Source: a virus | Taxonomy: Duplodnaviria; Heunggongvirae; Uroviricota; Caudoviricetes | IMG/VR virus record: IMGVR_UViG_3300046500_000231 | Coordinates: 10,070-74,069 of that record | DNA: 64,000 bases | Direction: 5' to 3' (one strand) | Shown here: positions 1 through 64,000 of the stretch, one piece after another | How positions within the stretch are numbered: the first letter of the stretch is position 1 | Layout of the letters: each line of letters starts with the position of its first letter | Notes under the pieces: model-generated | Told to the model about the DNA's origin: nothing | The model's input: the letters and a program-made list of their open reading frames with translations, nothing else | The model's database searches: none | Program-made: the position numbers and the translations under genes

Positions 1-1207
1 CGCGGCGTCCGCGGAGTGTTCGGTGCCGCCGGTCTTGTCCACGTCGCGGCTGCCGGGCTTGTAGATCGTCTGCTCCAGCGACTTGATGAAGTGCTTGCAG
101 GAGGCGTCGATGCGAAGCCGCACCTGCCCGTCGGCTGAGCGCAGCATGCGGTTGACCGCATTCACCCGGTCGGCCACGAGCGGGCTCTTGCGCCGGAACT
201 TGATGCGCTTGAAGCCCTTCTCGCGCAGAATGTCCAGGTCCGTCTCCCCGCGCGCGTGCTGGCGCTGGCCGCCGGCCGGGTCGGGATAGATCACCATCTG
301 CTTCTGGTAGCGCCAGTATTTCTTCTCCAGCGCATCAGCCGTCTCCTCGGTGTTGGAGCCGAACTGCACGATCTCATCGACCGCCCAGAGTTCGCCGTTC
401 TCCTGCAACTGGAAAATCACCGTGCTCATCGGGTCGATGTTGAAGTCCATCCCCACCCAGATCGGCAGCTTCGGGTTAAAGGCGAAGTTGCCCACGTGCG
501 TGGAGCGCTCGAACGGGTAATAGACCCGCCCGCTCATCGTCTCGAAGCTCGCGAGGAATTCCTGGTTGTAGGACTTGTCATCCATGTCGCGCTTGGCCGC
601 TTCGAGCTCCTGCAGCGGGATGAAGGGCGACGTGTAGGTCGGGAACTGCCAGCTCGCCCACTCGTTCACGCGCACGCGCCCGTTCGCATCGAGATAGGTC
701 TCACCCCGCTGGCCCATCATGTAGACGGTGTGCAGGTAGTTGTAGGCCTTGGGCGTGCCGATGAACATCGCGTGCCCGCCCGTGTCCGCGAGCGTCGGGC
801 GCAGCACCTTGGTCCACGTCTCCTCGTGCATGTCCTGGAACTCGTCCAGCACGAGAAAATGGATACCCACGCCGCGCAGTGAGTCAGCCTTGTCGGCGCC
901 TTTCAGTTCGATGCGGCTGCCGTTGCGCAGGAAGATCGAGAGGCTCGTCTCGTTGACTTTCCTGATCCATTTCTTTGGGATCGCCTCGAGCAGATCGGTC
1001 CACATGATCTGCTTGGCCATCTTGTAGGTCGGCGCGACATACCAAATCTTGCGGCGCTTGATTTGGGCGAACTTGATGAGCAGGACTTTCGACAATTGCG
1101 ACTTGCCCCAACGGCGCCCCGCGACGACCACCCGAAAGCGCCGACGGTCCTGGTAGACCATCATCTGCTTGGGGTGAAGCGAAAGGCTGGCGGATTTGGC
1201 GGCCATC
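1..1207 (-). CDS. terL: terminase large subunit (N-terminal part; gene continues beyond window start)
   Basis: ATG at 1207..1205. Translation MAAKSASLSLHPKQMMVYQDRRRFRVVVAGRRWGKSQ has the terminase ATPase Walker A (AGRRWGKS). No stop within the window. Confidence 0.85.
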
Positions 1208-1871
1208 AGTCGTCGTCCCCGCCGTCGTCGATGATTTCGTCGTCATCGAGGTCTGCCAGCTCGGCCTCGAGCGCGGCCTGCTCGCTTGGCAGCATCAGCG
1301 CGTCGTCGTCATCGCGGTTACGCAGCGCCTCGATTTGATCGGCGGTGAGTTCCGAGATCACCAGGTCCGGCAGCCCGTCTTCATCGAGCGCGTCATCACG
1401 ATCCAGGCCCAGCACCGCCCAGCGTTCCTCCCGCGCTTTCTTGAGCACGGTCATGGCCGCATCGAGCGCCTTGAGGTTGTTCAGCGCCGTGGCCACCGGC
1501 CGCGACTCTTGCTTGGCGAGCAGAATTTCGTTCCAAGACAGCTTCGCGAGGCCCGCGGCCATCTTGTAGTGTTCTTCCTTGGTCTCCTTGATGCGCGCGG
1601 CGAGCACCGTCGCGTCATCGATCGCGGCGCGCGCGACCTCCTCTTTCACCGCGGCCTTGAGCTCCTCTTTGCGCTTGCCCTTCTCGATGCCCTTGTTCTT
1701 GAAGTGCGCGGAGAACGCCGACTTGTGTTTGCCAAAGCGTGCCGCCAGGTCATCGAGCGTTACTTCACCGGACTCCCAAAGCGCTTCAGCCTCGGCCCAT
1801 TGCTTGGGCGTGAGGCGCGCGTGCTTGGTTTTCGGTGCCGCTGCTGCGGGTGTTGCCGTTGCTTTGGTCAC
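1206..1871 (-). CDS. terS: terminase small subunit (HTH DNA-binding)
   Basis: GTG start at 1871 with GAAGGA RBS. TPKQWAEAEALWESGEVTLDDLAARFG helix-turn-helix, acidic C-terminus. Stop overlaps terL ATG (ATGA). Confidence 0.7.
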   Translation of the reverse strand: MTKATATPAAAAPKTKHARLTPKQWAEAEALWESGEVTLDDLAARFGKHKSAFSAHFKNKGIEKGKRKEELKAAVKEEVARAAIDDATVLAARIKETKEEHYKMAAGLAKLSWNEILLAKQESRPVATALNNLKALDAAMTVLKKAREERWAVLGLDRDDALDEDGLPDLVISELTADQIEALRNRDDDDALMLPSEQAALEAELADLDDDEIIDDGGDDD

Positions 1872-1900
1872 TACTCGGTTCCTTCTCGGTTTCAAAATCC

Positions 1901-1929
1901 AAAAAAAAAGGGCGCAGAGGTGGGCGCCC
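1901..1929 (-). terminator. rho-independent terminator (minus strand)
   Basis: GGGCGC / GCGCCC stem at 1910-1929. A9 run at 1901-1909 is a T-run on the minus strand. Confidence 0.6.
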
Positions 1930-1991
1930 ATTTCGGAGAGAGAAAACGAAAATCAGGGCTCCACTCTAACCGCCGTTCTGGCGAATGTCAA

Positions 1992-2009
1992 CAGTCAGTT
2001 TTGACTATT
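1992..2009. promoter_or_regulatory. conserved phage motif copy (CAGTCAGTTTTGACTATT)
   Basis: Matches the genome-wide 18-bp near-palindromic motif. Overlaps the stop of the upstream gene. Confidence 0.6.
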
Positions 2010-2396
2010 TCCCTCCGCGAGCAGATACAGCAGTCCAAGGGCGAGCGCGCAGCCTTCGTCGGATTGCTCAAACGTGCGCACAAGCTCGCCACCGAGCTCA
2101 AACACACAAACCCAGGTCTCACCCCGTTCGGGGAGCAAGAAGAACGGTTTCCCGCGCTTCTCGAACGCTTCCGCGGTGAGGGATTGATTGAGTGCGAAGT
2201 CAACCGCGGGCACCCAGTTCGATTCGCTGGGCACGCCGGCCGTTTTGTCCCAGCACTTGACGATGCCGTCCTGGATTTCGACAAAGAAGCCGAGCGTGGC
2301 TGCGATGTTGGCGTTGATCAGTTGGGCCGACATTTCGCCCGTGCCCAGCACCCGTGCCGCCGAGCATTGATCAATGTGTTCTTCTACTTCATTCAT
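1995..2396 (-). CDS. hypothetical protein
   Basis: 133-aa ORF with an AT-rich promoter-like patch upstream (2397-2440). Confidence 0.5.
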   Translation of the reverse strand: MNEVEEHIDQCSAARVLGTGEMSAQLINANIAATLGFFVEIQDGIVKCWDKTAGVPSESNWVPAVDFALNQSLTAEAFEKRGKPFFLLPERGETWVCVFELGGELVRTFEQSDEGCALALGLLYLLAEGNSQN

Positions 2397-2484
2397 TACT
2401 TTCTTTATTAGTTATATGTTTTATATACGGTAGCGGTGTGGGAGCCCAAGTCATACCCAAGTGATAGCTGCGGTCCCAACACGC

Positions 2485-2811
2485 TTACGCTGGCTCATAG
2501 AACTCGTCGGACCCGATATCGTCGGCTTCGTCGATGACATACGCCGGCCCCTTCTTGACACCTACGCCCACGTAGCCGGCGCCCGCCGGCGTAATGCCGA
2601 TCATCACGTGCCGGCGGCCGCGCCGCTTTTCGCTACCCAACTTGTGGATGAGCCCGTGCTTGATGAGCGCGCGGATCGAAAACTGGATCGACGCCTTGGT
2701 CGTCTCGTAGTTGATGCGCTCGATGATCTGATCGAGGTCGCACGCGGAACCGTCTTCGTTTCCGGTCCCGATCACGCGCAAAAGCTCGATCTGCTTGACG
2801 GTAAGGTGCAT
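2485..2811 (-). CDS. hypothetical protein, possible winged-helix regulator
   Basis: 108-aa ORF with HTH-like segment LTVKQIELLRVIGTG. Weak. Confidence 0.35.
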   Translation of the reverse strand: MHLTVKQIELLRVIGTGNEDGSACDLDQIIERINYETTKASIQFSIRALIKHGLIHKLGSEKRRGRRHVMIGITPAGAGYVGVGVKKGPAYVIDEADDIGSDEFYEPA

Positions 2812-3719
2812 CAGGCGGCTCCAACCGTGCGGTAGAGGGTCAAGGGTGCATCGACCGGCTGGACGTCGAATTCGAGCAGATGAATGCGATCCGGCAGTTC
2901 ACGGCCAAAGTCGGGGTTCTGGTAGACGCCATAGAGGGGGCTTGCAAACACCAACTGCTGGATCTGCTTGAGGAGCCAGCCCGGTGCGTAGCCGTCGATG
3001 CGTGCCCGCGCGTCAAAGCGCTTGTTGCCCGACTTCTCCCGACTGGAGTTGCGGAAATAGAAGTCGCGCATCTCCTTGATGCACTTCTCCCGCACGGCTG
3101 CCGGCATCGCCTCGAGCTCCTCCATCACGCCCACGTAATCGGAGGGGATCGCATCGAACCAGCGGCGGAAAAACACGAGACCCGCCTCGTATTTCTGCGA
3201 CGGCTCGGGTTTGACAAAGCGCACGCCGGCCTTGGCCGCGAACGGGTTGAACTTGCTCATCGAGGACTGGAACTCCACGATGCGCGCCCCGCTCATGCGC
3301 ATCATGAGGTTCTGCATCCGGTAGGCAATCCCCGCGCCCCGATACATGGTGTCGAGCACCAGGCGCGAGTTCGTGGTCGCGTTGTCGTTGATCCAGTTCA
3401 GGCGGTATTTGTTGATGAGCTTCGAGTCGAGCCCACCCACGTTCGGCCGCAGGTGCGTGAACGCCTTGTTGCGCCCGCTCGAGATCGCCGAGGAAACCGT
3501 CATCACCCCAACGCCGATCGTCTGCCCGCGCAACACGCACCGGTAGAACTTGGGGCCAAACGGCAGGTTCTCCGCCTTGTAGTGGAGCTCGTGCAAGAGA
3601 TCCCAGTCCGCCTTGGTGCCGCGCTCGACGTAAATCTCGGGCAAGAGCGACAGTGTGTGGGCGGTGGGCGGTGCCGATCGTTCGATCAGCACATCGGCGT
3701 TGTCGGTGATGATGGTCAT
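2811..3719 (-). CDS. hypothetical protein, possible GNAT-fold acetyltransferase
   Basis: 302 aa. RGAGIA resembles the GNAT acetyl-CoA motif. Weak. Confidence 0.35.
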   Translation of the reverse strand: MTIITDNADVLIERSAPPTAHTLSLLPEIYVERGTKADWDLLHELHYKAENLPFGPKFYRCVLRGQTIGVGVMTVSSAISSGRNKAFTHLRPNVGGLDSKLINKYRLNWINDNATTNSRLVLDTMYRGAGIAYRMQNLMMRMSGARIVEFQSSMSKFNPFAAKAGVRFVKPEPSQKYEAGLVFFRRWFDAIPSDYVGVMEELEAMPAAVREKCIKEMRDFYFRNSSREKSGNKRFDARARIDGYAPGWLLKQIQQLVFASPLYGVYQNPDFGRELPDRIHLLEFDVQPVDAPLTLYRTVGAA

Positions 3720-3982
3720 GCCTTTTTCTTTTCCATGAAGCGCTGCCAGAACCAGATGCTCGATGCGATCCCGCAGCAGCCGCCGGCAGCGCTCGCGGAG
3801 AACGCCAGGAGGTCGCCAGAAGCCGCCGCGTGCGCAAAGACGAACTGACCCACGCTGATGCCGAAGGACGTCACCACGGACGCGATATAGCGCCCCTGGT
3901 TGACGTTCTTGGACTGAATCCCGAGCAGGAACACCGACCCGAAGGCCGATGCGAACAGGATGAGCAGTTGGAGCGTGGTCAT
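3716..3982 (-). CDS. holin-like small membrane protein
   Basis: 88 aa, ~3 hydrophobic segments, basic C-terminus KKKA. Lies near the terminase, the usual lysis position. Confidence 0.4.
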   Translation of the reverse strand: MTTLQLLILFASAFGSVFLLGIQSKNVNQGRYIASVVTSFGISVGQFVFAHAAASGDLLAFSASAAGGCCGIASSIWFWQRFMEKKKA

Positions 3983-4365
3983 ACGCTGGCTCGTGCGGCC
4001 GCTGAGAGCGAGTTCATCGCTGCGGAGGCGCTGGCTGCCGCATTGGCCGTATTGGTGCAGACGGTTGTCATCGCCGGGTCGTAGACGCCGAGGATCGAGC
4101 CGCCAACTTTGCCGCCAAGCGTGATGCTAGGTGGCGGCGTATGGACAAAACCTCCTCTGGCGAGAGCGTCGGTGATGTTCGGCGAGCCACGAAAGGAGTC
4201 GTCCCGATCAACTGTGCGCGGCACGTCGGCCTTCGGCTGAGCCTTGACCGGCGCCTGACCGAGTGCTTCCAGCTTCTCGCGCAGGAGCGCCTTCAGATCG
4301 GCGTCCATCAGCTCGTTGCCGTCCAGATAGCCCGCAAGCCAGATACAGAAGTGCTCGTGCGTCAT
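3979..4365 (-). CDS. hypothetical protein
   Basis: 128-aa ORF coupled to the holin-like gene. Confidence 0.4.
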   Translation of the reverse strand: MTHEHFCIWLAGYLDGNELMDADLKALLREKLEALGQAPVKAQPKADVPRTVDRDDSFRGSPNITDALARGGFVHTPPPSITLGGKVGGSILGVYDPAMTTVCTNTANAAASASAAMNSLSAAARASV

Positions 4366-4368
4366 GGC

Positions 4369-4566
4369 TTAGCCTGCGAACTGGGCTGCGTTGCTCGGAT
4401 CGAGCGCGGCCGCGGCTGCAGAGTGCTCGGTGCCGTCGGCGTCGACCGTCACCGCGCCCGTGGGCGGCAGATCGTCGTCGTCGCCCTTGTGACGCTTGAC
4501 GAGTGCGGCCACGCCCAGAGCGAGAATGACCAACAGCGGAAAACCTACGATGAATGCGATGCTCAT
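4369..4566 (-). CDS. small single-TM protein
   Basis: MSIAFIVGFPLLVILALGVAALVKRHK. Internal ATG of the track ORF, no upstream coding signal. Confidence 0.45.
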   Translation of the reverse strand: MSIAFIVGFPLLVILALGVAALVKRHKGDDDDLPPTGAVTVDADGTEHSAAAAALDPSNAAQFAG

Positions 4567-4567
4567 G

Positions 4568-4918
4568 TCAGAACTCCAGTTTGATTGAGGTTTCAGCCAG
4601 GCCCAGGTCGCGGAAATACTCGACCAGGGCTTCTTCGGTGCGATCGCCGTTAAAGCGGCCGCGGGGAACACCTGCTTCGATCGTGATAACGGTGGGCACC
4701 GCGCGCACGCCAAAGAGCCCCGCGAGTTCGCGCTCGACCGATGCGTCGACGATGGCAAGGGTGAAACCCCAGTCGTTGGCGAGCTTCGAGAGCTTGGGCT
4801 TGAGCGTGCCGCAGGGGCCGCACCATGGTGCGGTGAATGCGACTACGACCGGCGCCTCGTTGGACTTCTGCGTCACGGCGAGGTCGAACGTGTGGGCGGT
4901 GGGGTTAATGACCGGCAT
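4568..4918 (-). CDS. thioredoxin
   Basis: WCGPC active-site motif. Start at MPVINP. Confidence 0.8.
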   Translation of the reverse strand: MPVINPTAHTFDLAVTQKSNEAPVVVAFTAPWCGPCGTLKPKLSKLANDWGFTLAIVDASVERELAGLFGVRAVPTVITIEAGVPRGRFNGDRTEEALVEYFRDLGLAETSIKLEF

Positions 4919-5570
4919 GCTTGAAACTCCTGTATTGCGTATGAGCGCGCACCGGTCGCGTGAAAGCATCTTCGATGCTCCACCCGGACTCCAGCCTGCA
5001 GCGCAGTGTGTTGAGATTGATCCCGAACTCTTCAGCCCAGAGCGACATAGATTGCGTGCGCCCTCTGAATTCGATGAGTCGGTTTGTTGCCTTGTTGTTC
5101 TGGTTGACCTTGGCGGTCACCCAGCGGCAGTTGCTCGGGCTGTAGCCCTGGTCGTTTTTCTCACGATCAAGCTCAGCGCCAGGAAACGGCACCGGACCCA
5201 TGTCGCGCAAGAACGTCTCAAAAGACGTGATCCACGCGTCGCAGACCGTGATACCTCGACCGCCGTATCGCTTGAAGCGCGAATCCTTCGGGTTTGTGCA
5301 ACGGGCGAGCATGTTCGTCCACACGCGAAACTCCGGCGTGTCGGACTTTCCATGCGTGCGATTCTTGCGACCCATTACCTCCGCACGTCGCTTCATCGCA
5401 CAGCCGCACGACGTGACCATCTTTCGACGCAATAGCTGGCCGATGACGACGAGTTTCGCGCCGCAATCACATGCGCAGTCCCAAGCGGCGCGACCATTGA
5501 CGGAGGCGGCTCGCGCCGTGACCACCAGATCGCCAAAACGCTTGCCATGAAGGTCAATCATTGCCGACAT
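4905..5570 (-). CDS. HNH/AP2-like putative endonuclease or DNA-binding protein
   Basis: Cys-rich N-terminus. TPEFRVWTNMLARCTNP...YGGRGITVCDAW pattern typical of phage HNH/AP2-family proteins. Confidence 0.5.
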   Translation of the reverse strand: MSAMIDLHGKRFGDLVVTARAASVNGRAAWDCACDCGAKLVVIGQLLRRKMVTSCGCAMKRRAEVMGRKNRTHGKSDTPEFRVWTNMLARCTNPKDSRFKRYGGRGITVCDAWITSFETFLRDMGPVPFPGAELDREKNDQGYSPSNCRWVTAKVNQNNKATNRLIEFRGRTQSMSLWAEEFGINLNTLRCRLESGWSIEDAFTRPVRAHTQYRSFKHAGH

Positions 5571-6201
5571 AGTCCACCTTGATCTTTTCCCGGTAACGCT
5601 TTTCTATATAGACGTCCGGCGCTAAATCTTCTTTCAAATCAGGATGAGTCGTCGCAACAATTAGCGTGGCGCCCACCTTCCGAGCAACCTTGGCGATGTT
5701 GAATGCCACCACGCGCGCAGTTACGCGATCCAGAACCGCGAGGAACTCGTCGGCGACCCAGACCTTCACGCCGCTCTCGATGAGCTTGGCAAGGCGAAAG
5801 CGGTAGCGCTGCCCGTCGGACAGTTCGCTCGGCTTGCGAATGAAGAGGTAGGCGTCGTTCAGGCCCGCAATCGAGAGCAGGCGCAGCGCGTCGTTGGTGT
5901 CGACGCCAATCTGATCGATGAGCGGGCAGTCCTTGAACTCCACATAGTCGATGTCAGCGACCGTGAGCGGCACGCCCGACTCCATCTTCGCCTTGAGCTC
6001 GCGCAGGACCGTGCTCTTGCCCGAGCCCGACTGGCCCGTGACATACACCACGTCGCCCTGCTTGATTTCGAGCGGCTGCTGGTCGAAGACGACGAACTCC
6101 TTGTCGTCCAGACCGAGACCAAAGGCTTCCGCGACTTCCAGCACCCGGTCGGAGCGCTCGACGCTGGCGGTGTAGCGCTTGTCGATGATGTAGGTCGTCA
6201 T
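5554..6201 (-). CDS. ABC-type ATPase (soluble, no TM domain)
   Basis: Walker A GQSGSGKST, ABC signature LSDGQRYRF, Walker B VWVADE. Confidence 0.75.
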   Translation of the reverse strand: MTTYIIDKRYTASVERSDRVLEVAEAFGLGLDDKEFVVFDQQPLEIKQGDVVYVTGQSGSGKSTVLRELKAKMESGVPLTVADIDYVEFKDCPLIDQIGVDTNDALRLLSIAGLNDAYLFIRKPSELSDGQRYRFRLAKLIESGVKVWVADEFLAVLDRVTARVVAFNIAKVARKVGATLIVATTHPDLKEDLAPDVYIEKRYREKIKVDYVGND

Positions 6202-6311
6202 GTCGAGAGCCCCAGCAAGAGTCCGGCAGCCAGAGCGGCGATGGTCCATGCAAGAGCATCGATCGCATGCACGGCCGAGTCATACGCCCGTTTGATCAGT
6301 TTTCTCGTCAT
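6198..6311 (-). CDS. small membrane protein (37 aa)
   Basis: MTRKLIKRAYDSAVHAIDALAWTIAALAAGLLLGLST. ATGA overlap with the upstream gene. Confidence 0.4.
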   Translation of the reverse strand: MTRKLIKRAYDSAVHAIDALAWTIAALAAGLLLGLST

Positions 6312-6817
6312 CAGGCGGCTCGCTGGTTGATCGACACCCACCAGGCCATCGCCTTGGGGTTGTCCTGCCAGAGTTGGCACAGGCCGTGAGCGCCCATCGT
6401 GGTGAAGTCTTCCTCTTCCGGACCATCGCCGAGCAGCCCGTAATGGAAGTGAATCGCGTGCAGCACCTCGTGGATGAAGGTGTCGGCCAAGTTCTGCGCG
6501 TTCTGATCCGGCGCCAGGCGAATCGTCTGGTTGATCGGGTTCATGTGGCCGAAGCTCATCGAGGCTTGACTGTCGCCCGAGTCCTGCACCGACACCGCGA
6601 AGCGGAAGTTGCCGATCTTCAGCGAACTCGGCACGCCCACATACGGGTCGAAGGGCTTCACTCGCTGAGCACCGCGACGAGCAGCGCCACCGCGAGGAGC
6701 TCGTCCTCGCTGAGTCCGCTCAACGGGCTTGACGGCTTCGAGCAGATCCAGGCCGTCGCCGCTATCGCCATGCCGACCAGCACCATCACGATGATCGCTG
6801 TCATGTCCATATTTCAT
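6311..6817 (-). CDS. HExxH zinc-metallopeptidase-like protein
   Basis: FIHEVLHAIHFH motif. Basic, low-complexity N-terminus. Confidence 0.5.
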   Translation of the reverse strand: MKYGHDSDHRDGAGRHGDSGDGLDLLEAVKPVERTQRGRAPRGGAARRGAQRVKPFDPYVGVPSSLKIGNFRFAVSVQDSGDSQASMSFGHMNPINQTIRLAPDQNAQNLADTFIHEVLHAIHFHYGLLGDGPEEEDFTTMGAHGLCQLWQDNPKAMAWWVSINQRAA

Positions 6818-6834
6818 AGTCAATTCTGAGTGGT
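6817..6834. promoter_or_regulatory. conserved phage motif copy (TAGTCAATTCTGAGTGGT)
   Basis: Variant of the genome-wide motif. Overlaps the start codon context ATGACTATGAAA. Confidence 0.45.
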
Positions 6835-6841
6835 ATTTAGG

Positions 6842-7483
6842 TTATGCGCAGACAGCCTTGGCGTGAGCCACAAAAGCGTCTGCGCCCGTGAGTCCGGTCT
6901 GTTCTTCGATCAGCGCCATGAACCGCGCGAGGTGCTTTTCATCGCGCCCCGCCACCGCTTTGAAGCCCAGCGCCTTTTCGAGCTTCACTTCCCGCGCGTC
7001 GGTCTTCTCGACCGTTTTGGCGGTCTCTGCAGCCTGCTCGCGCACTTCTGCGTCCAGATCCTCCACGAACGGTTCGTCGTTGATGACCGACAAGTCCGCC
7101 GTCATGAAGTCGAGCTCCTTGGCGTCGAAGATGCTGCCGAGGTCAAAGTCGAGACTGGCGAGTTCTTCCTGCAGGATGCGCGCGTCGATCTCGGAGAGCG
7201 CAACCCTGTTATCGGCCAGGCGCAGCGCCCGCGCCTGCTCTTTGGTGAGGTCATCGCGCACCACCACCGGCACGTGGGTCTGACCGAGCGAGAGCGCGGC
7301 AAGACGCCGGCCGTGGCCTGCGATGATGGTGCCGTCGGCTTCCGCGACGATCGCCGTGTTCCAGCCGAACTCCGTGATCGAGGCGGCGATCTTCTTGATC
7401 TGCGCCTCGTCGTGGGTCTTGGCGTTCAGTTCATACGGCTTGAGCCACTCGACGGGCTTGAGCGTGGGTTTGAATTCGTTCAT
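6842..7483 (-). CDS. ParB-like nuclease domain protein
   Basis: IIAGHGRRLAA ParB N-terminal-domain motif. Confidence 0.7.
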   Translation of the reverse strand: MNEFKPTLKPVEWLKPYELNAKTHDEAQIKKIAASITEFGWNTAIVAEADGTIIAGHGRRLAALSLGQTHVPVVVRDDLTKEQARALRLADNRVALSEIDARILQEELASLDFDLGSIFDAKELDFMTADLSVINDEPFVEDLDAEVREQAAETAKTVEKTDAREVKLEKALGFKAVAGRDEKHLARFMALIEEQTGLTGADAFVAHAKAVCA

Positions 7484-7668
7484 GCGGCTTCCAGCCAGAT
7501 CGGTTCGTGGTCTTCTTCGCCCTTATCGAGCGCGGTGAGCTTGCGCAGGTCTTCGTCGTAGCCGTCGTCCTCGCCGTTGTGCTCGTAGTTCGAGCCCTCG
7601 TCACAGGTGCGGCACTGGAAGGGGTCGTATTCCAGGTTCAGGCAGGTTCGGCAGAAGGCAAACTTCAT
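7480..7668 (-). CDS. small zinc-finger protein
   Basis: CRTC...CRTC Cys pairs. Start choice uncertain. Confidence 0.35.
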   Translation of the reverse strand: MKFAFCRTCLNLEYDPFQCRTCDEGSNYEHNGEDDGYDEDLRKLTALDKGEEDHEPIWLEAA

Positions 7669-7672
7669 AGCG

Positions 7673-8080
7673 TCAAACCGTGATCCAGTCATCGGCGAAA
7701 ATCTCGCTCTGCGTCGGCGCATACACGCGCGGCTCATCGCCCTCGCGCGTCAGCACAATGCGTCCGTTCTGCACGCTCAAGGTGCTCAGGCTCCAGCCAA
7801 CGCGCTTGACCCGCAGACCGTGCTTGATCGCCTCGAGCGCCATGCTGAAGCTCAGCCCGACCGCCTTGCGATAGGCCGCGTCAAAGACGTCCTTGGGGCT
7901 CCACGAGACGTAGCCCGCATGCTTCGCGTGATTCGATGCGCCGCCATCCATGTATTCGACGAGATAGCCGGCGTCGAGCGGGTCTTCGTTTGCCGGAACC
8001 GTCCAGCCGCGATAGTCGTTGTATTCGCCGCGTGTCATGGGCTTGGCGAAAATGACTTTGGTGCCGATGTATCGAATCAT
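7673..8080 (-). CDS. DUF2829-domain protein (Tad2-like) with conserved N-terminal YIGTK domain
   Basis: C-terminal half LSFSMALEAIKHGLRVKRVGW...PTQSEIFADDWITV fits the DUF2829 consensus. N-terminal half YIGTK...PMTR..YNDYRGW...GYLVEY...WSPKDVF. Confidence 0.6.
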   Translation of the reverse strand: MIRYIGTKVIFAKPMTRGEYNDYRGWTVPANEDPLDAGYLVEYMDGGASNHAKHAGYVSWSPKDVFDAAYRKAVGLSFSMALEAIKHGLRVKRVGWSLSTLSVQNGRIVLTREGDEPRVYAPTQSEIFADDWITV

Positions 8081-8730
8081 GATTTCGGGGAGAGAAGGTG
8101 AACGAGCGCTGCGCCCGCGTTGGAAAGCGAGTCGTCTTCGGTGAAGCGCTGCGCCTTCATGGTCTTTTCGATCAGGTCCGTGATGGCGCCGACGTCCTCG
8201 ACGGGCACCTTGAAGCGCATGATCTGGTGCGTCTGCACCACGGCTTCCTTGGGTAACGGGGTTGGGGCCGCGTCATCGTCCGGTATATCTAAGTCATCCA
8301 GTTCTATATTTACGGATGAAAAGATTGAAGCGAAGTCGGCGTCCGTGTAGGGCAAGAAAGTCGACAGGTCTTCCGGCGTGCTCATGCCCTCGAGCAACTC
8401 GGCCAAGCGAAGCGTGTCGTCGTTGCCATAGCGGGCGTTATCCACCAGGCCGATCTCTTTGGCCTTGTTGTCGTCGATTGCGCCCACGTTCATCACGGGC
8501 ACTTTGTCCAGACCGAGGCGGATTGCAGCGTCGCGTCGATGCGCGCCACCGAGGATCTGATAGCTGCCGTCGGCGAGCGTGCGCACGATGATCGGCTTGA
8601 ACATGCCGAGGCGCTTCAGAGACGCCTCGATCTTGGCCTCCTCCTCCGGGCTGCACACGTTGGTGTTCCACGGATTGGGCTTGAGAGCGGAAGGCGACAG
8701 TTCGAGGGTTTCGATGTGGGGCTTACCCAT
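8077..8730 (-). CDS. ParB-like nuclease domain protein
   Basis: LKPNPWNTN and ILGGAHRRDAAIRLG motifs. Confidence 0.7.
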   Translation of the reverse strand: MGKPHIETLELSPSALKPNPWNTNVCSPEEEAKIEASLKRLGMFKPIIVRTLADGSYQILGGAHRRDAAIRLGLDKVPVMNVGAIDDNKAKEIGLVDNARYGNDDTLRLAELLEGMSTPEDLSTFLPYTDADFASIFSSVNIELDDLDIPDDDAAPTPLPKEAVVQTHQIMRFKVPVEDVGAITDLIEKTMKAQRFTEDDSLSNAGAALVHLLSPKS

Positions 8731-8750
8731 AGATTCCAGGCGTGGTTAAT

Positions 8751-8768
8751 TAGTCAGGACTGACTGTT
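8751..8768. promoter_or_regulatory. conserved phage motif copy (TAGTCAGGACTGACTGTT) in divergent region
   Basis: 15 bp upstream of the minus-strand gene start at 8730. 45 bp upstream of the plus-strand helicase. Confidence 0.5.
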
Positions 8769-8796
8769 GGCCTTATACTACGCCTAACACAACAGG

Positions 8797-10368
8797 ATGG
8801 CAACTCGGAACATGGCTACGATCACCCTCGCCTACAACGCGACCACCGCAAAGCTCGTGGAGACCGACCGGGCGCTCAAATTGGAAGTGCAGAAGCTCGT
8901 CTCCTACAAGGTCTCGGGCGCCGAGAACACCCTGCCCTTCAAAACGGGCGGCTGGGACGGCCGCAGCTCCTTCTTCGACTTCCGCAAAGGCACCTTCCCC
9001 GCCGGCTTCGTGCATTTCGTGGCCGCAGGCCTGCGCCGAGCCGGGCACACCGTGCGCTTTGTCGCCAAAGAGGCGCCCGCACCGCTTGGGCCCCTCAACC
9101 CGAAGATCGACAGCTTCCCGGAAGACCCCCGCTACGACTACCAGATGGAGACGGTCAACCGGCTGGTGAAGCACCGCCAGATCATTGCCCAGTTGGCAAC
9201 CGGGGCCGGGAAGTCACGGGTTGCGCGTCTCGCCTTCGCCCGTATCCGCCGCCCGACGCTCTTTCTCACGACCCGCTCGATCCTCATGTATCAGATGAAA
9301 GACGCGTTCGAGGAGCTGGGAGTGAAGTGCTCGGTGCTGGGCGACGGACAGTTCGGAACGGTCACAGTCGGTGCCGACGGTGAAGAACGACACTCGGTGA
9401 AGATGATGAGCGTTGGCATGGTTCAGACGCTCGTAGCGCGTCTTGCCGAACCGTGCCCGGACGATGACGTCGAGAAACAAAACGAGCAAATCCGCATTCG
9501 CAACAAGACGATCGCGCTCCTGGAGAAATTCGAGTTCGTGATCGGTGAGGAGGCACACGAGGCGAGCGGCAATAGCTACTTTGAGATCCTCAAGCACTGC
9601 AAGAACGCGCACTACCGCCTGGCGCTCACCGCCACGCCCTTCATGAAGGACGATGAGGAATCGAACATGCGGCTCATGGCCGCGTTCGGCCCGATCGGCA
9701 TCAAGGTGAGCGAGAAGATGCTGATCGACCGCGGCATCTACGCCAAGCCGTTCTTCAAGTTCATCCAGCTCGAGCACAAGCCCGCCAAACTCTTTCGCGG
9801 CACGACCTGGCAGGCCGCCTACCGGATCGGCATCGTCGACAACGTGGAACGCAACGCCAAGATCGTGTTCGAGGCGCGTCGCGGGGCGGCGCTCAAGCAG
9901 CCGGTGATGATTCTTGTGCAGCAGACGCGGCACGGTGAGCTTTTGCGGGAGCAACTGGCGGCCAAAGGCGTGCGCGTGGAGTTCCTGCAGGGCGAGAACA
10001 ACGCAAAGGAGCGAAAAGCGGCGCTGGGGCGACTTCGGCAGCGCGAAACCGAGGTGCTGATCGGCACGACCATCATGGACGTCGGTGTGGACGTGCCGGC
10101 GATCGGGCTGGTGATTCTCGCCGGCGGTGGGAAGGCGCAAGTGGCGCTACGTCAGCGCATTGGCCGCGGTGCGCGCGAGAAGAAGAAAGGCCCGAACTGC
10201 TTTTTCGTGGTCGACTTCGACGATCCGTGGAATTCCCACACGAAAGAGCACGCTTTGGCGCGCCGTGCGATCGTGGAATCGACGCCGGGCTTTGTCGAAA
10301 ACATCCTCCCGCCGGGCAAGGACTTCGATTTCGTGGGCCTGGGCTTTGCGACTCGCAAGGCAGCGTGA
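8797..10368 (+). CDS. SF2 DEAD/DEAH-box family helicase
   Basis: Walker A ATGAGKS, DEAH-like GEEAHE, helicase C-terminal motifs (TAT, QRIGRGAR). Confidence 0.8.
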   Translation: MATRNMATITLAYNATTAKLVETDRALKLEVQKLVSYKVSGAENTLPFKTGGWDGRSSFFDFRKGTFPAGFVHFVAAGLRRAGHTVRFVAKEAPAPLGPLNPKIDSFPEDPRYDYQMETVNRLVKHRQIIAQLATGAGKSRVARLAFARIRRPTLFLTTRSILMYQMKDAFEELGVKCSVLGDGQFGTVTVGADGEERHSVKMMSVGMVQTLVARLAEPCPDDDVEKQNEQIRIRNKTIALLEKFEFVIGEEAHEASGNSYFEILKHCKNAHYRLALTATPFMKDDEESNMRLMAAFGPIGIKVSEKMLIDRGIYAKPFFKFIQLEHKPAKLFRGTTWQAAYRIGIVDNVERNAKIVFEARRGAALKQPVMILVQQTRHGELLREQLAAKGVRVEFLQGENNAKERKAALGRLRQRETEVLIGTTIMDVGVDVPAIGLVILAGGGKAQVALRQRIGRGAREKKKGPNCFFVVDFDDPWNSHTKEHALARRAIVESTPGFVENILPPGKDFDFVGLGFATRKAA

Positions 10369-10409
10369 ATCATGGTATTTTGACCGTCACTACTGACTAA
10401 GGAGCGCCC

Positions 10410-10595
10410 ATGAAGCACGCCCTGTTTCTGAACCTCATGATTCTCGCGCTCATTCTCGCCGTGGTGTGGGTGACTGGCCGCGGTGAGCCCCTGATTGCGC
10501 TCGTTTTGCTGCGCGATATGCCTTTCGGGTTGCTCATGCAGCAGCCGCCCGAGGAGGACGACGACCCCAAGATCGGCTTCACCGCCGAGGTCTGA
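10410..10595 (+). CDS. small membrane protein
   Basis: AAGGAG RBS. One TM segment, acidic tail. Confidence 0.5.
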   Translation: MKHALFLNLMILALILAVVWVTGRGEPLIALVLLRDMPFGLLMQQPPEEDDDPKIGFTAEV

Positions 10596-10596
10596 A

Positions 10597-10632
10597 AAGA
10601 GCCCCGCTAACCACGCGGGGCTTTTTCTTTGC
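10597..10632 (+). terminator. rho-independent terminator (plus strand)
   Basis: AGCCCCGC...GCGGGGCT stem followed by TTTTTCTTT. Confidence 0.7.
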
Positions 10633-10696
10633 ACGTCAGTTCTGATTGGGCGCTATAATCCGCGTGTATTTATTTTATTTCACGCAAGGAAAGAAC

Positions 10697-10972
10697 ATGA
10701 CAACCACCGCTGACACGAAGCGCTACACCCTCATCATCGGAGCCGAGCAGCAGCAAAAGCTCGCCGCAATGGCCAAAGATAATGGCATCAGCCAGGCCGA
10801 CGTGATCGAGGTGCTGGTCGAGCAGGCCGACGAGGCGAAGCTCAAGAAGGCCTTCGCCACCAAGAAGGAATCGAAGGTCGAGACGCGCGGGCGCAAGAAG
10901 GATCTCACCAAGATGATCGAGGCGCTCTCACCGGAAGAACGCGCCGCGCTGATGGCGAAGCTGCAGGGATGA
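10697..10972 (+). CDS. hypothetical protein
   Basis: 91 aa. Preceded by a TATAAT box (~10653) and AAGGA RBS. Confidence 0.5.
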   Translation: MTTTADTKRYTLIIGAEQQQKLAAMAKDNGISQADVIEVLVEQADEAKLKKAFATKKESKVETRGRKKDLTKMIEALSPEERAALMAKLQG

Positions 10973-11349
10973 CCCGGCTACTCGTCTGTGGTGGGCGAGA
11001 TTTCGAGGATCAGCAGTTCACCGATTGGGCGATGGATGCGATACACGCACGGCGCCCAATTTCATTGCTGATCGAAGGAGGCGCTCGAGGTGGCGATCGG
11101 TGCGCTCGGACGTGGGCTGAGAAGCGCGGCATTCCGGTGAGAACGTTCGAGGCGGACTGGAAGCACTACCGTCACCGCGCCGGCCCCATTCGAAATCAGC
11201 AGATGCTCGACGAGGGGCATCCCGAGCTCGTGGCGGCGCTCCCAGGCGGCAAGGGCACGACCGACATGGTGATGAAGGCTCGCGCAGCCGGGGTGCGCGT
11301 CATCACCCTCTGGAGCCATTACGAGCGTTACAGGTTGGCGTTCAGATAG
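10969..11349 (+). CDS. SLOG-fold DUF2493-like protein
   Basis: LLVCGGRDFED...LLIEGGARGGD signature. ATGA-coupled to the upstream gene. Confidence 0.6.
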   Translation: MTRLLVCGGRDFEDQQFTDWAMDAIHARRPISLLIEGGARGGDRCARTWAEKRGIPVRTFEADWKHYRHRAGPIRNQQMLDEGHPELVAALPGGKGTTDMVMKARAAGVRVITLWSHYERYRLAFR

Positions 11350-11789
11350 CCCCGGAACTTCGTCTGGGGCAGCATCACCTTCGTCGCACAGTCCGCATAC
11401 GCGGGCCCTGGCGTGCCGTCGCTCTGATACATGTTGCGGCACAGCGCATCCAGCGTAATCACCATCCCTCCTCCCGCTGTCGGCACCCGTCGCGCAAAGA
11501 AGCCCACCATCCCCGTGTTGGGCGGCGTGAAGGTGTCGATCGCCGCCGCATCCATCTCTCGCACGCGGGTGTCCGAGTTCGCCTCGACGTAGTTGCGCGT
11601 GAGCAGCCACGCCCGATCACAGGTGGTCGTGTCCGGGCAGGAGAAGGTTCCAGCGACGCGAGCCCGCGCCAGCACGTTTTCCAGGCGTTGCACGGCCTGA
11701 TCGTGTTCGGCTTGCTGCTCGGGCGTCATGGTGTTGCAGCCAGTGAGTGCGAGCGCAGCGAGCCCGATGGCGATGATGGTGTTGCGCAT
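11328..11789 (-). CDS. lipoprotein
   Basis: Signal peptide with LALTGC lipobox. Convergent with the plus-strand island. Confidence 0.6.
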   Translation of the reverse strand: MRNTIIAIGLAALALTGCNTMTPEQQAEHDQAVQRLENVLARARVAGTFSCPDTTTCDRAWLLTRNYVEANSDTRVREMDAAAIDTFTPPNTGMVGFFARRVPTAGGGMVITLDALCRNMYQSDGTPGPAYADCATKVMLPQTKFRGYLNANL

Positions 11790-11910
11790 GGTGTTGGGTC
11801 TCCCTCGAAATGATCGGAGGGATTATAGACAGCCCGGAAGGGCCGCCGAACGCGAAGTGTAAGGAAACGACACCCGTGCCTGCGAGCAGGTAGTCACTGG
11901 CTCCCTATAT

Positions 11911-11930
11911 TCAGTCATTATTGACTGTGT
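11911..11930. promoter_or_regulatory. motif variant (TCAGTCATTATTGACTGTGT)
   Basis: Upstream of the plus-strand HNH gene. Confidence 0.4.
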
Positions 11931-11942
11931 AGCGGGGATGCA

Positions 11943-12470
11943 ATGACGGAAGAATGGCGTAATGTCGTAGGTTTTGAAGGACTTTATCAGGTGTCGGACC
12001 TCGGACGCGTGAAGCGCCTCGATCACCATAGAGACGGTCGGCATCTGTGCGAGAAGATTTTGAAGGCCACGCCAACCGGCGATGGTCATCTGCAGGTCGG
12101 TCTGGGTGCGGACGGCGCCAAGGTGCGCAAATTCACAGTCCATTCTCTCGTGCTGCTCGCGTTCGTCGGACCTCGCCCCTTTGGGGCGCAGGGCCGGCAT
12201 CTGGACGACGACCCAGCAAATAATCGGCTGGACAACTTGGCATGGGGAACGCCCAAAGACAACGCGGCGGATCGGGGCAAGAATAATCCTGGATACCATC
12301 GCTCCCCATCGCGGCGTTTGGAGATTGCGGAGGCGATCAGTCTGCAGCCAGATATGAGCTACGCTGAAATGGCGGAGTTGGGAGAGCGATTCGGGGTGTG
12401 TGCGAAGACCGTCAGGCGGACTCGGGACGCGTGGCAAGCTGGAAAGATCAGCTTGGGCGCCAAAGTATAA
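11943..12470 (+). CDS. HNH homing endonuclease (NUMOD4 + HNH_3)
   Basis: WRNVVGFEGLYQVSDLGRVKRL NUMOD4. HSLVLLAFVGPRP...DDDPANNRLDNLAWGTPKDN HNH. Confidence 0.8.
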   Translation: MTEEWRNVVGFEGLYQVSDLGRVKRLDHHRDGRHLCEKILKATPTGDGHLQVGLGADGAKVRKFTVHSLVLLAFVGPRPFGAQGRHLDDDPANNRLDNLAWGTPKDNAADRGKNNPGYHRSPSRRLEIAEAISLQPDMSYAEMAELGERFGVCAKTVRRTRDAWQAGKISLGAKV

Positions 12471-12592
12471 GGAAGTGCTCGGCCGGGATACCGGGAAATA
12501 TAAGGAAGGGTCATTTTCCTCATGGGCCGAGGAAGGCAGGGCCTTCGACGCGCGCGAGAATCTCTAGGAGATTGACTTCTCGCGCGGTCCCT

Positions 12593-12778
12593 CTACTGCA
12601 CGCGTCGCACGTTCACGCTCGCGACTGCACGCAGCGTCGCGTTCGTTTCTGCACGCTTGCGAATCTCGTTCAAGCGTCGCGCATAGTTGCGTTCGGTGCT
12701 TTCGATCAGATACGCGACAGAACCGAAAGCGAGAATTGCAGAGACGATAGCGAAAAGAGAGAACGGTTCGAAGTGCAT
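12593..12778 (-). CDS. small membrane protein
   Basis: 61 aa, one TM segment. Confidence 0.35.
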   Translation of the reverse strand: MHFEPFSLFAIVSAILAFGSVAYLIESTERNYARRLNEIRKRAETNATLRAVASVNVRRVQ

Positions 12779-12787
12779 GTTTTATCT

Positions 12788-12805
12788 CAGTCAGTTTTGA
12801 CTGTT
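12788..12805. promoter_or_regulatory. conserved phage motif copy (CAGTCAGTTTTGACTGTT) abutting parS
   Basis: Exact core motif. Its 3' end overlaps the parS site. Confidence 0.6.
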
Positions 12806-12817
12806 TCACGTGAAACA
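12802..12817. promoter_or_regulatory. parS site (TGTTTCACGTGAAACA)
   Basis: 16/16 match to the canonical ParB-binding parS palindrome. Confidence 0.75.
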
Positions 12818-12873
12818 GTCATGCGGTTAGAAACGTGCGTGCTACAGAGAGAATACTAGCACGTATTTTAAAG

Positions 12874-12887
12874 CAACGTGCAAGTAT
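12874..12887. repeat. left arm of island-flanking inverted repeat (AACGTGCAAGTATT)
   Basis: Reverse complement found at 14592-14605. Confidence 0.5.
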
Positions 12888-13058
12888 TTTCGTTCACGTA
12901 AGCGTAGCACTTCTGTTCGAACGTGAAACCGTGACCGTGAACAATGCGAGTAACGATGATATACATGATTAGACTTGATTAGAGACGTTTTGAGCGATTC
13001 TCTCTCTGTGCGGTGCGTCTGAGAGTGCAGCGCGCACAGAGAGACGGTTAGAGACGGT

Positions 13059-13592
13059 TTAAGCGATGCAGTGTTTCAGATTGTCGCGTTCGTCATCGTA
13101 GAATTGACCGTCGAATTGCTGCATATGCAAGTCACGCAGCATTGCGAGCGTTTCACGCTGCACGCGTTCGTCATCGCTCAGAAGCAACGAAAGCAAGTCA
13201 AGCGAGATAGTCAGATTACCGTGTGTAGCAGAATCCGCAGTCTCAATGTTAGTCACGCGTGCATCGAACGTTGCTTCGTTGTCATCGTTGATACTGACAG
13301 TCGAAGCAATGTATTTAACGTTGATTGCGCTATCGTGCGCGCGTGCTTTCAGAGTGTCGATACATACGGACCGAAACACGCTTTCGCACGTCTGCGACGG
13401 ACTATCAGCGCTTTCGTATTCTGCAATCATGACAAGTGCAGAGCGACGCACCGCTTCTGACAACGACAAGTCAGAATGTCGATACAGTTCGCTTTGTTCG
13501 TTCTCGCTAAACGCGATGCACTCATACGAACCGCGTTCGTTCGTTTCGATAATGACGGTCAAATCGTCATCGGTGATTTTCGAGATTTGCAT
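13059..13592 (-). CDS. acidic hypothetical protein (low-GC island)
   Basis: 177 aa. Lower-GC codon usage than the surrounding genome. Confidence 0.45.
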   Translation of the reverse strand: MQISKITDDDLTVIIETNERGSYECIAFSENEQSELYRHSDLSLSEAVRRSALVMIAEYESADSPSQTCESVFRSVCIDTLKARAHDSAINVKYIASTVSINDDNEATFDARVTNIETADSATHGNLTISLDLLSLLLSDDERVQRETLAMLRDLHMQQFDGQFYDDERDNLKHCIA

Positions 13593-13622
13593 GATAAACC
13601 GTGTGTGAGTGTGATTAGTGAG

Positions 13623-13638
13623 TGTTTCACGTGAAACA
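13623..13638. promoter_or_regulatory. parS site (TGTTTCACGTGAAACA)
   Basis: Second perfect canonical parS, followed by a half motif TTGACTGTT. Confidence 0.75.
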
Positions 13639-13659
13639 CTCACTATTGACTGTTACGCG

Positions 13660-14469
13660 TTAGACTGCTTTAAACATCGCTTGCACCGCTTGTGCAGCTT
13701 TCGAGTCAGTGAGCGTCATCGAGTCATCTTTGCGCGACTTGATGACGTTGCAGACGTTCAGAAAGCGCATTGCTTGACGCGTGCTACTCGCTTGCGTGCT
13801 CGCGGTTGACGGTTCACACAGCTTGAACGAGCGCACCGCTTGACTTTGCATGTCTTCCGTGAATACGACTTTGTTAGACAACGAGATTTGAGAACCGCGG
13901 TTCGACAACGATTCGAGTTTGACGAGATTGCGCATAATCGCTTGCGTATAACCGTCGAAAACCGACGTCATACCGGTTGCGAGCGCAAACAGCGATTTGC
14001 GCACTTTCTGTGCAGCGTAAATCGCAATGTAGTCATACGAGTTTTTATCTGTCGTTGCATATGCACGTGCAAGCGCGTCAAAATCAACTTCAAGCGCGAT
14101 GCACTTCTCGATAGCGAGCATTGCATTCGTTCCGCTGAGCGCGCGCAATTCTGCGTGCATGTTCTTTGCAAAGTTCGCGTTCGGTGCATGTTCGATTCGA
14201 ACCGCGATAGCATCGCAAAGTTGCTTTTGCGCTTCTGCTGCTTGCTCGCGCAGCGTCTTTGCGCTTGCTTCTGCGTTTTCAAGCTCTTTCGCTGCTGCTT
14301 CGCGCGCTGCTGCTTCTGCTGCTTCTGCTTCTGCTTTGCGCGCTGCTGCTGCTTCTGCTTTCGCTGCGTCATTCTGAGCACGCGACGCTTTGCGACGCGC
14401 TTCTTTCTGCGCTGCTTTAGCTGCTGCGTTCAGTTCGTTTGCTGCGTTCGTGTTAGCTGCGTTCGTCAT
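13660..14469 (-). CDS. Ala/Glu-rich coiled-coil protein (KfrA-like?)
   Basis: N-terminal AEAAAARKAEAEAAEAAAREAAAKELE coiled-coil. Sits in the low-GC island next to the parS sites. Confidence 0.4.
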   Translation of the reverse strand: MTNAANTNAANELNAAAKAAQKEARRKASRAQNDAAKAEAAAARKAEAEAAEAAAREAAAKELENAEASAKTLREQAAEAQKQLCDAIAVRIEHAPNANFAKNMHAELRALSGTNAMLAIEKCIALEVDFDALARAYATTDKNSYDYIAIYAAQKVRKSLFALATGMTSVFDGYTQAIMRNLVKLESLSNRGSQISLSNKVVFTEDMQSQAVRSFKLCEPSTASTQASSTRQAMRFLNVCNVIKSRKDDSMTLTDSKAAQAVQAMFKAV

Positions 14470-14591
14470 TTTTCTTTCTCTCTAGTGTGTGTCTCGCTTG
14501 CACTGTGCAGCGAGTGATTGAATTATGCACGTCTTATTTCTCACGTGCAATGTTTTTCTACGTGCAGGTTTAGAGTGCATTCTCTAAAAAG

Positions 14592-14605
14592 AATACTTGC
14601 ACGTT
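14592..14605. repeat. right arm of island-flanking inverted repeat
   Basis: AATACTTGCACGTT is the reverse complement of 12874-12887. Confidence 0.5.
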
Positions 14606-15035
14606 CGAAATAACACGTGCTATAGTTCTCTCACTGCAACACGAAACGGAGAAAACGAAACGACACACACAAGAGCGAGAATCGACCGATGACTGAAACC
14701 GAGCGCGCAACGCGAGCGCAGCGGACCGAAAACGGAACGCATGCGACGCAGACGCGAAACACGGTGCGCACGCAGTGAGACTGCGCGACACGTGACGCTC
14801 GAACCGCGCGCGATGCGCGACGCACGCGCTTGTGCGGCGCTTTTACCGCGCAGGCGAAACCCCTAGGTCGATTCCCGCGCCCACGGGTCAAACTCCCTAT
14901 CAGTGTCGGCCGAGGCTCCCGTTTGGGTGGCGCCCAAGGGCATCGGCCTAGCGCAAAATCCACGGCCGCGCCTAAAACTCCCAATGAGTGTCGGCGGCGG
15001 CTCCCGTTTCCAGCAAGCCGCCGCGCCCTGCTCCC

Positions 15036-15230
15036 TCAATACAGCTCCATCATGCCCACGCGCCCATTGGTGCGGATCTGACGGCGCAGGTGAGCAATCT
15101 CCGCCTCTTCCTGCTGCTCCTCGAGCCAGTCGATGAGTTCGTGCGGCTTGGCGGCGCGGTGCTGGTGGTCCGCGGCTTCGATCGAGGCTTCAACGGCGAT
15201 GTGGGTGTGTGCGGCGGTCTTCATAGTCAT
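15036..15230 (-). CDS. small hypothetical protein
   Basis: MTMKTAAHTHIAVEAS... Confidence 0.4.
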   Translation of the reverse strand: MTMKTAAHTHIAVEASIEAADHQHRAAKPHELIDWLEEQQEEAEIAHLRRQIRTNGRVGMMELY

Positions 15231-15241
15231 TTTTGAGTGTT
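15224..15241. promoter_or_regulatory. motif copy inside a gene overlap (TAGTCATTTTTGAGTGTT)
   Basis: Overlaps the ATGACTATGAAG start context. Confidence 0.4.
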
Positions 15242-15363
15242 GGTGCGGTTGCGGGTAAGAAACAGGAGCAAATCGACGAACTTCATCCATGCGTAGGTCA
15301 CACCGGCGCCCAGGAGGGCGATCAGCAGGACCGCGACGATGAGCTGCGCGGTGTCTTGGGTCA
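15228..15363 (-). CDS. small TM protein (45 aa, below the ORF-track cutoff)
   Basis: MTQDTAQLIVAVLLIALLGAGVTYAWMKF... Stop overlaps the next ATG. Confidence 0.4.
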
Positions 15364-15367
15364 TGGG

Positions 15368-15670
15368 TCAGTCATCCAGCTCGAACGTGAGGCCGACGAT
15401 CGATTCCGGGTTCAGGATGCGATCTTCGCGGGTGTTCTCGTCGCTCAGCACAAGGTGCAGGACGTCGATCATGTCCTGCGAGAACGTTTCGATCACGCGC
15501 ACCGTGCCCTGACCGATGCAGTTCAGGTCGTCGGCAGACACGACGCGCACATAGAACAGCGGACCCTGCGTGAAGTGGACGACATACATGCGCTCTTGGG
15601 CGCTGTATTCCGCGATTTGGGCGTGAATGTAGCTCATGATGTTTCGCTTCGTTGTTGTGTGAGCAGTCAT
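15368..15670 (-). CDS. hypothetical protein
   Basis: 100-aa ORF. Confidence 0.45.
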   Translation of the reverse strand: MTAHTTTKRNIMSYIHAQIAEYSAQERMYVVHFTQGPLFYVRVVSADDLNCIGQGTVRVIETFSQDMIDVLHLVLSDENTREDRILNPESIVGLTFELDD

Positions 15671-15704
15671 TGTCTCGACTGCTCGCAGGACATGTGGTGG
15701 GCAG

Positions 15705-16031
15705 TTACAAGGCGATCGGATTCTTCTCGGGATCGAGGTGATCGTTCAGGTCGAAATACAGGGCGCGCAGGCAGGCATCGTTGCAGGCGGTGATATCGGC
15801 ATCGAAACAGGAGCGATGGATCTCGTAAACCGTGGAGTCGGCACCGTGCGTCTGCTGTTGCAGGGCGACGAATTCGAGCGTTTCCGGATCGCAGGTGATC
15901 AGAAAGAGGCTGAACGTCGAGTCGAGAAAGAGGTAGGCGGCGCGCTCAAACGGGGCGTCAGAGCGGTTGGCTTCGTAATACGCACGCAGATCAGCAATCG
16001 CAAGGGTGGTCGGTTTCTTCGTCGTTTTCAT
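15705..16031 (-). CDS. hypothetical protein
   Basis: Start at MKTTKKPTT. Confidence 0.45.
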   Translation of the reverse strand: MKTTKKPTTLAIADLRAYYEANRSDAPFERAAYLFLDSTFSLFLITCDPETLEFVALQQQTHGADSTVYEIHRSCFDADITACNDACLRALYFDLNDHLDPEKNPIAL

Positions 16032-16622
16032 CGCGTTTCTCGCGTTGTTTGAGAGTGATTGCATTGTGCAGCACATACTCAGGAATGACTGCGGCTATCG
16101 GCATGGGAGCGCGCACTCCGCCGGCCTAGGCCTTCTCCCTTGGGCACGCCCTGCTCCCTACCCCTACCGAGGCCTAGGCGCTCTCCCTCGGGCACACGCC
16201 TTGGGTATCGGCCTAAAGAGCCCAAGGACACTCCCGCTCAAATTTCCTATGGGTGTCGGGCGCCGCTCCCGTTTCCTGCTCCCGAGGGGTAAGCCCTAGG
16301 CGTGAGGAGTGGGTGCGGGTAAAACTTGGGATATGTGTCGGCGTCGGCTGCCGTTTCCTCGAGCTTCCCCACGCACGCGCACGGGGTTTGGTTTTGGGTT
16401 TTACTAGACACATCCGATGAGGAACCCTAGTGGAAGAATAAGCCCCCCTACCCCCCACAGACCTATAATCCCTGTGTGTGAGAGATAGAGAGCCCTATTC
16501 GTCCCCAAGGCACCCACATCGGAGCTATCCGCGTATGGCAACCCAACAGGTAAGAACAAGCCCCCAGAAAAGAAGCGACTCCCGACGCCAAACACTCGTC
16601 GGCAAACAATGTGAGGGAATCA

Positions 16623-16640
16623 TAGTCAGTGGTGACTGTT
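16623..16640. promoter_or_regulatory. motif copy (TAGTCAGTGGTGACTGTT)
   Basis: In the non-coding repeat region downstream of the GYGEVW cluster. Confidence 0.5.
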
Positions 16641-16764
16641 GCGTCAAGCGGCAGTTTGGGGTGGGTAGCGTGGGAAGTGTAAGAGTTGGGAGTTGCGGGA
16701 CATTTTTCGTCGCTCCATAGCTATCCCCACACCACACGCGCCCTTTCCTCTCTCCCCTACGGGC

Positions 16765-17073
16765 CTACCACACCTCCCCATACCCCTGAGCGTGATCCTT
16801 CTGCGCATCTTCATCAGCCAGCAGCCTCTTCCGTAGCGTCTTGAGTGGGCTCTCGAACTGGAGATCCCAGATATCCAGCTCCTTGAATCCCGCTCCCTGC
16901 AGTCCGACGATCGAGTCTCCTGCCTTGAGGGTGTTGCGGATCGTCTCGTATCTGTGGGCTAGGTCAGTTTCTTGGATCCAGCCGGTGCCAGTGTCTCCCG
17001 TGCTCTCGCTCTTTACGGTGACGGGGTATCGGCCGGCGCTGCTTTTCTCGCCTATGATCTTGAACTGCGCCAT
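16765..17073 (-). CDS. GYGEVW-tail family protein (paralogue 3)
   Basis: Ends ...AQGYGEVW. Confidence 0.5.
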   Translation of the reverse strand: MAQFKIIGEKSSAGRYPVTVKSESTGDTGTGWIQETDLAHRYETIRNTLKAGDSIVGLQGAGFKELDIWDLQFESPLKTLRKRLLADEDAQKDHAQGYGEVW

Positions 17074-17361
17074 CTACCAGACCTCCCCGTATCCCTGCAC
17101 CTGGTCCTTCCCGCTGTCGAGCTTCCCTGGTCTGCCCATCCCCACGAAGCTGGTTTTGATCCTCTCCAGCGGGTAGTCTGGAAAGGACGTGCCGAGCATC
17201 GCCTTGACCGGATTGTCGTAGCCTTCGAATCCGTATCGTATGGCTACGTCCTCGGTTAGCGCGTAGCCTTCCTTGACCAGTGCGCTGCCGTGTTCCCAGT
17301 AGATGACCCTGAGCCAGTCCTCGCTCACAGCGCCGTCGATCTTGATTGTTGCCATCACCAC
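17074..17361 (-). CDS. GYGEVW-tail family protein (paralogue 2)
   Basis: Ends ...VQGYGEVW. Confidence 0.5.
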   Translation of the reverse strand: MVMATIKIDGAVSEDWLRVIYWEHGSALVKEGYALTEDVAIRYGFEGYDNPVKAMLGTSFPDYPLERIKTSFVGMGRPGKLDSGKDQVQGYGEVW

Positions 17362-17597
17362 ACCTCTCCATATCCGGTCGCTTCGTCCTTCTCGGTGTAG
17401 GGTGTGTCGTCAGGGCCGGTCAGGGCGAACTTGAGCCATTCGTGATCGAAGTTCCCGAGAAGCTGACCTGCCTCAATCGGTGCCGGATATTTGCTCTGGA
17501 GCCAGGTTGCCGGCATGGTGTGTTGCTCGTGCGTCTTGGCGATGTGAATGGTGATCCAGGAGTCGGTGACTTCCAAGACCTCTACGTCGATTAGCAT
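17355..17597 (-). CDS. GYGEVW-tail family protein (paralogue 1)
   Basis: Ends ...ATGYGEVW. Confidence 0.5.
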   Translation of the reverse strand: MLIDVEVLEVTDSWITIHIAKTHEQHTMPATWLQSKYPAPIEAGQLLGNFDHEWLKFALTGPDDTPYTEKDEATGYGEVW

Positions 17598-17940
17598 GGG
17601 CCTTTACTCTCTCGTTGCGTTATTCGATTGTCTCGACCGCGGGTTGGAATGTCTGCGGGTATCGTGCGTGGCTCTGAGCGCTTTAGAGACGTTTTGAGCG
17701 GTCGGGGCGTTTTGACGTATGTCGTGTCATCTTGAGCTTGGTGGGGCGCATGCCGCGCTTTCTGATGCGTCCCTGATGCGCTTCGTTCGGTGCGGTCTGC
17801 TGCTTTGTGTGCTGCTCGGGCGGGCTCAGAGTTAGCTTATACTTCTGTCGGAGGACGGCCAATCTATAAGCATGGAAAAAGCCTTATAGATCAATGACTT
17901 AGGAACGTGGTTGCTTGAGGCCTTCCTAGGGCCGGTAACT

Positions 17941-17970
17941 CGACGAAAAGAAGGGGCATGGATGCCCCTT
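17941..17970 (-). terminator. rho-independent terminator (minus strand)
   Basis: AAGGGGCAT/ATGCCCCTT hairpin, then a T-run on the minus strand, just after the stop at 17977. Confidence 0.6.
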
Positions 17971-17976
17971 TGTGCC

Positions 17977-18216
17977 TTACCACGAGCCTGCATCGGCGTA
18001 GGTTGGCGGGATCAGGTCGATCTTGATTTGCGGCTTTACGACGGCCGACCACAAGCTCCAGGCCACGTTGTCGATGAACACAGGACTCTCGTCGGTAGCC
18101 ATCTGACTGCTCACGTAAATTCGCGAGGTGTCCATGTTTGCCGATCGATTGGTGTTCTCCAGCCACACCCGGTAGCCATCCACCATCCCTTCAGCAATTT
18201 CGTCGCATTCGGTCAT
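17977..18216 (-). CDS. hypothetical protein
   Basis: MTECDEIAEGMVDGYRVWLEN... Confidence 0.45.
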   Translation of the reverse strand: MTECDEIAEGMVDGYRVWLENTNRSANMDTSRIYVSSQMATDESPVFIDNVAWSLWSAVVKPQIKIDLIPPTYADAGSW

Positions 18217-18350
18217 GGCGTGTCGGGGTAATCGCAGCAGCCGACGATGATGGCGTCTTGGGCGAACAGCAGGGCTTCGCCCAGTGTGACGTGATGGAAG
18301 AAGTAGCGCGAGCCGTCCGCCCGGATTGCCTTGAACAGATAGATTTTCAT
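18213..18350 (-). CDS. small protein (45 aa, below the track cutoff)
   Basis: MKIYLFKAIRADGSRYFFHHVTLGEALLFAQDAIIVGCCDYPDTP. ATGA overlaps on both ends. Confidence 0.4.
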   Translation of the reverse strand: MKIYLFKAIRADGSRYFFHHVTLGEALLFAQDAIIVGCCDYPDTP

Positions 18351-18622
18351 TCGGGAGTCTCCTCGTTCGCCAGCCACACCCACGCCTGCACCCAGACGCC
18401 ATCGTCGGCGACAGAGGATGCGGCGCCATCATCGATCTCGATGTCGTCATCGCTACCTTGCGCGTATTCCTCACGCGCCCTGTCGATCTCCTCATCGTCG
18501 GCGAAGGTGAGATCCTTGCGGGCCTGCCGGAGCTGGTTCAGGGCGGCGCCGACCTCGCCATCCGTGCCGTTGTCCAGCTTCTCAAGGTAGGCGTCGAGCG
18601 CCTCAACGATTCGCAGGCTCAT
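18347..18622 (-). CDS. acidic hypothetical protein
   Basis: 91-aa ORF. Confidence 0.45.
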   Translation of the reverse strand: MSLRIVEALDAYLEKLDNGTDGEVGAALNQLRQARKDLTFADDEEIDRAREEYAQGSDDDIEIDDGAASSVADDGVWVQAWVWLANEETPE

Positions 18623-18624
18623 GG

Positions 18625-18906
18625 TCAGTTCCTCTCGTCGCCGAAATCCACGTTGAAAACACTCTCGTCCATGTCCTGATAGACGCCGGATTCGACCAGG
18701 CTCAGTCCCGGCGGCGATTCGCCCGGATCCAAAACCATCTGCACGCAGGCGCGCACGTCGATCATCCCTTCGGGTCGCAGCAGGTTGCGGGCGTTGCTCT
18801 CGGTGAGCGGAACCGCCGCGGTCGTTGCGACTTTCATCGCTTGATCGAACAACTTCTCCTCGTCGTCGACCTCGACGTCCATCGTGAACGTGTAGAGCTT
18901 TGCCAT
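18625..18906 (-). CDS. hypothetical protein
   Basis: Strong RBS AAGGAGAAG. Start MAKLYTFTMD. Confidence 0.5.
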   Translation of the reverse strand: MAKLYTFTMDVEVDDEEKLFDQAMKVATTAAVPLTESNARNLLRPEGMIDVRACVQMVLDPGESPPGLSLVESGVYQDMDESVFNVDFGDERN

Positions 18907-18943
18907 TTCTCTCTTCTCCTTCTGTGAATTCTCAGGCCTGGTC

Positions 18944-19050
18944 ACTGGCGGCGGGACTCGAACCCGCAATTACCGGCGGTTTCAGGTTTGATGGCGTCGA
19001 GTTCTGGCGCCTCGCTTACCAACCCCGGAAACCCTAGCCGCCCGCGTCTA
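18944..19050 (-). ncRNA. tRNA-like element (T-arm GCGGGTTCGAGTCCCGC) flanked by 17-bp inverted repeats
   Basis: Canonical T-stem-loop. I could not fold a full cloverleaf by eye. Confidence 0.35.
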
Positions 19051-19148
19051 CCAATTTCGCCACGTCAGTGGCCAGGCCTGAGAACCCACCTATCGGTAGG
19101 TCAGTTTCAGCAAGAAATTGCGGGGTTTACGCAACTTCTTGCCAGGGG

Positions 19149-19628
19149 TTAGTGGGCGCTGCTCGGGCGCTGACGGAACGCCGAGTTCAGCAGATCGGTC
19201 ACTTGCGCTTGGATCTGCTCGGGCGAGCCCTTCAGCACGACGTATCCGCGCGGCAGGACGTTCGGGCCATCGCCCTGCGCCATGTCCTTGAGCTGGGCGA
19301 CGCCGGCCGCATCACGCGGTTCGCTCCAGGAGCGCAGGTATTCGTCCTTCGTCATCGACGGGCGCGCGGCCGCAACTTCTTGCTGCGTCGGTGCGGGATT
19401 GACCGGCTCGGCCGATAGGCGCGCGACTTCGGCGGCGAGAACGCCGGCCGCCAGGTGGCACATTTTGTCCACACCCTCGAACATCATCAGGGCGGAAAGG
19501 CGATCCACGTGCGCCTCGCCCGTCATTGCGGCTTCGAGGGCGAAGCGGGCCGAGACGTCACGCAGTATGCGAAGGCCGGCGGACAATTGGGTGAGTGCGG
19601 GCGCGGTGGATTGTGCGACTTGGTTCAT
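19149..19628 (-). CDS. hypothetical protein
   Basis: 159-aa ORF. Confidence 0.45.
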   Translation of the reverse strand: MNQVAQSTAPALTQLSAGLRILRDVSARFALEAAMTGEAHVDRLSALMMFEGVDKMCHLAAGVLAAEVARLSAEPVNPAPTQQEVAAARPSMTKDEYLRSWSEPRDAAGVAQLKDMAQGDGPNVLPRGYVVLKGSPEQIQAQVTDLLNSAFRQRPSSAH

Positions 19629-19734
19629 GTGTGTGTTGCTCCTTACGTTGTGCGCTTCGTTGCGCGTGTTGTTTCGATGTATGTATTGTCTCGACCGGTG
19701 CGCGGGGTTTGTGCGCTCCCGGTGCGATACCCGG

Positions 19735-20100
19735 TTACTTGCCCGCGCTCGGTAGCGGCCACCCGAACACGAACTGATCGAAGCGGTTCGAGAGGGTGTG
19801 GGTCACGCGAAAGCGCTCCCCTGCGAACGGCCCGCGCATCGCGCGAACCTCCTGCCCGACCTTGATCGACGCAAACCCTTCGGCCAACTCCCAGTGCCAC
19901 AGGCGGGTGCCGAGTTCTCCCGTCGCCGGCGCGGCCGCGCGGTCGTGTTCTTGGCGCATCACCTGCATTTCGTCGTTGTATCCCTTGATGAATGCTTTCT
20001 GCCGCCAACCCTGGCCCTTCCAAAACTCACGGAAGCCGGGCGACTTGTCGGCGCGCGCCAAAGCGCGCCCTTCGGCTTCGTAGTGCGCCTTGTTCCTCAC
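19735..20100 (-). CDS. hypothetical protein
   Basis: GTG start overlapping the upstream stop (GTGA). Confidence 0.4.
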   Translation of the reverse strand: MRNKAHYEAEGRALARADKSPGFREFWKGQGWRQKAFIKGYNDEMQVMRQEHDRAAAPATGELGTRLWHWELAEGFASIKVGQEVRAMRGPFAGERFRVTHTLSNRFDQFVFGWPLPSAGK

Positions 20101-20399
20101 TCGACGCTCCCGGCGGTGAACACCCACCAGTTGCCTTCTTCCTTCACCGTGCCGTAGGCCACTGCGTCCTGCATGTTGGTGAAGGGGCCGATTACCTCGA
20201 AGCCTTCGAGGATCGGGTCGCCGCGGACCAAGAAGGTGTGGCCGTCGGGATCTTGAATGCCACCTTCCGGCACCATGACGGGAACGAATTCGGTATCGGT
20301 CCACTCATCCTCTGCATCCATACTGGCTTGCGTCAGTGGCCCGGTGAATTGGAACCCCGTCGTGAAGCGGCCTCGCACGGCCACAAAAAGCTGTTTCAT
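20097..20399 (-). CDS. hypothetical protein (MKQL family)
   Basis: MKQLFVAVRG... Confidence 0.45.
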   Translation of the reverse strand: MKQLFVAVRGRFTTGFQFTGPLTQASMDAEDEWTDTEFVPVMVPEGGIQDPDGHTFLVRGDPILEGFEVIGPFTNMQDAVAYGTVKEEGNWWVFTAGSVE

Positions 20400-20650
20400 T
20401 CGCCGCACTCCTCGTCGCGCACTTCGCACTCGCACTTCGGCCATTCTTCGCCATCCTCGTCCACGACGACCATCGTGCGCTCGCCATTGGAGAACGTCTC
20501 ACGCGTCTCCTGGCTGTCCCAGTCGACCTCGCTGCCGCCGGCGTAGATCGGCTCGCCGTCTTCTTCCCAACCCTCGACGCCGGCAACCGCCTTCACGGTG
20601 TCGGCCGTGCCCGTGATCTTCTTGCCATTGGGCGCGTAAAGCTGTTTCAT
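20396..20650 (-). CDS. hypothetical protein (MKQL family)
   Basis: MKQLYAPNGK... Cys pairs near the C-terminus. Confidence 0.45.
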   Translation of the reverse strand: MKQLYAPNGKKITGTADTVKAVAGVEGWEEDGEPIYAGGSEVDWDSQETRETFSNGERTMVVVDEDGEEWPKCECEVRDEECGE

Positions 20651-20662
20651 GCGTCGCTCCTG

Positions 20663-21058
20663 TCAGTAGATGCAGCCGTGATACTCGTCGACCAACTCGC
20701 CCTTCTGCTTTTTGATGTAGACCATTGCCGACACGATCGAGTCGAATCCGCCTGCGGGAATGTGCATGGCGCGGTCGTTGTCCCAACTTCCGATGGTGAT
20801 GTAGCACTCGTCGCGGGCTACGCCATCCAGCTTGGTCCGCGCGTCCAACTCGTCCTTGAGGCCCGCCGCTTCCCACTCCGCGATCACGGCGGCGGGAATC
20901 TTTTCGTAGAAGCCCGATTCGCCTGCGGCTTCGTTGGCCGGCCAGTCGGAATTGATCCAGTCGAACGTGGCCTTGCCCACGACGTAGATCATGGTGTCGC
21001 CACCGCCCTCGAGGTTGATGAGGTAGAGCGGGGTCTTTGGTTTCGCAGTTTTCGGCAT
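20663..21058 (-). CDS. hypothetical protein
   Basis: Start MPKTAKPKTPLYLINLEGGGD. Confidence 0.45.
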   Translation of the reverse strand: MPKTAKPKTPLYLINLEGGGDTMIYVVGKATFDWINSDWPANEAAGESGFYEKIPAAVIAEWEAAGLKDELDARTKLDGVARDECYITIGSWDNDRAMHIPAGGFDSIVSAMVYIKKQKGELVDEYHGCIY

Positions 21059-21068
21059 TGCCTGCTCC

Positions 21069-21341
21069 TTACCAGTCGTATTGCGGGAGTTCGTCGATGG
21101 CGTCGCCATCACAGTCGAGGCGAACCCATTCGGCGCCCTGCTCGCGCACCCATGCAAAGATGGCCTTGAGGCTCTCGGGCGTGTCGGGTTCCGGCTCCGA
21201 CTGCGCGTAGAGGAAGAAGCCCTCCAGGTAGGAAGCGCAGCTTGTCCAGGGGTTGTTGTCGCCCAGATCCTCGAGCTGCTTGGCGACTGCTGCGGACAGG
21301 TGGCCGGTGGATATCACCGGCACTTTGTCGATGCGTGGCAT
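21069..21341 (-). CDS. hypothetical protein
   Basis: Start MPRIDKVPVISTGH. Confidence 0.45.
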   Translation of the reverse strand: MPRIDKVPVISTGHLSAAVAKQLEDLGDNNPWTSCASYLEGFFLYAQSEPEPDTPESLKAIFAWVREQGAEWVRLDCDGDAIDELPQYDW

Positions 21342-21351
21342 TCTCTTCTCC

Positions 21352-21609
21352 TCAGATGAGCGCGAGGACTTCGCGCTTGAATTCGTTGTGTGCAGCCTCG
21401 TAGGCGGCAAACCCGGCGCCGAACTCCACCTCCTGCCAGTCAGTCGGCTCCTGATCGCTGCCGTCATACTCCATGCCGTAGGGCATGAGGAATGTCAGCA
21501 CCGAGTAGGACACCGGGCCGGTAGGCCAATCCGTCTGATGGGACATCAGGCGCACGGTCTTGCGATCGAGCGTCAAGCTACGGAATTCTTTGGCAATGAG
21601 CGTGGTCAT
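21352..21609 (-). CDS. hypothetical protein
   Basis: 85-aa ORF, motif 75 bp upstream. Confidence 0.45.
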   Translation of the reverse strand: MTTLIAKEFRSLTLDRKTVRLMSHQTDWPTGPVSYSVLTFLMPYGMEYDGSDQEPTDWQEVEFGAGFAAYEAAHNEFKREVLALI

Positions 21610-21682
21610 TTCGGTCGCTTTCGCTGTTGTTTTCGACAGAGAAAGTATCTCGCAACGATGCAGGAATGTATGCGGCTATATT

Positions 21683-21699
21683 ATTCAGTTTTGACTGTT
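21683..21699. promoter_or_regulatory. motif copy (ATTCAGTTTTGACTGTT)
   Basis: Intergenic, upstream of the minus-strand gene at 21609. Confidence 0.55.
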
Positions 21700-21889
21700 T
21701 GTGCAAGCGCCAAGGCGCAGCGCTGTGAGCACAAAACAACACGTTTTAGGGGAAATTACGCGAGCGATTTTGAGCGCTGGTGTGCGGTAGGTTTGCGTGC
21801 GCTCGTGTGTCGATACTGACTGTTTTTCCGACCGAAGGCCTCGCACTGCCCTAGGCGTCTTCTAACACCGCCCGAAGGCGGTGGGGCGA

Positions 21890-22135
21890 TCAGAAGTTGC
21901 GTTCGTGATAGCAGGCCGACTTCCACGCGTCTTCCTCGCTATCGCTCACGTCGCCATCCTGAAACTCGTCCGAGTCTTTCATCATCCAGCGGAACGAACC
22001 CGACCACCAACCCTCGCCCCAGACTGCGTGCATATCCTCGATGTAGTAACCCTTTGCGGTCAGTTCGGCTTTGCGTTCGGCTGTAATCATGGCTTCGGTT
22101 CCGGTTCGTTGCTGCGTCATTCGCAGTAGAGACAT
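21890..22135 (-). CDS. hypothetical protein
   Basis: Trp-rich small ORF. Start uncertain (22135 or 22087). Confidence 0.35.
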   Translation of the reverse strand: MSLLRMTQQRTGTEAMITAERKAELTAKGYYIEDMHAVWGEGWWSGSFRWMMKDSDEFQDGDVSDSEEDAWKSACYHERNF

Positions 22136-22301
22136 TTTCGCAACCGGTTCGAGGACATACTGTGGCTATCGACGAGCACCTAGCCTCTCGCCTAGGGCGG
22201 CGCGGGGCGAAAAAAGAGGCGCCACCTGGGCGCCCCGAAAATACAACACACACTAGTCGGAGCTAGACTTTAGGCGCCGCTCCGGGAACGCCGATTCGAT
22301 T

Positions 22302-22655
22302 CTACCAACCACCACCGGGGGTGACAGGCGTGTCCTTGAACCCGAGTCGCTTCTTCTCGGCCTGATACTCCTCGTCGGACTTCAGGAGACTCGGGGCAAC
22401 GCGCCAAGTGTTGCGCATCCGATCGCCCTTCGCGTCCACCTGCGTGCAGTTGATGCTCTTGGCGTTGATCTTGTCGATCACGACATGCACGAGTTGGCCG
22501 TATTTCGACACGAACATCGCCCGCTGCCCGATGCGGAACTTCGATCCGGCCGCCACCTGCGTTTGCGTCTGACGGTGGCGAAGAATGCTGACGATGGCGT
22601 TGTTCATGTCGCGCAGCGTGTCGGTGGAGAGTGCGTTCAGTTTCGAGAGGTCCAT
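22302..22655 (-). CDS. hypothetical protein
   Basis: Start MDLSKLNALSTD. Confidence 0.45.
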   Translation of the reverse strand: MDLSKLNALSTDTLRDMNNAIVSILRHRQTQTQVAAGSKFRIGQRAMFVSKYGQLVHVVIDKINAKSINCTQVDAKGDRMRNTWRVAPSLLKSDEEYQAEKKRLGFKDTPVTPGGGW

Positions 22656-22748
22656 GTCCAAGTCCTGAATGAATGTGGTGGTCAATCTGGAAAGCGCACG
22701 CACGGGTGCGCTTTGCGGATTGGAGGGGCGCGAAGCCCCTCGCCCGAG

Positions 22749-23639
22749 TTACAGACCGAGTTCCGCCTTCGCCTTCGCGAGAATCAGCGAGTCGGGGTTC
22801 GCGACCATCTTGCCGCGCTCCTTCACCGTGACTTTCAGCGCAGGCAGCAGCATGAACATCTGGTTGGCTTGCGAGGCGGCGGTGCCCTTCGAATACGGCT
22901 TGGAGAGCAGGTTCTGTTGCAGGTTGCCCTTCTCGCCCGACGTCAACTCCCCGTCCTTCGCCAGCACCTCGAACGTGCGACGCATCACTTCGTTGAGCGC
23001 ACCGCCGTTCTTGAGCCAACCGAACAGCATGGTTGCTTTCTCGCCCACTTTCTTCGCCAGGCTGTCGATCTCGGCGAGCACCTTCTCCTGCTTCGCCTTG
23101 AGCGCTTCCTCGTCCAGCTCCGCGTCTGCGATTTCGAGCAGGAGGAACTCGCTCGCTTTCTCACCGAGCTTGGCGACGACTTTTTGCGACTTGGACAGCG
23201 GCGGCCCCTGACGCACCGTTGCGCGCGGTTTGCCCTTCGCCTTCTCGACACCCTCGACCGACTCGTCCGCAGGCTTGTCGGCGTCGCTCACCGGACCCGC
23301 TGCCGTGCCCGCTTCCGCATACGCTGCTTGCGTCGCGTCGATGATGGCGGCGTCGGCAGCGACTTCATCCAGCAGCGCGTCGTCGTGCGACTCGACAGCG
23401 GAGGTGTCGGGCTCGATGATCGGCGTCTCACCGGCGACCGCAGCTTCGACTTCGGGCTCGATGGCGGCTTCGAGGATCTCGTCGACTTCGGGCTCGACCG
23501 CGGCGAGTGCGGGAGCGTGACCGATCGGGTCTTCGAGGACTTCATCGGGCAACGCGCCCGTGCCGCCGAGTTCTGCGAGGAGCTCGCCCAGCAGCGCGTT
23601 TTCGTCAACCGTGTTCGTGTTCAGTGCGATGTTTTCCAT
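22749..23639 (-). CDS. acidic hypothetical protein
   Basis: Start MENIALNTNT, motif ~80 bp upstream. Confidence 0.45.
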   Translation of the reverse strand: MENIALNTNTVDENALLGELLAELGGTGALPDEVLEDPIGHAPALAAVEPEVDEILEAAIEPEVEAAVAGETPIIEPDTSAVESHDDALLDEVAADAAIIDATQAAYAEAGTAAGPVSDADKPADESVEGVEKAKGKPRATVRQGPPLSKSQKVVAKLGEKASEFLLLEIADAELDEEALKAKQEKVLAEIDSLAKKVGEKATMLFGWLKNGGALNEVMRRTFEVLAKDGELTSGEKGNLQQNLLSKPYSKGTAASQANQMFMLLPALKVTVKERGKMVANPDSLILAKAKAELGL

Positions 23640-23722
23640 GATTCGTTTTCTCCGAAAGTTGATTTGTGTGTATCGCGTCGCTTTCATGCTGTATCGCGTG
23701 TTTCGCTGCGATGTATGAATAT

Positions 23723-23738
23723 TAAGTTCTGACTATTG
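23723..23738. promoter_or_regulatory. weak motif variant (TTAAGTTCTGACTATT)
   Basis: Upstream of the gene starting at 23639. Confidence 0.35.
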
Positions 23739-24109
23739 GGTTGTCTGTGGGCATCGGCATGGGCGTATCAGGGAGAAAACCGCGCTATTTACATGTGTGA
23801 TGCGCACGCGAATACCACGTGGCGCCAGGGCTGTCTGCGGGTATCGGCAAGGGTGTAGGCGTGGGGCTGGGCGCGGCGCCGGGCGTTGGTAATACGCCGT
23901 ATTGCGTGGGATTCTTGGCTGGGCGCGGCCGCGCCTGGAGAGGCCTAGGGATTGGACCTAGGGCGAACGCCTAGGCCTGTGGCTTGGACGCGCGCTGGGA
24001 GTGGACTGGAGATGGCTTGGAATGTGGCTCGGGCGAGCCTCGGCGCAACGCCATAAAGGAAAACGCCCGCACACGTGAAAAACTCCAACACGTGTCGGGC
24101 GCGGCTCCC

Positions 24110-24283
24110 GTTTCAGACGGTCGAATTGAGCCTTGCGACTATGCGAGCGGCGATCTTGAGCGCTTCCGTGCGTGTCATGTCGGGATGATCGGCCTGCAGA
24201 TCGTTCGCCATGCGCGCCTCTTCCTGAATACGCTCGTCGCGCTCTCGGTCGAGGCGGTTCGTGAACGTGTCCTGAATCACCAC
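24110..24283 (-). CDS. small protein (57 aa, below the track cutoff)
   Basis: GTG start in a GTGA overlap. VIQDTFTNRLDRERDERIQEEARMANDLQ... Confidence 0.3.
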
Positions 24284-24738
24284 GCTCCCACCTCGTCGTC
24301 GGTGTCGGTCGTCGGCTTGTTCGGATCAGGAGGCTTGGGTGGCTCGACCGGCTTCAGGGTGTTGCCAACCTCAACCAGCACCTCCTCGCCCGTCTCGAGA
24401 TCCACCTCCAGCTCGCTCTCGGTCCACTTGGCGATGAACGTGGTGTAGAAATCCACCGCCGCGCGCTCGTTGCAGAACGTCTTGCCGTCGTCCACCGGGT
24501 CAGCGCGCAACGTGCCGTCGCTCGCGTAGTTGTGGACCATCAGCATGAAAAGCGGCCACGTGTCGGGGAAGCTCGCGTGCGGGTTCGGCACGCGCCCCAT
24601 CCATTCGAGGATCACCCGCACCTTGCCGTTGTCGAACTGCTTGACGAGGGCGTAGCTCTCGTCTTGCCGATACGTCTTCCACTGCGCGAGCGGGATTGAA
24701 TTGCCGTCGCGGTCGAAATAGCCGATCTTGACTGCCAT
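24277..24738 (-). CDS. hypothetical protein
   Basis: Start MAVKIGYFDRDG. Confidence 0.45.
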   Translation of the reverse strand: MAVKIGYFDRDGNSIPLAQWKTYRQDESYALVKQFDNGKVRVILEWMGRVPNPHASFPDTWPLFMLMVHNYASDGTLRADPVDDGKTFCNERAAVDFYTTFIAKWTESELEVDLETGEEVLVEVGNTLKPVEPPKPPDPNKPTTDTDDEVGAW

Positions 24739-24739
24739 G

Positions 24740-25027
24740 TCATTGCTCCTTTTCGTAAGCGGCGAGCTTGGCTTGGAGCTCGCCGATGAGTTCGTAGGCC
24801 TGCACGCGCTCAATCGGCATGTCAGGGCGTTCTTTCAGAATCCGGGCCCGCTCGACCTCGCGTGCGTGGTTGGCCTTCCAGTGCGTGACTTCGGCCTGCA
24901 GCGCGATGATTTCGTCCATTGCCGTTGCCAGCAGGCGGCGTGAACTGTCCTCGAGCCCTTCTCGGCCGATGCGGCTAATGATCTGACGCACTAGTTCGTC
25001 CTGACGCGTCTCTCCCTTCTTGGTCAT
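24740..25027 (-). CDS. hypothetical protein
   Basis: Start MTKKGETRQDE. Confidence 0.45.
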   Translation of the reverse strand: MTKKGETRQDELVRQIISRIGREGLEDSSRRLLATAMDEIIALQAEVTHWKANHAREVERARILKERPDMPIERVQAYELIGELQAKLAAYEKEQ

Positions 25028-25356
25028 ACCTTCTCCTCGAATCCAGTGGGATAGCGCCGGGCCAGCCACTCGTTGTATTCCTGGTGTTCCTTCCAGCCAA
25101 GCCACCCTTGCCGGTAGCCGCGCTCGATGCACCAGTCCCGAAGCGTGTGCGCATTCCAGGCAAGAAAGCCCGCCAGTGGCGCGCTCGGGTGTCTCTTGCG
25201 GTCACGCGCCATCATGTCGGCCGGGGTGGTTGCCCCGTGCGCCACGCAGTAAGCGACGTAGCGTGGCTGGTGGTAGCGCCAGGGGTTCGGCGCGTTGCGG
25301 CCGATCTTGGGCGTCGCCGGCGTCGTGGGCTTCGGGCGGTGCAGGTAAAACGTCAC
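25024..25356 (-). CDS. hypothetical protein
   Basis: 110-aa ORF. Confidence 0.4.
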   Translation of the reverse strand: MTFYLHRPKPTTPATPKIGRNAPNPWRYHQPRYVAYCVAHGATTPADMMARDRKRHPSAPLAGFLAWNAHTLRDWCIERGYRQGWLGWKEHQEYNEWLARRYPTGFEEKV

Positions 25357-25601
25357 TTCGGGTCTTCCTCTGGCCGCGTTCGCTCGATCACCGCCACGCG
25401 AAGCGTCTGCCGGTAATAGCCAAGCGGGAGCTTGCCGATCAGATCCTCGACCGCGGGGATTGGCGCCGTCTGGGCGGCGCTGAGCACCGGGTCCATGATC
25501 TTGTCCATCTTCGCGTAGAGCGCCGGCTGGTCGGCCGCCGGCACCTTGAGGGTCTGCGCGGTCAGGTCGTGCAGGGTTTTAAGCTGCGAGGCGTTGAGCA
25601 T
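25353..25601 (-). CDS. hypothetical protein
   Basis: 82-aa ORF. Confidence 0.4.
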   Translation of the reverse strand: MLNASQLKTLHDLTAQTLKVPAADQPALYAKMDKIMDPVLSAAQTAPIPAVEDLIGKLPLGYYRQTLRVAVIERTRPEEDPK

Positions 25602-25815
25602 CGACGATCTCCTTCATGAGCCGCACCGCCTCGTCAAAGGACGGCGCTTCGGTTTTGTGGGGTCCGAGCACGACTTCGAAGAAGCGGCCCTTGCAGGTGT
25701 GGCGAATCTGGCGCTCCTCCACCGCGTCGGCATACCAGCGCCAGAGCTCGGCGTCGGCCTTGTTGGCGTTGGCGCGTGCGGTGAGGCGAATTGTGTCGAG
25801 GTGGGTGGCGTTCAC
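25579..25815 (-). CDS. hypothetical protein
   Basis: 78-aa ORF. Confidence 0.4.
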   Translation of the reverse strand: MNATHLDTIRLTARANANKADAELWRWYADAVEERQIRHTCKGRFFEVVLGPHKTEAPSFDEAVRLMKEIVDAQRLAA

Positions 25816-26102
25816 CAGATCACCTCCGCGGTTTCGACGGCATCAGCCTCGACGTAGACCTTGCGGTCGGTGGGTTGGTAGTGCTCGGATGGGCCGGCAA
25901 AGGCCTTGTGATACGTCACCTTCTCCCACACCTGCAGAACCACAACGAGTCCGTCGACCCGCTCCACTGCGCCGTGAATCTCCTGACCCGAGCGCGTGAC
26001 GATGTGGAGCGTGTAGGCGTTACCGTCGTCCCGTGAGGCGTGCTCGGCGTCTGCGATGGCGTAACGAAGCGCGCTCATTGGCCGCTCACCGGGAAGTGCC
26101 AC
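25812..26102 (-). CDS. hypothetical protein
   Basis: 96-aa ORF. Confidence 0.4.
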   Translation of the reverse strand: MALPGERPMSALRYAIADAEHASRDDGNAYTLHIVTRSGQEIHGAVERVDGLVVVLQVWEKVTYHKAFAGPSEHYQPTDRKVYVEADAVETAEVIW

Positions 26103-26536
26103 TTGCCCGTGTGCTCGGTGGCGGGGTTCGGGTAGTTGACCGTGTTGGCGATCTGTTCGCGCAAGCGGTTCTCGAATGCGCCTATGGCGTCGTCGGCCGC
26201 GTAAAGATCAAACCGATCCTGAAGCCGGTCGGCGTCACGGCTGTTTAGGCTCGTCATAGCCTGGATATTTTGAACGCCAAACCGACGCCTCAGACTGCCG
26301 ACACTGCCTCGGTTCAACCCGGTGGAGCACACTTCCTCCAATTGCTCTGGCGAGAGGAGCGCGCCGATAGCGCACAGGCAAGAACTTCCGTCCGCTTTCA
26401 TGGACACGTAGCGCTGCGCCGCTTGAGCGGTCACTCGCTTGTCCGCGACAGCGACGAGGAGCTTCTTGTAGGCATCGTGGCGCGTCGCCGGCACGATGTG
26501 GCCGTTGATGTTGATGACGTTGTAGGGGCGTGGCAT
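26075..26536 (-). CDS. hypothetical protein
   Basis: Start MPRPYNVININGHIV. Confidence 0.45.
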   Translation of the reverse strand: MPRPYNVININGHIVPATRHDAYKKLLVAVADKRVTAQAAQRYVSMKADGSSCLCAIGALLSPEQLEEVCSTGLNRGSVGSLRRRFGVQNIQAMTSLNSRDADRLQDRFDLYAADDAIGAFENRLREQIANTVNYPNPATEHTGKWHFPVSGQ

Positions 26537-26563
26537 TTTTCTCACTCCGTTTGTGTGTTTCGA

Positions 26564-26582
26564 TGACTCAATTCTGACTGTT
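26564..26582. promoter_or_regulatory. weak motif variant (TGACTCAATTCTGACTGTT)
   Basis: ~30 bp upstream of the start at 26536. Confidence 0.4.
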
Positions 26583-26607
26583 CATCGCAGGGAACGTGTT
26601 GGGTATT

Positions 26608-27252
26608 TCAGTGGCGATTTGCGTATTCGCGGGCGGCGCGCATGTAGCGGCGCTCGGCGAGTGCATCGCGCGTGGCGACGTCGGCAAGCGGGTCCGACAG
26701 CACCAGCGTGCCGTTGCTTGGGCGCACCATCAGGTTCGCGGAGTGCAGATCCAGCCCCCACCCTTCCTCGACGTTGCTGGTGAATTTGTGCAGGTCCGCA
26801 AAGCCCTCCTGCAGCGACTCGGGCAGCACTTCGTCCATCGAGAGCTCCTCGATCGCAAGCACCAACCCCTCGCGCTTGCGATGAAAGCGCAGGTGCGTGT
26901 TGGCGTGGGTCGTGGCCTGTTTGCAGATGCGGCGCGCAAGAGCGCGGGCCTCACCGCCCTTCGGCAGCTTCTCCAGCTTCTCGCATTCGAAGAGGTAGAC
27001 GTGGTGACCGTCCACCTCGCCCACTTCGCCGTAGTTGTGCAAAACTCGGGTGAAGTGTTGGCTGTGGCACCCGATTACCTGGTCGGTGCCGAGCATGTAG
27101 GCGTATTGGTCGAGCGTGAGCTTCAGAACGGTGTCGCCATTGTCGAACACGGCGGAAAACGCACCGCGCGCCATGATCTTCTTGCCGCGAATCGCTTCGT
27201 GTTGCCGAGCCTGCTTGATCCCTGCGTCACTGACGCGCAAAGCCTTGAACAT
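26608..27252 (-). CDS. protein-kinase-like protein
   Basis: GLDLHSANLMV resembles the kinase catalytic loop (HGDLHxxN). Confidence 0.45.
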   Translation of the reverse strand: MFKALRVSDAGIKQARQHEAIRGKKIMARGAFSAVFDNGDTVLKLTLDQYAYMLGTDQVIGCHSQHFTRVLHNYGEVGEVDGHHVYLFECEKLEKLPKGGEARALARRICKQATTHANTHLRFHRKREGLVLAIEELSMDEVLPESLQEGFADLHKFTSNVEEGWGLDLHSANLMVRPSNGTLVLSDPLADVATRDALAERRYMRAAREYANRH

Positions 27253-27282
27253 AACCGCACCTCCAGAACTGTCTGTTTCGAT

Positions 27283-27300
27283 AGTCAATTGTGACAAACG
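27283..27300. promoter_or_regulatory. motif copy (TAGTCAATTGTGACAAAC)
   Basis: First of two tandem copies upstream of the kinase-like gene. Confidence 0.5.
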
Positions 27301-27314
27301 ATGTGAGGATAATA

Positions 27315-27332
27315 TAGTCAGTTGTGACTGTT
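27315..27332. promoter_or_regulatory. motif copy (TAGTCAGTTGTGACTGTT)
   Basis: Second tandem copy. Confidence 0.55.
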
Positions 27333-27428
27333 TAGCAAGGGGCGTTTTGTTGCGTTTTAACGACCGTTACAGCGTGCCATTGCATGTGTGTCGTGTGCTG
27401 AGAAGTGCGCGAGACAGTGGCACGAACT

Positions 27429-27450
27429 GATAGCTTGGTATCAAGCTATC
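27429..27450. promoter_or_regulatory. 22-bp palindrome GATAGCTTG-GTAT-CAAGCTATC (operator-like)
   Basis: Perfect 9-bp arms between the terminator and the motif copies. Confidence 0.45.
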
Positions 27451-27461
27451 TTGCTATCAAG

Positions 27462-27489
27462 ATACAAAAAGAGCAGCGAAATTCGCTGC
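27462..27489 (-). terminator. rho-independent terminator (minus strand)
   Basis: GCAGCGA/TCGCTGC stem plus TCTTTTTGT on the minus strand, after the stop at 27496. Confidence 0.65.
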
Positions 27490-27495
27490 CCTTTC

Positions 27496-27717
27496 TTAGT
27501 GGGTGGACGATTGCGGCAGACAGACGCCGTGAACTTTTGGCTTCGGATAACCATCGGGCACACTGGCGATGATCTGCCTTCGCGTCATGTCGGCCGCCGC
27601 GGCACAGGAACGGAAGTCCGCGAACTGCATGGAAGAGACCTGTGCGGCCGTGCCGGTGCCTGTGCCGCCCGTGCCGACGAGATAGACGATGGTGACGATG
27701 AGGATGAAGCCGTTCAA
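27496..27717 (-). CDS. small hypothetical protein
   Basis: Hydrophobic N-terminus, Gly/Thr repeat. Confidence 0.4.
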   Translation of the reverse strand: MNGFILIVTIVYLVGTGGTGTGTAAQVSSMQFADFRSCAAAADMTRRQIIASVPDGYPKPKVHGVCLPQSSTH

Positions 27718-28067
27718 GAGTTCTTCTCCTTCTCGTGGCTATCGATCAGCGTCAGCGCATTGTTCAGGCGGATCGCCAGGTGCTCGATGCTTGAGTCAGT
27801 CAGAACGGCCTTGAGCGCGTCGACCGTAGCCTCCCTCTCATTGGCCTTCTTCTCCAGCTTTGTGACGTAGTTGCCGTAGCCGTCGGTGACGTGGCCGCAC
27901 TTGTCGTTCGTGCAGATGAAATCGGCCGTCTCCCACAACACGCCCTTGAGCTCCACGTCCTTGCGTCGGTAGGCGGCTTTGGGGAGGTTGTGGTGAAGGT
28001 CGCCCGGCGCCGTGATGCAGGTCTGCACCATCATGCGCGTGTCGGAACCGCACTTGGGGCACTTCAT
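27714..28067 (-). CDS. zinc-ribbon protein
   Basis: CPKCG...C..DKCGH. Confidence 0.45.
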   Translation of the reverse strand: MKCPKCGSDTRMMVQTCITAPGDLHHNLPKAAYRRKDVELKGVLWETADFICTNDKCGHVTDGYGNYVTKLEKKANEREATVDALKAVLTDSSIEHLAIRLNNALTLIDSHEKEKNS

Positions 28068-28564
28068 GCGCCCTCCGTTGGCTTCTTGCTAAGCACAGCC
28101 AACACGTCCTTGAGCGCGTCGTTGTATCCGAGCTTGCGCGCCAATGTCGGATTGTTGGCCGGGTTGCCGAGAAAGTCGCCGGGGATCTTCTTGGACATGC
28201 CCTTGATTTCTGAGAACCCTGCCTCGATGCGCGAACGATGGAAGCTCTCCGCGTAATCGCGCATCTGATCCATCGTGTAGAGCGGCGTCACGCTTCCGCC
28301 TCGTCGCTTGATATCCTCAAGCTGGAATTCGCTCGGTGCAGTGCGCTGGAACTTATCCATCGCGGAACCTACGCCGGGATCAACCAACCACGCCACCGGC
28401 TTCCTCTCCGCCAATACGCGGGATTCGAGTGCGACTCTGGCTTGCCATGCGTCCCACGCGCGGCTCGTGAAGTCGCTGTCGTATGTATCGTCGAATGGTG
28501 TCAGGTCCAGCGTTCCCGGCTGCTGCTGCTTTGCCCATGCTTCGAACTTTTCACGTTCGGTCAT
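28064..28564 (-). CDS. hypothetical protein (shares repeat segments with next two genes)
   Basis: Start MTEREKFEAWAKQ. Contains ALESRVLAE. Confidence 0.45.
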   Translation of the reverse strand: MTEREKFEAWAKQQQPGTLDLTPFDDTYDSDFTSRAWDAWQARVALESRVLAERKPVAWLVDPGVGSAMDKFQRTAPSEFQLEDIKRRGGSVTPLYTMDQMRDYAESFHRSRIEAGFSEIKGMSKKIPGDFLGNPANNPTLARKLGYNDALKDVLAVLSKKPTEGA

Positions 28565-28803
28565 TTGCTCGCTCCCTCCACTATGTCTGCGTCGATAATG
28601 GACTGCTCGCCGGCCGAGATATAGCCAATGGCCAGAGCGTGTCGCCACCGCTCCGCATCAATCCTGTCTTGCTCTGCCGTAGCTAATACGCGGGATTCGA
28701 GGGCGCGGGCGAAGGCGAGCAAAGATTCGCCCGTAAAGCACCACTCTTTCGCGCTTCCGTGATCCTGCGCATAAGCGAGTTGTTTGATTTCGTCGTTAGT
28801 CAT
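28561..28803 (-). CDS. hypothetical protein (AEQDRIDAER repeat family)
   Basis: ALESRVLATAEQDRIDAERW. Confidence 0.45.
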   Translation of the reverse strand: MTNDEIKQLAYAQDHGSAKEWCFTGESLLAFARALESRVLATAEQDRIDAERWRHALAIGYISAGEQSIIDADIVEGASK

Positions 28804-29558
28804 TTGCTCGCTCCTTTGGCCGAATCGATGAAAGTCCGAATGTCGCTTAGATCACCATCACCGCCGCGCATCAAGACGTGCCTCGTATAGCTGTTCAGCA
28901 GATCCGCGCTCAAGTTACGACTGAGCCAAACGAGCCGCTCCGCATCAATCCTGTCTTGCTCAGCGGACTGGGCGGGAGGGGCGGCATCAGGGATCAGACG
29001 GTGCAGTTCCATTGCTACCCAGCCGATGGGCAGCCCCATTTCTTTAATCGCTGCTGATGCCTCGGAATATGAATCCCACAATCGAGATTCGGGCGGAACC
29101 GCATAGGCAAGCTCTTTTCGTGGAGTCCCGGTGTCAACGACAGCTTCGCGCGCAACGATCCACTTCGCCACCGCCTCTTGCTTGTCGCTCGGAGTGGCGG
29201 AAGTGGCGGCGTCTCGCAACTCTGCGACCATCCGCGTGAGGTCATAGACTAGACGATGCGGTTTGTCTTTCCACGTAAAGGCGTGGGGACCAACCCCGCC
29301 GACGCCTTCATGAAACGCTCTGAGGTCCGGGTATTTCGCGGCAGGGCTAGGGAAGTCGTTAGCGTGCTCCGGCTCGATCTTCCATCGTGCCTCTTGCTCA
29401 CCGCTCTCCAGCAGCGCGTTGGCGCGCTCCTTCGCCAGCTCGAACACCACTTTCAGCAGCTTGGCGTCGTAGTTGGTGTCGTGCTCGATGTGGTAGAGCA
29501 GGAGGTCCGGGTGACAGTTGACGATCTTTTCCAGACCTTCTTTCTGTTCTGGGGTCAT
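28800..29558 (-). CDS. hypothetical protein (AEQDRIDAER repeat family)
   Basis: SAEQDRIDAERLVW. 24-bp exact DNA repeat shared with 28643-28666. Confidence 0.45.
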   Translation of the reverse strand: MTPEQKEGLEKIVNCHPDLLLYHIEHDTNYDAKLLKVVFELAKERANALLESGEQEARWKIEPEHANDFPSPAAKYPDLRAFHEGVGGVGPHAFTWKDKPHRLVYDLTRMVAELRDAATSATPSDKQEAVAKWIVAREAVVDTGTPRKELAYAVPPESRLWDSYSEASAAIKEMGLPIGWVAMELHRLIPDAAPPAQSAEQDRIDAERLVWLSRNLSADLLNSYTRHVLMRGGDGDLSDIRTFIDSAKGASK

Positions 29559-29561
29559 GCC

Positions 29562-29990
29562 TTACTCCTTGAATACCGGTAGCGGCGCGTTCATGATGCG
29601 CACGGCAGTCGGGTCATAGATGGGTGTGCCCTTCAGGTCGTGGTCGATAGGGCCAAAGCCGAAGAACGCCTTTGCCTGCTCATCGGTCCAGCGCAGCCCG
29701 AGCTTCGTCATCTGCTCATCCACCGCTGTGTCAAACGCTTCGGGATAACCGGCTTCGGGCTTGTCGGTCAGGCAGTAGGTGACGTGCTTGTCATTCACCG
29801 GCACGCGCACCGTTAGCGCCTTGCCCCGACGAACGTGCCGGTAGCGCGAGGCATCGCGGGCGTCGGACAGGCGCGCCGCGTTGATCAACTCCTTTGCCGC
29901 CGCATAAACGTAGTCCTTGAGGTCGGTCTGCCCGTCCTTCACGGTGAAGCCATTCTTCAGGAAGATGGCGCGGATTTGATCTTTGGTCAT
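29562..29990 (-). CDS. hypothetical protein
   Basis: Start MTKDQIRAIFLKNG. Confidence 0.45.
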   Translation of the reverse strand: MTKDQIRAIFLKNGFTVKDGQTDLKDYVYAAAKELINAARLSDARDASRYRHVRRGKALTVRVPVNDKHVTYCLTDKPEAGYPEAFDTAVDEQMTKLGLRWTDEQAKAFFGFGPIDHDLKGTPIYDPTAVRIMNAPLPVFKE

Positions 29991-30101
29991 CCCTTTCTCC
30001 GTGCGGTTGTCACCCAGAGCGCGGCCATCGCCAACATGCCGGCGAAGCCACCCACTGCGAAAATGCCGAACACCCCGTTCAGCGTGCAAATCATGGTCAT
30101 G

Positions 30102-30428
30102 TCAGTCCTCGAATCGTTGCCAGCCGGTGATAGCGACTTGCTTGTAGCCTTCGTGGGCGATCACCAAGTCCCTGACGTATTCCAGATCGCGCGTGCCGCG
30201 GATCGCGTGTTTGAGATTCAGCTCCACCCAGCCATTACCGAACGAACCATCGTGACCCGAATGGCTGTAGGCGACGAAGTAGCGGTGCTTTTGGGGCGTC
30301 GGCTCGTCCTTGCCTCTGGCTGCCGCATCCAGCGCGTCCGCAATCATGTTGACCGTCGCCTTCGGCAGCAGGCAGTCAGCCGCCCAGCCCTTCTTCGTAA
30401 GCTCGCGCAGAGCGTTTGTGTCGATCAT
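30102..30428 (-). CDS. hypothetical protein
   Basis: Start MIDTNALRELTKKGW. Confidence 0.45.
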   Translation of the reverse strand: MIDTNALRELTKKGWAADCLLPKATVNMIADALDAAARGKDEPTPQKHRYFVAYSHSGHDGSFGNGWVELNLKHAIRGTRDLEYVRDLVIAHEGYKQVAITGWQRFED

Positions 30429-30994
30429 GCCGCCACCTTCAGCTTCTCGGTGAAGTCCGCCGGCAGCGTCCAGCAGCCGCGCTTCACGCCTTCGAAAAAC
30501 GCGGTCATCATGCGTTCCACGTCGTATTCCGCAGCATGCGCAGCGCTCGCATCGAATGGCACGTTCAGCGCGAAGCACAGTTCTTCCAGACGCGGTAGCT
30601 TTCCGTCCGGGCAAGCCCAGCGCGATTCGCTGCAGGTGTCAAAGCCATCGACGTCGGGCAGCGTCATACCGCACGCCTTGAACTCCTCGTAGAGAAAGCC
30701 CAGGTCGAAGCCGATGTTGTGCGCGATCACCAGATCGGCGTCGGCAAAGCGCTCGCGAATGTCGGCCGACAGGTCGGCGAACTTGGGCTTGCCGGTCAGA
30801 TCGCTGTAGGCGATGCCATGCACTTCCTGAGCCTTCGCGCTAATGGGACGTTCCGGGTCCATGCGCTCGACGTATTTGTCCACCAGCTTGCGCGTGTGAA
30901 AGTCGTAGGTGAGCAAGGCGACTTCGATGATCTTGTCGCCCTTCTCCGCCTCGAGCCCGGTGGTTTCGGTGTCGAACCCGACGAGCTTGATCAC
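30425..30994 (-). CDS. DnaQ-like 3'-5' exonuclease (DEDDh)
   Basis: FDTETTG, HNIGFDLGFL, AHAAEYD motifs. GTG start overlapping the upstream stop. Confidence 0.75.
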   Translation of the reverse strand: MIKLVGFDTETTGLEAEKGDKIIEVALLTYDFHTRKLVDKYVERMDPERPISAKAQEVHGIAYSDLTGKPKFADLSADIRERFADADLVIAHNIGFDLGFLYEEFKACGMTLPDVDGFDTCSESRWACPDGKLPRLEELCFALNVPFDASAAHAAEYDVERMMTAFFEGVKRGCWTLPADFTEKLKVAA

Positions 30995-31374
30995 GCCGTC
31001 ACCTCGCCCTTCATGGCGGCTTCGAGACGCTCGACTTCGGGCTTGACCTTTCCGCCGTCGAATTCGATCTTCTTGCCGTAGTTGATGAGGTAGTGGGCTT
31101 CCGGCAACTCGCCGCGGTTCACGAGATCCTGCAGCCACAGCTCGGCCGTCATAAACGGGGTGATCGCCTTGAGCTCCTCGTCGAACGCCGCGCGCACGCT
31201 CGGCTCGAACGCCTTCTTCTCGACGCGGCCCATATCCACGAGCATTTCGGCACGCGGCAGTTGGCGTTGAATGTAGGCTTCGGTCCGGTAGGCCGCTTTG
31301 ACGAGCGCTGCCAGGTCATCGAACTGAAGCACCAGGGCGCGCATTTCTTTCGTTTCGATCAGCAACGTTGCCAT
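30991..31374 (-). CDS. hypothetical protein
   Basis: 127-aa ORF. Confidence 0.45.
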   Translation of the reverse strand: MATLLIETKEMRALVLQFDDLAALVKAAYRTEAYIQRQLPRAEMLVDMGRVEKKAFEPSVRAAFDEELKAITPFMTAELWLQDLVNRGELPEAHYLINYGKKIEFDGGKVKPEVERLEAAMKGEVTA

Positions 31375-31418
31375 ATCGATTTCTCCTCTGAACGGTTAAA
31401 CACTTAGTCTTGCGTCAC

Positions 31419-31436
31419 TAGTCAGTTTTGACTAAT
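31419..31436. promoter_or_regulatory. motif copy (TAGTCAGTTTTGACTAAT)
   Basis: 45 bp upstream of the start at 31374. Confidence 0.55.
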
Positions 31437-31474
31437 GACGCAATGTTAAATGTTCAAAGTTGGGACCGCAATAC

Positions 31475-32311
31475 TTACTTCGCTTGGATCAGCGTATTGC
31501 CGCCCTGGCCGATGATCATCGTGCAGTGCTCGTTGCTCGCACAGGCTTGCAGCGCTTGGTTGTATTCGTGCTGCAGGAACGCCGGTGTCAGGGTCTTCTG
31601 GAGCTCGGCATTGGCGTTCGCCTGGCCTTCCGCATTGATCCGTCGAATCTCGGCATCTTTGTGTGCGACTTGCGCCTGATTCTCCTTTTGCGCCAGTTGT
31701 TGCTGAGCCAATACGGTCTGCTGGATCGCCTGGTCGATGGTCGGATCGGTTTGGATCTTGCGCACGACCACCCGCGTCACGACAAATGTGCCCTTGACTG
31801 ACGGATCGGCATCGAGAAGCGCCTGTGTCTGTGCCTTGATCTTGCCCTCCAGTTCCGAGCGGTTCTGGTTCAGGGATAGGCTGTCGAACTCGGTCACGCT
31901 GTCATAGACGGCGCCTTTGGCGAGGTTGGCGACGAGGTTGTAGCCAGGGCGGGCGAAGTCCTCGCGCTCGAATTTGGCGGACTGGCCGGCGTGGGAGGAG
32001 ACGAACTTGGCGATCGTGCCCGGAATGCCGCGGTAATAGACCGTGACTTCCAGATCCTTCACCGTGAGCTTGTCTTTGGCGCGCGGGGTGAGGTCGTTCA
32101 GGTCGATCGACGTCTCCTTGACCGTGTATTCGTCCACGTGCGAGAAGACTGCCATGTAGATGCCCTGCCCCTCTTCCTGCTGGCTGACGTCACCCATCGT
32201 GGTGCGCACGCCGACCGAGCCGGTTTCGATGATGCCGCCGCAGCCGGATAGACCGATGCAGAGTGCCAGCGCCGCAAAGGCGCCGAAGATGAAGCGTTTG
32301 GTGCGTTGCAT
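31475..32311 (-). CDS. SPFH/band-7 domain lipoprotein
   Basis: Signal peptide + LSGC lipobox. Prohibitin-like core with a long Q/A coiled-coil. Confidence 0.65.
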   Translation of the reverse strand: MQRTKRFIFGAFAALALCIGLSGCGGIIETGSVGVRTTMGDVSQQEEGQGIYMAVFSHVDEYTVKETSIDLNDLTPRAKDKLTVKDLEVTVYYRGIPGTIAKFVSSHAGQSAKFEREDFARPGYNLVANLAKGAVYDSVTEFDSLSLNQNRSELEGKIKAQTQALLDADPSVKGTFVVTRVVVRKIQTDPTIDQAIQQTVLAQQQLAQKENQAQVAHKDAEIRRINAEGQANANAELQKTLTPAFLQHEYNQALQACASNEHCTMIIGQGGNTLIQAK

Positions 32312-32325
32312 GAGGGTATTGCTCC

Positions 32326-32523
32326 TTAGTGTCGTTCGACCGTTATGATCATCGCCAAAGTCGCTACGGTCAGCGCGACAGAGACGGTAATGAGGAAACT
32401 GCGGCGAAGGATGCGGCGCACTCGGGCGCGGTCTTTGAAGTAAGGCGTGGAGCTGGCAAGCCAGAGCACGCCATACAGACCGCAGGAGAGCAGCACCACC
32501 ATCAGGTAGGCGCGTGCGAGCAT
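32326..32523 (-). CDS. small 2-TM membrane protein (possible SPFH partner)
   Basis: 65 aa, two hydrophobic helices. Immediately upstream of the SPFH gene. Confidence 0.45.
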   Translation of the reverse strand: MLARAYLMVVLLSCGLYGVLWLASSTPYFKDRARVRRILRRSFLITVSVALTVATLAMIITVERH

Positions 32524-32524
32524 G

Positions 32525-33115
32525 TCAGGCGGACTCCTCCAAGCTCTTGCGCAGGGCGTTGACCCAGGCGGTGCGGTTGGCGTTGTTTTCCGTCTCTTGC
32601 CGCGCGCCCTCCTTCATCTGCTTGACCCATCGCTCCCGGTATCCGAGCTCCTCGACCTTGTATTGCTCGACGCTCACAGGCTCCGGGCGCGGGAAGTCGC
32701 GGCAGTCCCACTGGATCGACTCCTCGATCTGCTGGCGCATGAAGTTCTGGAGCTCGACGTGATCGGGCGACGGCGGCACCCAGGCATTCACCTGCTTGGC
32801 CATCGCCAGATACTTCTCGCGCAGCGCAGCATGGCGCGCGCAGGACTCTTCCCAAGACTTCAGGTTTGTCGCGTTGGCTTCCTGCACCTTCGCTTCCCAC
32901 TGCTCGGGCGTGAGTGCGAGGAGTTCCGCGAGCGCGTCTTCCGCCTCTTCGACCCGCGCGGGGTAGTAGCTATCGACCGGCAACTGGTCGGGGATGGGCG
33001 CATCCATCGGCAGGTCGCGCATGAAATACAGTGCGCCGAACTGGCGAGCGCACGTCAAAGCGAATTGCTTGAAGGAGATGCCGTCAGCAATGTCGGCGGT
33101 GAGTCCGGTCGGCAT
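32525..33115 (-). CDS. hypothetical protein
   Basis: 196-aa ORF. Confidence 0.45.
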   Translation of the reverse strand: MPTGLTADIADGISFKQFALTCARQFGALYFMRDLPMDAPIPDQLPVDSYYPARVEEAEDALAELLALTPEQWEAKVQEANATNLKSWEESCARHAALREKYLAMAKQVNAWVPPSPDHVELQNFMRQQIEESIQWDCRDFPRPEPVSVEQYKVEELGYRERWVKQMKEGARQETENNANRTAWVNALRKSLEESA

Positions 33116-33126
33116 GCGATCGCTCC

Positions 33127-33477
33127 TTAGGCGCCAAGAGCATTCAGGCTGCCGGCCAGGCCGGCGCCGACCCAGCTCATGTCGTTCTCGATCGTCGGCT
33201 CGCCCGCGACTTCGACAGGCGCCGGCTGTGTCGGCTCGTCGGTGGTCTTGGCGGCGCGCTGCGGGAGGATGGCACGGATCGCGTCGGCGTTAACGAGGAC
33301 AAAGCGTGCAACCTGAGCCGCCGACGTGCCTACGTGAAGGCTTGGCAGACCTACCGCAACCAGCTCCTCGAGTTGGTCGATGCGATCCAGCGTCTTTTGA
33401 TGCGCCTGCGCATCCTTCTTGTCGGTGAAGATTTGGCCGTCGGTGGTTTCATAGCTGGCGACGCGCTTGATTTTCAT
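33127..33477 (-). CDS. hypothetical protein
   Basis: Start MKIKRVASYETTDG. GAGGAG RBS. Confidence 0.45.
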   Translation of the reverse strand: MKIKRVASYETTDGQIFTDKKDAQAHQKTLDRIDQLEELVAVGLPSLHVGTSAAQVARFVLVNADAIRAILPQRAAKTTDEPTQPAPVEVAGEPTIENDMSWVGAGLAGSLNALGA

Positions 33478-33503
33478 GTGTGTTGCTCCTCGTTGTTGAA
33501 CGT

Positions 33504-33521
33504 TAGTCATTTTTGACTGTT
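33504..33521. promoter_or_regulatory. motif copy (TAGTCATTTTTGACTGTT)
   Basis: 27 bp upstream of the ATG at 33477. Confidence 0.55.
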
Positions 33522-33540
33522 TATATTGTTACGGAAAAAT

Positions 33541-33954
33541 TCAGGGTTTTTGCTGGGAATCGTCGCTCCCGCTCATGCTTGCCAGATACTTGCCGTGATC
33601 GAACGCCTTTTTCATGGCGCGCAACTGGGCGAGCGTGGGCTTGTCCTTCGAGTCGTGCCAGGAGATTGCCGACAGCCACGAACGGAGACGAGTCTCGTCG
33701 CGCGAATCCTTCACCTTCTGCGTGATTGGCTCGATGCTGCCGTTGACCGCGCCCACGAAGTAGCCCGTCTCCCGGTTGACGCGATGCTCGTTTCCGTTCG
33801 CATCTGTCAGGACGAACTGCGTGCGCGTCAGGCGATCGACCGTGAACAGCACATAACCGTGGTGACGCGTTCGGTGCGCGACTTCCTGGCCGGGCCGAAG
33901 CGACTTCAGCCACTCGGCGCGTTCTTCTCTCTCATCCATCACCAACTCCCCCAT
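33541..33954 (-). CDS. hypothetical protein
   Basis: 137-aa ORF. Confidence 0.45.
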   Translation of the reverse strand: MGELVMDEREERAEWLKSLRPGQEVAHRTRHHGYVLFTVDRLTRTQFVLTDANGNEHRVNRETGYFVGAVNGSIEPITQKVKDSRDETRLRSWLSAISWHDSKDKPTLAQLRAMKKAFDHGKYLASMSGSDDSQQKP

Positions 33955-34466
33955 TGTTCGTGTGCGACAGTTGCGCCGCTTCGCTTGGCGTATTCGTCGG
34001 CTGATAGCGACCGTGCCTGCGCCTTCAGGTTTTCACGCAACTCCCGATCCCCCGCCGATTCGTTCAGCACCATGTTCGCGGGCGTGAAGCTGCCAACAAA
34101 GCACGGGTAATAGTCGTCGGTGTTGGACGTGCCAAACTCGATCACAACCTTGCCCGTCACCATGTCGACCAGCTCCACGACGTCATGGTTTTCGTTGGCA
34201 CACTTACGGCCGATCACCTTCACCGGCGCGAACGTATTCTTGATGCCCTTGCCGTCGGAGATAAAAATATCGCGCAACGACGAGCGATAGCCGTCACTCG
34301 GGTCCTCCATTGCCGTGTAGCACTGACCGTTCAGGATGAAGGAAAATGCGGTCGCATCTTCCTCACCCCTCCAACTGACACTTGTCAGCTTTTGCTCCTC
34401 GCTGCCGACGCCGGTGAGAACAAACGACTTCCCGATGAAGAAGTCGAAATCCACTGTCGTTTTCAT
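33939..34466 (-). CDS. hypothetical protein
   Basis: 175-aa ORF. Confidence 0.45.
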   Translation of the reverse strand: MKTTVDFDFFIGKSFVLTGVGSEEQKLTSVSWRGEEDATAFSFILNGQCYTAMEDPSDGYRSSLRDIFISDGKGIKNTFAPVKVIGRKCANENHDVVELVDMVTGKVVIEFGTSNTDDYYPCFVGSFTPANMVLNESAGDRELRENLKAQARSLSADEYAKRSGATVAHEQWGSW

Positions 34467-35173
34467 TCGTCCTCGTCCTCGTCGCTGCCGTCACCGATGA
34501 ACTCAATGTATGCGGCAATCAACTTGCCCTCACCGTGGCGCAGCACGTAGCAGTTGTAGCCGCCGTCGCCATAGCCGCTCGAGGAGAGTGCGCCGAACTC
34601 CACGACACCGAAGCTGAGTTCGGTGTCCAGTGTTTGGGCGCAGGCTTTGCGGTAGAAGGTTTCGTCGATCCGATCGCCACTCGCGACCTTCACGTATTCC
34701 GCCAGATCGAAGAAGCCGGCCTGGCCTGAATCGACGCCCACGTCCAGACCCTCGACCAGCTTGAATTGCTTCGGATCGAGCGCCGCCGGATCGTCCTTGT
34801 AGGCTTCGTGGACGATATGAATGTAGGCGACGCGGCCCTTGTAGTTGGCGATGCCGCGCTCGTAATCCTTGATGTCTGAATCGTAGAGGCTGGCGCGCAT
34901 ATTGGCGAGCTCCTCGTCATGACCTGCGGCAATCGCCACGTCATAGGCGGCTTTTTTCTTCCCCTTCGCCTTATCGAGCCACTTCTGGCAATACTTGATA
35001 TCCGTCGGGTCGAGGAACATGCCGACATGAGCGTGCCACGTGCCATTAGCGACGTCTTTCAAATCGCCCGCGCACCACGTGCTCATCTTGTAGCAGGGAT
35101 CGGTCACGCGCAGTGCCCCGGAGGCGACAGCGAAGGTGGCGATCGGGGACTTGCTGTTGATGTGTTTGAACAT
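34463..35173 (-). CDS. hypothetical protein
   Basis: 236 aa, acidic DEDEDE tail. Confidence 0.45.
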   Translation of the reverse strand: MFKHINSKSPIATFAVASGALRVTDPCYKMSTWCAGDLKDVANGTWHAHVGMFLDPTDIKYCQKWLDKAKGKKKAAYDVAIAAGHDEELANMRASLYDSDIKDYERGIANYKGRVAYIHIVHEAYKDDPAALDPKQFKLVEGLDVGVDSGQAGFFDLAEYVKVASGDRIDETFYRKACAQTLDTELSFGVVEFGALSSSGYGDGGYNCYVLRHGEGKLIAAYIEFIGDGSDEDEDE

Positions 35174-35185
35174 TGTTCGTCTCCT

Positions 35186-35407
35186 TCAAACGGGCTCCAC
35201 CATGTCGGCGTGCAGCAAAAACTGGTTGATGAGGGGTTGGTCGACGTCGATCGCCCAGATCGGCGCGCGGGGATGGCCCATGTTCTCGACGCCGGTGATG
35301 CGCATGTCTTGCGACTGGCGAATTGCTTCCGCACAGGTCAAGTGCAGATCGACGTATTCGCGGTCATTGAGGCGCACGCGCTGCCCGATGATTGGCTTCT
35401 CACGCAT
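35186..35407 (-). CDS. hypothetical protein
   Basis: 73-aa ORF. Confidence 0.4.
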   Translation of the reverse strand: MREKPIIGQRVRLNDREYVDLHLTCAEAIRQSQDMRITGVENMGHPRAPIWAIDVDQPLINQFLLHADMVEPV

Positions 35408-35858
35408 TGCGTGCCCTCAGCATCAGGCCGCGACCAGCCGTCGGGTCGAAGGGCTCGTTGTATTCCTGGAACAGACGCAGCACGCGGCGCTTCCAGAGGC
35501 GTTTGCCGGACATGGCTGTGATCTGCTTCTCGGTCAACTCCTCGTCCTTGTAGCCGGTGCCGTGCGCTTCGAACAGCTCCTCTTCGCCGGGCTGAAGGTT
35601 GAACACCTCGCGCAGCGCGCCAAAGCCCCAATCCGTTTTGTCGGTGCGTGGCGATCCGCCTTCAGAAGCGCTCAGACCCGCCTGATTCATGACCGGGTGC
35701 ATGGCGAGCCAACCCCCTGCACAGGCGATCGTGCCGCAGCTCATACCTCTGTTCTTCGTGCGCCACGAGTCGAGGTCGAAAGACTTTTGGGGAATCCCGT
35801 CGATGATGGCGAAGGCGTCGCGCAGCAGCGGGAAATTGGGTCGAGTGGTCGTATTCAT
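35400..35858 (-). CDS. hypothetical protein
   Basis: 152-aa ORF. Confidence 0.45.
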   Translation of the reverse strand: MNTTTRPNFPLLRDAFAIIDGIPQKSFDLDSWRTKNRGMSCGTIACAGGWLAMHPVMNQAGLSASEGGSPRTDKTDWGFGALREVFNLQPGEEELFEAHGTGYKDEELTEKQITAMSGKRLWKRRVLRLFQEYNEPFDPTAGRGLMLRARNA

Positions 35859-35877
35859 CGTTCAAACCTCCGTGTAA

Positions 35878-36495
35878 TCAGGCCACGACCAGTGCATGCG
35901 ATACCGCCGGCTTGACCACACCTATCTTGACGCCTGCAGCCTTGAGCGCTGCATTCAGGTCACCTACAGGCAACGCTGGCAACATCGGCTTCGGCGCGGT
36001 CAGATTTGCGGGCAGAAACGTCTCGACTTCGGGCCACATTTCGATCAATTTTTTGAGCGAAGTGGTGGAGTAGACCGTGCGCTTGAGGCTATGCTTCAGC
36101 TCTTGGCGCTTGTTGTCGATATCCTTCTTTTCCTCCATGATTGCCCGATATTCCGCGTGCAATTCGTTGCTGTTGATGGTCAGCGTGTTGTTGTTGCTGG
36201 GGAAGGGCACCGTGCGGGAAAGTGCCACTGACCAAACGCTGTCGCGGCTGTAGCCCGTTTCCGGGTCGGTGAAGCAGAGGCGTGCCTCGTTGCACATGAA
36301 CAGGAAGCTCTCCGGCGCTTGGCGTGCAGCTTTCTCCTGCGCGACGCTGACGATGGAGCGGTAGCACTTGTCAGCGAGCTTGGTCAGTCGGGCCTCGTGC
36401 GCCTTCGATTCTTTGGCAAACGCATCGTGCATGGCATTGCTTACGATCTGATCGCGGGAATGATTGTTCAGCTTGATATTGGTCGTCATGGTCAA
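35878..36495 (-). CDS. hypothetical protein
   Basis: 205-aa ORF. Confidence 0.45.
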   Translation of the reverse strand: MTMTTNIKLNNHSRDQIVSNAMHDAFAKESKAHEARLTKLADKCYRSIVSVAQEKAARQAPESFLFMCNEARLCFTDPETGYSRDSVWSVALSRTVPFPSNNNTLTINSNELHAEYRAIMEEKKDIDNKRQELKHSLKRTVYSTTSLKKLIEMWPEVETFLPANLTAPKPMLPALPVGDLNAALKAAGVKIGVVKPAVSHALVVA

Positions 36496-36929
36496 ACCTC
36501 CTTGTAGCCTTTGGGGGTGAGCTTCTCGCCCACTCCGTTGAAGAAATCCTGCGCCTCGCGCGCGGTGTCGAAATTCATTACACGTGGGGCGCCGTGCGCC
36601 TCACCCATCAACACGCGGTCCTCGCCCGCAGTCCACGCCACGCGCAGCAAACTTGCATTCCGAAAACCGGGCGCGCGGCTGAACACCCGCTTTAATTCGA
36701 TGGCGCTCGTCGGGCACAACGCCTGTGCCTCGCTCACCAACTCGATGAAATCCTTTCTGAGCAGCCCGCTCACGGCCATGAACAACACGTCCACGCCGGT
36801 TGAGAATTGGTGCGCAGTGATGCGCCCTTGTGCGACCGAATGCGTGAGCCACTCCAGCGTCTCGAACGCCTTGCGGTCAATTTCCTCTTGCAGCGTCGGC
36901 AAGTCAGTGTTGACTTTCGCCAAACCCAT
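36492..36929 (-). CDS. hypothetical protein
   Basis: 145-aa ORF. Confidence 0.45.
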   Translation of the reverse strand: MGLAKVNTDLPTLQEEIDRKAFETLEWLTHSVAQGRITAHQFSTGVDVLFMAVSGLLRKDFIELVSEAQALCPTSAIELKRVFSRAPGFRNASLLRVAWTAGEDRVLMGEAHGAPRVMNFDTAREAQDFFNGVGEKLTPKGYKEV

Positions 36930-37003
36930 GTTCTGCCCCTCTAGATAACGTGCGCAACGTTGCGCGACTTGTTGTTATCTTATAGATTGCTGCTCGGGAA
37001 AAC

Positions 37004-37020
37004 AATCAGTTTTGACTGTT
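37004..37020. promoter_or_regulatory. motif copy (AATCAGTTTTGACTGTT) inside a flanking inverted repeat
   Basis: GCTCGGGAA...TTCCCAAGC arms flank the motif. 66 bp upstream of the gene start at 36929. Confidence 0.55.
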
Positions 37021-37040
37021 CCCAAGCAGATTACCAACAC

Positions 37041-37670
37041 TCAGTGCAAGAGCGCGCCTGCACCCACTGCGGTCTGGATCAGTTGCAGGGTTTTCGCCTG
37101 CGCCCGGTTGACTGCGAATTCCACCGCCTCGACCCGATCGTTAAGCGACAAGGTGCGGCGCGGAATGTAGAAGTGCGTGGGCGTGACCCGCTCGTCCGAC
37201 AGCAAACCGAGGCAGATGGCCGACAGATGCTCGATATACGCCCGGTTCGCCGCGGCCTTGCCTTCTTCCGCAATGACCGGAATGCCCGGCTGCACCAAAA
37301 TCAACACCCCAAACCGGCGGTTGGTGACGTCGATGCAGCGCTGCACGTAACGGGCGAGCCGCTCCTGATCCTCGTCCGCGACCCGATCGCCATGTGCTTC
37401 CGCGAGGGTATAGCTGATCATGTCCAGCGGCGTGCGGTCGGTGATGACATCCTCACCTACGTGCGCCGCATAGATCGCGTCGATCCGCGCGAGGATCTTC
37501 TCCTGATGGTCAAGCCGCTCCGCAAAACTGTGCTCTTTCGTCAGATCGAAGCCAAGTTCGCGGTTGATGGCGCTGACCGACGTTTCGAGGAACGTCGCGC
37601 CGGACTTCAGCGCATACGCCTTCGCAAGCGTTGTCTTGCCCGTGCGGTGGGCGCCACAGAGCCCAATCAT
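37041..37670 (-). CDS. P-loop NTPase (AAA_28/NadR-like kinase family)
   Basis: MIGLCGAHRTGKTTLA Walker A. Confidence 0.5.
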   Translation of the reverse strand: MIGLCGAHRTGKTTLAKAYALKSGATFLETSVSAINRELGFDLTKEHSFAERLDHQEKILARIDAIYAAHVGEDVITDRTPLDMISYTLAEAHGDRVADEDQERLARYVQRCIDVTNRRFGVLILVQPGIPVIAEEGKAAANRAYIEHLSAICLGLLSDERVTPTHFYIPRRTLSLNDRVEAVEFAVNRAQAKTLQLIQTAVGAGALLH

Positions 37671-38338
37671 TACGCTGCCGCCGTGCTTGCGTCGTTCGCC
37701 GCACCTTCCAGGAGCTCGCGCTCCGCCCCAACGTCGCGGTTCACTGCGGCGTTCGGGTCGAACGAGCCCGCCTTGTAGCGGCCCGCCTTCTTGTCGTTCA
37801 GCTTCTTGATGTTGGCGAACTGGCACTGCTCGCGGCTGTAGCCGAGTGCATCGAGTGCGATTTCGCCATACCAGGATGCGTCGCCCTGTTCTTCGAGCAG
37901 ATTCACCTTGTCCACCGGCGTGCCGAAGAACGACGGCACGAGCGCTTCGAGGAATTCGGTCGATTCGGTGAATTGACCCAGCGCTGCGTGCAGCAGGCGC
38001 ACATCGACGCTGCCCAGCGAGAGCATCTGCTTGGCTTGCGGGTCGATGGCGCTGAAGAAGTCGGCATCGCGCGGGTCACGGTAACGCTCGGTTGCGAGCG
38101 GGAAGCCGATATCCTGGGTGATCTGCGGAATCGCCTTGAGCGCATTGCCGACGACTTGCTGATCGACGTCCTTGCCGTAGTAGATGGCGCGTTTGACTTG
38201 ATCGAGCAGATTGCCCGCCTGCACCGCCAGTTGCAGCGCCATGAGCAGCGTCGCGGGGCCGAAGTTGACGGCTGCGGGCTTTGATTCGGTGGCGAGAACG
38301 GCGTCGCGGTAGTCTTGATTGTTCAGCGTGTTGGACAT
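37670..38338 (-). CDS. possible MazG-like nucleotide pyrophosphohydrolase
   Basis: EEQGDASWYGEIALDAL resembles the MazG EExGE motif. Weak. Confidence 0.35.
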   Translation of the reverse strand: MSNTLNNQDYRDAVLATESKPAAVNFGPATLLMALQLAVQAGNLLDQVKRAIYYGKDVDQQVVGNALKAIPQITQDIGFPLATERYRDPRDADFFSAIDPQAKQMLSLGSVDVRLLHAALGQFTESTEFLEALVPSFFGTPVDKVNLLEEQGDASWYGEIALDALGYSREQCQFANIKKLNDKKAGRYKAGSFDPNAAVNRDVGAERELLEGAANDASTAAA

Positions 38339-38371
38339 GGGGTATTTCTCCTTGCAAAAATGCACGTGTGG

Positions 38372-38641
38372 TTAAGCTGCGAAAAGGGTCTTGGATTCTT
38401 GATAGCCGACGACTGCGGCCATCTTCTGGGCGATATCGAGGGCGCGCTGCGATTCCGCGGCAGACGCGGCGCGCTTCGCTTCGAGCGCTGCCATCTCGGT
38501 CACGGCGTCGGCCGCCACGCTGTTGTGGTGATCGGCCACGTCGTGCAGCTTCTCGATGGTGTCGTGAAAGGCGCTCATCACGCCGTCGACGGACTTGGAC
38601 GTGCTCGGCTCGAGGCCCAGAAATGCGGTGATCTTGCTCAT
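38372..38641 (-). CDS. hypothetical protein
   Basis: 89-aa ORF. Confidence 0.4.
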   Translation of the reverse strand: MSKITAFLGLEPSTSKSVDGVMSAFHDTIEKLHDVADHHNSVAADAVTEMAALEAKRAASAAESQRALDIAQKMAAVVGYQESKTLFAA

Positions 38642-38670
38642 GGTGTTTCTCCTGTCAGTGTGTGTTGTGG

Positions 38671-38880
38671 TTACGCCAAGTAGCTGTTGAGCAGGTGCGT
38701 CGTATTGCTCGCGCGTTCAATCTCGGCACTAAGCTCAGAGATACGGTCCTCGAGCGCGTAGTTTTGGGCTCTCAATTGCTCGCGTTCAGCGATCGCCTTG
38801 TCCAACCTGACGCGCAGACTGGCGATGATTTTCTGAATAGCTTCTTTGTCCATGTGTGTGCTCGGTTGTGGTTCAGCCAT
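38671..38880 (-). CDS. coiled-coil small protein
   Basis: 69-aa ORF. Confidence 0.4.
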   Translation of the reverse strand: MAEPQPSTHMDKEAIQKIIASLRVRLDKAIAEREQLRAQNYALEDRISELSAEIERASNTTHLLNSYLA

Positions 38881-39049
38881 ACGTCGCTTCGGTGACGACG
38901 CCCTTCTTGATGGTCAGGTTGCAGCGGGTGAAACAGACGTCAGCCGTGACCATGAAGGACTTTTGATCCTCCTTCACGATTCGGTAGCTGTGGCCCGCGG
39001 CCTGCAGCAGATTGATGGCTGCTGCTTTGGTCAGTCCGACGAGCTTCAT
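38873..39049 (-). CDS. small protein (58 aa, below the track cutoff)
   Basis: MKLVGLTKAAAINLLQAAGHSYRIVKEDQ... Overlaps the start of the next gene. Confidence 0.35.
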   Translation of the reverse strand: MKLVGLTKAAAINLLQAAGHSYRIVKEDQKSFMVTADVCFTRCNLTIKKGVVTEATYG

Positions 39050-39891
39050 GCCGCTACTCCATAGATTTCGTGCTCGACACGCTCGCGGAACTGGCGCCAG
39101 CCGCGGAAGTTCTTCGATTGGGCCGTCGCGAGCCGCATCGGGTAGGCTTGGTGCTCAGTGGGTGAGGCGTGAATCGGACGCGCGCCCACGAGGTCGCTGT
39201 ATAGCTTCAGATCCTTCTCGATCACCGGGTTCGTGCCGTCGTGATTCAGGTAGGACGTGCGCGCGCAGCGAGCGCCCGAGACCTTCGCCAGAAACTCAGG
39301 CACGTCGCGGTTCAGATGGCGCTCCGTGTCGCTCACATACGGCAGATGCCAGTTGTAGGCGTCGGTGCGATCCAGGCGACGCAGAACCGGCATCGAGCCA
39401 TCCATTGCCGCCTGCATCTGCAAGGCGAGTTCATGGATCTCCGGCTGTGCGTCGGGATGCGCGCGCAGTTCAAAGAAGTTGTCCCACTCGGTGCCTGTGA
39501 TGACCGTGTGCATCCACTGAAAAGGCTCGAGGATGCGGTTGACGACCTGCTTGTGCGCGCCGGTGGCATTCATGCGCTCGGCAATGTCGGCCGCCATATG
39601 AGCGGCATAGCGCCAGTAGCCTTGTGCGTCGATCAATTCGCGCCCCGTCAGCTCCTCGTTTGCCTGCATGCCGGGCTGGTTCTTGCCCCAGTGGATCGGC
39701 ATCGCCGGGTCGTTGCGCACCTGCTCGATCATCTTGGCAACCGGGATCGCACGCGACGAGGCGGAGTTGCCGCTCAGCATGCGATGGGTCTTCAGCTCCG
39801 AATGGATGAAGCGCTGATACACCAGTTGGAACGTGATCAGGCGTTTGCCCGCTTCGCTGATGGAGTCTTCGATGACTTTGACCGAAATCAT
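39046..39891 (-). CDS. thyX: flavin-dependent thymidylate synthase ThyX
   Basis: ThyX signature ELKTHRMLSGNSASSRA (RHRxxxxxS). Confidence 0.8.
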   Translation of the reverse strand: MISVKVIEDSISEAGKRLITFQLVYQRFIHSELKTHRMLSGNSASSRAIPVAKMIEQVRNDPAMPIHWGKNQPGMQANEELTGRELIDAQGYWRYAAHMAADIAERMNATGAHKQVVNRILEPFQWMHTVITGTEWDNFFELRAHPDAQPEIHELALQMQAAMDGSMPVLRRLDRTDAYNWHLPYVSDTERHLNRDVPEFLAKVSGARCARTSYLNHDGTNPVIEKDLKLYSDLVGARPIHASPTEHQAYPMRLATAQSKNFRGWRQFRERVEHEIYGVAA

Positions 39892-39900
39892 GGTCGCTCC

Positions 39901-40455
39901 TTAACGGCGGCCGCTGCTGTAGCTGCGGGAGGAATACGAGGACGAGGAATAGCTGCTACGCGCGCTGTAGGAGCCGCTGTAGCTCGTCGCTTTCGGTGCG
40001 CTATAGGTGGGCACCGAGGCAACCGGCGAGCGATACACGGGCGTCGGTGCGCTGTAGCTGGGCGCCTTCGCAACGGTTGCGGGCGCCGCCGGCTGCACGT
40101 AGGTCTTGTTGATCGTCACGTTCTTGGTGACGTTCTGAGCGGGCGCGGCCGCTGCCGGCGCGTTGTTGTAGTGGTGCTCGACGCGCGTGCCGCCACCACC
40201 GCTCATGAGGTGGCCCATCAGCATGCCGGTGAAGAATCCGTCGTGCGCCGGCGCCTGATTCACGATCACGGGCGGCGCTGCGACCACTGCCGGTGCGACT
40301 GCGGGAGCCGCAATAACTTGCGGAGCCTGCGCAATAACTTGCGGCTGCGGTGCGTAGGCGTAGTCCGGCGTGCGGCGCGAGCAACTCGCGATGATGCACA
40401 GCACGACGATTGAGCCACCGACCGCGAGGGCGATCTTCTTCTGCTTGGGTGTCAT
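39901..40455 (-). CDS. lipoprotein with Ser/Tyr-rich low-complexity C-terminus
   Basis: Lipobox IIASCS. YSSSSYSSRSYSS tail. Confidence 0.45.
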   Translation of the reverse strand: MTPKQKKIALAVGGSIVVLCIIASCSRRTPDYAYAPQPQVIAQAPQVIAAPAVAPAVVAAPPVIVNQAPAHDGFFTGMLMGHLMSGGGGTRVEHHYNNAPAAAAPAQNVTKNVTINKTYVQPAAPATVAKAPSYSAPTPVYRSPVASVPTYSAPKATSYSGSYSARSSYSSSSYSSRSYSSGRR

Positions 40456-40529
40456 TGTTTCCTCAACGTGGGACTGGAAACCCCGGTCGCGCTGACCGGG
40501 GCGAAACTGCGTTACTGATACTTATATTA

Positions 40530-40547
40530 TAGTCAGTTTTGACTATT
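40530..40547. promoter_or_regulatory. motif copy (TAGTCAGTTTTGACTATT)
   Basis: ~75 bp upstream of the gene start at 40455. Confidence 0.6.
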
Positions 40548-40570
40548 ACTCGACGGCAGATGAAGCGGGA

Positions 40571-41572
40571 TTACCACTCAAGAGCGCCGCCCACGGAATA
40601 GTCCGTGACCTTTCCTTCGAAGAAGTTTTGCTTCTTGCCATTGATGCGGGTCGCGTCCTTGAACCACGGCACCGGCCTGCCATCGGAGAAGATCGGCTCC
40701 ATGCCGAGCATCGCCGCGCACACATTGGCCCGATCCTTCACGAACCCTTCCATGATCGCGTCGGTGAGCCCCAGAATGCCGCCCTGGATGATGTGCTTAC
40801 CCCAGGCGATCTCAAGCTCGGCCGCTGCCTTCAGGAGTTGCCGCGCCTGGCGATAGAACAGTGTGTCGAACACGTCGGGGTTTTCCGCCTGCAGTGTGTG
40901 ATACATGTTCTTGAAAAGCTCCAGGTGCGTGCCCTCCTCGTCGCGCTGGATATAGCGGATCATGTCGGCCGAGCCGAGCATCTTTCCGTTCTTGGCGAGG
41001 ACGTAGAAGACCAGAAAACCACTGAAGAAATAGATGCCTTCGAGCGCGACGTTGGTGACGGTCGCCAGCGCGAAGTTGCGCGGGCTGAACTCGCTGCCGA
41101 GGATCGCGTTCTGTTGCAGCACGTGCTCGTTCTTGGCCGCGAGCATGCCGTCGGTTTCAAAGCGCATGTAGACCGCCATCGGGTCAGCGCTGATCGCTTC
41201 CGCGAGGGTCGAATAGGCTTTGACATGCAGCGCTTCTTCCCACGCTTGACGCACCAGACACATGCGCACTTCGGGCGAGGTGACGTGGTGGTTGATGTTG
41301 TCGGTCAGGTTGTGGAGCTGAAAGCCGTCGAGGTTCGAGAGGAACGCAAGCGCGCTGTCGTAGGCGAACTTTTCTTTCGCCGTGAGACCGCCCTGCTTGT
41401 ATTGCTTGATGTCCCGCGACAGGTCGATATCCTTCGTGAACCAGGTGTTGTCCTCCATCACCTGCAGGACGTTGCCGGCCCACGCATGCTTGAGCGGCGA
41501 GATCGCCATCAGCTTGTCGTCGGGTCCGAGAATCAATCGGCGCGCGTTCACGCGTTCGGCAGTGGTTGTCAT
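40571..41572 (-). CDS. nrdB: ribonucleotide reductase class I small subunit NrdB
   Basis: Ferritin-like diiron subunit. Start MTTTAERV. Confidence 0.8.
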   Translation of the reverse strand: MTTTAERVNARRLILGPDDKLMAISPLKHAWAGNVLQVMEDNTWFTKDIDLSRDIKQYKQGGLTAKEKFAYDSALAFLSNLDGFQLHNLTDNINHHVTSPEVRMCLVRQAWEEALHVKAYSTLAEAISADPMAVYMRFETDGMLAAKNEHVLQQNAILGSEFSPRNFALATVTNVALEGIYFFSGFLVFYVLAKNGKMLGSADMIRYIQRDEEGTHLELFKNMYHTLQAENPDVFDTLFYRQARQLLKAAAELEIAWGKHIIQGGILGLTDAIMEGFVKDRANVCAAMLGMEPIFSDGRPVPWFKDATRINGKKQNFFEGKVTDYSVGGALEW

Positions 41573-41841
41573 GCTGCGTTTCCAGGGGTCGGTTGAACGA
41601 AGTGGCGAAGCGCGTGTTGCGCCATGACGCCGTGATCGAAGCCGGCGCGGCTGTAGAAAACGAGCGCGTCGCACATTTCGTCCAGCACCGAGGCGGGCAA
41701 TGCGGCAAACGCCTCCGGCTCGCGCACGACCGGCGCAGGCGCTTTGGGCACCGGCATGATCGGCATGGCGGGAATCGGCACCGGTTGAGCGGGTGCGCTG
41801 GCTTGCGCCTGCTGGCGGGGCTTGAATTCGAGGACAGTCAT
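41569..41841 (-). CDS. Pro/Ala-rich hypothetical protein between nrdA and nrdB
   Basis: ATGA-coupled to nrdB. GGAG RBS. Confidence 0.45.
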   Translation of the reverse strand: MTVLEFKPRQQAQASAPAQPVPIPAMPIMPVPKAPAPVVREPEAFAALPASVLDEMCDALVFYSRAGFDHGVMAQHALRHFVQPTPGNAA

Positions 41842-41860
41842 TGCTTTCTCCAGGGAAAAC

Positions 41861-41881
41861 TCCCCGCACGTGGCGGGGAGA
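41861..41881. promoter_or_regulatory. 8-bp GC stem-loop (CTCCCCGC-ACGTG-GCGGGGAG) between motif and RBS
   Basis: Perfect inverted repeat in the 5' leader. Confidence 0.45.
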
Positions 41882-41899
41882 TAGTCAGTTTTGAGTGTT
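41882..41899. promoter_or_regulatory. motif copy (TAGTCAGTTTTGAGTGTT)
   Basis: Shares the extended GAGTGTTGCT tail with the copy at 44278. Confidence 0.55.
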
Positions 41900-41913
41900 G
41901 CTAAGTGCCTGAT

Positions 41914-44238
41914 TTATTGGCAGCTTTCGCAGTTCGGGTCATCCAGCGAGCAAAGGTTGACCACTTCATCCATCACGTCAGCCGGCTTCTCGCTTTCCGC
42001 CTTCTTCAACGCCTTTGCCTGCTTCTTGGCGAGGTCCGCGGACTGGCTGCGCAGGTAGTAGGTCGTCTTGCAGCCGAGCTTCCACGCCAGCATGTAAAGA
42101 TCGGACAAGTCGCGCCCCTTCGTGCCTTCGCGGGCGAAGATATTGAGCGACTGCGCCTGGTCGATCCACTTCTGGCGCAGCGCTGCGGCCATCACCAGAT
42201 AGCGCTGGTCAATGTCATACGACTCGACGCACAGGTCCGGGCGACCGTATTTCAGGCACGGGTCGACCACCTTGAACGAACCGGAGAGGTTGCCCTCCTC
42301 GTATTCGGTCTGGAACACCGGCTCGATCGTGGGCGTGGTGCCGACGATGTTGCTGATGGTCGCCGTCGGTGCGATCGCCATCGTGTTGCTGTTGCGCATG
42401 CCGTGCTTCGCCACCAATTCACGCAGGGGCAGCCAATCCAAAGCGCATTCCGCTCCGCCGTGCAGTTGCTCGCCGATTGCGCGGGCGGTGTCCATCGGGA
42501 AGACGCCGATGCTCCACAGCGAGTTCTTGTAGGACGGATACGCGCCACGCTCTTGTGCGAGCAGTGCAGACGCCTCGATCGCCAGATACGACACCTGCTC
42601 CATCATGCGGTCGGCTTTGAATAGGTGCTCGACCGATTCCCACGCGATGCCCTGCGCGACGAGCCACTCGGTGTAGCCCATCAGGCCCATGCCGACCGGA
42701 CGATGGCGCAGGTTGGAGTTCTTCGCGCGCTGGCTCGGGTAGAAGTTGATATCGATCACGTTGTCCAGCATGCGCATGGCGATGCGGATCGTGTATTTCA
42801 GCTTCTCCACGTTCAGACCGCTCGGGCTCGCCGGATCGACGTGGCGCGCGAGGTTCACCGACCCCAGGTTGCACACCGCCGTCTCGTCGTCGGAGGTGTT
42901 GAGGGTGATTTCCGTGCAGAGGTTGGAGTTGTGGATCACCCCGACGTGCTGCTGCGGGTTGCGCCGGTTGCACTCGTCCTTGAACGTGATCCAGGGGTGG
43001 CCCGTCTCGAACAGGAAGCCGAGCATCTTCTTCCAGACTTCCATCGCCGGCATCTGGAATCGATACGCTCCGTCAGCCTCCAACTGCTCATAGCGGCGTT
43101 CGAAGTTCGCGCCCCAGAGTTCGTGCAGTTCCGGGTATTCGGACGGCGAGAAGAAGCTCCACGTGCCGCCCTCCTCCACGCGCTTCATGAGCAGGTCCGG
43201 AATCCAGTTGGCCGGAAAAATGTCGTGCGCGCGGCGGCGCTCGTCGCCTGAGTTCTTCTTCAGTTCCAGGAACGCCATTAGGTCCGGGTGCCACGACTCC
43301 AGGTAGGCTGCAAAGGCGCCGTTGCGCTTGCCGCCCTGGTTGACGGCGACCGCCGTGTCGTTCCACACCTTGATGTAAGGCACGATGCCGCTCGACTTGC
43401 CGTTGGTCGACTTGATCGGGTCGCCCTCGCTGCGCACGCGCGTCCAGTCCGTGCCGATACCGCCGGCGAACTTGGAGAGATTGGCGCACTCCTCGATCGT
43501 GCCGTAGATCGAGGCGTAGCGGTGCTGGCCTTCTTCGTTGGAGATTTGGTCCGCGACCGTATTCAGGTAGCAGGACGACAGTTGCGAGTGCCGCGTGCCG
43601 GCATTGAAGAGAGTCGGCGTCGAGGACATGAAATCGAACGAGGACAGAATCTCGTAGAACTCGATGGCCCGGCGCGTTTGCTGCGCCTTCGGCTCCTTGA
43701 TGGCAAGGCCCATTGCCACGCGCATGAAGAAATGCTGCGGCAGCTCGATGATCGGGGCTTCAGCCACGCCCGCGCGCTCCTGACGGCGAATGAGATAGCG
43801 ATCAACCACCGTCTGCAGGCCCAGATAGGTGAATTGCAGGTCTTGCTCGGGGCGAATCGCGGTGTTGAGCGCCTCCAGATCGAACTTGCCGAGCTTCGGG
43901 TCGATGCGTTCTTCGGCGATGCCTTCGGCGATGTAGTCCTTCAGATGACCGTAGTGCGCCTCGCCCGCGACGTCCTTGTAAAGACGCGAGAGCAGGTAGC
44001 GGGCCGCCACGAAGGTGAAGTCCATGCGCATCGGATCGCGGTTGATGAGGCCGGCGGCCGCTTTCACCTGCGCATCAAAGATTTCGCTGGTGGTCATGCC
44101 GTCGTAAATCAGGAGCTTGGTTTCGCGCTTGAGCAGCGCGACATCCACGTTCAAGCCCTGGGTAGCGAATTCGGTGAGGCGATCGATTTTGGTAGCGTCG
44201 AATTGTTCGCGCGATCCGTCGCGCTTGATGACTTCCAT
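41914..44238 (-). CDS. nrdA: ribonucleotide reductase class I large subunit NrdA
   Basis: ATP-cone N-terminus (MEVIKRDGSREQFDATKI). RNR catalytic core. Confidence 0.85.
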   Translation of the reverse strand: MEVIKRDGSREQFDATKIDRLTEFATQGLNVDVALLKRETKLLIYDGMTTSEIFDAQVKAAAGLINRDPMRMDFTFVAARYLLSRLYKDVAGEAHYGHLKDYIAEGIAEERIDPKLGKFDLEALNTAIRPEQDLQFTYLGLQTVVDRYLIRRQERAGVAEAPIIELPQHFFMRVAMGLAIKEPKAQQTRRAIEFYEILSSFDFMSSTPTLFNAGTRHSQLSSCYLNTVADQISNEEGQHRYASIYGTIEECANLSKFAGGIGTDWTRVRSEGDPIKSTNGKSSGIVPYIKVWNDTAVAVNQGGKRNGAFAAYLESWHPDLMAFLELKKNSGDERRRAHDIFPANWIPDLLMKRVEEGGTWSFFSPSEYPELHELWGANFERRYEQLEADGAYRFQMPAMEVWKKMLGFLFETGHPWITFKDECNRRNPQQHVGVIHNSNLCTEITLNTSDDETAVCNLGSVNLARHVDPASPSGLNVEKLKYTIRIAMRMLDNVIDINFYPSQRAKNSNLRHRPVGMGLMGYTEWLVAQGIAWESVEHLFKADRMMEQVSYLAIEASALLAQERGAYPSYKNSLWSIGVFPMDTARAIGEQLHGGAECALDWLPLRELVAKHGMRNSNTMAIAPTATISNIVGTTPTIEPVFQTEYEEGNLSGSFKVVDPCLKYGRPDLCVESYDIDQRYLVMAAALRQKWIDQAQSLNIFAREGTKGRDLSDLYMLAWKLGCKTTYYLRSQSADLAKKQAKALKKAESEKPADVMDEVVNLCSLDDPNCESCQ

Positions 44239-44277
44239 TTGATACCTTTCTAGTCGGTTGGCGGGGTTGGAATAATA

Positions 44278-44294
44278 CGTCAGTTCTGAGTGTT
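44278..44294. promoter_or_regulatory. motif variant (CGTCAGTTCTGAGTGTT)
   Basis: 40 bp upstream of nrdA. Confidence 0.5.
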
Positions 44295-44312
44295 GCTCTA
44301 TAAGCGCCTGAA

Positions 44313-44474
44313 TCACCACACGTCGTCTGTGGTCATCGGCGTGTCGCGGTCGACCATGTAGGCCGACTCGTCGAGCGCAGTCTTCGCCCAAATCTCTGCC
44401 TCCTCTGCATTGAGAGTGAATGGCTGGATCATGTATTGGTCTAGGAAGTCTTTCGTGGCGACGGCGCCCATATC
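44313..44474 (-). CDS. small acidic protein (53 aa, below the track cutoff)
   Basis: MGAVATKDFLDQYMIQPFTLNAEEAEIWAKTALDESAYMVDRDTPMTTDDVW. GGAGAG RBS. Confidence 0.4.
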   Translation of the reverse strand, partial: DMGAVATKDFLDQYMIQPFTLNAEEAEIWAKTALDESAYMVDRDTPMTTDDVW

Positions 44475-44483
44475 TGCTCTCCA

Positions 44484-44500
44484 GGTCAAAACTGACTACA
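44484..44500. promoter_or_regulatory. motif copy, inverted orientation (GGTCAAAACTGACTACA)
   Basis: Forms a divergent pair with the copy at 44510. Confidence 0.5.
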
Positions 44501-44509
44501 CATTGATTA

Positions 44510-44527
44510 TAGTCAGTTTTGACTGTT
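44510..44527. promoter_or_regulatory. motif copy (TAGTCAGTTTTGACTGTT)
   Basis: Exact consensus. Confidence 0.6.
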
Positions 44528-44542
44528 GTTGACGAGGAAACT

Positions 44543-45148
44543 TTAGGCGGCTACCCGCAGACCGCGCATGAACGACAGAATGCCTTTCAGTTGGTCGGTC
44601 TTGATCCCAGCCTCGATCGCCCCCACCGCGTCCGCCAGGTGCTCGTTGGCCGCCACCGGCACCATCTGACCGGCACGCTTCGTGAGCAGCCAGTTGGCGG
44701 TGGGGAACTTGTCCATCGCCCACTCGATCATTTCTTCCTTCGTGCCGGATTTGAACCCGGTGCCGGCGAGCTTCACCTCGGTGGGCGTCACCTGAATGAG
44801 CGGGATCGGACAGGCCGACAGAACGCCAATACAGACGCCATACGAGGCCATTGCGCGCGCGGACTGCGAACCCACGGGAACTTCCGCAAAGGCGAAGGAA
44901 GCGCCTTTACACGCCTCCATCATGCCCTCGTAGAGCTTGCGCGCCCGCTCCAGGTCTTCGGAGTTCTTGCGCACGACCTTTTTGACCTTCTTGTCCTTCT
45001 CGTTCTCGGTTTTTACGAGCACGAGGTCGTTGATGGCGTAGTTGAGTGTGTCGGGGTCGAGCGTCGCTTTGGCGAAGCCGAAGTTGCTCAGCGAGGGGTC
45101 CATCCCCACGATTTTGATGCCGTTGATTACTTGCTTGGTGTCGCTCAT
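44543..45148 (-). CDS. RuvC-like Holliday junction resolvase
   Basis: IKIVGMDPSLSNFGFA and ANEHLADAVGA motifs. Confidence 0.6.
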   Translation of the reverse strand: MSDTKQVINGIKIVGMDPSLSNFGFAKATLDPDTLNYAINDLVLVKTENEKDKKVKKVVRKNSEDLERARKLYEGMMEACKGASFAFAEVPVGSQSARAMASYGVCIGVLSACPIPLIQVTPTEVKLAGTGFKSGTKEEMIEWAMDKFPTANWLLTKRAGQMVPVAANEHLADAVGAIEAGIKTDQLKGILSFMRGLRVAA

Positions 45149-45387
45149 ATGATTCTCTTGTTGTGAATAGTTGCGGGCGGGCGTCGATAGGGCTTGCCCG
45201 TTGCGCGTGCGAGCCGAACCGCCTCGCACCAGTCGCGCTTCGTGGGCAAGTCATCGACCGTGTGAGCGTCGGCGCAGTCGTCGCACACCGCGACGTCCCG
45301 CACCGGCTCCCACATTGGCGTTGTTTTGCCGCAGAGACAGCAGTTCTCATGGGGCGGACCCCACGGATTGCGCGTTGTGGCGATCAC
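45145..45387 (-). CDS. small zinc-finger protein
   Basis: CCLCG...CDDC. Confidence 0.4.
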   Translation of the reverse strand: MIATTRNPWGPPHENCCLCGKTTPMWEPVRDVAVCDDCADAHTVDDLPTKRDWCEAVRLARATGKPYRRPPATIHNKRII

Positions 45388-45578
45388 CGCCGCCTCCGTT
45401 CTTCAGCGTTGGCGCCCGCAATGGCACCAGCCCAAATCAACAAAACGGCTGTCGCTGTTGCCGCCAGTGCAGCCGCTCCACGCGTATCGCAAATACCAGC
45501 GGCGAGCCACACGAAAAGAATTCCGCTGAACAGGTAGCGCTGCGCCAGTGTGAGCTTGACCCAGAGTGCTTTCACCAT
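45384..45578 (-). CDS. small membrane protein
   Basis: MVKALWVKLTLAQRYLFSGILFVWLAAG... Confidence 0.35.
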   Translation of the reverse strand: MVKALWVKLTLAQRYLFSGILFVWLAAGICDTRGAAALAATATAVLLIWAGAIAGANAEERRRR

Positions 45579-46285
45579 GAGCCGAACTCCTGATAGCTCT
45601 CCATCGCTTCGGCGTTCGCCTCGATCTCCGCGGCGCGCTTGGCTTGTGCGGTGAGCTCCTCCTTCGCCTCGAGCACGTCGGCGAGCACCTCCTTCATGTA
45701 GATCGGGAACTGCGCGCCAAACACCGTGCGGCACGACTTCTCGGGCACTTCGATGGTTTCGAACTCGCTCGGGTCTTTAGGCTTGAACACGATGATCGTG
45801 CCGTGCTTCTTGCCCACATAAGCGCGCACCGGCTCGAACTCCTCGCCACCGATGAAGGCCTTGATCTTGTAGCCCTGCCCTTCGATCGCAGTGGTGAGCT
45901 TTTGCGGGGCGCCGACCATGAACGTCTTGGGCGTTTCCTTGAATGCGGCCGCGTATTGCGCGACCAGTTTGGCGAGTTCGGTTTGCTCGCCGGTTGCTTC
46001 TGCCATATCGACCTCCTCGTCGAGTGGTGGTTGTGCCGGTGGCCTGGGCCGCGGCTTGGTTCCGTTGCGGTAATGCAGTTCCTCCCGGTAGGCATCCGGC
46101 CCGCCGGGGAATTTGCTCGCCTCCTCGCTGTTGAAGCCGGGAATCCGCATGTCTGACACGAGGATTTGCCCTGCGCGCTTGGTAGAGACGGTGCGCCCCA
46201 GAGGGCGAGGCGACACCGTGACAGGATCGATGGGTTTGACCATGCTCAGGGACTTGCCAAAGAACGCGTCAGAGTCAAATGGCAT
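45572..46285 (-). CDS. hypothetical protein
   Basis: 237-aa ORF. Confidence 0.45.
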   Translation of the reverse strand: MPFDSDAFFGKSLSMVKPIDPVTVSPRPLGRTVSTKRAGQILVSDMRIPGFNSEEASKFPGGPDAYREELHYRNGTKPRPRPPAQPPLDEEVDMAEATGEQTELAKLVAQYAAAFKETPKTFMVGAPQKLTTAIEGQGYKIKAFIGGEEFEPVRAYVGKKHGTIIVFKPKDPSEFETIEVPEKSCRTVFGAQFPIYMKEVLADVLEAKEELTAQAKRAAEIEANAEAMESYQEFGSW

Positions 46286-46288
46286 GAC

Positions 46289-48238
46289 TCACGACCCACG
46301 AACGTTTGCACCCGTGACCTGCGTAAGTCCGCCGCTTTTCTCGGCGACAATCACTTGGTCGCACCAGTCGGCGAGCGAGTTGTGCGATATCACCACGACC
46401 GTTCCGCGTTCTCTCGCCTTTCTCTCCAACACAGTCATCAGACGTTCGAGACCAGCCTCGTCCAGAGCATGGTCAACCTCGTCGGCAACAAAAAGATTGA
46501 TCGGCTTCGTTGCGCGCGTGGCTACCATGTCCTGCAGGGCCATCGACGACGCGAGACGGGCCTTGCGCTTCTCCCCGCCCGACAGACCGGCGAACGACTT
46601 CGCGCCCTTGTCGTTGGTGACTTCGATGTTGAACTTCTCTTTCAACTCGCCCTTCGCCGTCTTGGCGAGCGTGTTCCAGGTCGCGTGAATGTTGCCGTCG
46701 GCGAGGATGCCCAGGTAGTCGCTCGTCTGATCGTTGAGGATCGGCGTCACCGTGTCGAGAATGTGGGCGCGCACGCCGGCCGGCCCGTAGACCTTCGCCA
46801 CGGTCTGGGCGATTTCGTTGTCGGTGACGGCCTTCCCCAGCGCGACTTCCGCATCCTTCAGACGAAGCTCGGCATTACCCTGCTTCACGCGAGCGGCGTT
46901 CTCGACCTTCTGCCAGGGGTTCTCCGCCTCCAGATGCGCCTTTGCCGCCTCCTTGATCGTGTTGATCTGATACCCGAGCGTCGTGCTATGCCGCGTGAGT
47001 GCGCGCACTTCGTTCAGGACGCTGTTCAAACGCGTGTTCTCGCGCGCCACCTCGCTGACGTCAGTCATCGACGCTTCGAACTTCGTGGCGGCTTCTTGCA
47101 GCGCTTTGAGTTCTTCCTGCGCGGTGCGAATGGCTTGCGCGATCGGCAGCAATCCCGCCTTCTGCTCGTTGATCGTTTTTACGCGCGCAGCCTTTGCGGC
47201 CTCCAGGTCGTGCTCGCAATAGGTCTTGCCGCACTCGCCGCACGGTTTGCCAATCTGCGACTCGATCTCGGCGAGCATCTTTTGCTGCGCTTCGAGCCCC
47301 CTCTTGCCGCCCGTGAGCGAGCCCATCGCCGTTGCAATCTCGCGCTCTTTCTTTGCCACCGCCTCTTTGTGGGTGGCGAGGATCTTCTGCTCGGCCTTGT
47401 GACCGTCGAGCTTCGCCTGACAGGCAGCAATCCGTTTTTCGAGCATCGCCTCGTCCTCGAGCTCGCCGCGCTTTTTCGTGTTCTCCACGATCTGCGCATT
47501 GATTGGCGGAATCTTGGCGAGCTCAGCCTTCGCCCTGTCTTTGCGCTGCGATTCGAACAACGCTTTTTGCTCCTCTGCGGCCTTGATCTCATCGGCGATC
47601 GTTTTCAGCGCGTCCATCGCGTTGTCTCGGGTCGATCGAGCCACCGATTGCGCCGTCTCTGCCGCGAGCGCACGCTTGCGGGCCTCTGCGTAGGCTTCGG
47701 TGAGCACTTCCACGCCGGCCGACTCCTCGATCAGCGTCTTGAGCGCCTTGTCGGTCATGCCCGGCAGGTCCGGCATCTTCTCCTGACCTGCGTAGACCGC
47801 AGCGGCGAACACCTCCTTGCTCGCGCCGACGATCTTCTCGACGACCTTCTGCGTCTCCTTGTCGGTGCCCTTTGAGAGATCCACCGTCGGCGAGCCGGCA
47901 ATCAATTGCTTCACGATCAAGGCGTTCTTGATTTCCTTGCTCTTGCGACCGCGCGAGATTTCGTAGGTGTCGTCGCCGTCCTCGATCACGACCGTGACGT
48001 GGCAGTCCTTGCCGGCGGTGTCGTTGATGACGTCATCACCCGAGACGCCACGCGCGGTTTCGCCATAGAGCACCCAAAAGAGCGCATCGACGATGGAAGA
48101 CTTGCCCGCGCCGTTGGACTTGGCCGACGGATCATCGAGGTTCGATCCCTGAATGAGAAGGAGACCGCGGTTATCCAGTTCGAGTTTTGCCTCACCGATG
48201 GTGAGGAAATTCCTGATGGTGAGTTCTTTGATATCCAT
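46289..48238 (-). CDS. sbcC: SbcC/Rad50-like SMC ATPase
   Basis: N-terminal Walker A GAGKSS, long coiled-coil, CGECG zinc hook, C-terminal signature/D-loop. Confidence 0.8.
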   Translation of the reverse strand: MDIKELTIRNFLTIGEAKLELDNRGLLLIQGSNLDDPSAKSNGAGKSSIVDALFWVLYGETARGVSGDDVINDTAGKDCHVTVVIEDGDDTYEISRGRKSKEIKNALIVKQLIAGSPTVDLSKGTDKETQKVVEKIVGASKEVFAAAVYAGQEKMPDLPGMTDKALKTLIEESAGVEVLTEAYAEARKRALAAETAQSVARSTRDNAMDALKTIADEIKAAEEQKALFESQRKDRAKAELAKIPPINAQIVENTKKRGELEDEAMLEKRIAACQAKLDGHKAEQKILATHKEAVAKKEREIATAMGSLTGGKRGLEAQQKMLAEIESQIGKPCGECGKTYCEHDLEAAKAARVKTINEQKAGLLPIAQAIRTAQEELKALQEAATKFEASMTDVSEVARENTRLNSVLNEVRALTRHSTTLGYQINTIKEAAKAHLEAENPWQKVENAARVKQGNAELRLKDAEVALGKAVTDNEIAQTVAKVYGPAGVRAHILDTVTPILNDQTSDYLGILADGNIHATWNTLAKTAKGELKEKFNIEVTNDKGAKSFAGLSGGEKRKARLASSMALQDMVATRATKPINLFVADEVDHALDEAGLERLMTVLERKARERGTVVVISHNSLADWCDQVIVAEKSGGLTQVTGANVRGS

Positions 48239-48507
48239 TATTCGTGCCCCTCGATGTATTCCTTGATCACATCGCCATGACAGGCGAGTGGTTTGCAGAA
48301 GCACCCCAGGCGCTTGCCCTTGAGTGCCATCACGCGGTCGTGAAAGCCGGGATCGGCGCGCAGCTTCTCCCTGAAATGCGAGCGGTAGGCGTCGATCACT
48401 TCCTCACGCGTGCCGTTTGGCCCGATCTGATACGGGTTGCCGAACTCGGACCCGCGCCCGATATACACGTCGAACGAATCGCGCCGCTTGTTGACGACGA
48501 GCGTCAT
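48238..48507 (-). CDS. DUF4326-family protein
   Basis: GNPY...CFCKPLACHGDVI pattern. Confidence 0.5.
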   Translation of the reverse strand: MTLVVNKRRDSFDVYIGRGSEFGNPYQIGPNGTREEVIDAYRSHFREKLRADPGFHDRVMALKGKRLGCFCKPLACHGDVIKEYIEGHE

Positions 48508-49565
48508 GCTTCCACCGCGCGCACGTGGTCGAGCACGTCTTGGCAGGCCTTCGCAACCGCCGCTTCGTGCGGGCTCGCGATGCTTTTCACGTAGTCGAAA
48601 ACCGAGCCATCGAGCGTCGTGCTCCTGATCGCCGATCCGGCTGCGCGCGTAATGGCGGTCGCGCTCTTTTGCACGTTGAGCACCACGCCTGCCGCGCCCT
48701 TCTCGATAAGGAACGCACGCAGCGCTTCGACTTCTTCCATCTTGGCGGTCGCGATCGTGGCGCGGACGTAATTGCCATCGACGATCAGCGGCACGTCATC
48801 GGGGTCGGTCGAAGCGTCGAGTTCCACGAACTCCGGTGCGCGCGACTTCATCCACGTGACACTCTTGTCATCCACGACGAGAAAGCCTGCTTTGGCGCCG
48901 ATATCGCTCCAGGTCTGTGGCGTGAGCGAGCCGATGCTGTAGACGCCGCGGCCCAGATCCTTGTGGGCGTGATAGTGGCCGCAAAAGATGCGACGAAAGC
49001 CCAGCGAGCCGAGATAGCCGGGGTCCAGACCGTGATCGGGGATGCCGGGAATCACGCCATCGACCGGTGCGTGCAGGATGAGGTCACACGCACCACGGTC
49101 TGCCGGATCGATGGACTCGATCTGTTTCTTGAGCCCTTCGATCGACGGATTCCAGGGGATCATCGCCACGTCATCGCTCGCAGCGAGGCCGCCGACATTG
49201 AAGCCGTTCACGACCTTGCAGCCGATGCCTTCGAGTGCGGTGATGGCCGATCCGACGCGGTTCGACTCTTTGCCTTCAAGATCGTGGTTGCCGGCGAGGA
49301 TGATGATCTGCATGCCGCTGTCCAGGATCTTCTTGTAGGTGTCGATCGTCGGATTGAGCACCGAAGGCGCGATCGAGCCGCGCACGTGAAACAGGTCGCC
49401 CGCGTGGTAGATCGTGTTGCCGCCCAACGTCTGAACGGCAGCGGCGCAGCGCAGCGTCTCGTTCAGAATCATCTGAAGCCTGCTGTTCACCCCTTCCGGC
49501 GTGGTCGTTGCGAACGCACTCCAGTTGTGGTGATGTGTATCGGAAATGACGCCATACGGTCGCAT
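48504..49565 (-). CDS. sbcD: SbcD/Mre11-like nuclease (calcineurin-like phosphoesterase)
   Basis: DTHHH, GDLFH, GNHD, GHYH motifs. Confidence 0.8.
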   Translation of the reverse strand: MRPYGVISDTHHHNWSAFATTTPEGVNSRLQMILNETLRCAAAVQTLGGNTIYHAGDLFHVRGSIAPSVLNPTIDTYKKILDSGMQIIILAGNHDLEGKESNRVGSAITALEGIGCKVVNGFNVGGLAASDDVAMIPWNPSIEGLKKQIESIDPADRGACDLILHAPVDGVIPGIPDHGLDPGYLGSLGFRRIFCGHYHAHKDLGRGVYSIGSLTPQTWSDIGAKAGFLVVDDKSVTWMKSRAPEFVELDASTDPDDVPLIVDGNYVRATIATAKMEEVEALRAFLIEKGAAGVVLNVQKSATAITRAAGSAIRSTTLDGSVFDYVKSIASPHEAAVAKACQDVLDHVRAVEA

Positions 49566-49577
49566 TCTTCTCTCCTT

Positions 49578-49596
49578 AGTCACTTCTGACTGGTTC
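49578..49596. promoter_or_regulatory. motif variant (TAGTCACTTCTGACTGGTT)
   Basis: Packed between the SleB stop (49598) and the sbcD start (49565). Confidence 0.5.
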
Positions 49597-49597
49597 G

Positions 49598-50002
49598 TTA
49601 CTTATAAAAAACGTGGTTTCCGGCCGCATATACGCGCGTCATGCCGGTATCCCAATTCGGATGCACCGTGCGGGTGTGGTAATACATCGCACCGTGCGTG
49701 AAATCATGGGCTTTCTTCTTCAACGTCACATACGCCACCGCACGTGCAGTGCGCCACGCATCTTCATCACGCGGCAGCGCGCGGTTGGTAATCTTCCAGC
49801 GCCCTTTTTGACGGATTACGAGCCTGTTCGCCCACGAAAACTGCTTGGGCTTGAACACGACTTCGCACACTTTCGTCGGATCGCCTTCTGCTCGGTTCAT
49901 CGTGGTCATTGCGACGGCTAACTGGCCCTGAATCGGTTCGCCACGACTCTCGTGGAAAACATTCAGCGCTAGACACAGAAAAGCACTCGCCAAGATCATC
50001 AA
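49598..50002 (-). CDS. SleB-family cell wall hydrolase (Hydrolase_2)
   Basis: Signal-like N-terminus. NVFHESRGEP motif. Confidence 0.65.
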   Translation of the reverse strand: MMILASAFLCLALNVFHESRGEPIQGQLAVAMTTMNRAEGDPTKVCEVVFKPKQFSWANRLVIRQKGRWKITNRALPRDEDAWRTARAVAYVTLKKKAHDFTHGAMYYHTRTVHPNWDTGMTRVYAAGNHVFYK

Positions 50003-50042
50003 ACTCCTCGCTACTCGACTTAAAATTCATTATACACCGAGT

Positions 50043-50060
50043 AGTCAGGGGTGACTGTTA
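50043..50060. promoter_or_regulatory. motif copy (TAGTCAGGGGTGACTGTT)
   Basis: Upstream of the SleB gene. Overlaps the upstream TAA stop. Confidence 0.55.
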
Positions 50061-50423
50061 TCGCATCGACATTGCCGACGCAATTCCCTTTGTTGTCTTG
50101 CCCGGATGATGGCGGAACCGGATCAGCGGCAGCCCTCTTTGCCGCGTCGTGCCCCAGTGGGCGAACGAACGCGGATCGTCAAAGAAGTCGTCCACGAACG
50201 TCAGGTAGAGGTTGCCCTTCTTGCCCGTCGTTTTCACGCCAATCACCTTGATGCCGCGGGCCTTGCACTCCTCTAGCGTGGCGACGTCGATGCACCAGGC
50301 GTTTTTCTTCTGGTAGACCTCGCGGCTCTTGCGCGAGGCGATGTAGCAGGCGCGGCCAGAGTCGAGATAGTGGAACCACCCGTAGAACTTGCCGTGCTGG
50401 GTGTGCATGTAGCGATTGGACAT
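50058..50423 (-). CDS. hypothetical protein
   Basis: Start MSNRYMHTQHGK. Confidence 0.45.
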   Translation of the reverse strand: MSNRYMHTQHGKFYGWFHYLDSGRACYIASRKSREVYQKKNAWCIDVATLEECKARGIKVIGVKTTGKKGNLYLTFVDDFFDDPRSFAHWGTTRQRGLPLIRFRHHPGKTTKGIASAMSMR

Positions 50424-50779
50424 TAGAAGGCGCCCCACCCCGCGTCATCGTAGGCTTGTGCTAGCTTGCGATTCTCGCGCTTTTGCGCGCGCTTCTGCTC
50501 TTTCGAGAGCGGCTTACGTGCCGGCGGTTTGGAGTCGTCGACATGCACTTCGTCCAGATGCACACCGCCTAACGAGAGCGACGCGCCACTCGACCTGCCG
50601 AGCCGACGACCGCCTGACACCAATGCTCGCCCGAGCGATTTGTCAATGGACTCCCACATCATGTCCTCAATCTGGCGGCGCGCCTTTTCCTCGTCGGACC
50701 ACGCCTTCTCGGCCTGCGTCTTGCCCATGCGTCGATCGCGCGACTCGCGCTGTGCCCACCGAACTTGATCCTGATACAT
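50423..50779 (-). CDS. hypothetical protein (GWGAF tail)
   Basis: Ends ...AYDDAGWGAF. Confidence 0.45.
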   Translation of the reverse strand: MYQDQVRWAQRESRDRRMGKTQAEKAWSDEEKARRQIEDMMWESIDKSLGRALVSGGRRLGRSSGASLSLGGVHLDEVHVDDSKPPARKPLSKEQKRAQKRENRKLAQAYDDAGWGAF

Positions 50780-51150
50780 CAGAAGCCTCCCCAACCCATT
50801 TCGTCATAAACCTTTGCCCGCTCCGCCTCTGCCCGCTCCGCGGCACGCTTTTCCTCGCGCTTCTCTGCCGTGTATTCATCGGGCAAAAGGTAGCCGTAGT
50901 TGACGCAGCGCTCGTCATCAATGATCGCGTCCAGCACCGCGGTGAGGAGCTCGTCCTTGAAGTGGACTTTCATTTCTGACTTCGGGTGCGCATCGACCAC
51001 AAACTTGTCGACCACCCAGCACATGTAGGTCGGACGCGTAGCGAGCAGTTCTCGCGGCGTCGTGCCTTTGTATTTGCCGAACGGCAGTGGCGTGTCGAAG
51101 TCGAGATTGACGTGCCAGGTGGTGTTCTTGAGTTGGACTTCGCTCACCAT
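50779..51150 (-). CDS. DUF3820-like protein (GWGGF tail)
   Basis: LPFGKYKGTTPRELL...YMCWVVD. Confidence 0.5.
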   Translation of the reverse strand: MVSEVQLKNTTWHVNLDFDTPLPFGKYKGTTPRELLATRPTYMCWVVDKFVVDAHPKSEMKVHFKDELLTAVLDAIIDDERCVNYGYLLPDEYTAEKREEKRAAERAEAERAKVYDEMGWGGF

Positions 51151-51497
51151 GTCCCCCAATCTGCTGAAGGGGCGTAAGCGACGACGGGCTCATGGGTCGG
51201 TGCGGCGGCGATCGGATCGTCAGGCTCGCCATCGATGGTGGCCTTCACCATGAACTCGGGCGGCTGACTTTGCCAGTGCCGGTAGTCCCGCTTCTCGCGA
51301 GTCGTGGCAAAGTTCCAGATCCATTCGTCGAGCTTGTCGTTCGCCTCTTGATCGAGGAACGACTGGCGCTTGTTCTTCGCAATGTCATCCCGCAGCCAGC
51401 ACAGGTAGCGCGGGTTCACAGTGATGACTTCGGCGATGGTCTTGCCCTTCATCTTGCCGAAGTTCATCGTGTCTTTAAGGCCGTTTCCGGTGCTCAT
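51144..51497 (-). CDS. DUF3820-like protein
   Basis: MNFGKMKGKTIAEVI...YLCWLRDD. Confidence 0.5.
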   Translation of the reverse strand: MSTGNGLKDTMNFGKMKGKTIAEVITVNPRYLCWLRDDIAKNKRQSFLDQEANDKLDEWIWNFATTREKRDYRHWQSQPPEFMVKATIDGEPDDPIAAAPTHEPVVAYAPSADWGTW

Positions 51498-51844
51498 TCC
51501 AATCTCCGCAAATACACGACAGTCGCCTTTTTGGTTGCCGTCGCAATGTGTGGTCCGTTTATCTTTTGCAGCAGCGCCATCAACCGCTCTGCGTGCTTGC
51601 CATCTGGCGCATCAATCTCGGTGTGGTTCATGGCCGCGTGCTCCGCGCACAACTCAGCCAGGCGCCCCACCTCTACTCGTTCGACAACTGCTTTGCCAAA
51701 GACCTCGCGGGCTTTCGAGTCCATCAGGAAGACTTCTTCCCCTTGCTGAAGGTGCTTGGCATAGAAGCCGCCAATGCGAAACGTGTTGAACTGCCCTTCG
51801 GTGCCGACGATCGGCGGAATAAAATCAATGACGCGCGTTTTCAT
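51494..51844 (-). CDS. hypothetical protein (possible ASCH-like)
   Basis: 116 aa. Weak. Confidence 0.35.
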   Translation of the reverse strand: MKTRVIDFIPPIVGTEGQFNTFRIGGFYAKHLQQGEEVFLMDSKAREVFGKAVVERVEVGRLAELCAEHAAMNHTEIDAPDGKHAERLMALLQKINGPHIATATKKATVVYLRRLE

Positions 51845-51903
51845 GAGTCGCTCCTAACGGTGAGTGCATTACACACATCATAGTCAGGAGCGACTTACTG
51901 CCG

Positions 51904-52932
51904 TTAGGCGGCCGCCGTGATGGGCGCGGGCAAGAACTTGAGCAGCTCATCCCACTGATTGTTGGCACGAATGTGCTCAGCCAGCGCCTTCACGTGATAC
52001 TTCTTACCGTCGATCCACGTCACATACGGCTTCGAGTAGGGCAACGTGCCCTTGTCCTTCAGAAACTCGACCGTTGAGAAGAAGCGGTCCAAGCGCGCAG
52101 TGCCTGCCTCGTCGAACGTCATGCGCAGGCTCGCTTCCTTGAACGGCTTGGTGAGCTTCGACTTCGTGACCTGCGCCGTGATGTTCTGACCGACGAACTC
52201 TTTGCCGCCAGCGACTTGCTCCATCACCTTCTGGCGACCGAGCGCAATGCGCGCGGTGGAATAGAACTCCATCGCCCCACCACCCGGCGTCGTGCGCGGA
52301 TCGCCGTAGACAACGCCGGGCTTGGTGCGGATCTGATTCAGATACAGGAAGGTCGCGTTTAAGTCCTCGCAGTGCTGCGCCATCGCCTTGAGCGTGGTCG
52401 ACGTCACGCGCGCCAGGGCGGTGGTGTCGTTCATGGTGTATTCGTCGATCTCCTTCTCCGCCTGCGACTTCGGCAGGGCCGCCGCGATCGAGTCGAACAC
52501 GAACAGAATCGGCGCGTCGTCGGCAATCGCCCCGCTCTTGCGAATCGCCTGGCACGCTTTCGCCGCGAACACATTGCCTTCTTCCCACGTGCGCGGCTTG
52601 CCGTAGATCCAGCGCGGCCGCTTGTTGTCGAGCCCGAAGCCGGCAGTTGCCAGATCCACCGAGAACGAACGCTCCCAGTCGATGAAGCCCGCTACGCCGC
52701 CCGCCGCTTGCGACTTCGCCATCCAGTCGGTAGCGAGCGCCGTCTTACCGGACGAGGACGGGCCGAACATTTCGACCATGCGACCATACGGCAGGCCGCC
52801 GTCGTATTTGCCGCTGATGGCGTAGTTCAGTTCGGGAAAGCCTGTGTCGATGAACTGCGTCACCGCCTGGTTGTCGGCGTTTGCACCGATCGCGGCGTCG
52901 AGTGCGGAACAGAGGTCGTCAAGTTTGCTCAT
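51904..52932 (-). CDS. RecA/UvsX-like recombinase
   Basis: Walker A GPSSSGKT. RecA-fold length and layout. Confidence 0.65.
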   Translation of the reverse strand: MSKLDDLCSALDAAIGANADNQAVTQFIDTGFPELNYAISGKYDGGLPYGRMVEMFGPSSSGKTALATDWMAKSQAAGGVAGFIDWERSFSVDLATAGFGLDNKRPRWIYGKPRTWEEGNVFAAKACQAIRKSGAIADDAPILFVFDSIAAALPKSQAEKEIDEYTMNDTTALARVTSTTLKAMAQHCEDLNATFLYLNQIRTKPGVVYGDPRTTPGGGAMEFYSTARIALGRQKVMEQVAGGKEFVGQNITAQVTKSKLTKPFKEASLRMTFDEAGTARLDRFFSTVEFLKDKGTLPYSKPYVTWIDGKKYHVKALAEHIRANNQWDELLKFLPAPITAAA

Positions 52933-52939
52933 AGTGTGT

Positions 52940-52957
52940 TAGTCAGTTTTGACTGTT
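52940..52957. promoter_or_regulatory. motif copy (TAGTCAGTTTTGACTGTT) 7 nt from a start codon
   Basis: Exact consensus. No room for a conventional RBS between it and the ATG at 52932. Confidence 0.6.
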
Positions 52958-52977
52958 GTCAAGTTTAAACGTTGAAT

Positions 52978-53892
52978 TCAGGGCTTGAAAGCGTGTGCCC
53001 AGGCGGAAACGTCACGGAGAATCGAGCGAAATGCGAGCTCCTCGCAGACTTCGGCGAACTTGTCCAAATCGAACTTGCCGATGACCACCCGCATGTCTTC
53101 CTTCTTCGGCTTCTCGACCTTCAAAAGCTGCATTAGGCGCAGGTTGCGGGCAAAAATCTTGCGCCCCTCCGGCGACGCGAGATTCTTGTGATGCACATAC
53201 TTGGGAACGAACGCACCGCTGTCACAGCGTCGCCAAAACTCACGCACCGATCCGAACTCAGCGATGAACTCTGGCGCGCGCGTTTCACCGAGCTTTCCGG
53301 TGCCTGGAATCACGTCAGAGGTATCGCCCACGAGGCACTTGCCCTCGAGAAAGGCATACGGCGTCGGGAACCCCGTCATGTCCATGAAGTTCTTCATGGT
53401 GATGCGCTTGTCGTCGTCACGGTGGTCTTGCCAGTCGACGTTATGGCGCACCAGTTGCGCCCAATCTTCGTCGCCGGTGACCAGCTCGATTTGGTTCTCG
53501 GGGTTCTTGGAGAGCTCAGCCACGAAGTAGCCCGCCATGTCATCGGCTTCGTGCGTCATTGCCGTGACCTGGCGAATACCGAGGTGTTCGAGCGCGCGTG
53601 CAATGTAGGGCCGCTGCAGCTTGTAGGATTCACGCTCCGCCTTTTTCTTGGCGTCGTTTTCCCGGTTGCTCTTATACGGCGGGTGCAGATCGAAGCGCCA
53701 CTGCGCACGGCCGTCCCAGAGGACCATCGGGGTCCAGTCGGGGCGCCGGCGCTTCAACACGCGCATCGAATTGAGGGTGCCGTAGATGGCTTGGGTCTCG
53801 AGTTCGCCCGAGCGCAGCTTCGTGCCGCGGTGCGCTGCGTGACCGATCGAGTTGCCATCTACGAGAATTGTCTTGCTCAAGATTTCCTCCAC
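52978..53892 (-). CDS. 5'-3' exonuclease / flap endonuclease
   Basis: ILVDGNSIGHAAH N-terminal motif of the PolI 5'-exo/T5 D15/T4 RNase H family. Confidence 0.75.
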   Translation of the reverse strand: MEEILSKTILVDGNSIGHAAHRGTKLRSGELETQAIYGTLNSMRVLKRRRPDWTPMVLWDGRAQWRFDLHPPYKSNRENDAKKKAERESYKLQRPYIARALEHLGIRQVTAMTHEADDMAGYFVAELSKNPENQIELVTGDEDWAQLVRHNVDWQDHRDDDKRITMKNFMDMTGFPTPYAFLEGKCLVGDTSDVIPGTGKLGETRAPEFIAEFGSVREFWRRCDSGAFVPKYVHHKNLASPEGRKIFARNLRLMQLLKVEKPKKEDMRVVIGKFDLDKFAEVCEELAFRSILRDVSAWAHAFKP

Positions 53893-53959
53893 GTGGACGA
53901 AGAAAAAGGACTGGCACCCGAAAGTGCCAGCCCTCTAAGGCAGGCCGGCTTGCTGCGTA

Positions 53960-54802
53960 TTACGTGCCGGTTGCTTCCAGATCGCCCAGCAGATCGTCCA
54001 GCTCGCTGTCGAGTGCGACGCTTGCCGCCGACGCACCGCCCGTGACCGGCGCCGAACGCATTTCAACTTCACGCAGTTCGTCATCGCCATCGAGCTCGGG
54101 TGCTGCCAGCGTCTTGGGCTTGTCGCGGTCCTCGCCCACCGGTGCGGAGAGCAGACCCGCCACCGACGAGATTGCCGACAGTGCGCGGCGCGTTTGCTCC
54201 TCGTTTTCCTGAGCGACGTATTCGTCCAGGTTGTGGAGCTTCGCTTGGATGCCGGCCGGCAGCGTGTGCTTCTTCGGCGACGCCTGAACCGCATACTTCG
54301 TGTTCAGACCCTTGCCGTCGCGCTGGATCACGACGATTTGCGGGGTGGCCGGATCGAAAATCTGCGCGCCCCACTCCTCGACCAGATCCACGAACTGCGT
54401 GAATGCCGACTTGCCCAGTTCGTAGATCACCGGCTCGTCCTTCGTCGGGCCGTCCAGATCGAGCACGTTCAACACGAAGCCTTGCTTGGACTTCGCGCCC
54501 TTGAGCAGCTCCACCGTTTCGTCGTCGGTCGTCACGCGCATGGCCTTGTTCAGACCCTCGCACGCGGCGCACGGCTTGCCGAAGGTGGCTTCCGCACACG
54601 GGATGACTGCCTGGATTTCACCCGCTGCGTTCTTGATGAAGTGCTGACCCCACTCGTGGAAGAACGTCTCCGGGTCTTCCTTGCGCCAGCCGCCAAGCAC
54701 GACGATGCGGTTGGTGCCAGGACGCGGCTTGACAGTCTTTTCCTTCGGCTTGAGCGCGGCCTTCTTTTGCTTCATCAGGCTCATCAGCTTGCTCGTATCC
54801 AT
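53960..54802 (-). CDS. putative ssDNA-binding protein (acidic C-terminal tail)
   Basis: CxxC...CAAC pair and ELDDLLGDLE acidic tail. Tentative. Confidence 0.35.
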   Translation of the reverse strand: MDTSKLMSLMKQKKAALKPKEKTVKPRPGTNRIVVLGGWRKEDPETFFHEWGQHFIKNAAGEIQAVIPCAEATFGKPCAACEGLNKAMRVTTDDETVELLKGAKSKQGFVLNVLDLDGPTKDEPVIYELGKSAFTQFVDLVEEWGAQIFDPATPQIVVIQRDGKGLNTKYAVQASPKKHTLPAGIQAKLHNLDEYVAQENEEQTRRALSAISSVAGLLSAPVGEDRDKPKTLAAPELDGDDELREVEMRSAPVTGGASAASVALDSELDDLLGDLEATGT

Positions 54803-54894
54803 TTCGCTTTTCCTTTTACAGTTTGGTAGTTAGGTTTATGCCTTTTAGACTTCGCGGTGAGGATCACCGCGTCATCGTTTCAGCTAGAACATTA

Positions 54895-54912
54895 TAGTCA
54901 GGATTGACTATT
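54895..54912. promoter_or_regulatory. motif copy (TAGTCAGGATTGACTATT)
   Basis: 93 bp upstream of the start at 54802. Palindrome GCGGTGAGGATCACCGC at 54854-54870 lies in between. Confidence 0.5.
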
Positions 54913-54927
54913 GCTCTCGTGGCAATT

Positions 54928-56103
54928 TTAGCTGTTTGCTGCCCGAGCGGCATTCACCGCACGGTTGGCCAGGTGGTCGCGCTCGGCTTGCGCAGCCATG
55001 ATACGAACCTGACCCTTGCTTTCGTCGCGGCGATCGGCACCGAGCTGGATCACCATGTCCCGGCGATCGGCAAGCGCACCGACGCAGGCCTTTGCGACGG
55101 CTGCGATCGACTCGGCCTCGATAACCATGATCTTGCCGGCGATCCACTTTGGATCGAGCTTGACCGCGTTCTCGATAGCCTTCTCGGTAGCCTTCTCGCC
55201 CGCTTTGGCGAATTCCTTTCGATGGTGGGCGTAAAGCTGCGCCTCGCGCACGTCAAAACGCGCCTTGATGGATGCGGCTTGCGCTTCTGCACGCGCGGCG
55301 ACCGCACCGTGGTAGGCACGCATCGACGCCTGCGTCATCATGCAGTTGTCCAGGTTCGTCTCCGTCACCTGCATGTCGCGCTTGAATTCGTCCACGTCAA
55401 TGTAGAAGTCGAGCGATGCCTTCGCCTTTTTCTTGACCGCTTCAGCAAGAGCTTCTTCTTCCTCTGCCGAGATTGGGGTCGGTTTTGGGGCCGGTGCTGG
55501 CTTTGTCGGCTCGGGTTCCGGAGTGGGCCTGCCCTTCTGGAAGTTCCTCATCGCTTCCTCCAGCTCTCCAACGTCCTCCCCGGCCGCTTTTGCGGCTGCA
55601 ATCGACTTCTCAAGGTGGGCTCGCTGCGCCGCACCGATCTTCGCCATCTCTGCGCCAGCTACGGCGAGAATGTCGGCATCGCTGAGCGCGGCGGGCTGCT
55701 CTTGCCAGGGCGGTGTCTCAGGCGGCGCAACCGTGCCCGATGCAATCTCGGCTTCGAGTGCCGCGAGATCGTCATCGACGTTGGATTCAGTCGTTGCGGG
55801 CGTGCCCGAGAGCGACGCAGGCAGCACGAAGGTCGAGCCGTCATCGTCTTCCATCACCACCGCACCCTCGTCGGTCGCTTCGGGCGTCGGCACTGGCACT
55901 ACCGGCTCGGGCTGCGCCGGTTTCTCATACAGACCGCCGTCGAGCTCCAGCTCGTCGAGCTCCTCGTCGCTCACTTCCGGCTCTGGGGCGGGTGCCGCTT
56001 TCGGTGCGGGGGTGGCGGCGACCGCGGAGACGCCGGTCGAGGCTTCCAGTTCTGCCATCAGCGCGTCGAGTTCTTCGTCGGACGCCGGAATTTCGTTTGC
56101 CAT
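54928..56103 (-). CDS. hypothetical protein with acidic disordered N-terminus
   Basis: 391-aa ORF. Confidence 0.45.
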   Translation of the reverse strand: MANEIPASDEELDALMAELEASTGVSAVAATPAPKAAPAPEPEVSDEELDELELDGGLYEKPAQPEPVVPVPTPEATDEGAVVMEDDDGSTFVLPASLSGTPATTESNVDDDLAALEAEIASGTVAPPETPPWQEQPAALSDADILAVAGAEMAKIGAAQRAHLEKSIAAAKAAGEDVGELEEAMRNFQKGRPTPEPEPTKPAPAPKPTPISAEEEEALAEAVKKKAKASLDFYIDVDEFKRDMQVTETNLDNCMMTQASMRAYHGAVAARAEAQAASIKARFDVREAQLYAHHRKEFAKAGEKATEKAIENAVKLDPKWIAGKIMVIEAESIAAVAKACVGALADRRDMVIQLGADRRDESKGQVRIMAAQAERDHLANRAVNAARAANS

Positions 56104-56173
56104 GTTTGCTCCTCGTGTATGTGAAAAACTTCACTGACTGACGCGCATTGTATCGACGCGCGTCAGGGTTTAC

Positions 56174-56191
56174 TAGTCAGTTGTGACTGTT
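56174..56191. promoter_or_regulatory. motif copy (TAGTCAGTTGTGACTGTT)
   Basis: Between the dnaE stop and the next start. Confidence 0.55.
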
Positions 56192-56205
56192 GCCACGAAG
56201 CAACG

Positions 56206-59200
56206 TCAGTTGACGCACTCAGCCGCCTTCTCGAACACTGCCGAGAGAATGTCAGCCTTCGCGGGGTCAAAGAGGATCTGTTGTGCGTTAATCCCGCAGA
56301 CGATCGAGGCATCCAGCGCCTTGTCGAAGATCACCTTGCCCGCCAGTTCTGCCGTGCCGCCCTTGATCCCCGGCACGAAATACTTGATTACGGCCGAGCC
56401 AAGCGCAATGATCACCGCCGGCTTCACGAGCTCCAGTTCGCGCTTCAAAAACCCCGAGCACGCGTTGATCTGACCATTGGAGAGGAACTTGTCGTTCTTC
56501 TTGGCCTTCACAAGCGACGTGTAATAGCCCTCTGCCGGGTTGAGCCCCGCATCGGTGATAGCCGCCTTGATGAATGCCGCCGCCTCCCCTTCGAGCATCT
56601 TGTCCGCCTTCTCCTCCTGCCAACTCGGGCAGTCGGACACGACCATGAACTTGACGGTGTGCTTGGCGCGCACGGTCGGATGCGGTTGCCCTGCCAGATC
56701 GCAGCCTTCGCAACCCTTGTATTCCTGCACGAGCGAGATCACCTTCGCCCGCAAGAACTTCTCCTTGAGGTCGGTGGTGCGATCCGCCTTCACCGCGTCG
56801 ATAATCAGCCCGCCCATGAGTTCGGTCTGATCGCGGCGTCGGTCCAGGTGGCGTGCGGGTAGCGATCCGGGTTTGATCGGCACGAGCGCCCCGACCTTCT
56901 CCAGCGCATCGCGCACCTTCACGTTGACTTTCGACCCCTTCGCCGTCGTGATATCGAGGAAGTTCGCTTCATCCTTGAAAGTGCCGCCATTCATGTTGCG
57001 CAGCTCCACGATGCGCTTGGCGGTGTTCTCGGATATGCCCTTCACCGCCGAGAACGGTGCGAGCAGGTGATTGTCATCGGGGATGGTGAAGCGCTCGCGC
57101 GAGAGGTTGATATCAGGCGGCAGCACTTCAATGCCGTATTCGCGTGCCTCCTCGACGAGCTTGGGCAGCTTCTCCTCGTCCACGATCGACATGCAGGCAG
57201 CGAAGTATTCCGCCGGGTAGCGCACGCGCACCCAGAGGCTCCAATACGATATTACGGAATACTCAACGGCGTGGCTCTTGTTGAAACCGTAGCCGGCAAA
57301 TGCTTCGATCTTGTCGAAGATGCGGCCCGCTGCGTCTTCGTCCATGCCCGACGTCGATGCACAGCCCTTGACCCACTTGTCGCGCATTTCGGCCATCTTG
57401 TCCTTGTCTTTCTTGCCCATCGCTTTACGAAGGTGATCCGCTTCCGCCTTCGTAAAGCCCGCAAGATCGACCGCGACCTGCATGACCTGTTCCTGATAGA
57501 CGATGACGCCGTAGGTGTCTTTGAGCGCCGCCTCCATGTTCGGGTGGTCGTAGGTGATCGACTTCACGCCCTGCTTGATCTGGATGAAGTCGTCCATCAG
57601 GCCCGAATCCATCGGACCGGGCCGGTAGAGTGCGGTCGCCGCGGTCACATCATCGAACGTGAGCGGCCCGCCCATCGCCAGGTTCTTGAGCAGCGCCTTC
57701 ATGCCGCCTGAGTCGAACTGGAACACACCCGTTGTATCGCCGCGCCCGAACGCATCCATGACGTCGTGTTCGCCCAGCGGAATGTCGAGGTAGTTGACCT
57801 TCACCCCGTGCCGCTCCTCGATGTAGCTCTTGGCGATCTCCAGCACGTCGAGGGTGGAGAGGCCCAGAATGTCCATCTTGACCAAGCCCCAGTCTTCGAC
57901 CACGCGCTTGTCCCAGTTCACAACCGGGGACTCGCCGCGTGTCTCGACCACCGCCCGGTTCACGAGCGGCTCGCCCGCCACCACAATGCCGGCTGCGTGC
58001 TGACCGAAGTTACGCATGACGCCTTCCAGCTTGAGCGCGTGCGCCCAAATCTCGGCGTGTTCGTCGCGGAACTTCTCAAGCTCGGGCACGACCTTCGCCG
58101 ACTCGGTGAGCGAGAGCGAAATGCCGTGCTCTTTGGGCACGAGCTTGGTTGCGGTGAGGTCAAGCGGCTGCATGCCATGCACGCGGCCGGTGTCGCGCAG
58201 CGCGGAGGCCGAAGCGAGCGTCGAGTAATTGGAGATCCCAGCGACCCGATCGGCGCCGTATTTCTTCGTCAGATACTCGATCACCAGGTGGCGCTTGCTC
58301 GACATGAAATCGAGGTCGGCGTCGGGCAAGTCCAGACGTTCGGGGTTGATGAAGCGCTCGAACAGGAGATTGAAGCGCATCGGGTCCACGTCGGTGATGC
58401 CAAGCAGATAAGCGACGAGACTTCCTCCAACTGATCCGCGGCCGGGACCGACGATAATTCCATTTTCCTTCGCCCACATCACGAGGTCTTCCACGAGCAG
58501 AAAGTAGCCAGAGAAGCCCATTTTCTTGAGCACCGACAGTTCGTATTGGAGACGTGCCTTGTAGGCTGGCATGTCGGCCGGGCCCGGCAGATACCCGAGC
58601 ACCGGTGTCGAGAAGCGGCGCTTCCACCCTTCCAGGCACTTCTTGCCGAGCGTGACGAATTCGTTCTCTGCCATTTCGGGCAGAGAGACCGGCTGCTTCT
58701 TGAACTCGTAGCCGCATTTGGCCGCGATCTTCTCGACGTTCTGCAGGCCGGCGAGCCAGAGCTTGGGCTCATTCACGCCGTAGAACTTCACGGCGCGCGC
58801 GTGCGCGACCTTCATTCGGTCGACCAGGTGCTTCGGATCGTGAAAGGCGAAGTCCTTCACGTGCTGGATGGAGCGGAACTTCGTGTCCATTTTGTCGCCG
58901 TCGGCGATCACCTTCAGCACCGCGAGGGTGTCGGCGTCGGCGTTGTCCCGATAGTAGGTCGGGTAAGAGAGGATCGGCTGAACGCCCAGATCGCGCGCGA
59001 CCTCCAACGCCTTCGCGTTGAGCGTGTCGTAGAGCGGCGTGTCAATCGGCACGAGCTCCACGAAGAAGTCTTCGCCAAAGCAGTGCTCCAGCTCGGTAGC
59101 AATCGCCTTAGCTTGCGGGTGATGGAAGAGTCCGTTGTAATCGCCGGTAGTGACGACCACGCCATCGAGCATCGAAATGTCAGCGAGCCCAACCCGCGAC

Positions 59201-59571
59201 ACGTAATAGAAATACTCGGGCGAATTCGCCTTCGAGAGCAGCTTGATGAGGCTTGAGACGCCCTTCTCGTCCTTCGCATACACCTTCAGGGTGTAGCTAG
59301 GGTTGGGCTTTTCCGCGATCCCCTCCGCCTTCTTGGGCTTCCGATACGTGGGATCGTCGACCACGCGGATTTCGCAGCCGATGATTGCCTTGATGCCAAC
59401 CTTCTTGGCGCGGTTCGCAAAATCGACCATAGCGTGCAGACTCATGGCGTCGGTGAGCGCTACCGACTCGTAGCCCAGCTCCTTCGCCTTCTCGACCAGT
59501 TGGTCGACTTGCAGCATCGACCGACCGATGGAGAAGTCGGAGCGCACGCCGAGCGCGTGACCCAGATTCAT
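56206..59571 (-). CDS. dnaE: DNA polymerase III alpha subunit (DnaE-type, PHP domain)
   Basis: 1121 aa. N-terminal PHP domain, PolIIIA core motifs. Confidence 0.9.
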   Translation of the reverse strand: MNLGHALGVRSDFSIGRSMLQVDQLVEKAKELGYESVALTDAMSLHAMVDFANRAKKVGIKAIIGCEIRVVDDPTYRKPKKAEGIAEKPNPSYTLKVYAKDEKGVSSLIKLLSKANSPEYFYYVSRVGLADISMLDGVVVTTGDYNGLFHHPQAKAIATELEHCFGEDFFVELVPIDTPLYDTLNAKALEVARDLGVQPILSYPTYYRDNADADTLAVLKVIADGDKMDTKFRSIQHVKDFAFHDPKHLVDRMKVAHARAVKFYGVNEPKLWLAGLQNVEKIAAKCGYEFKKQPVSLPEMAENEFVTLGKKCLEGWKRRFSTPVLGYLPGPADMPAYKARLQYELSVLKKMGFSGYFLLVEDLVMWAKENGIIVGPGRGSVGGSLVAYLLGITDVDPMRFNLLFERFINPERLDLPDADLDFMSSKRHLVIEYLTKKYGADRVAGISNYSTLASASALRDTGRVHGMQPLDLTATKLVPKEHGISLSLTESAKVVPELEKFRDEHAEIWAHALKLEGVMRNFGQHAAGIVVAGEPLVNRAVVETRGESPVVNWDKRVVEDWGLVKMDILGLSTLDVLEIAKSYIEERHGVKVNYLDIPLGEHDVMDAFGRGDTTGVFQFDSGGMKALLKNLAMGGPLTFDDVTAATALYRPGPMDSGLMDDFIQIKQGVKSITYDHPNMEAALKDTYGVIVYQEQVMQVAVDLAGFTKAEADHLRKAMGKKDKDKMAEMRDKWVKGCASTSGMDEDAAGRIFDKIEAFAGYGFNKSHAVEYSVISYWSLWVRVRYPAEYFAACMSIVDEEKLPKLVEEAREYGIEVLPPDINLSRERFTIPDDNHLLAPFSAVKGISENTAKRIVELRNMNGGTFKDEANFLDITTAKGSKVNVKVRDALEKVGALVPIKPGSLPARHLDRRRDQTELMGGLIIDAVKADRTTDLKEKFLRAKVISLVQEYKGCEGCDLAGQPHPTVRAKHTVKFMVVSDCPSWQEEKADKMLEGEAAAFIKAAITDAGLNPAEGYYTSLVKAKKNDKFLSNGQINACSGFLKRELELVKPAVIIALGSAVIKYFVPGIKGGTAELAGKVIFDKALDASIVCGINAQQILFDPAKADILSAVFEKAAECVN

Positions 59572-60017
59572 GCCTGCTCCTTGATGAATTCACGGATGCG
59601 CTGCGCCACTTCAAAGGGCGTCGTGCCTTCGTAGCTGTGGGCGCTCTGCGAGAACAGGTCGGACGCCTCGCTGTTCTCCAGACCGAAGAACTTCTCCACC
59701 GCCCGCCAGCCGATCTCGCCCTCGAAATAGGGCACCCCCTGACAGTCGCTCATATCGGCGAGGAGCTTGAAGCCTTCGGCTTGAAACTCGGGCATCATCG
59801 CCGCGTGACCGCAGGCGCAAGCGGCGGTGCCACACGCGATCGTCGTCGGGTCGACTTGCCACATTTCGCCGTCGGGCGTATCAATGGCTTCGCCGAAGGT
59901 GCAGAAGGAGTCATGGTCTGTGGCTTCGAACCACTCATCCAGCTTGAATTCCGCCTTCGCCACGAACTTCTGCGCTTCGAGCACTTCCGCCAGGCGCGTC
60001 AAGCGTTCCACGTTCAT
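59568..60017 (-). CDS. hypothetical protein
   Basis: Start MNVERLTRLAEVLEAQ. Confidence 0.45.
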   Translation of the reverse strand: MNVERLTRLAEVLEAQKFVAKAEFKLDEWFEATDHDSFCTFGEAIDTPDGEMWQVDPTTIACGTAACACGHAAMMPEFQAEGFKLLADMSDCQGVPYFEGEIGWRAVEKFFGLENSEASDLFSQSAHSYEGTTPFEVAQRIREFIKEQA

Positions 60018-60057
60018 TTCGTCCTCCAGTGTGTTGTGTTCGCGTGCTGCTATTGAA

Positions 60058-60819
60058 TCAAGCGCGCGCAGGGGATAGTGAAAGGCAACCGTCGATTTCG
60101 ACGGCAATGTTGAACTTCGTGAAAAGCGGCCAAACTTGCGACACGTGCGACGACGCGGCCGAATCGCCCCAACCGAGCTCCTGCACGAATCGCTGCTTTA
60201 GAGCGCTTCTCGTCGTGCCACCGGTGATCAGTGCGTCGCAGACTATGCGCATAAATTCTGGCTTGCTCTGAGCGAACGGATTCACGCCGGCTAACAAGTC
60301 TTTGCGCATGCGCTCAAGTAGTCCGGATTTGATGAAACGCGACGCGTGTTCGGCCGCTTTCTTGGGTAGCGTGGCGAGCACCGCTTCGTCGTCGGCGAGA
60401 ATGGGCATTTCCACCTTCTCCACCTTCGTCGTGCGGGCTACCGGCGTCTTGGGCAGTTCGGGCTTCGCCGGCACCGCTGCCACCACCTCGTCTTCCTGAT
60501 CGAGCATGGCTTGCTGCACCGTCGTCACCTGAGCGGCGGGTGCGGCCTGCTGTGCCTGGATCTGTGCGGCCTGCGCCCGCAGTGCCGGACCGGGCATCGG
60601 TCCACGCACCTTCTTCCTGGCCGCTTCGTGGCGTGCGAGCAAGTCGCGCACGTTCACGGTCGTTTGGATCGCCTGGAGCGTCTTGACCGCCTCGCCCGCG
60701 CACTGATCGAACACGGCGCACTGGCGGCAGACTTGCGAGTCGTGGCTAAACACGCTCGCGGCAGCAAAGCAGCCCGGCGCCATCACCGGTGCTGCGAGAA
60801 CTTCAATGGACGGCTCCAT
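60058..60819 (-). CDS. hypothetical protein
   Basis: Start MEPSIEV. CxxC pair. Confidence 0.45.
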   Translation of the reverse strand: MEPSIEVLAAPVMAPGCFAAASVFSHDSQVCRQCAVFDQCAGEAVKTLQAIQTTVNVRDLLARHEAARKKVRGPMPGPALRAQAAQIQAQQAAPAAQVTTVQQAMLDQEDEVVAAVPAKPELPKTPVARTTKVEKVEMPILADDEAVLATLPKKAAEHASRFIKSGLLERMRKDLLAGVNPFAQSKPEFMRIVCDALITGGTTRSALKQRFVQELGWGDSAASSHVSQVWPLFTKFNIAVEIDGCLSLSPARA

Positions 60820-60830
60820 GCTCAGATTCC

Positions 60831-61478
60831 TTACAGTGATTCGATCAACTTGCGCACTTCCTTGCCGGCAGCCGTAATCTCTTTGGCGCGTTCGGGCATG
60901 GTCAGGCGCAAGAACTTGCAGATGAAGGACACATTCACGCCCGCGAAGCTGCGCATGTCCTGTCCGACGCTGCGCGCGTATTCGGCGTGGGCCTGATGCT
61001 TGGCGACTTCCTCGAGCAGTAGCTTGGGCGGCTGGGCGATCCACTCAACGATCACCGCGGCGATCGGGCTCAAGCCCTCAACCACCCGCTCCATCGCCTC
61101 GCTCGCTTCGCGCCGCTCAAGCCATTCGTCCGGGGTCATCGCCTCGCACGGAATGCGCTCGATGGCGTGCATGTCCTCGTCGGTCGTGAGCTCCTCGAAG
61201 CTGCGCACGCCGTTGGTGATGCGCTCCTCCTCGACGTCTTCCGCCACGCGGTTGAGCTTGTTGTAGGCAGCGCGTGCGAAGTAGGTGTTGAATTCGAAGC
61301 CCTTCGTCGGATCAAACTTCTGATGGGCCTCAACAAAAGCGATGCGCACATCGCCAAACACATCGTCATAGTCCAATGCGGCGCCCATCCCCTGGAGCCG
61401 TCCGTAGCACTTGCGCGCTACCGTGTGGACGAACCCCAGGTTGCCGGCATAGCACTCGGAAACGTCAGTGCTATACAT
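60831..61478 (-). CDS. phage-encoded sigma-70-family RNA polymerase sigma factor
   Basis: Region 2 match FDPTKGFEFNTYFARAAYNKLNR (cf. FDPxRGFxFSTYA...R). Confidence 0.6.
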   Translation of the reverse strand: MYSTDVSECYAGNLGFVHTVARKCYGRLQGMGAALDYDDVFGDVRIAFVEAHQKFDPTKGFEFNTYFARAAYNKLNRVAEDVEEERITNGVRSFEELTTDEDMHAIERIPCEAMTPDEWLERREASEAMERVVEGLSPIAAVIVEWIAQPPKLLLEEVAKHQAHAEYARSVGQDMRSFAGVNVSFICKFLRLTMPERAKEITAAGKEVRKLIESL

Positions 61479-61483
61479 GGCGA

Positions 61484-62683
61484 TTACGAGAAGATGCGTT
61501 GAGCCAGGCCGTCGCAGACTTCGCGGTCCACTTTCGACAGCTTGTTGATGAAGGACAGTTGCAAGCCCTGGCGCCACGAACCGCGCTTCACGCCGATCTT
61601 TGCCGCGTAGATCAAGGTGCGAGGCGAGATCACATCGCTGATCTTGGCGCCGTCGTAGGCTTCACGAACGAGCGCGGCGAAGTCCACGAGCTTGTCGGCG
61701 TCATCGGCGCGCAGACCGCAGCGCTTTTGCAGGATGAGGCTTTCGAACTGTTTCTTCATGTATTGCTTGTGGATCACCATGCCGAAACGGTCGTAGTTGG
61801 CGCTGTTTTGCAGCGACGTGCCCTGATACAGACCGGTTTCGTCACCCGAGCCGTTGGTGTTGCCGGTTGCCACGAAACGGAAGTTCGGGTGCGGCTTGAT
61901 CACGCGGTTGGCGGCGTCCGCCTCCTTGATCACGAGCGGCTTGCCCTCGAGCACGGCCTGATACACCGAGAGGACCGACGGCAGCGCGAAGTCGTATTCG
62001 TCGGCGGCGTAGACCCAGCCGTTTTTCATGGCAAGCGGGAGCGGTCCGAGTTCGAACTGCGTGGCGCCGTCCTTGACCGTCCACTGACCGACGATGTGGC
62101 TTTCTTCCGTGTTGACCGTATGCTGCACGCGCAGTTGGGCGCGACCGGTGCGGGCGCAAATCTGCTCGTAGAGGTCCGACTTGCCCGAGCCCTTGTGACC
62201 CCACACGTAGCAGGGGATGCCGAGCTCCAGCGCGAGGATGACGTTCTTCAGTTCGTCCACGTCATACACGTAGTCATCCGAGATCGTCGGGACCATATCC
62301 GGGTGCTCCGGCGTCGGGATGATGCTGATCGGGATCGCTTCGCCCTTCGCCGACAGTGCCGTCTTGATCTTGCCCAGGTTGAACACTTCGTGGAACGCGC
62401 CCTTCGTCGTCGCGCCCTTCGGGATCAGTGCCGACACCGATGCGAGTGCTGCGCCCGTGCCTGCCATCTCGACCGCAGCCGGTGCGGCTGCTGCTGCCGC
62501 TTCCTTATCGCGGCGCTTCTTCTCCAGTTGCTCTTGCGCGAGCGCCGAGAGGATCGGTGCGTCGGGGAACTTCGTCTGATACTCGGCGATGCTCAACTCC
62601 GGATGGTCGTTCTTCAGGTGCGACTGGATGACGTGGACGTGCGCACCGCAGATTTTGCATTCGATTTTGTTGGTGTCGCTCAT
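61484..62683 (-). CDS. CobS/MoxR-like AAA+ ATPase with N-terminal C2H2-like zinc finger
   Basis: GHKGSGKS Walker A. CKICGAHVHVIQSHLKNDH. Confidence 0.65.
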   Translation of the reverse strand: MSDTNKIECKICGAHVHVIQSHLKNDHPELSIAEYQTKFPDAPILSALAQEQLEKKRRDKEAAAAAAPAAVEMAGTGAALASVSALIPKGATTKGAFHEVFNLGKIKTALSAKGEAIPISIIPTPEHPDMVPTISDDYVYDVDELKNVILALELGIPCYVWGHKGSGKSDLYEQICARTGRAQLRVQHTVNTEESHIVGQWTVKDGATQFELGPLPLAMKNGWVYAADEYDFALPSVLSVYQAVLEGKPLVIKEADAANRVIKPHPNFRFVATGNTNGSGDETGLYQGTSLQNSANYDRFGMVIHKQYMKKQFESLILQKRCGLRADDADKLVDFAALVREAYDGAKISDVISPRTLIYAAKIGVKRGSWRQGLQLSFINKLSKVDREVCDGLAQRIFS

Positions 62684-62772
62684 TGTTCTTTCTCCAAAGT
62701 GTGGTGAGTTATTACTGAGTGCAGCAACGTTGCTGCGATATGAGAATGATAATGTCGCTTGCTCGGGAACGC

Positions 62773-62790
62773 TAGTCAGTTTTGACTGTT
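62773..62790. promoter_or_regulatory. motif copy (TAGTCAGTTTTGACTGTT) flanked by 10-bp inverted repeats
   Basis: GCTCGGGAAC...GTTCCCGAGC arms on either side. Confidence 0.6.
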
Positions 62791-62808
62791 CCCGAGCAAA
62801 AACAACAA

Positions 62809-64000
62809 TTAGCCGATCAGCAGACCGCGCAGCTCCTTCATCACGCGCGCCGGCAGTTCGCTCACGTCATTGAGGACCATGTGGCGCTTGTAGAAGCGGG
62901 TGACTTCGGTCGACTCGATGCCGATGCCAACGACGCGCACGCCCGCCTTCTCGATCTTCTCCACCGTGTCCTTCAGGTGGGTGCGCAGCACCGCGCCACC
63001 GGCGTAGGCTGCAGGCGCTCCGTCCGAGAGGACGATCATGATCTTGCCCGCCTCGCGTCGGCTCATCAGGCGTCGCGCGGCAATCTCAATGGACTCGCCA
63101 TCGACGTTGTTGTTGAGCGTCGCCACATTGGGCAGCCAGGCGAAGCGATTGCGCACTTCGGTCGAGCCCATGCGCTCGTTATACGACTTGAGGATCGGCA
63201 TGTAGAGGCTTTCGATGCGCGAGAACGACCTGCCCCCAAGCAGCTTCGACTCCTCCGCGAGCTTCTCCCGGTCGACGATTTCGCCAGTGGTGAAGCAGAT
63301 CACCTCGCACTTGATGCCCAGGCGATCGAGGACCGAGGCGAGCGCGTAGCCCGCTTTGGCCGCGGTGTGGATCTTCGAGCCCATCATCGAACCGGATTTG
63401 TCAATCACGAGCTCCACCGCAACGTCCTTGCTCGTCGATTCGTGCTTTTTACGGAATACGCGCGTGTCACCTACCGCCAAGCGTGAGAGATTGCCCGCGT
63501 GCAGCCGACCGCTGCGCCGGCCGTTCTCCCACACCGACAGTGAGCGGGCGGAAATGGCGCGCTCCAGATCCTTTTGCAGCGGACCCACCATGTGGTCGAC
63601 GTCATCGGCCATGCGCTTGGTCATTTCGGGCTTGAAGCCCGAGCCCACGTGCAGTGGCTCGATGCGATCGTGGTCTTTGGTGTAGACGAGGTAGTCGGAG
63701 TGCTTGGCGGTTTCGACCGCTTCGTTGGTAATGATGCGGCTCATGGCATCGTCGAACCCGTTGGCTGTCTCCTTGTCGAGCGCTTCGGCAAATCCGTCCG
63801 AGCTGCCATCGGTCGAGTCCTCGCCGTCGTCACCGTCATCGGATTCGCCAGCACCGCCCTCGCCTTCTTCGTCGGTCTCCTCGCCTTCGTCGCCTTCTTC
63901 GCCCTCCTCGCCTTCTTCGCCCTCCTCGCCCTTGCCTTCGTCCTCCTCTTCGGACTTTTCGCTGCTCGACTTGCCGGCGCCGGACGTGCCTTCCTCATCC
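62809..64000 (-). CDS. CobT-like VWA-domain protein (partial, N-terminus beyond window)
   Basis: MIDAS DKSGSM. In-frame acidic Asp/Glu-rich region continues to the window edge without a stop. Confidence 0.6.
   Translation of the reverse strand, partial: DEEGTSGAGKSSSEKSEEEDEGKGEEGEEGEEGEEGDEGEETDEEGEGGAGESDDGDDGEDSTDGSSDGFAEALDKETANGFDDAMSRIITNEAVETAKHSDYLVYTKDHDRIEPLHVGSGFKPEMTKRMADDVDHMVGPLQKDLERAISARSLSVWENGRRSGRLHAGNLSRLAVGDTRVFRKKHESTSKDVAVELVIDKSGSMMGSKIHTAAKAGYALASVLDRLGIKCEVICFTTGEIVDREKLAEESKLLGGRSFSRIESLYMPILKSYNERMGSTEVRNRFAWLPNVATLNNNVDGESIEIAARRLMSRREAGKIMIVLSDGAPAAYAGGAVLRTHLKDTVEKIEKAGVRVVGIGIESTEVTRFYKRHMVLNDVSELPARVMKELRGLLIG

Follow-up and report, generated by a model that had tools for sequence, protein, structure and literature searches.

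A recurrent 19-bp near-palindrome fused to -10-like boxes as the candidate operator of a phage-encoded regulator

Phage P1 C1 silences at dispersed operators, and phage L5 gp71 acts at stoperators. The annotated C1 operators vary in their position relative to the promoter: Oref lies within the spacer, OrepL overlies the -10, and Ossb follows just after it. The annotated P1 late promoters consist of a 9-bp inverted repeat followed, after 4 nt, by the -10 hexamer (nAC-AAGTGACTT-N4-TAnnaT; PMC10695390). Here, we describe a 19-bp near-palindrome that occupies about 30 gene-upstream gaps of the window (the whole stretch of 64,000 nucleotides of phage DNA analysed) and through which one phage-encoded regulator most likely controls nearly every transcription unit. 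Systems of this kind are known, but none has so far been reported from this phage-plasmid family.

In gene direction, the motif has the consensus AAC-AGTCA-AAAC-TGACT-A(T) (Table 1). Searches with TAGTCAGTTTTGACTGTT at up to 3 mismatches gave 19 matches in the window, all on the + strand, and none in 100 shuffles, while AGTCA-N4-TGACT with at most 1 mismatch is found 30 times compared to 1.34 times expected (maximum 5). The recurrent near-palindrome described in a previous sequence-only reading is thus real: 27 of its 28 coordinates were recovered within 2 nt, the weak copy at 10634 is present on the + strand, and additional copies lie at 10385 (+ strand), 16077, 36902 (within an ORF), and 51882. 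By our gene calls, 29 of the 32 candidate sites are fully non-coding, and the JGI start for RNR makes site 44278 non-coding too. About 30 of 32 sites thus fall into non-coding DNA, which makes up 19% of the window at most. The near-constant polarity seen earlier is confirmed, and the motif is co-oriented with the genes: where the genes lie on the + strand, at 10385 and 10634, the copies are turned round as well. At 62774 and 37004, the copies lie within larger inverted repeats, and the 44510 copy does have an inverted partner (44484). The distance from motif end to start codon ranges from 8 to about 125 nt (7 to about 90 nt in the earlier reading). Given this variation, a general leaderless-start signal, as had been considered, is unlikely, although a few genes look leaderless: recA and two ORFs with starts at 6810 and 12778 begin 7 to 12 nt past the motif and have no SD.

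Table 1. Copies of the near-palindrome in the window.
Copy	Coordinates	Strand	Context	Score
AATAGTCAAAACTGACTGT	1991..2009	-	overlaps TAG stop of ORF 1995-2396; directly upstream of TTGACA-N17-TAGAGT, hairpin with T9 run, TerS-like and TerL genes; kept in L006, L001, L076, L111	30.9
ACCACTCAGAATTGACTAT	6816..6834	-	small membrane protein ATG 7 nt on, no SD	24.0
	8750..8768	-	divergent gap: ParB-like gene 8077-8730 (-) / helicase gene 8797-10368 (+)	27.5
GACCGTCACTACTGACTAA	10382..10400	+	within + strand gene block; then SD, ATG at 10410	19.8
cGTCAGTTCTGATTg (weak)	10632..10650	+	after TTGCAC and just before GCTATAAT; upstream of RHH-like gene 10697-10972 (+)	
CACAGTCAATAATGACTGA	11911..11929	-		24.2
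	12787..12805	-	adjoins perfect parS; ATG 10 nt on	31.5
AACAGTCAATAGTGAGTGT	13636..13654	-	adjoins second parS site	25.1
AACACTCAAAAATGACTAT	15223..15241	-		30.1
CGCAGTCATTCCTGAGTAT (weaker)	16075..16093	-	immediately ahead of ORF 15705-16076	15.9
	16622..16640	-	occupies spacer of TTGACG-N17-TATGAT	29.4
	21681..21699	-	within spacer of TTGCAC-N17-TAATAT	30.5
AATAGTCAGAACTTAATAT (weak)	23719..23737	-		21.0
AACAGTCAGAATTGAGTCA	26564..26582	-		22.5
tandem second copy	27281..27299	-	33 bp downstream of 27316 copy	18.8
	27314..27332	-	in TTGCTA-N16-TATATT	33.0
	31418..31436	-	upstream of gene 30991-31374 and DnaQ-like exonuclease gene	28.1
AACAGTCAAAAATGACTAA	33503..33521	-		32.1
perfect arms	36900..36918	-	27 nt inside ORF 36492-36929; may be auxiliary site or chance match	14.6
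	37002..37020	-	in larger inverted repeat GGGAAC...GTTTTCCC; unit paralogous to 62774 unit	28.8
	40529..40547	-	then TATAAT, then GC hairpin in leader	33.5
	41881..41899	-	RNR large-subunit stop / terminator-like hairpin 41880-41860; upstream of RNR small subunit	32.0
AACACTCAGAACTGACGTA (weak)	44276..44294	-	upstream of RNR large-subunit start 44238 (JGI call)	15.1
inverted auxiliary copy	44481..44499	+	27 bp downstream of 44511 copy; conserved in L004	12.8
perfect	44509..44527	-	then TATAAT	34.8
	49576..49594	-	right before SbcD SD; TTATAAG 9 nt upstream	24.9
	50041..50059	-	conserved TATAAT 8 nt downstream	22.8
GTAAGTCGCTCCTGACTAT (weak)	51880..51898	-	then TATGAT	14.0
perfect	52939..52957	-	recA ATG 8 nt on, no SD	34.0
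	54894..54912	-	then TATAAT; upstream of SSB	29.3
	56173..56191	-	downstream of PolIII alpha, upstream of gene 54928-56103	30.3
perfect	62772..62790	-	in 40-bp inverted repeat GCTCGGGAAC...GTTCCCGAGC; upstream of CobS-sigma-PolIII operon	32.1

Across 119 non-identical sites, the arms are 87% to 100% conserved, and only one variant is common, a G/C swap that occurs alike on either side (ACTCA or TGAGT). In orthologous gaps of relatives with 70% to 86% identity, half-site positions are 0.78 to 0.95 identical compared to about 0.6 in the flanks and about 0.5 at spacer positions 5 and 8, while spacer position 7 is A in 103 of the 119 sites and never T. Compensation of arm variants is very rare (2 of 180 deviating pairs, next to 39 with a wobble and 139 that are broken), so the motif appears to be bound as DNA by a dimeric protein and not to act as a hairpin. 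It is therefore hardly credible that its 5-bp stem and 4-nt loop act in RNA as a processing site (as proposed earlier), a stability element, or a translational operator, even though the motif is able to fold (-3.2 to -4.0 kcal/mol) and several copies stand immediately ahead of an SD (49578, 10385, and the class in the relative RHph_X66 with GCTATAA upstream). The stem is weak, the variable spacing to the start codon speaks against such an element, and Rfam gave no match for the motif. Moreover, if transcription begins past the -10-like box described below, the motif would be absent from the transcript of its own promoter.

The last T of the motif and the A that follows begin a -10-like hexamer, which is a perfect TATAAT at three copies. 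Given T-A at positions 13-14, these hexamers match TATAAT at 3.67 positions compared to 2.87 in the control, and 5 or more of 6 positions match at 6 of 21 sites compared to 2.8% of controls. Upstream of the sites, hexamers of the -35 type show no enrichment (2.61 for the best match versus 2.32 to 2.43 in controls), suggesting that most motif promoters are weak for host sigma70 alone. The idea of a promoter thus survives by half, and the earlier statement that the motif does not resemble a sigma70 -35/-10 pair in gene direction holds only for the -35. The best promoters are found at 16624 (TTGACG-17-TATGAT), 27316 (TTGCTA-16-TATATT), and 44511 (TATAAT), the last two of which have a second motif copy 27 to 33 bp downstream.

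A search of related phages, as had been suggested, detected the motif family in SSU5, RHph_X66, B1VFA, and RHEph10. These phage-plasmid-like relatives show the same architecture with a half-site that differs by one base (ARTCA in RHEph10 and AGTAA in the other three) in about 13 to 33 copies each, which sit in early, replication, and structural modules including tail genes. In clades with one-base-different half-sites, the sites are orthologous (before PhoH, before DnaB, after primase, and before a tail gene), while clade L123/L124 keeps AGTCA-N4-TGACT with different flanks (TC...TG). The palindrome of RHph_X66, TAAGTAA-N4-TTACTTA, is found in 31 copies compared to 0.2 expected and has two placements: it lies within the spacer of promoters of the CTTGCA-N18-TACAAT type or 2 to 11 nt downstream of a separate TCC-N11-GCTATAA box, right before the SD. 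The relative L008 carries five copies within 570 bp between a divergent XRE-HTH gene and CobT, an immunity-like switch at a place that corresponds to just past the right end of the window. Motif carriers are phage-plasmid-like or temperate (also a Paraburkholderia MAG contig and L124, which has an integrase), in contrast to the virulent relative nickie (PMC12509600), in which the motif is absent from the 100 kb searched.

The leading idea of the sequence-only reading, i.e., that the whole motif is the promoter of the sigma-70-family factor encoded in the window (60831-61577), appears improbable. The sigma gene itself is genuine (Pfam Sigma70_r2; TIGR02937 with 45.4 bits compared to a cut-off of 42.9), the motif is polar and terminates in a -10-like box, its flanks (AAC-N11-ACTAT) are spaced like the TCC-N11-GCTATAA box of RHph_X66, and canonical sigma70 promoters are otherwise not enriched (3 versus 4.3 expected in 40-60 kb). 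However, SSU5 has the motif family but no homologue of the sigma factor, so the occurrence of the family does not follow that of the phage sigma gene, and promoter-like box and palindrome are separable in RHph_X66. No sigma factor requires symmetric arms or the same tolerated variant in both, its elements would stand only about 9 to 11 bp apart, the different flanks of clade L123/L124 do not fit, and the inverted copy 44484 would drive transcription opposite to all genes. It is very improbable that the motif is bound by a host protein or serves in partition, packaging, replication, or nicking. Two copies adjoin canonical parS sites and ParB-like proteins are conserved in all relatives, but no HTH region was seen in these proteins, and nickie retains both ParB-like genes without the motif. 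The half-site also varies between phages of related hosts with all copies shifting together, and the copies are associated with gene starts and -10-like boxes.

The main rival explanation is an activator box of a phage-specific promoter similar to the P1 late promoters, which we regard as possible but doubtful. A phage dimer on the palindrome would replace the missing -35 contact and recruit RNA polymerase to the -10-like hexamer, so that a single phage factor would be needed for almost every transcription unit and could also shut early promoters where the palindrome follows another promoter's -10. This would account for the fixed register of the -10-like hexamer without -35 enrichment, and starts shortly past the motif without an SD (recA, 6810, 12778) would suit transcription starts set by the motif. 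Similarly, SSU5 has TAnnnT after 9 to 10 of its 13 copies with an A-tract ahead, besides a separate repressor-type regulon, and the centre of the 1993 site falls at about -43.5 relative to a complete promoter (TTGACA-N17-TAGAGT) ahead of packaging genes, a classic activator position. P1 late promoters also have the AAC flank, AAGT/ACTT half-sites like those of SSU5 and RHph_X66, and TGACT like the window. However, their geometry is different, with a 9-bp box 4 nt from the hexamer compared to a 14-18-bp palindrome that adjoins it and is centred at about -19 in the window, and a homologue of Lpa (PF25716) was found neither in a Pfam scan of the window proteome nor by tblastn in RHph_X66, B1VFA, RHEph10, SSU5, and nickie. 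The sites span early, replication, and late modules instead of being confined to late genes, which nickie keeps without any such motif. In RHph_X66, 9 copies lie between the -10-like GCTATAA and the SD, a senseless place for an activator, and the downstream or inverted auxiliary copies and the five-copy cluster resemble operators.

We therefore favour, with a probability of roughly 45%, that the motif is an operator embedded in the core of the phage's own promoters, through which a single phage-encoded dimeric regulator mainly represses them. Each protomer would read one A(G/c)TCA half-site, with 9 bp from centre to centre, and the terminal T-A of the right arm would provide the first two bases of the -10-like hexamer, so that the bound dimer would lie over the spacer and reach onto the -10 at its upstream edge. 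Binding would mainly shut the promoters, from which we infer an immunity-type or global repressor, and the constant polarity would come from the fused promoter elements (AAC 5' and CTA(T) 3') and not from the protein. If true, about 30 transcription units would be silenced at once in a temperate, phage-plasmid-like element. The earlier interpretation is thus partly supported: an operator for a phage-encoded regulator fits best, given the symmetric half-sites with the same swap in either arm and few compensations, and is further backed by the tandem or inverted extra copies and the cluster of L008, while its promoter stands in part, the sigma link finds no support, and RNA processing is rejected.

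Some observations do not sit easily with this operator. The polar spacer and the AAC flank are not explained by a symmetric dimer alone, the lack of -35 enrichment would be expected of activator-dependent promoters rather than repressed ones, and in both the window and SSU5 the palindrome keeps an almost constant register to the -10-like box, which a pure repressor does not need. The second regulon of SSU5 (AAACAA-N-TTGTTT about 13 nt past GATAAT) is also more classically repressor-like. A candidate binder, still unproven, is an XRE-family HTH protein at the head of a long operon just past the right end of the window; clades that differ in their half-sites show only modest differences in its recognition helix, and no XRE homologue is detectable in SSU5. 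The job that we propose for the putative regulator is that of P1 C1 and L5 gp71, and the palindromes of RHph_X66 vary in position just as the C1 operators do.

The near-palindrome is a genuine repeat of this genome. At up to 3 mismatches, the 18-mer has 19 matches in the window and none in shuffled sequences, its core AGTCA-N4-TGACT occurs in 30 copies at up to 1 mismatch where 1.3 are expected, and a weight matrix distinguishes 31 sites. Read in gene direction the consensus is AAC AGTCA AAAC TGACT A(T), and it stays the same when the window is pooled with its relatives (119 non-identical sites). Of 32 candidate sites, 29 lie wholly outside the genes as we called them, or 30 with the JGI start for the RNR gene (which adds site 44278), in a window of which at most 19% is non-coding. 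All 19 matches of the 18-mer lie on the plus strand, and the copies at 10385 and 10634 (a weak one) in the single block of plus-strand genes flip orientation along with these genes. The gap between motif and start codon ranges from 8 to about 125 nt. The sequence-only reading of a repeated motif of near-constant polarity in the short gaps 5' of genes is borne out. Apart from CA-repeats directly 5' of start codons (CACACATG in five copies) and the palindrome CCTAGG (9 copies, 0.4 expected), both enriched in non-coding DNA, no other repeated motif was detected in the gaps of the window.

The window, which comes from JGI metagenomes, has a G+C content of about 60%, and nearly all of its genes lie on the minus strand so that transcription runs from 64000 down to 1. 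In this order it encodes CobT, a CobS-like ATPase, the sigma-70-family factor and PolIII alpha, followed by SSB, a 5'-3' exonuclease, RecA, SbcCD, RuvC, class I RNR and ThyX, then many small ORFs, two ParB-N-domain proteins and two ABC-type ATPases, and finally a small winged-helix protein, a TerS-like DNA-binding protein and the start of TerL. The nearest cultured relatives by PolIII alpha are Rhizobium phages RHph_X66, B1VFA, V1VFA-S and RHEph10 (43-45% amino-acid identity), together with Stenotrophomonas and Pseudomonas phages such as nickie and SSU5-like phage-plasmids (37%). Phage-plasmid-like features (parA, parB, repC) have been described for B1VFA and V1VFA-S (PMC12509600). IMG/VR holds several contigs that are 70-86% identical to the window, and a Paraburkholderia sp. 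MAG contig (NZ_JASGFN010000003.1; 450 kb; L138, L141 and L142 in our set) carries the motif in at least 7 copies and matches window positions 14.9-23.2 kb at 72-82% identity. Because this contig contains a related element with the motif, the host of the window is probably a Burkholderiales bacterium, and the contig indicates that at least some relatives reside in bacterial genomes as prophage or plasmid.

Both arms of the palindrome are almost invariant, and only one substitution is frequent, a G/C swap that takes the same form in each arm (ACTCA or TGAGT). Identity across orthologous gaps is 0.78-0.95 at the arm positions, compared with about 0.6 for the surrounding non-coding DNA and about 0.5 for spacer positions 5 and 8, and small additional peaks of this footprint lie at positions 18 and 25. 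Two more distant relatives, L123 and L124 (CobT about 60% identical), retain AGTCA-N4-TGACT with other flanks (TC...TG), and arms and flanks therefore behave as separate modules. This pattern points to a DNA site for a symmetric protein and not to a hairpin. An RNA processing signal had been raised as another option, but the arms do not covary: among 180 arm pairs that deviate from the consensus (191 sites), 139 are broken, 39 wobble and 2 are compensated, and Rfam has no match at the motif sites at its gathering threshold. The RNA stem would be worth -3 to -4 kcal/mol, and since it is AT-rich, only 5 bp long and lacks a T-run, we rejected an intrinsic terminator together with any other structured RNA element; an RNA reading is unlikely. 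The sole Rfam match of the window at the gathering threshold is an unrelated tRNA (34.8 bits over 127 nt for a model of 71 nt). ARAGORN predicts no tRNA in the window, and this locus may be an interrupted or degenerate tRNA.

A phage-specific promoter had been proposed as well, and of this idea the -10 side has support while the -35 side does not. Conservation of flanking bases is highest for the T that ends the right arm and the A that follows, and hexamers beginning with this T-A show 3.67 matches to TATAAT compared with 2.87 in control T-A hexamers. Six of 21 such hexamers match TATAAT at 5 or more of 6 positions (2.8% of controls), three of them perfectly. Upstream of the sites, by contrast, -35 hexamers are overall not enriched (2.61 matches against a background of 2.32-2.43), and about 7 of 28 sites agree with the combined -35/-10 consensus at 8 or more of 12 positions. 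At three sites the palindrome fills the spacer between two recognizable promoter hexamers (see the table). A plain consensus promoter scan of 40-60 kb found site 44511 alone and was uninformative. The hexamer at positions 13-18 predicts transcription to start around position 25, which shows an enriched and conserved A, and this places the palindrome center at about -19. An antisense promoter with TTGACT on the opposite strand as its -35 was rejected, as a -10-like signal is absent at the required distance. The missing -35 and the fixed register to the -10-like hexamer both speak for the main rival to the repression that we favor, an activator box like the -22 box of P1 late promoters.

Coordinates of sites and features in the window
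Feature	Position	Strand	Description
Palindrome-filled spacer	site 16624		TTGACG-17-TATGAT
Palindrome-filled spacer	site 21683		TTGCAC-17-TAATAT
Palindrome-filled spacer	site 27316		TTGCTA-16-TATATT
Promoter and hairpin	1872-1990	minus	TTGACA-N17-TAGAGT; about 45 nt on, GGGCGC...GCGCCC hairpin and T9 run, then TerS-like gene
Winged-helix gene	2485-2811		HTH_27, 25.5 bits; phrog_900
ParB-N-domain genes	6842-7483; 8077-8730		
Opposite-direction block	8797-11349	plus	helicase and others
Start codons	52932; 6810; 12778		recA; small membrane proteins (last two); 7-10 nt past motif, no Shine-Dalgarno sequence
parS sites	12802-12817; 13623-13638		perfect canonical TGTTTCACGTGAAACA; directly adjoin motif copies 12789 and 13638
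tRNA match	18943-19069	minus	Rfam
GC-rich stem-loops	41860-41880; 40480-40505; 56130-56165; 54850-54875		1-30 nt 3' of motif copies; order: stop codon, motif, hairpin, SD
Inverted-repeat units	62761-62800; 36985-37030		paralogous; motif nested in 40-bp inverted repeat (GCTCGGGAAC...GTTCCCGAGC)

Several motif copies have distinctive surroundings. At two strong promoters, second copies lie 27 bp downstream of site 44511 (inverted) and 33 bp downstream of site 27316 (in tandem), and unlike at these two, the copy at site 1993 sits directly 5' of a complete promoter. The layout there of motif, promoter, hairpin and TerS-like gene is kept in relatives L006 and L001, and by analogy to lambda pR'-tR' it looks like a late promoter followed by a terminator that needs antitermination, or else like a small RNA. 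In several genes (recA and those starting at 6810 and 12778) an ATG falls at positions 21-26 with no SD, and their mRNAs are possibly leaderless; relative L005 has a 10-nt insertion bearing an SD before recA. Among the loci with GC-rich stem-loops, the predicted start near position 25 of site 41883 lies inside the hairpin, and transcripts starting there would thus escape a terminator that halts read-through from upstream. The two inverted-repeat units are both present in relatives L008 and L009, and a conserved palindrome (GCAACGTTGC) follows about 40-55 nt downstream of each.

The relatives carry recognizable variants of the same motif. RHph_X66 and B1VFA have 31-33 copies of TAAGTAA-N4-TTACTTA (0-0.2 expected), all intergenic and spread over early, replication, tRNA and structural modules. 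In RHEph10 the form ARTCA-N4-TGAYT with a subsequent TA occurs 19 times, and SSU5 has about 13 copies of TAAGTA-N6-TACTTA, most with TAnnnT after and an A-tract before. In virulent relative nickie, no repeated palindrome was found in 100 of its 112 kb. The inner half-sites AGTCA (window), ARTCA (RHEph10) and AGTAA (X66, B1VFA and SSU5) form one family. Sites precede CobS, SSB, RecA, SbcD, RNR, PhoH, DnaB and tail genes in the window and its relatives, and orthologous gaps are occupied across the half-site clades, examples being those 5' of PhoH, DnaB and a tail gene and the one 3' of primase. Since the same gaps hold different half-sites, all copies change in concert with something phage-encoded. 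SSU5 additionally has 14 AAACAA-N-TTGTTT sites about 13 nt 3' of GATAAT in its accessory and early region (80-95 kb), which look like a second, classical repressor regulon.

The placement of the palindrome in RHph_X66 bears directly on its role. In some late-gene gaps of this phage it occupies promoter spacers, as in CTTGCA-N18-TACAAT, while in nine other gaps it lies 2-11 nt 3' of a separate TCC-N11-GCTATAA box and directly 5' of the SD. With copies both in the spacer and after a separate box, the palindrome does not appear to be the promoter itself, and a factor bound 3' of this box could only hinder transcription from it. The box itself is polar, with 20 copies in gene direction and 5 against it, occurs 8 times with no palindrome nearby and possibly represents the promoter class of host RpoD or the phage sigma. 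GCTATAA is also seen 5' of palindromes in relative L124 (at 2267) and in the plus-strand block of the window (10650).

The sequence-only reading had connected the motif to the sigma-70-family factor encoded in the window. This gene is genuine, but no homologue was found in SSU5, where the motif family is present, or in nickie, where the motif is absent, so that the motif family does not track the sigma gene. The conserved blocks are also not a bipartite sigma-type -35/-10 pair 16-18 bp apart but palindrome arms separated by 4 bp, and a promoter of the phage sigma factor is therefore unlikely. The consensus sequences of IHF, FNR/CRP, LexA and ECF factors do not appear to fit the motif in sequence or spacing. 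Lpa, the factor that an activator box of the P1 kind would bring to mind, is not among the Pfam hits (PF25716) of the window proteome, and tblastn with Lpa against the window, its relatives and the genomes of X66, B1VFA, RHEph10, SSU5 and nickie gave only E >1.

Our first candidate for the binder is an XRE-family HTH protein of 141 aa, predicted from a divergent gene just past the right end of the window in L008, the 78-81% identical relative that stood in for the window's own immunity region. Beside this gene L008 carries five motif copies within 570 bp before CobT, a cluster outside the window that is not present in L123 or L124. XRE homologues head the long operon in L123, L124, RHEph10, X66 and B1VFA, among them gp041 of RHEph10 and QWY83032 of X66; in L124 an integrase and an excisionase-like gene adjoin the XRE gene. 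The start of the recognition helix differs only modestly among clades (KPN, QSN and NPN), and no XRE homologue was detected in SSU5. The winged-helix protein of the window is kept in all clades just before the packaging genes, the position of lpa in P1. By recognition helix the window pairs with SSU5 and X66 with RHEph10, opposite to the grouping of the motif, and in nickie, which lacks the palindromes, a small ORF at the syntenic position shows a similar pattern of sequence by eye (though no tblastn match); for these reasons we disfavor it as the binder. ParB-like proteins as KorB-like binders were rejected, since they comprise a ParB N-terminal domain only, have no obvious HTH and are also present in nickie. 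Together with the two parS sites, their genes suggest a ParABS-type partition locus or the hijacking of host ParB; parS was not found at up to 2 mismatches in RHph_X66, B1VFA, RHEph10 or SSU5.

Comparative sequence evidence thus makes a well-supported case that one phage-encoded dimeric protein recognizes the ~30 sites, which are predicted to be fused to phage promoter cores. As to the sign of regulation, we infer that the bound dimer would repress these promoters. Repression is favored because site positions vary in X66 and include some past the -10, because the strongest promoters carry auxiliary downstream copies, because sites cluster at an immunity-like switch in a relative, because the motif covers all gene classes, and because it is found in temperate or plasmid-like relatives and absent from a virulent one. 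A factor with both functions is possible. More doubtful is the far-reaching proposal that the palindrome factor replaces the -35 contact and serves as a universal promoter-specificity subunit. It would act like Lpa while being unrelated to it and would be used by almost every transcription unit of a 110-kb phage-plasmid and not by the late genes alone. If this were true, the pairs of site and factor would sort the SSU5/RHEph10 superfamily, which includes clinically common enterobacterial phage-plasmids, into "transcriptional compatibility groups", because the factor and its ~30 sites change jointly from lineage to lineage (AGTCA, ARTCA, AGTAA).

Phage-plasmids of the RHEph10/SSU5 type occur widely among rhizobia, Burkholderiales and Enterobacteriaceae, and the literature that we searched neither mentions the motif nor describes a phage-plasmid transcription program for this group. 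The motif offers a map of about 30 transcription units per genome and suggests one regulator with the potential to turn the entire element on or off. One-base shifts of the half-site across all copies provide a natural system for the co-evolution of regulon and regulator and could predict immunity and cross-regulation between co-resident phage-plasmids, and as the motif resembles the box of P1 late promoters in sequence, there may be a wider, unrecognized class of phage promoters composed of a palindrome plus a -10.

Dispersed regulator sites are known from several phages and plasmids (P1 C1 operators, P1 Lpa boxes, L5 stoperators, phiC31 CIRs and RK2 KorA/KorB operators), and the window matches none of them in full. 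The C1 system is similar in that P1 is also a phage-plasmid with one site of ~17 bp repeated at many promoters around the genome. C1 operators are annotated between the -35 and the -10 (Oref), over the -10 (OrepL) or just past it (Ossb), the same range of positions as in the window and RHph_X66, and are clustered or bivalent at the immunity region (Oc1ab). The window shares the traits of a site of at least 14 bp that is repeated more than 10 times in non-coding gene-upstream DNA and overlaps the core promoter. However, C1 operators are asymmetric (ATTGCTCTAATAAATTT) and serve early and immunity functions instead of nearly all units, whereas the site of the window is a 5-N4-5 palindrome mostly in one fixed register.

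Lpa-dependent late promoters, of which P1 has 11 copies (PMC10695390), resemble the window in having an inverted repeat in place of the -35 and then a -10 hexamer, and this fixed distance between hexamer and inverted repeat in the absence of a -35 is found in the window as well. As annotated in P1 they read nAC-AAGTGACTT-N4-TAnnaT, sharing the AAC flank and TGACT with the motif of the window and AAGT/ACTT with the palindrome of SSU5 and X66, and the Lpa gene itself lies just before the packaging genes. Yet the Lpa box measures only 9 bp, is 4 nt away from the hexamer (centered at about -22) and serves late genes only, whereas the palindrome of the window spans 14-18 bp and shares its last base with the start of the hexamer. 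A restriction to late operons (morphogenesis, lysis and packaging) is not seen, since early and replication genes are also preceded by the motif.

Stoperators of Cluster A mycobacteriophages (bound by gp71 in L5) reportedly occur in tens of copies per genome in short intergenic gaps and in one orientation, and motif and repressor are said to co-evolve between subclusters. The window resembles them in its many co-oriented intergenic copies that co-vary with phage lineage. Stoperators are, however, reported to be asymmetric sites of 13-14 bp that are read by a monomeric two-domain repressor and mainly block elongation away from promoters, unlike symmetric 5-N4-5 palindromes fused to -10-like boxes. 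The phiC31 CIRs and the KorA/KorB operators of RK2 are palindromes for one repressor at many promoters of a mobile element, and RK2 KorA sites overlap the -10, but these operators number 7-18 and those of phiC31 are not known to have a fixed fusion to a -10. The copy number in the window is higher, and sequences, hosts and proteins are unrelated. What sets the window apart is the combination of a palindromic site that abuts the -10 in the absence of a -35, is found in all modules and shifts its half-site by one base between lineages.

Follow-up and report, generated by a model that had tools for sequence, protein, structure and literature searches.

Phage genes of the YAcAr/DUF2493 family have been described mainly by prediction. 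The family belongs to the SLOG fold, and its describers predicted that its members use NAD-derived ligands of the NAD/ADP-ribose type (PMC7824862). The SLOG protein YpsA depends for its function on the GxD/E motif, a predicted substrate-binding element (PMC6459960). The family has also been found joined to replication proteins: HelB of phage ICP1 carries DUF2493 fused C-terminally to an SF1B helicase (10.1101/671271), and the helicase operator DciA of Streptomyces is fused to DUF2493/YAcAr (10.1101/2022.01.24.477630). Literature searches on DUF2493, YAcAr and DprA-like phage proteins brought up predictions and fusions only, with no experiments on the stand-alone protein.

A stand-alone member of this family was found as the last of four plus-strand genes in a 64,000-nucleotide stretch of phage DNA, referred to here as the window. 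The four genes are judged to be an ordinary new instance of known gene kinds. The segment is probably a conserved plus-strand arm that starts at a divergent control region between a ParB-like gene and a helicase gene in a clade of roughly 110-kb siphoviruses, and the arm probably comprises two transcription units, TU1 and TU2 (Table 1). TU1 is shown by its genes, its terminator and its synteny, and TU2 by a conserved -10 box, its gene order and its variable content.

Table 1. Features of the plus-strand arm and its borders in the window
Feature	Position	Strand	Remarks
Divergent control region	8731-8796	.	between ParB-like gene (8077-8730, minus) and helicase
UvsW-like SF2 DNA helicase	8797-10368	+	523 aa; Pfam, PHROG and PDB matches, synteny
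Palindrome copy, one mismatch	10385-10398	+	between helicase stop codon and p61 ribosome-binding site
p61, small membrane protein	10410-10595	+	61 aa; second and last gene of TU1
Rho-independent terminator ending TU1	10596-10632	+	hairpin and T-run, folding, position kept
TU2 promoter -10, C-TATAAT	10653-10659	+	enrichment and alignment
p91, probable CopG-like RHH DNA-binding regulator	10697-10972	+	91 aa; family profile matches
YAcAr/DUF2493 SLOG-fold protein	10969-11349	+	126 aa; start overlaps p91 stop codon (ATGA)
Lipoprotein gene	11328-11789	-	153 aa; lipobox; bounds arm
Lipoprotein promoter, CTATAAT	11822-11828	-	own promoter

Phage genome and conservation of the arm

The window comes from a siphovirus of about 110 kb that is of the SSU5/nickie/RHEph10 kind. 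TerL at its left end is 58% identical to TerL of nickie, and two ParB-like genes, ABC-type ATPases, a DnaE-like polymerase, RNR and SbcC are encoded as well; its GC content is 60%. A near-identity DNA search with positions 6000-14000 against cultured phages returned no match, so the genomic context was drawn from relatives at the protein level. The order in which TerL and, further on, two ParB genes on one strand are followed by a divergent helicase gene is kept in six cultured relatives and across 77 of 80 loci. Rfam and tRNA scans across the region detected nothing. As a separate observation on the genome, many of its proteins end in tryptophan, which is perhaps more interesting than the four-gene arm.

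The four open reading frames claimed in the preliminary description were recovered with exactly the coordinates given in Table 1. They are real genes, with GC3 of 0.73-0.85 and homologues for all four, and the independent JGI gene caller predicted the same four on three metagenome contigs. In a crude gene map of the window, 82 of 97 calls lie on the minus strand, in agreement with the view that the four genes run antiparallel to their surroundings; that they do so to everything around them was slightly overstated, because a further plus-strand ORF, for an HNH/NUMOD4 endonuclease (11943-12470), follows beyond the segment.

This opposite strand, an internal terminator and promoter, and the homing endonuclease gene and lower-GC stretch directly downstream could be taken as signs of a recently acquired mobile island or moron. 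Such an origin is contradicted by synteny and is extremely unlikely. In 77 of 80 related loci, among them those of SSU5, nickie, RHEph10, BUCTxx99 and JGB6, the helicase gene diverges from a ParB-like gene, and the p91 family lies downstream of the helicase in 54 of 78. The order helicase, p61, p91, cargo and SLOG extends across relatives whose helicases are 50-95% identical and to a Paraburkholderia MAG contig, and the entire layout is kept in five loci (L007-L010 and L085). Composition is that of the rest of the genome (GC 0.59-0.62, GC3 as above), a clade-specific palindrome is common to the segment and the rest of the genome, and repeats, an integrase or a tRNA flanking the segment were looked for with none found. 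The idea of a single acquired four-gene module was therefore given up; syntenic homologues in a comparison of gene neighborhoods, which the preliminary description had itself named as speaking against its reading, exist for the helicase. Its related proposal, an accessory module rather than core machinery, fails for the helicase and p91, which form conserved backbone, and survives for TU2, where the promoter of its own, the RHH gene, the variable cargo and the SLOG gene suggest the behavior of an accessory operon.

The palindrome AGTCA-N4-TGACT is a regulatory element common to TU1, where it precedes both the helicase and the p61 gene, and to other intergenic regions. An exact copy at 8752-8765 is located inside the control region, along with weak promoter-like scanner matches on both strands (plus, 8751-8779; minus, 8803-8775), and at least 25 relatives carry a copy at the corresponding position. 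Before p61, exact copies stand in the same place in L008, L009 and L010. The palindrome is absent at the TU2 promoter. In this genome the clade-specific palindrome has 30 mostly intergenic sites, an observation perhaps more interesting than the arm itself.

First transcription unit: helicase, p61 and terminator

The assignment of the first gene as an SF2 helicase was borne out by Pfam matches to ResIII (1.8e-18) and Helicase_C (1.1e-13), and the core motifs I, II, III and VI can be read in the translation as GAGKS, EEAH, TATP and QRIGRGAR. The JGI start is the second ATG at 8812, giving 518 aa, while the ORF list starts at 8797. The protein matches phrog_16 (2.7e-86), the structure of T4 UvsW over residues 243-462 (2oca_A, E 1.4e-10) and XPB-like PDB proteins (4e-13), and is about 31% identical to Enterococcus phage helicases annotated as uvsW; the N-terminal domain UvsW_N (PF21241) was found at E 3.9e-4 with 21.2 bits, below the cut-off of 25.3. 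Homologues occur in 2560 phage records, and PADLOC reported generic SF2 similarity only. Judged from these matches, the helicase is UvsW-like, and it appears to be a backbone, replication-type gene and not island cargo. By analogy with T4 UvsW, it would remodel branched DNA and R-loops for recombination-dependent replication, working alongside the DnaE-type polymerase, the SbcC-like nuclease subunit and the ribonucleotide reductase of the phage.

The p61 gene, preceded by a strong Shine-Dalgarno sequence (AAGGAG), encodes one N-terminal transmembrane helix and a second hydrophobic stretch by hydropathy, which upholds the earlier reading as a small membrane protein. Its motifs are R(D/E)MP(F/Y)GLL, a run of acidic residues and, at the C-terminus, P(K/R)IGFTA(D/E)V. 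The family was found in 29 of 78 related loci, on the plus strand after the helicase and usually directly behind it, and it has no Pfam, PHROG, NCBIfam or PADLOC match.

A clean rho-independent terminator had been claimed at 10597-10632, and it was confirmed by two 12-nt arms (10596-10607 and 10615-10626) that are 92% complementary around a 7-nt loop, with the hairpin followed by TTTTTCTTT. The minimum free energy is -21.8 kcal/mol (z = -3.8), a value matched by 1 of 200 shuffles; a generic scanner did not list the hairpin. In about ten relatives a hairpin and T-run followed by a TATAAT-like box lie between the p61 and p91 genes, with differing stem sequences, so that the terminator appears to be conserved in position and not in sequence. 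Transcription of TU1 would run through the helicase and then p61, and stop at this intrinsic terminator.

Second transcription unit: promoter, p91 and cargo slot

The TATAAT box placed near 10653, after the terminator, held up as well: the hexamer lies at 10654-10659 with a C before it at 10653. The window contains 6 copies of CTATAAT where 0.58 are expected, a count reached by 0 of 100 shuffles, and in a six-relative alignment of 61% mean identity the -10 box and the Shine-Dalgarno sequence are invariant columns. The best -35 picked out by eye, TTGCAC at 10629-10634 with a spacer of 19 nt, is weak, and the promoter scanner did not list the site; in L018 and L020, TTGAAC/TTGACT stands 16 nt from TATAAT. 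TU2 would be read from this host sigma70-type promoter.

The first gene of TU2 encodes p91, probably a CopG-like ribbon-helix-helix (RHH) DNA-binding regulator and, from its place in the related loci, apparently a conserved partner of the helicase. Its family profile matches Reg576 (6gyg, 2.2e-4), CopG (1b01, 3.8e-4) and MazE7 (7e-3), and weak matches were obtained to NCBIfam RepA/CopB (7.7e-5) and, all below cut-offs, to Pfam RepB-RCR_reg/ParG/RHH; PADLOC gave no match. The protein is built of 45 N-terminal residues, a basic linker and a C-terminal helix, and SSU5-type homologues have 92 aa. The AF2 monomer shows helices at 16-29 and 33-43 and no strand, but the model was unfit for fold search because its confidence is low (pLDDT 60). 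It was proposed that p91 represses its own TU2 promoter. No convincing operator for p91 was found. An ACGTG-type operator was considered and left as unproven: such motifs can be seen around the TU2 promoter in a few relatives, but the window shows no enrichment of CACGTG, with 32 copies where 24 are expected.

In relatives, a cargo slot of 0 to about four unrelated small genes follows the RHH gene and precedes the SLOG gene; other genes are inserted there in L016, L018, L019, L020, L022, L043 and L069. Across relatives TU2 is accordingly ordered as an RHH gene, a variable number of small genes and, in some of them, a SLOG gene in last position.

Sizes and order (a 91-aa RHH protein followed by one of 126 aa, the stop codon of the first gene overlapping the start of the second) would also fit a type II toxin-antitoxin or addiction pair in which the antitoxin precedes the toxin. 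The MazE7 antitoxin is a weak match to the p91 profile, and phage-plasmids are found among relatives of this phage group. Such a pair is very unlikely, though: about 40 loci have p91 but no SLOG, in several loci the two are kept apart by two to about four further genes, a p91-family neighbor was seen in 0 of 74 independent SLOG loci, and the SLOG family stands alone in hundreds of lytic phages.

The arm was said to end convergent with a lipoprotein gene, and this proved right: the lipobox LTGC is found at residues 15-18, and the gene overlaps the SLOG gene by 22 nt. The lipoprotein matches phrog_16082 (9e-8), and its gene is syntenic in L007-L012 and detected by HMM in 15 loci.

SLOG protein and its possible functions

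The SLOG (DUF2493) assignment was firmly supported by Pfam PF10686 (E 3.3e-21; 75.3 bits against a cut-off of 28.2) and by phrog_289 (E 2.4e-27). The predicted fold is of the Rossmann-like SLOG type, with glycine-rich loops and the GxD/E substrate motif. Across 42 sequences the invariant residues are C7-G-G-R10, G37-x-A39-x-G41-x-D43 and G93-x-x-G96-T97, placed after predicted strands 1, 2 and 4. Since this pattern is that of Rossmann-like ligand-binding folds, we infer that the protein binds or processes a nucleotide-derived small molecule, possibly of the NAD/ADP-ribose type predicted for the family.

Homologues were found in 976 of 50,697 phage records, about 2% of sequenced phages, as well as in an archaeal virus and giant eukaryotic viruses, with 50-60% identity conserved across phyla. 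The protein thus appears to be a common member of a pan-viral YAcAr family. In the clade itself it is present in 13-14 of about 80 related loci; its distribution is patchy, and identities within the clade are no higher than to unrelated phages, a pattern compatible with vertical descent as well as with repeated acquisition. In 73 independent viral loci, the 275 neighbors of SLOG genes fell into 251 clusters at 60% identity, with a largest similarity group of 6 and no fixed gene partner among them. The neighbors include DNA-metabolism genes (NinB, MT-A70 and three SF2 helicases, with terminase and RNR seen by eye only), and in cultured phages the gene sits in early or replication regions. SLOG may therefore be an early-expressed accessory function tied to DNA or nucleotide metabolism.

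One reading makes SLOG a minimal DprA-like DNA-transaction factor, which would bind ssDNA or load a recombinase or helicase and act with the UvsW-like helicase in recombination-dependent replication. Its place within the helicase arm in the SLOG-bearing relatives, the SF2 helicases, NinB and other recombination genes that are immediate neighbors elsewhere, the fusions in HelB and DciA, and the frequent database label 'DprA-like' favor it. It is nevertheless unlikely. The window protein has no DprA (PF02481) match at E <= 0.01, lacks the extra domains of DprA at 126 aa, and is predicted to be transcribed apart from the helicase, past a terminator; its invariant residues are glycine-rich loops typical of small-ligand pockets. 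A related SF2 helicase lies within 4 kb in only about 4 of 74 independent SLOG loci, and the link between SLOG and helicase seems to be a feature of this clade and not a general one. Fold comparison could not discriminate between SLOGs that sense ligands and the DprA branch, which binds ssDNA. The similarity to DprA is at the level of the fold only; a sequence search of the SLOG profile against solved structures found no homologue, giving only spurious BtuF matches. A different DprA-like SLOG in the same slot of L029 and L054 was considered and dropped, with an hhalign probability of 8% and a Pfam DprA E of 2e-3, below the cut-off.

A second reading takes TU2 for an anti-defense operon, in which SLOG sequesters or destroys an immune signal derived from NAD or a nucleotide, such as the cyclic ADP-ribose isomers of Thoeris, the RHH protein is an autorepressor like those associated with anti-CRISPRs, and the slot gathers counter-defense genes. 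The host-type promoter behind an upstream terminator, the variable small genes of the slot, the patchy SLOG distribution and signaling-type cargo nearby (in L043 an HD_4 protein directly after SLOG, in L069 a LuxR-type receptor) are consistent with it. A Pfam search also detected a Tad2-like domain in the neighboring gene 7673-8080 (minus), so counter-Thoeris functions may exist in the phage. Against this stand the absence of any PADLOC match for SLOG and of a Pfam Tad2-like or other anti-defense domain in SLOG, p61 or p91 (Tad1, Tad2 and Acb2 sponges were considered), cargo proteins that match no known anti-defense family, and the absence of a phenotype in the published literature; the identity kept across phyla and in archaeal and giant viruses is better explained by a universal metabolic or DNA-linked role. 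The anti-defense operon is thus improbable, and the defense or anti-defense role that the preliminary description had suggested is unsupported. A bolder version, with TU2 as a new kind of autoregulated counter-defense locus, in which a CopG-like repressor heads an early operon, a constant terminal SLOG binds or destroys NAD/ADP-ribose-derived immune signals and exchangeable counter-defense genes fill the slot, is more doubtful still.

Significance

A strand switch and a SLOG gene are not enough to define a defense island, and a tempting inference is corrected here. The conserved two-unit arm yields an evolutionarily supported operon map for an uncultivated phage clade, with a terminator, a promoter, a probable RHH regulator and a cargo slot, and gives the YAcAr/DUF2493 family a well-defined test case. 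Identifying the ligand of SLOG could allow the re-annotation of many viral genomes, and if the counter-defense reading were true, a first function would be given to this widespread phage family.

Comparison with known systems

The helicase shares the SF2 core (ResIII and Helicase_C) with T4 UvsW and matches 2oca in sequence, but UvsW_N remains below the Pfam threshold and identity to T4-type UvsW is low. Closer are the helicases of the SSU5, nickie, RHEph10 and BUCTxx99 types (e.g. SSU5_124), which are 43-52% identical and hold the same divergent position by ParB-like genes upstream of the terminase; these cultured relatives are without the small membrane protein, whereas here it is predicted to be co-transcribed with the helicase. 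The N-terminal 45 residues of p91 fit the strand-helix-helix pattern of CopG/Reg576/MazE-type RHH proteins, and its gene is first and directly behind the promoter as in CopG-type autoregulated operons; p91 is longer by about 45 residues, which form the basic linker and the C-terminal 'LTPEQ' helix.

For SLOG, the nearest counterparts are the stand-alone YAcAr/DUF2493 proteins (PF10686, PHROG 289) of the Rhodobacter phage RcIroh (gp63), the Pseudomonas phage Iggy (gp41) and the mycobacteriophage D29 (gp61), which are 44-57% identical over the whole protein and have the same length class, all invariant motifs and the same predicted fold. Variously labeled 'DprA-like', 'GTP-binding domain' or 'YspA cpYpsA-related SLOG', they are likewise encoded among early, replication or nucleotide-metabolism genes; elsewhere they are without a fixed partner, while here and in about 13 relatives the gene is terminal in an RHH-headed operon of a helicase arm. 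YpsA, the SLOG domain of ThsA (a 3'cADPR sensor), LOG phosphoribohydrolases, DprA and ShosA are only 9-22% identical; the window protein matches none of their Pfam or PADLOC models and has invariant AGPxRN and AxW motifs of its own. It reads PGGxGTxDM where LOG has the glutamate of PGGxGTxxE, and is without the extra domains of DprA and the SIR2 effector of ThsA. ICP1 HelB and DciA-YAcAr likewise connect this SLOG family with a helicase or a helicase operator. Those are single-polypeptide fusions involving other helicase classes, whereas in this arm the SLOG and SF2 helicase genes are distinct and belong to different units.

Proposed transcription units and gene content of the arm

The four plus-strand ORFs, together termed the arm, were found where the preliminary description had placed them, and they are regarded as real genes because their GC3 is 0.73-0.85 in sequence of 60% GC overall. 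The same four genes were predicted by the JGI gene caller on three metagenome contigs. In a crude gene map of the window, 82 of 97 calls are on the minus strand. For comparison, 80 related loci were used (six cultured phages and 74 IMG/VR loci, with helicase identity of 43-95%). Profile searches over all ORFs of the related loci gave a recurrent plus-strand order of helicase, p61 (a 61-aa membrane protein), p91, 0 to ~4 unrelated small genes, and the gene for the SLOG protein. The p61 family occurs in 29 loci, the p91 family (~90 aa) in 54 of 78, usually 90-600 nt after the helicase, and the SLOG gene in the arm of 13-14 loci; a layout identical to that of the window, including the convergent lipoprotein gene, was seen in L007-L010 and L085.

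The hairpin after p61 has an MFE of -21.8 kcal/mol (z = -3.8). In ~10 relatives the p61-p91 gap likewise contains a GC-rich hairpin and T-run, and TATAAT or a close variant of it lies 20-40 nt further on. The stem sequences vary among the relatives (AGCCCCGC, GGGTGCCC, CAGCCCGC, TGCCCGC and AAGCGCCC), and in a six-relative alignment with a mean identity of 61% the -10 box (CTAxAxT) and the Shine-Dalgarno sequence are invariant. Furthermore, CTATAAT occurs six times in the window versus 0.58 expected; a copy other than that of TU2 lies upstream of the lipoprotein gene. From the hairpin, the conserved -10 box and the CTATAAT enrichment, the arm is therefore read as two transcription units, in which helicase and p61 form TU1 and the genes from p91 to SLOG, with the cargo slot, form TU2. 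A generic promoter/terminator scanner listed neither the terminator nor the TATAAT box, so the reality of both rests on fold, motif statistics and conservation, which bear out what had been proposed for them. Gene content, synteny, terminator, conserved -10 box, variable cargo slot and SLOG fold are taken as demonstrated.

The arm was also correctly described as convergent with a lipoprotein gene, the two overlapping by 22 nt and the product carrying a lipobox. This gene has a plain CTATAAT promoter of its own and is syntenic in relatives, including L037-L045, whose arm consists of helicase and RHH (ribbon-helix-helix) genes only; its product, a stand-alone phage lipoprotein, might block receptors or serve in superinfection exclusion. 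Just past the arm, a NUMOD4 and HNH_3 homing endonuclease ORF represents a mobile insertion polymorphism, since L008 and L009 have it in the corresponding position and L007 and L010 lack it.

Features of the window and of related loci
Feature	Position	Strand	Remark
DUF2829 gene	7673-8080	-	135 aa, between two ParB-like genes
Palindrome, exact	8752-8765		ParB|helicase region
Helicase	8797-10368	+	TU1; JGI start at second ATG, 8812
Palindrome, one mismatch	10385-10398	+	just before p61 ribosome-binding site
p61	10410-10595	+	TU1
Terminator arms	10596-10607, 10615-10626	+	12 nt each, then T-run
TATAAT box	10654-10659	+	TU2 promoter
p91	10697-10972	+	TU2
SLOG	10969-11349	+	TU2, 126 aa
Lipoprotein	11328-11789	-	convergent with arm
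CTATAAT	11822-11828	-	lipoprotein gene promoter, no clade palindrome
Lower-GC stretch	11800-14500		50-55% GC
Homing endonuclease	11943-12470	+	inside lower-GC stretch
Palindrome examples	1993, 8752, 12789, 27316, 31420, 40531, 44511, 52941, 54896, 62774
Trp-ending genes	16765-17073, 17074-17361, 17355-17597, 22302-22703, 24277-24813, 25812-26102, 33939-34466, 40571-41869, 45572-46285, 51144-51497	-
L085	347740-368168		Paraburkholderia sp. GCA_047605525.1, contig JASGFN010000003.1; close relative, same arm layout
Long or split helicase ORFs	L055:4513-7155; L073 + L077:4573-7266; L013:5380-7536		also nickie-type phages
LuxR-type gene	L069:8216-8953	+	autoinducer-binding domain and GerE; between helicase and p61
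HD_4 gene	L043:9105-9680	+	RelA/SpoT-type HD; straight after SLOG gene

Phage identity and the helicase backbone

No nucleotide-level match of the window to cultured phages was found. Judged by its predicted proteins (TerL, ParB-like proteins, ATPases and replication genes), it belongs with the large siphoviruses SSU5, nickie, RHEph10 and BUCTxx99. Its left edge encodes a TerL that shares 58% identity with the nickie TerL and is followed by two ParB-like proteins and ABC-type ATPases, and a DnaE-type polymerase, a ribonucleotide reductase, an SbcC-like and a CobS-like protein are encoded further right on the minus strand. The host is probably a member of the Burkholderiaceae, because L085, whose SLOG protein is 77% identical to that of the window and whose gene layout is the same, sits on a 450-kb Paraburkholderia MAG contig. 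Its location inside a bacterial contig possibly reflects an integrated (temperate) state, the alternative being a binning or assembly chimera.

In six cultured relatives, TerL, a DNA-binding protein, ABC ATPases and two ParB genes read leftward in that order from the TerL end and the helicase reads away from them. The helicase was found in 80/80 related loci, with a ParB-like gene divergent from it in 77. It contains ResIII and Helicase_C domains, with UvsW_N below threshold, and matches PHROG 16 (E 2.7e-86) and the T4 UvsW structure (E 1.4e-10); homologues are present in 2560 phage records. Judged by the refuting criterion of the preliminary description, the helicase belongs to the syntenic backbone, as a gene of replication/recombination type, and its conserved position in the relatives contradicts the accessory role once assigned to it. 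It is rather likely that it would act like UvsW in recombination-dependent replication. In some relatives the ORF is far longer (~720-900 aa) or is matched in two pieces, and on an unrelated viral contig, a UvsW-type helicase encoded beside a SLOG gene contains an intein (Intein_splicing and Hint matches), so that inteins or other insertions appear to have targeted UvsW-type helicases repeatedly.

A clade palindrome and tryptophan-ending proteins

The palindrome AGTCA-N4-TGACT, first met on comparing CTATAAT sites, recurs across the window with the minus-strand consensus AACAGTCAAAACTGACT. At one mismatch or fewer, 30 sites were counted against 1.3 expected, a number reached in 0/100 shuffles, and 29 of them are intergenic. 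Asymmetry of the flanks orients the palindrome, and this orientation agrees with the downstream gene where checked. On the minus strand, TATAAT is fused to four of the copies, of which three precede genes of replication or nucleotide metabolism and the fourth is at 27316; the copy at 16624 occupies the spacer between the boxes of a TTGACG-17-TATGAT promoter. At least 25 relatives have the exact palindrome in the corresponding place between ParB and helicase. Of the 165 fetched loci, 52, every one from this clade, contain exact copies, which are absent from SSU5, nickie, RHEph10, BUCTxx99, JGB6 and unrelated SLOG loci. Probably, a regulator specific to the clade uses the palindrome as its operator or promoter element. 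No copy was found at the TU2 promoter; TU2 and the lipoprotein gene have plain host-type promoters instead. TU1 thus shares a clade-specific intergenic element with the rest of the genome, a further argument against an island. Together with helicase synteny and an arm composition matching the remainder of the genome, it speaks strongly against the arm being an acquired island.

Ten of the 95 predicted window proteins end in tryptophan, the overall frequency of which is 1.3%. The endings are usually G-x-W, with GYGEVW in three tandem paralogues; others are WGSW, FGSW, WGTW, GGGW, VGAW and, in the ribonucleotide reductase small subunit, ALEW. The same kind of C-terminal W is found on many unrelated cargo ORFs of relatives (L016, L024, L034, L056, L069 and L070), and possibly serves as a common motif for docking or tagging. 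Both the palindrome and this excess merit attention in their own right.

p61 and p91

In the p61 family, an N-terminal TM helix is joined by another hydrophobic segment, the motif R(D/E)MP(F/Y)GLL and a run of acidic residues, and P(K/R)IGFTA(D/E)V is conserved at the C-terminus. No match to the family was found in the Pfam, PHROG, NCBIfam and PADLOC profile libraries. Enterobacterial and Acinetobacter phage-plasmids of the SSU5 type encode 92-aa members of the p91 family after the helicase. The family profile matches the solved RHH proteins Reg576 (2.2e-4), CopG (3.8e-4) and MazE7 (7e-3), with weaker RepA/CopB, ParG and RHH matches below thresholds. AF2 yields a poor monomer model with a pLDDT of 60, best in the two helices at 16-29 and 33-43, as would be expected of a fold dependent on dimerization. 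That p91 is an RHH protein is quite probable; that it would repress TU2 as such is evenly balanced, autoregulation being proposed because of the position of its gene.

The SLOG protein and the question of defence

The protein is securely assigned to YAcAr/DUF2493, as initially described, by sequence (PF10686, 75 bits versus a cut-off of 28) and by an AF2 model with pLDDT 97; no solved structure of any member was detectable by sequence search. Identity is 50-60% between proteins of very different sources, and the motifs CGGR, GGAxGxD, AxW, AGPxRN and PGGxGT are invariant, three of them coming straight after predicted strands 1, 2 and 4. In Rossmann-like folds, the crevice after such strands is the usual ligand site. 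The family was found in 976 of 50,697 phage records; fold comparison adds a haloarchaeal virus and giant viruses, among them Pandoravirus and Marseillevirus. In other loci the gene has diverse neighbours (NinB, MT-A70, three different SF2 helicases by Pfam, and a recurring large protein that by eye resembles a terminase), and no fixed gene partner was found in these other loci. Where cultured phages carry the gene, it is surrounded by early genes or by genes for replication or nucleotide metabolism.

The minus-strand gene between the two ParB-like genes encodes a protein whose N-terminal region matches phrog_872 and whose C-terminal domain is Tad2-like/DUF2829 (Pfam E 3.8e-8). The Rhizobium phages encode a DUF2829 protein in the same gene cluster, and the product of the window gene is a candidate Thoeris signal sponge. 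An anti-defence role of TU2 would fit the nearby Tad2-like domain, the unit's own host-type promoter, its interchangeable cargo (in relatives, an HD_4 protein and a LuxR-type receptor among others) and the presence of ThsA-SLOG among the fold neighbours; it is nevertheless improbable, as no test in this analysis lends it support and the occurrence of SLOG across so many kinds of virus points to a role more universal than that. The pattern in which p91 and SLOG co-occur contradicts a toxin-antitoxin pair. The accessory module holds for TU2 only, the helicase with its RHH partner being backbone, and a defence or anti-defence reading is unsupported.

Tentatively, the SLOG protein may have an early accessory role in which it binds or processes a small molecule derived from nucleotides, and an action on ssDNA like that of DprA is unlikely. 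Literature on the family consists of predictions and fusions, no experiment on the stand-alone protein having been found. NAD- or ADP-ribose-related ligands were predicted for the family (PMC7824862) and for the YpsA clade (PMC6459960). As for fusions, HelB of ICP1 is an SF1B helicase with a DUF2493 domain at its C-terminus (10.1101/671271), and a YAcAr domain is present in some Streptomyces DciA proteins (10.1101/2022.01.24.477630).

Follow-up and report, generated by a model that had tools for sequence, protein, structure and literature searches.

Genes and control elements of the locus

The locus described here lies in a 64-kb window of phage DNA, "window" meaning the whole stretch that was analysed (64,000 nucleotides). 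On the minus strand, it carries a gene for an Ala/Glu-rich protein of 269 aa (13660-14469), a gene for an acidic protein of 177 aa (13059-13592; pI 4.4) and, as the conserved downstream partner of the locus, a gene for a single-pass membrane (TM) protein of 61 aa (12593-12778). The palindromic 16-mer TGTTTCACGTGAAACA is present exactly twice in the window, at 12802-12817 (parS-1) and 13623-13638 (parS-2), neither copy being assigned to a strand. The pair flanks the single acidic gene, in agreement with an earlier reading of this DNA made from the sequence only.

The 269-aa gene is found family-wide. Its product starts with a variable, Ala/Glu-rich helix of about 90 residues, followed by a conserved helical domain that ends in a winged helix, and the motifs FDGYT and STASTQASSTR are invariant. 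GC3 of this gene is low in all relatives, whether they bear parS or not. The sequence-only reading had correctly noticed the Ala/Glu-rich protein and had likened it to KfrA, the alpha-helical DNA-binding protein of IncP plasmids, with which it does share a long Ala/Glu-rich helix and a winged-helix-type DNA-binding module. However, KfrA is recognized by KfrA_N and by having its DNA-binding domain N-terminal and its coiled coil C-terminal, whereas the helix of the 269-aa protein is N-terminal and its winged helix C-terminal. With the domain order reversed and no Pfam match obtained, KfrA_N included, the assignment to KfrA was rejected. The gene also differs in being present in all relatives irrespective of parS.

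The 177-aa gene, lying between the two parS sites, is a fast-evolving accessory gene. Its product has only the C-terminal half in common with the corresponding protein of relative L166 (64% identity) and nothing in common with that of L001, and the gene is absent from several relatives. No Pfam or PHROG family was found for this protein, and its sole database homologue was itself.

The block around these genes is lower in GC than the remainder of the window (0.49-0.53 over 12501-14500 versus about 0.60 elsewhere), as had been noted before. It is enriched in ACGTG (19 copies versus 5.6 expected), it holds 7 of the 14 TGCACGT copies in the window, and it contains a 14-bp inverted repeat at 12875-12888 and 14592-14605. 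The repeat had been taken to mark the borders of an island, with its left arm placed one base off, and the ACGTG boxes had been taken for parS half-sites. Both elements exist, but not in these roles. The repeat is the conserved part of promoter-like modules of about 30 to 55 nt, which had gone unremarked, and the boxes are not parS half-sites since they are also kept in parS-less relatives; they are mostly operator/promoter half-sites together with TTCACG(G/T)T repeats.

Three sigma70-like promoter/operator modules have the form TTGCACGT-N10-ACGTGC-TAnnnT. The promoter-like module of the 269-aa gene (14522-14550, minus strand) reads TTGCAC-17-CATAAT and has the inverted repeat GCACGT-N10-ACGTGC at 14527-14548. 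A divergent module on the plus strand (14597-14626; TTGCAC-18-TATAGT) has an operator-like GCACGT-N10-ACGTGC at 14599-14620 and holds the right arm of the 14-bp repeat, and the module of the TM gene (12853-12883, minus strand; TTGCAC-19-TAGTAT) has an operator-like GCACGT-N11-ACGTGC at 12859-12881 and holds the left arm. These modules escaped a generic sigma70/terminator scan, whose rules do not allow for their spacing or hexamers. TTCACGG/TTCACGT direct-repeat boxes (12921-12941, minus strand), which are kept in parS-less relatives, lie upstream of the promoter of the TM gene, and the 5' leader of the 269-aa gene contains an imperfect palindrome (14493-14514, minus strand), where relatives have a palindrome of other sequence. 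DNA and protein searches of the block against a cultured-phage collection returned nothing. We conclude that the block, whose low GC is old and shared across the family, was not acquired as a cassette but is a long-standing, conserved locus of early control, equipped with promoter/operator modules.

The parS sites and their conservation

The two copies of TGTTTCACGTGAAACA are the only matches in the 64 kb when up to three mismatches are allowed (shuffle mean 0.2), and both agree at 16 of 16 positions with the chromosomal-type sequence tGTTNCACGTGAAACa, so that the earlier call of two perfect canonical parS sites stands. The same sequence is the universal chromosomal parS and the centromere of Burkholderia chromosome 1, parSc1 in B. 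cenocepacia (PMC5450999). The position of parS-2, 21 nt past the stop codon of the 269-aa gene, is orthologous across nine lineages. The exact 16-mer occupies this spot in L001, L006, L162, L166 and L011, and variants of it are found in L010 (A16G), L015 (T5C) and L164 (G11T); L001 has two sites, the second, equivalent to parS-1, being at 7383. Across the nine lineages, the 16-bp core is 98% identical versus 71% and 56% in the flanks, and this constancy is seen alongside an adjacent protein of only 56-79% identity. The core is thus under purifying selection beyond what a palindrome or a hairpin would need. As distant relatives carry an unrelated stem-loop at this place, conservation of this very sequence is not accounted for by the hairpin alone. 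At the same time, parS must be dispensable, because at least four close relatives (L008/L136, L137, L138 and L163) have no site. Judging from these comparisons, both 16-mers are genuine chromosomal-type parS sites under selective maintenance.

ParBc1 of B. cenocepacia binds exactly TGTTTCACGTGAAACA and tolerates changes at positions 1/16 and T5C only, and natural Burkholderia chromosomal repeats are degenerate at positions 5 or 1 (PMC5450999). The symmetric double change A7T/T10A leaves the palindrome intact but abolishes binding by ParBc1 (PMC5450999). Two of the three phage variants, A16G and T5C, fall at positions tolerated by ParBc1, which is not significant with three variants only (about 0.16 by chance), and G11T in L164 falls at a position reported to be intolerant. 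The exact parS was also found in at least 120 other viral contigs; no family member was detected when the family proteins were searched against 120 such contigs by tblastn.

Hairpins and the overlapping motif

Both parS sites are embedded in longer perfect palindromes, which the earlier reading had missed. The first, of 24 bp (TGAC-parS-GTCA; 12798-12821, no strand assigned), belongs to the 5' leader of the gene for the small TM protein; the second, of 30 bp (TAGTGAG-parS-CTCACTA; 13616-13645, no strand assigned), is intercistronic. The corresponding RNA hairpins have energies of -15.4 and -20.3 kcal/mol, respectively, and the hairpins are stable in general (-15 to -23 kcal/mol, with RNA fold z-scores of -3 to -4.3). 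Practically every member of the family has a stem-loop at the parS-2 position, just downstream of the conserved winged-helix gene; it is often GC-rich, with a T-run behind it, and parS replaces the core of this family-wide hairpin. The outer arms of the 13616-13645 hairpin covary among relatives (0.14 versus 0.06 in shuffles, with 1 of 500 shuffles as high), showing compensatory change while the 16-bp core is unchanged. When examined as terminators, the hairpins have an AU-rich core, and those in the window are followed by AAUCAC or AAAACU, with no U-tract; UUCUCUU or UUUUC follows in some relatives. Read-through past the hairpin must occur, because several relatives lack a separate promoter for the gene downstream. 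An Rfam search of 12300-17000 gave nothing credible.

The first parS had been said to abut a copy of a genome-wide motif, which is indeed the case. This copy (ACA-GTCA-N4-TGAC-T; 12789-12804, minus strand) shares its ACA with the final 3 nt of parS-1 and ends 10 nt ahead of the ATG of the TM gene. A degenerate copy (ACAGTCA-ATAG-TGAG-TGT; 13636-13653, minus strand) overlaps parS-2. The overlap is exactly 3 bp at both sites, in two orders, motif-parS and parS-motif. A candidate for binding both this motif (ACAGTCA-N4-TGAC) and the GCACGT-N10-ACGTGC elements is the winged-helix protein of 269 aa.

ParB-like proteins of the phage

Two core family genes on the minus strand, at 8077-8730 (217 aa) and 6842-7483 (213 aa), encode proteins with a ParB/Srx N-terminal domain and a GxxRR-type arginine patch, as the sequence-only reading had recognized in part. 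Foldseek aligned about 135 columns with ParB, Noc and KorB. However, sequence similarity to ParBs of solved structure extends only to about residue 105, short of the HTH, and the predicted model has no confident HTH DNA-binding domain (pLDDT 34-56 for residues 98-164 of the 8077-8730 protein); the best relative coverage was with PadC, which lacks a DNA-binding domain. Full-length orthologues, 39-43% identical to the window proteins, are encoded by Stenotrophomonas phage BUCTxx99, and ParB-like orthologues are annotated at syntenic positions in an Acinetobacter phage-plasmid. The equivalent regions of these two contain no parS at up to three mismatches. No canonical ParB or ParA is encoded in the 64-kb window, so that the sites have no cognate parAB operon there.

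Phage family and hosts

The phage family is temperate and related to phage-plasmids, and its hosts are Burkholderiales. A prophage copy was found inside a 450-kb Paraburkholderia contig, and homologues of core genes are present in Undibacterium and Ralstonia chromosomes. The locus is syntenic in every relative, out to Acinetobacter plasmids. The lysogeny module varies among close relatives, consisting either of ParA with a ribbon-helix-helix (RHH) partner or of an integrase. The two-parS relative encodes a ParA with its RHH partner and, in addition, a CI-like repressor. In L197, the nearest relative with a known module, the ParA is of type Ib and comes with an RHH partner and with repeats of its own. 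The single-parS lineage integrates by means of an integrase. The lysogeny module of the window phage itself sits beyond position 64000, and a plasmid prophage is the likely state of its lineage.

Discussion

The best explanation for these sites, to which we would give about an even chance, is that host-type parS has been selected in a sub-clade of Burkholderiales phages so that the chromosomal ParB of the host loads onto phage DNA. Most likely, the phage borrows the host's ParB, because a host-type parS is unchanged in its relatives and built into their hairpins. Host ParB-CTP would nucleate at both sites and spread across the AT-rich control region of a few kb. The most likely pay-off would be a coupling of the episomal phage genome to the chromosome-1 ParABS machinery of the host, which would serve a plasmid prophage or a pre-integration stage and would cost the phage 16 bp; the two transcription units next to the sites would probably be affected as well. 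The suggestion of a centromere-like module or of a hijacking of host ParB, made in the sequence-only reading, is therefore plausible: the sites are selectively maintained, and the family is temperate and has phage-plasmids as its kin.

Candidates for the gain to the phage are piggy-back segregation, local gene control and ParB titration. Given a supply of the Par proteins, one chromosomal parS is enough to stabilize a plasmid that is otherwise unstable (review PMC7022226). However, the need for such piggy-back partition is not obvious, since the closest relative with two parS sites has a complete type Ib partition cassette and the single-parS lineage integrates. In addition, parS sites could be costly in lysogeny, because extra parSc1 on plasmids slows the growth of Burkholderia (PMC5450999). 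More tentatively, the sites might represent centromere mimicry acting in cis only, in which a phage without a ParB of its own uses the CTP-dependent ParB clamp of the host as the trans-factor, the host parS being embedded in regulatory hairpins. The clamp would then gate early or accessory genes by the ParB state of the host, or it would be soaked up, stalling segregation during lytic growth. With at least 120 other viral contigs carrying an exact parS, centromere mimicry may be widespread and unstudied.

Local gene control as the role of the sites seems to us rather unlikely. Host ParB would be a co-repressor or insulator for the accessory and small membrane protein units, either competing at the overlapping ACAGTCA-N4-TGAC motif or silencing the flanking promoters. 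This is consistent with the exact 3-bp overlap in two orders, with sites that are 10-40 nt ahead of the RBS or start codon of the next gene amid dense promoter/operator modules, and with the repression by P. aeruginosa ParB of promoters beside parS3 and parS4 (PMC5521831), and it would suit integrative and plasmid-type relatives alike. However, the same genes run without parS in close relatives, and it is supposition that ParB nucleation complexes are transcription roadblocks here. We consider it unlikely that the sites are a ParB sponge, hundreds of copies of which in lytic growth would titrate host ParBc1 off the chromosome origin and disturb chromosome-1 segregation or division to the benefit of the phage. 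No phage protein would be required, both types of lysogeny and the patchy, accessory distribution of the sites would fit, and plasmid-borne extra parSc1 causes a ParB-dependent growth delay in B. cenocepacia (PMC5450999), but one or two sites per genome are few, their fixed position beside the motif is left without a reason, and a benefit from perturbed segregation is supposition.

It is improbable that the palindromes are nothing other than the intercistronic terminator or RNA-stability hairpins of the family, identical to parS with no role for ParB. That practically the whole family has a stem-loop here, frequently GC-rich and with a T-run, that the outer arms covary and that the folds are stable all speak for hairpins as such. 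However, stems usually drift by compensation, whereas in nine lineages the 16-bp core does not vary and reads as canonical parS, and a random palindrome would equal parS by chance about once in 4^8. Moreover, a second copy is found elsewhere in two phages, T5C and A16G break or weaken pairing and yet remain within the parS consensus, and no U-tract follows the hairpin in the window. That the ParB-like proteins of 6842-7483 and 8077-8730 bind the sites, as a partition or packaging system which the phage itself encodes, appears very improbable. Their N-terminal domain, the arginine patch, the alignment with ParB, Noc and KorB and the location of the genes within 6 kb of the sites had suggested such a link, but the sequence similarity stops before the HTH, PadC gave the best relative coverage, and these core genes are kept at full length in phages and plasmids whose equivalent regions are free of parS. 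We give almost no credence to a horizontally acquired mobile cassette with 14-bp terminal inverted repeats, as was also proposed for this block. The locally lower GC and a perfect repeat near both edges would agree with it; however, all relatives share the low GC3 of the main gene, the whole locus is syntenic out to the Acinetobacter plasmids, the repeats are conserved cores of longer promoter modules, and the sequence shows neither a transposase or recombinase gene nor an evident target-site duplication.

If the loading of host ParB is true, then: a phage with a chromosome-1 site and no cognate ParB would exploit the segregation machinery of the host for free; the phage parS could cause incompatibility with the host chromosome; the phages would offer a test, provided by nature, of what a handful of ectopic parS sites does to the distribution of ParB, to SMC loading and to segregation; 16 bp of DNA in place of a protein would constitute a very cheap new class of phage-host interface; a single sequence would be both an RNA hairpin and a protein-binding site; and the centromere type, as a marker, could help to predict the host or the phage-associated replicon.

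Comparison with known systems

ParABS centromeres are regarded as replicon-private, and in the multipartite genomes of Burkholderia the specificity of parS separates the replicons. The 16-bp palindrome of the phage is identical to the chromosomal ParABS centromere (Burkholderia parSc1 or the B. subtilis-type tGTTNCACGTGAAACa), and its variants T5C and A16G are at positions that are degenerate in chromosomal repeats and tolerated by ParBc1. However, the phage sites are remote from a parAB operon or oriC, are present in one or two copies, and are set in longer hairpin-forming palindromes at an intergenic regulatory position, and the window encodes no cognate HTH-containing ParB.

Repression by KorB is a parallel to that by ParB at parS. 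The likeness of our sites to KorB/OB and to ParB/parS3-4 silencing in P. aeruginosa is that sites for ParB-family proteins lie beside promoters, where repression is possible. A KorB-like protein that is encoded by the phage and has a DNA-binding domain was not found, so that ParB-type regulation, if any, would have to rely on the host protein.

Core genes are shared in the same order with AB-group and SSU5-related phage-plasmids (Pfeifer et al. 2021, PMC7969092). Those in common with the Acinetobacter phage-plasmids comprise DnaE (59% identity), a helicase, the two ParB-like genes, a Gp49-like gene, an ABC ATPase, the terminase, the winged-helix gene, the small TM gene and a repeat block. The family of the window differs in its Burkholderiales hosts and in a swapped lysogeny module (integrase or ParA/RHH), and parS is missing from the locus in the Acinetobacter members.

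The mechanism that we propose is the same as that of artificial parS-only plasmids (Lin and Grossman-type), which are positioned or stabilized by one parS in dependence on host ParAB (review PMC7022226); those plasmids are laboratory constructs, and our literature search found no description of a natural phage with an orphan host-type parS. The type Ib cassette of the relative, with a ParF-like ParA, an RHH partner and its own CTCAAAACCCGA repeats, is unrelated to the 16-mer. The plasmid prophages P1, P7 and N15 and those of mycobacteriophages have private ParA, ParB and parS. The window phage resembles them as a temperate, plasmid-related phage with a centromere-like site and a relative that encodes ParA, but it differs from them in that its site is of the host chromosomal type.

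parS sites and the low-GC block

A scan of the window for the canonical 16-mer TGTTTCACGTGAAACA found exact copies at 12802-12817 (parS-1) and 13623-13638 (parS-2), as the sequence-only reading had claimed, and no further match with up to three mismatches in the 64 kb. These copies are the cores of perfect palindromes of 24 bp (12798-12821) and 30 bp (13616-13645), respectively. Three minus-strand genes lie around them, encoding a 61-aa membrane protein (12593-12778), a 177-aa acidic protein of pI 4.4 (13059-13592) and a 269-aa Ala/Glu-rich protein (13660-14469); the last two, the former between the parS sites, had been described earlier and are confirmed. The lower GC content ascribed to this block is also real, being 0.49-0.53 at 12501-14500 versus about 0.60 elsewhere in the window.

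The block had been described as bounded by 14-bp inverted repeats, with an acquired cassette as one of its possible identities. Such a repeat does exist, but at 12875-12888 and 14592-14605 rather than exactly where it had been placed, and it does not bound an island, as it is a sequence (AATACTTGCACGTT) shared by two promoter-like modules. Likewise, the ACGTG boxes regarded as half-site-like represent two kinds of elements: sigma70-like modules, each with an inverted repeat, GCACGT-N10/11-ACGTGC, between its hexamers; and TTCACG(G/T)T direct repeats (12921-12941). The three modules are that of the 269-aa gene (TTGCAC-17-CATAAT, 14522-14550, minus strand), a divergent one (TTGCAC-18-TATAGT, 14597-14626, plus strand) and that of the membrane-protein gene (TTGCAC-19-TAGTAT, 12853-12883, minus strand), and their operator-like inverted repeats (14527-14548, 14599-14620 and 12859-12881, respectively) are conserved in relatives. 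As modules and direct repeats are both kept in parS-less relatives, the boxes were rejected as parS half-sites. Moreover, the low GC belongs to the 269-aa gene itself, with a GC3 of 0.5-0.6 versus about 0.8 for the helicase gene in every relative, with or without parS. It is thus old and does not point to recent acquisition, and a mobile cassette is unlikely.

The 269-aa protein has three parts, namely a variable, low-complexity N-terminal helix of about 90 residues, a conserved helical domain and a C-terminal winged helix; an invariant STASTQASSTR helix was also seen. Its supposed KfrA-type likeness was not borne out, as no KfrA match was obtained. This winged-helix protein is a candidate autoregulator acting at GCACGT-N10/11-ACGTGC. 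The 177-aa gene is a fast-evolving accessory gene: only the C-terminal half of its product matches that of a gene in the relative L166 (64% identity); the gene in another relative, L001, has only its first 21 residues in common with the L166 gene and nothing in common with the window gene; and several relatives have no such gene.

Two further features were observed nearby. A block of two to four repeats, GAAGTCCTAGA..GGCCCTCCCTTCC..(T)CCTTATA(C/T), is found 3' of the small membrane-protein gene (about 12440-12592; L001:7620-7760; L168:9880-10000). Its conservation extends from Acinetobacter phage-plasmids as far as Burkholderiales phages, and it may represent iterons, a structured RNA, or a centromere used by proteins of the phage itself. 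A conserved non-coding stretch at 14630-15036, 3' of the divergent promoter, aligns with L001 and has no Rfam match. Two 63-nt repeats (at 14862-14924 and at 14947-15009) lie in it together with A/G-rich boxes of the CGAAAACGG type, and it might serve as a binding array or be transcribed as a non-coding RNA.

Conservation of the parS position

Genomic contexts were fetched for 24 metagenomic homologues of the 269-aa protein. In nine lineages the 16-mer lies about 20 nt past the stop codon of this gene, being exact in the window, L001, L006, L162, L166 and L011 and carrying one substitution in L010 (A16G), L015 (T5C) and L164 (G11T). The second site, 5' of the membrane-protein gene, is common to the window and L001. 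Core identity among the nine orthologous sites is 98%, while the 30-nt flanks are 71% and 56% identical, and the neighboring 269-aa protein is only 56-79% identical.

parS is missing from the more distant members of the family and from four close relatives (L008/L136, L137, L138 and L163); at the orthologous spot nearly all of these carry an unrelated stem-loop, in many cases GC-rich and with a T-run after it. For this reason, the position itself is that of a conserved intercistronic hairpin or attenuator, the core of which in one sub-clade became, and has remained, parS. The outer arms stay complementary through compensatory changes (G:C to C:G beside the core; C:G, A:U and G:C all found further out), with a covariation score of 0.14 versus 0.06 in shuffles (1 of 500 as high), and the RNA hairpins predicted at parS are stable (-15 to -23 kcal/mol). 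These observations would favor the sites being hairpins and nothing else. However, structure accounts for the arms, whereas for the invariant core sequence-specific recognition is the only explanation, and a hairpin-only role is unlikely. In the Paraburkholderia copy (L015:6590-6625), T5C creates a different 28-nt hairpin, GTGGAACAGTCA-aaac-TGACTGTTCCAC, in which the left half of parS pairs with upstream sequence across the genome-wide motif described below; besides being tolerated by ParB, this change may thus have been driven by structure.

Candidate binders and the genome-wide motif

This very 16-mer is the one bound by ParBc1 of B. cenocepacia, and when it was mutated systematically, ParBc1 accepted only the T5C transition and changes of the distal pair (1/16); natural chromosomal repeats are degenerate at positions 5 or 1, and an extra plasmid-borne parSc1 causes a ParB-dependent growth delay (PMC5450999). 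Of the three phage variants, two are at tolerated positions, which with three events is only suggestive. Host ParB is predicted, with fairly good confidence, to bind both sites in vivo.

Binding by the two ParB-like proteins of the phage (6842-7483 and 8077-8730) is unlikely. Their similarity to solved ParB and Noc structures is confined to the N-terminal ParB/Srx domain, and in the AlphaFold model of the better of the two proteins this domain is followed by a low-confidence acidic linker and a two-helix tail, with no confident HTH domain; PadC, which lacks the DBD, gave the best relative coverage. Stenotrophomonas phage BUCTxx99 encodes full-length orthologues (39-43% identity) and an Acinetobacter plasmid has genes annotated as ParB-family at syntenic positions, and parS is absent from the equivalent regions of both. 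All this makes them poor candidates. The 64-kb window has no gene for a canonical ParB or ParA.

About 20 intergenic copies of (A/T)ACA-GTCA-N4-TGAC-TA(TAAT) are present in the window (for example, at 1994, 8753, 10386, 11914, 12790, 16625, 27284, 27317, 31421, 33506, 40532, 44485/44512, 49579, 50044, 52942, 54897, 56176 and 62775), with conserved half-sites and a variable 4-nt spacer, often between -35-like and -10-like hexamers or 10-40 nt ahead of start codons. The motif is also found in relatives, including the Acinetobacter phage-plasmid, and could be a phage-specific promoter/operator or a small RNA hairpin. The first parS abuts a copy, as had been said, and each parS overlaps one by 3 bp; each outer arm is in part borrowed from the motif. 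The order differs: motif then parS at parS-2 and its orthologues (...GTCAAAACTGA[C/G]-TGT...), and parS then motif at parS-1 (...GAAACA-GTCAAAACTGACT).

The phage, its relatives and lysogeny

The window covers the half of a siphovirus-type phage of about 113 kb that is devoted to replication and nucleotide metabolism. It encodes a DnaE-type polymerase, RNR, ThyA, SbcCD, a UvsX-like recombinase, SSB, RuvC, CobS/CobT-like proteins, a UvsW-type helicase, two ParB_N proteins, an ABC-type ATPase and HNH endonucleases. The HNH genes at 4905-5570 and 11943-12470 (the latter with NUMOD4) are inserted among core genes and likely encode homing endonucleases; at the second position an HNH gene is present in L010 and L011 and missing from other relatives. 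Three small tandem minus-strand genes (16765-17073, 17074-17361 and 17355-17597), with products all ending in GYGEVW, form a paralogous early-gene family.

By helicase similarity the kin are Stenotrophomonas, Xanthomonas, Rhizobium (RHEph10) and Pseudomonas (nickie) phages, with SSU5-type phage-plasmids more distant. The decisive relatives are Acinetobacter plasmids of about 105-135 kb, with a DnaE 59% identical to that of the window over its full length, a distant homologue of the 269-aa protein in 153 plasmids, and the same order of early genes, winged-helix gene, helicase, ParB-like, Gp49-like, ParB_N, ABC ATPase and terminase. They form the AB group of phage-plasmids, in a community that includes RHEph10 and is related to SSU5 (PMC7969092). 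The Acinetobacter plasmid carries RepB, ParA, a resolvase-type integrase, an HTH regulator and toxin-antitoxin genes; in our phage, such a maintenance module is expected just beyond position 64000.

The closest two-parS relative in IMG/VR is a single contig that yielded both L001 and L197. Past its CobT-like gene lie CTCAAAACCCGA repeats and genes for a type Ib ParA (closest solved structure, ParF), for a ParA partner of about 122 aa whose C-terminal segment is ribbon-helix-helix-like, for a CI-like repressor, for a second HTH protein and for an H-NS-like protein (L197:3105-3683). At the same place the close relatives L171, L172 (same contig as the single-parS L011) and L173 (same sample as the parS-less L008) carry a tyrosine integrase, an excisionase-like HTH_17 protein and a CI-like repressor. 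The swapped modules (L197:5300-8400 versus L172:5200-8300, L171:1-3000 and L173:190-3100) adjoin the same CI-like repressor. One family copy lies inside a 450-kb Paraburkholderia contig, and homologues of the ParB-like core gene occur in multi-Mb Undibacterium and Ralstonia contigs. Together with the modules, this indicates a clade that is temperate, infects Burkholderiales and swaps plasmid-type and integrative lysogeny. From 269-aa protein similarity and the type of membrane-protein gene, we infer that the window groups with the ParA-type lineage. Cargo near the locus in relatives (L008:7636-8759, L010:1-348, L163:272-1661 and L164:2419-3468) is of the defense/addiction type (MazE/PemK toxin-antitoxin, SMC_N/AAA_15/DUF2813 (OLD-like) ATPase, DUF4145 and pentapeptide-repeat proteins), which agrees with a temperate lifestyle.

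What the phage might gain

The simplest known function of a lone parS is piggy-back segregation or positioning of an episomal genome via host ParB, and this fits a plasmid-related family. However, this possibility is weakened by the partition cassette that the two-parS relative already encodes for itself, and by integration in the single-parS lineage. Local control of adjacent genes is a live alternative; its main argument is the juxtaposition of parS and the genome-wide motif, which suggests interplay of ParB with the motif reader. Titration of ParB in lytic growth is another live alternative.

In the literature searched we found no description of a natural phage with an orphan host-chromosomal parS, although this does not prove that there is none. 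At least 120 other IMG/VR viral contigs (L016-L135) contain the exact TGTTTCACGTGAAACA, versus about 10 expected by chance on a rough estimate. Among the matches listed, 93 contigs have a single site and clusters of four or five are seen in some; none of the contigs listed is a member of this phage family. Given this excess, orphan chromosomal-type parS sites in viral contigs may be common, a broader phenomenon; the plasmid-prophages P1, P7, N15 and those of mycobacteriophages carry private ParB/parS pairs.
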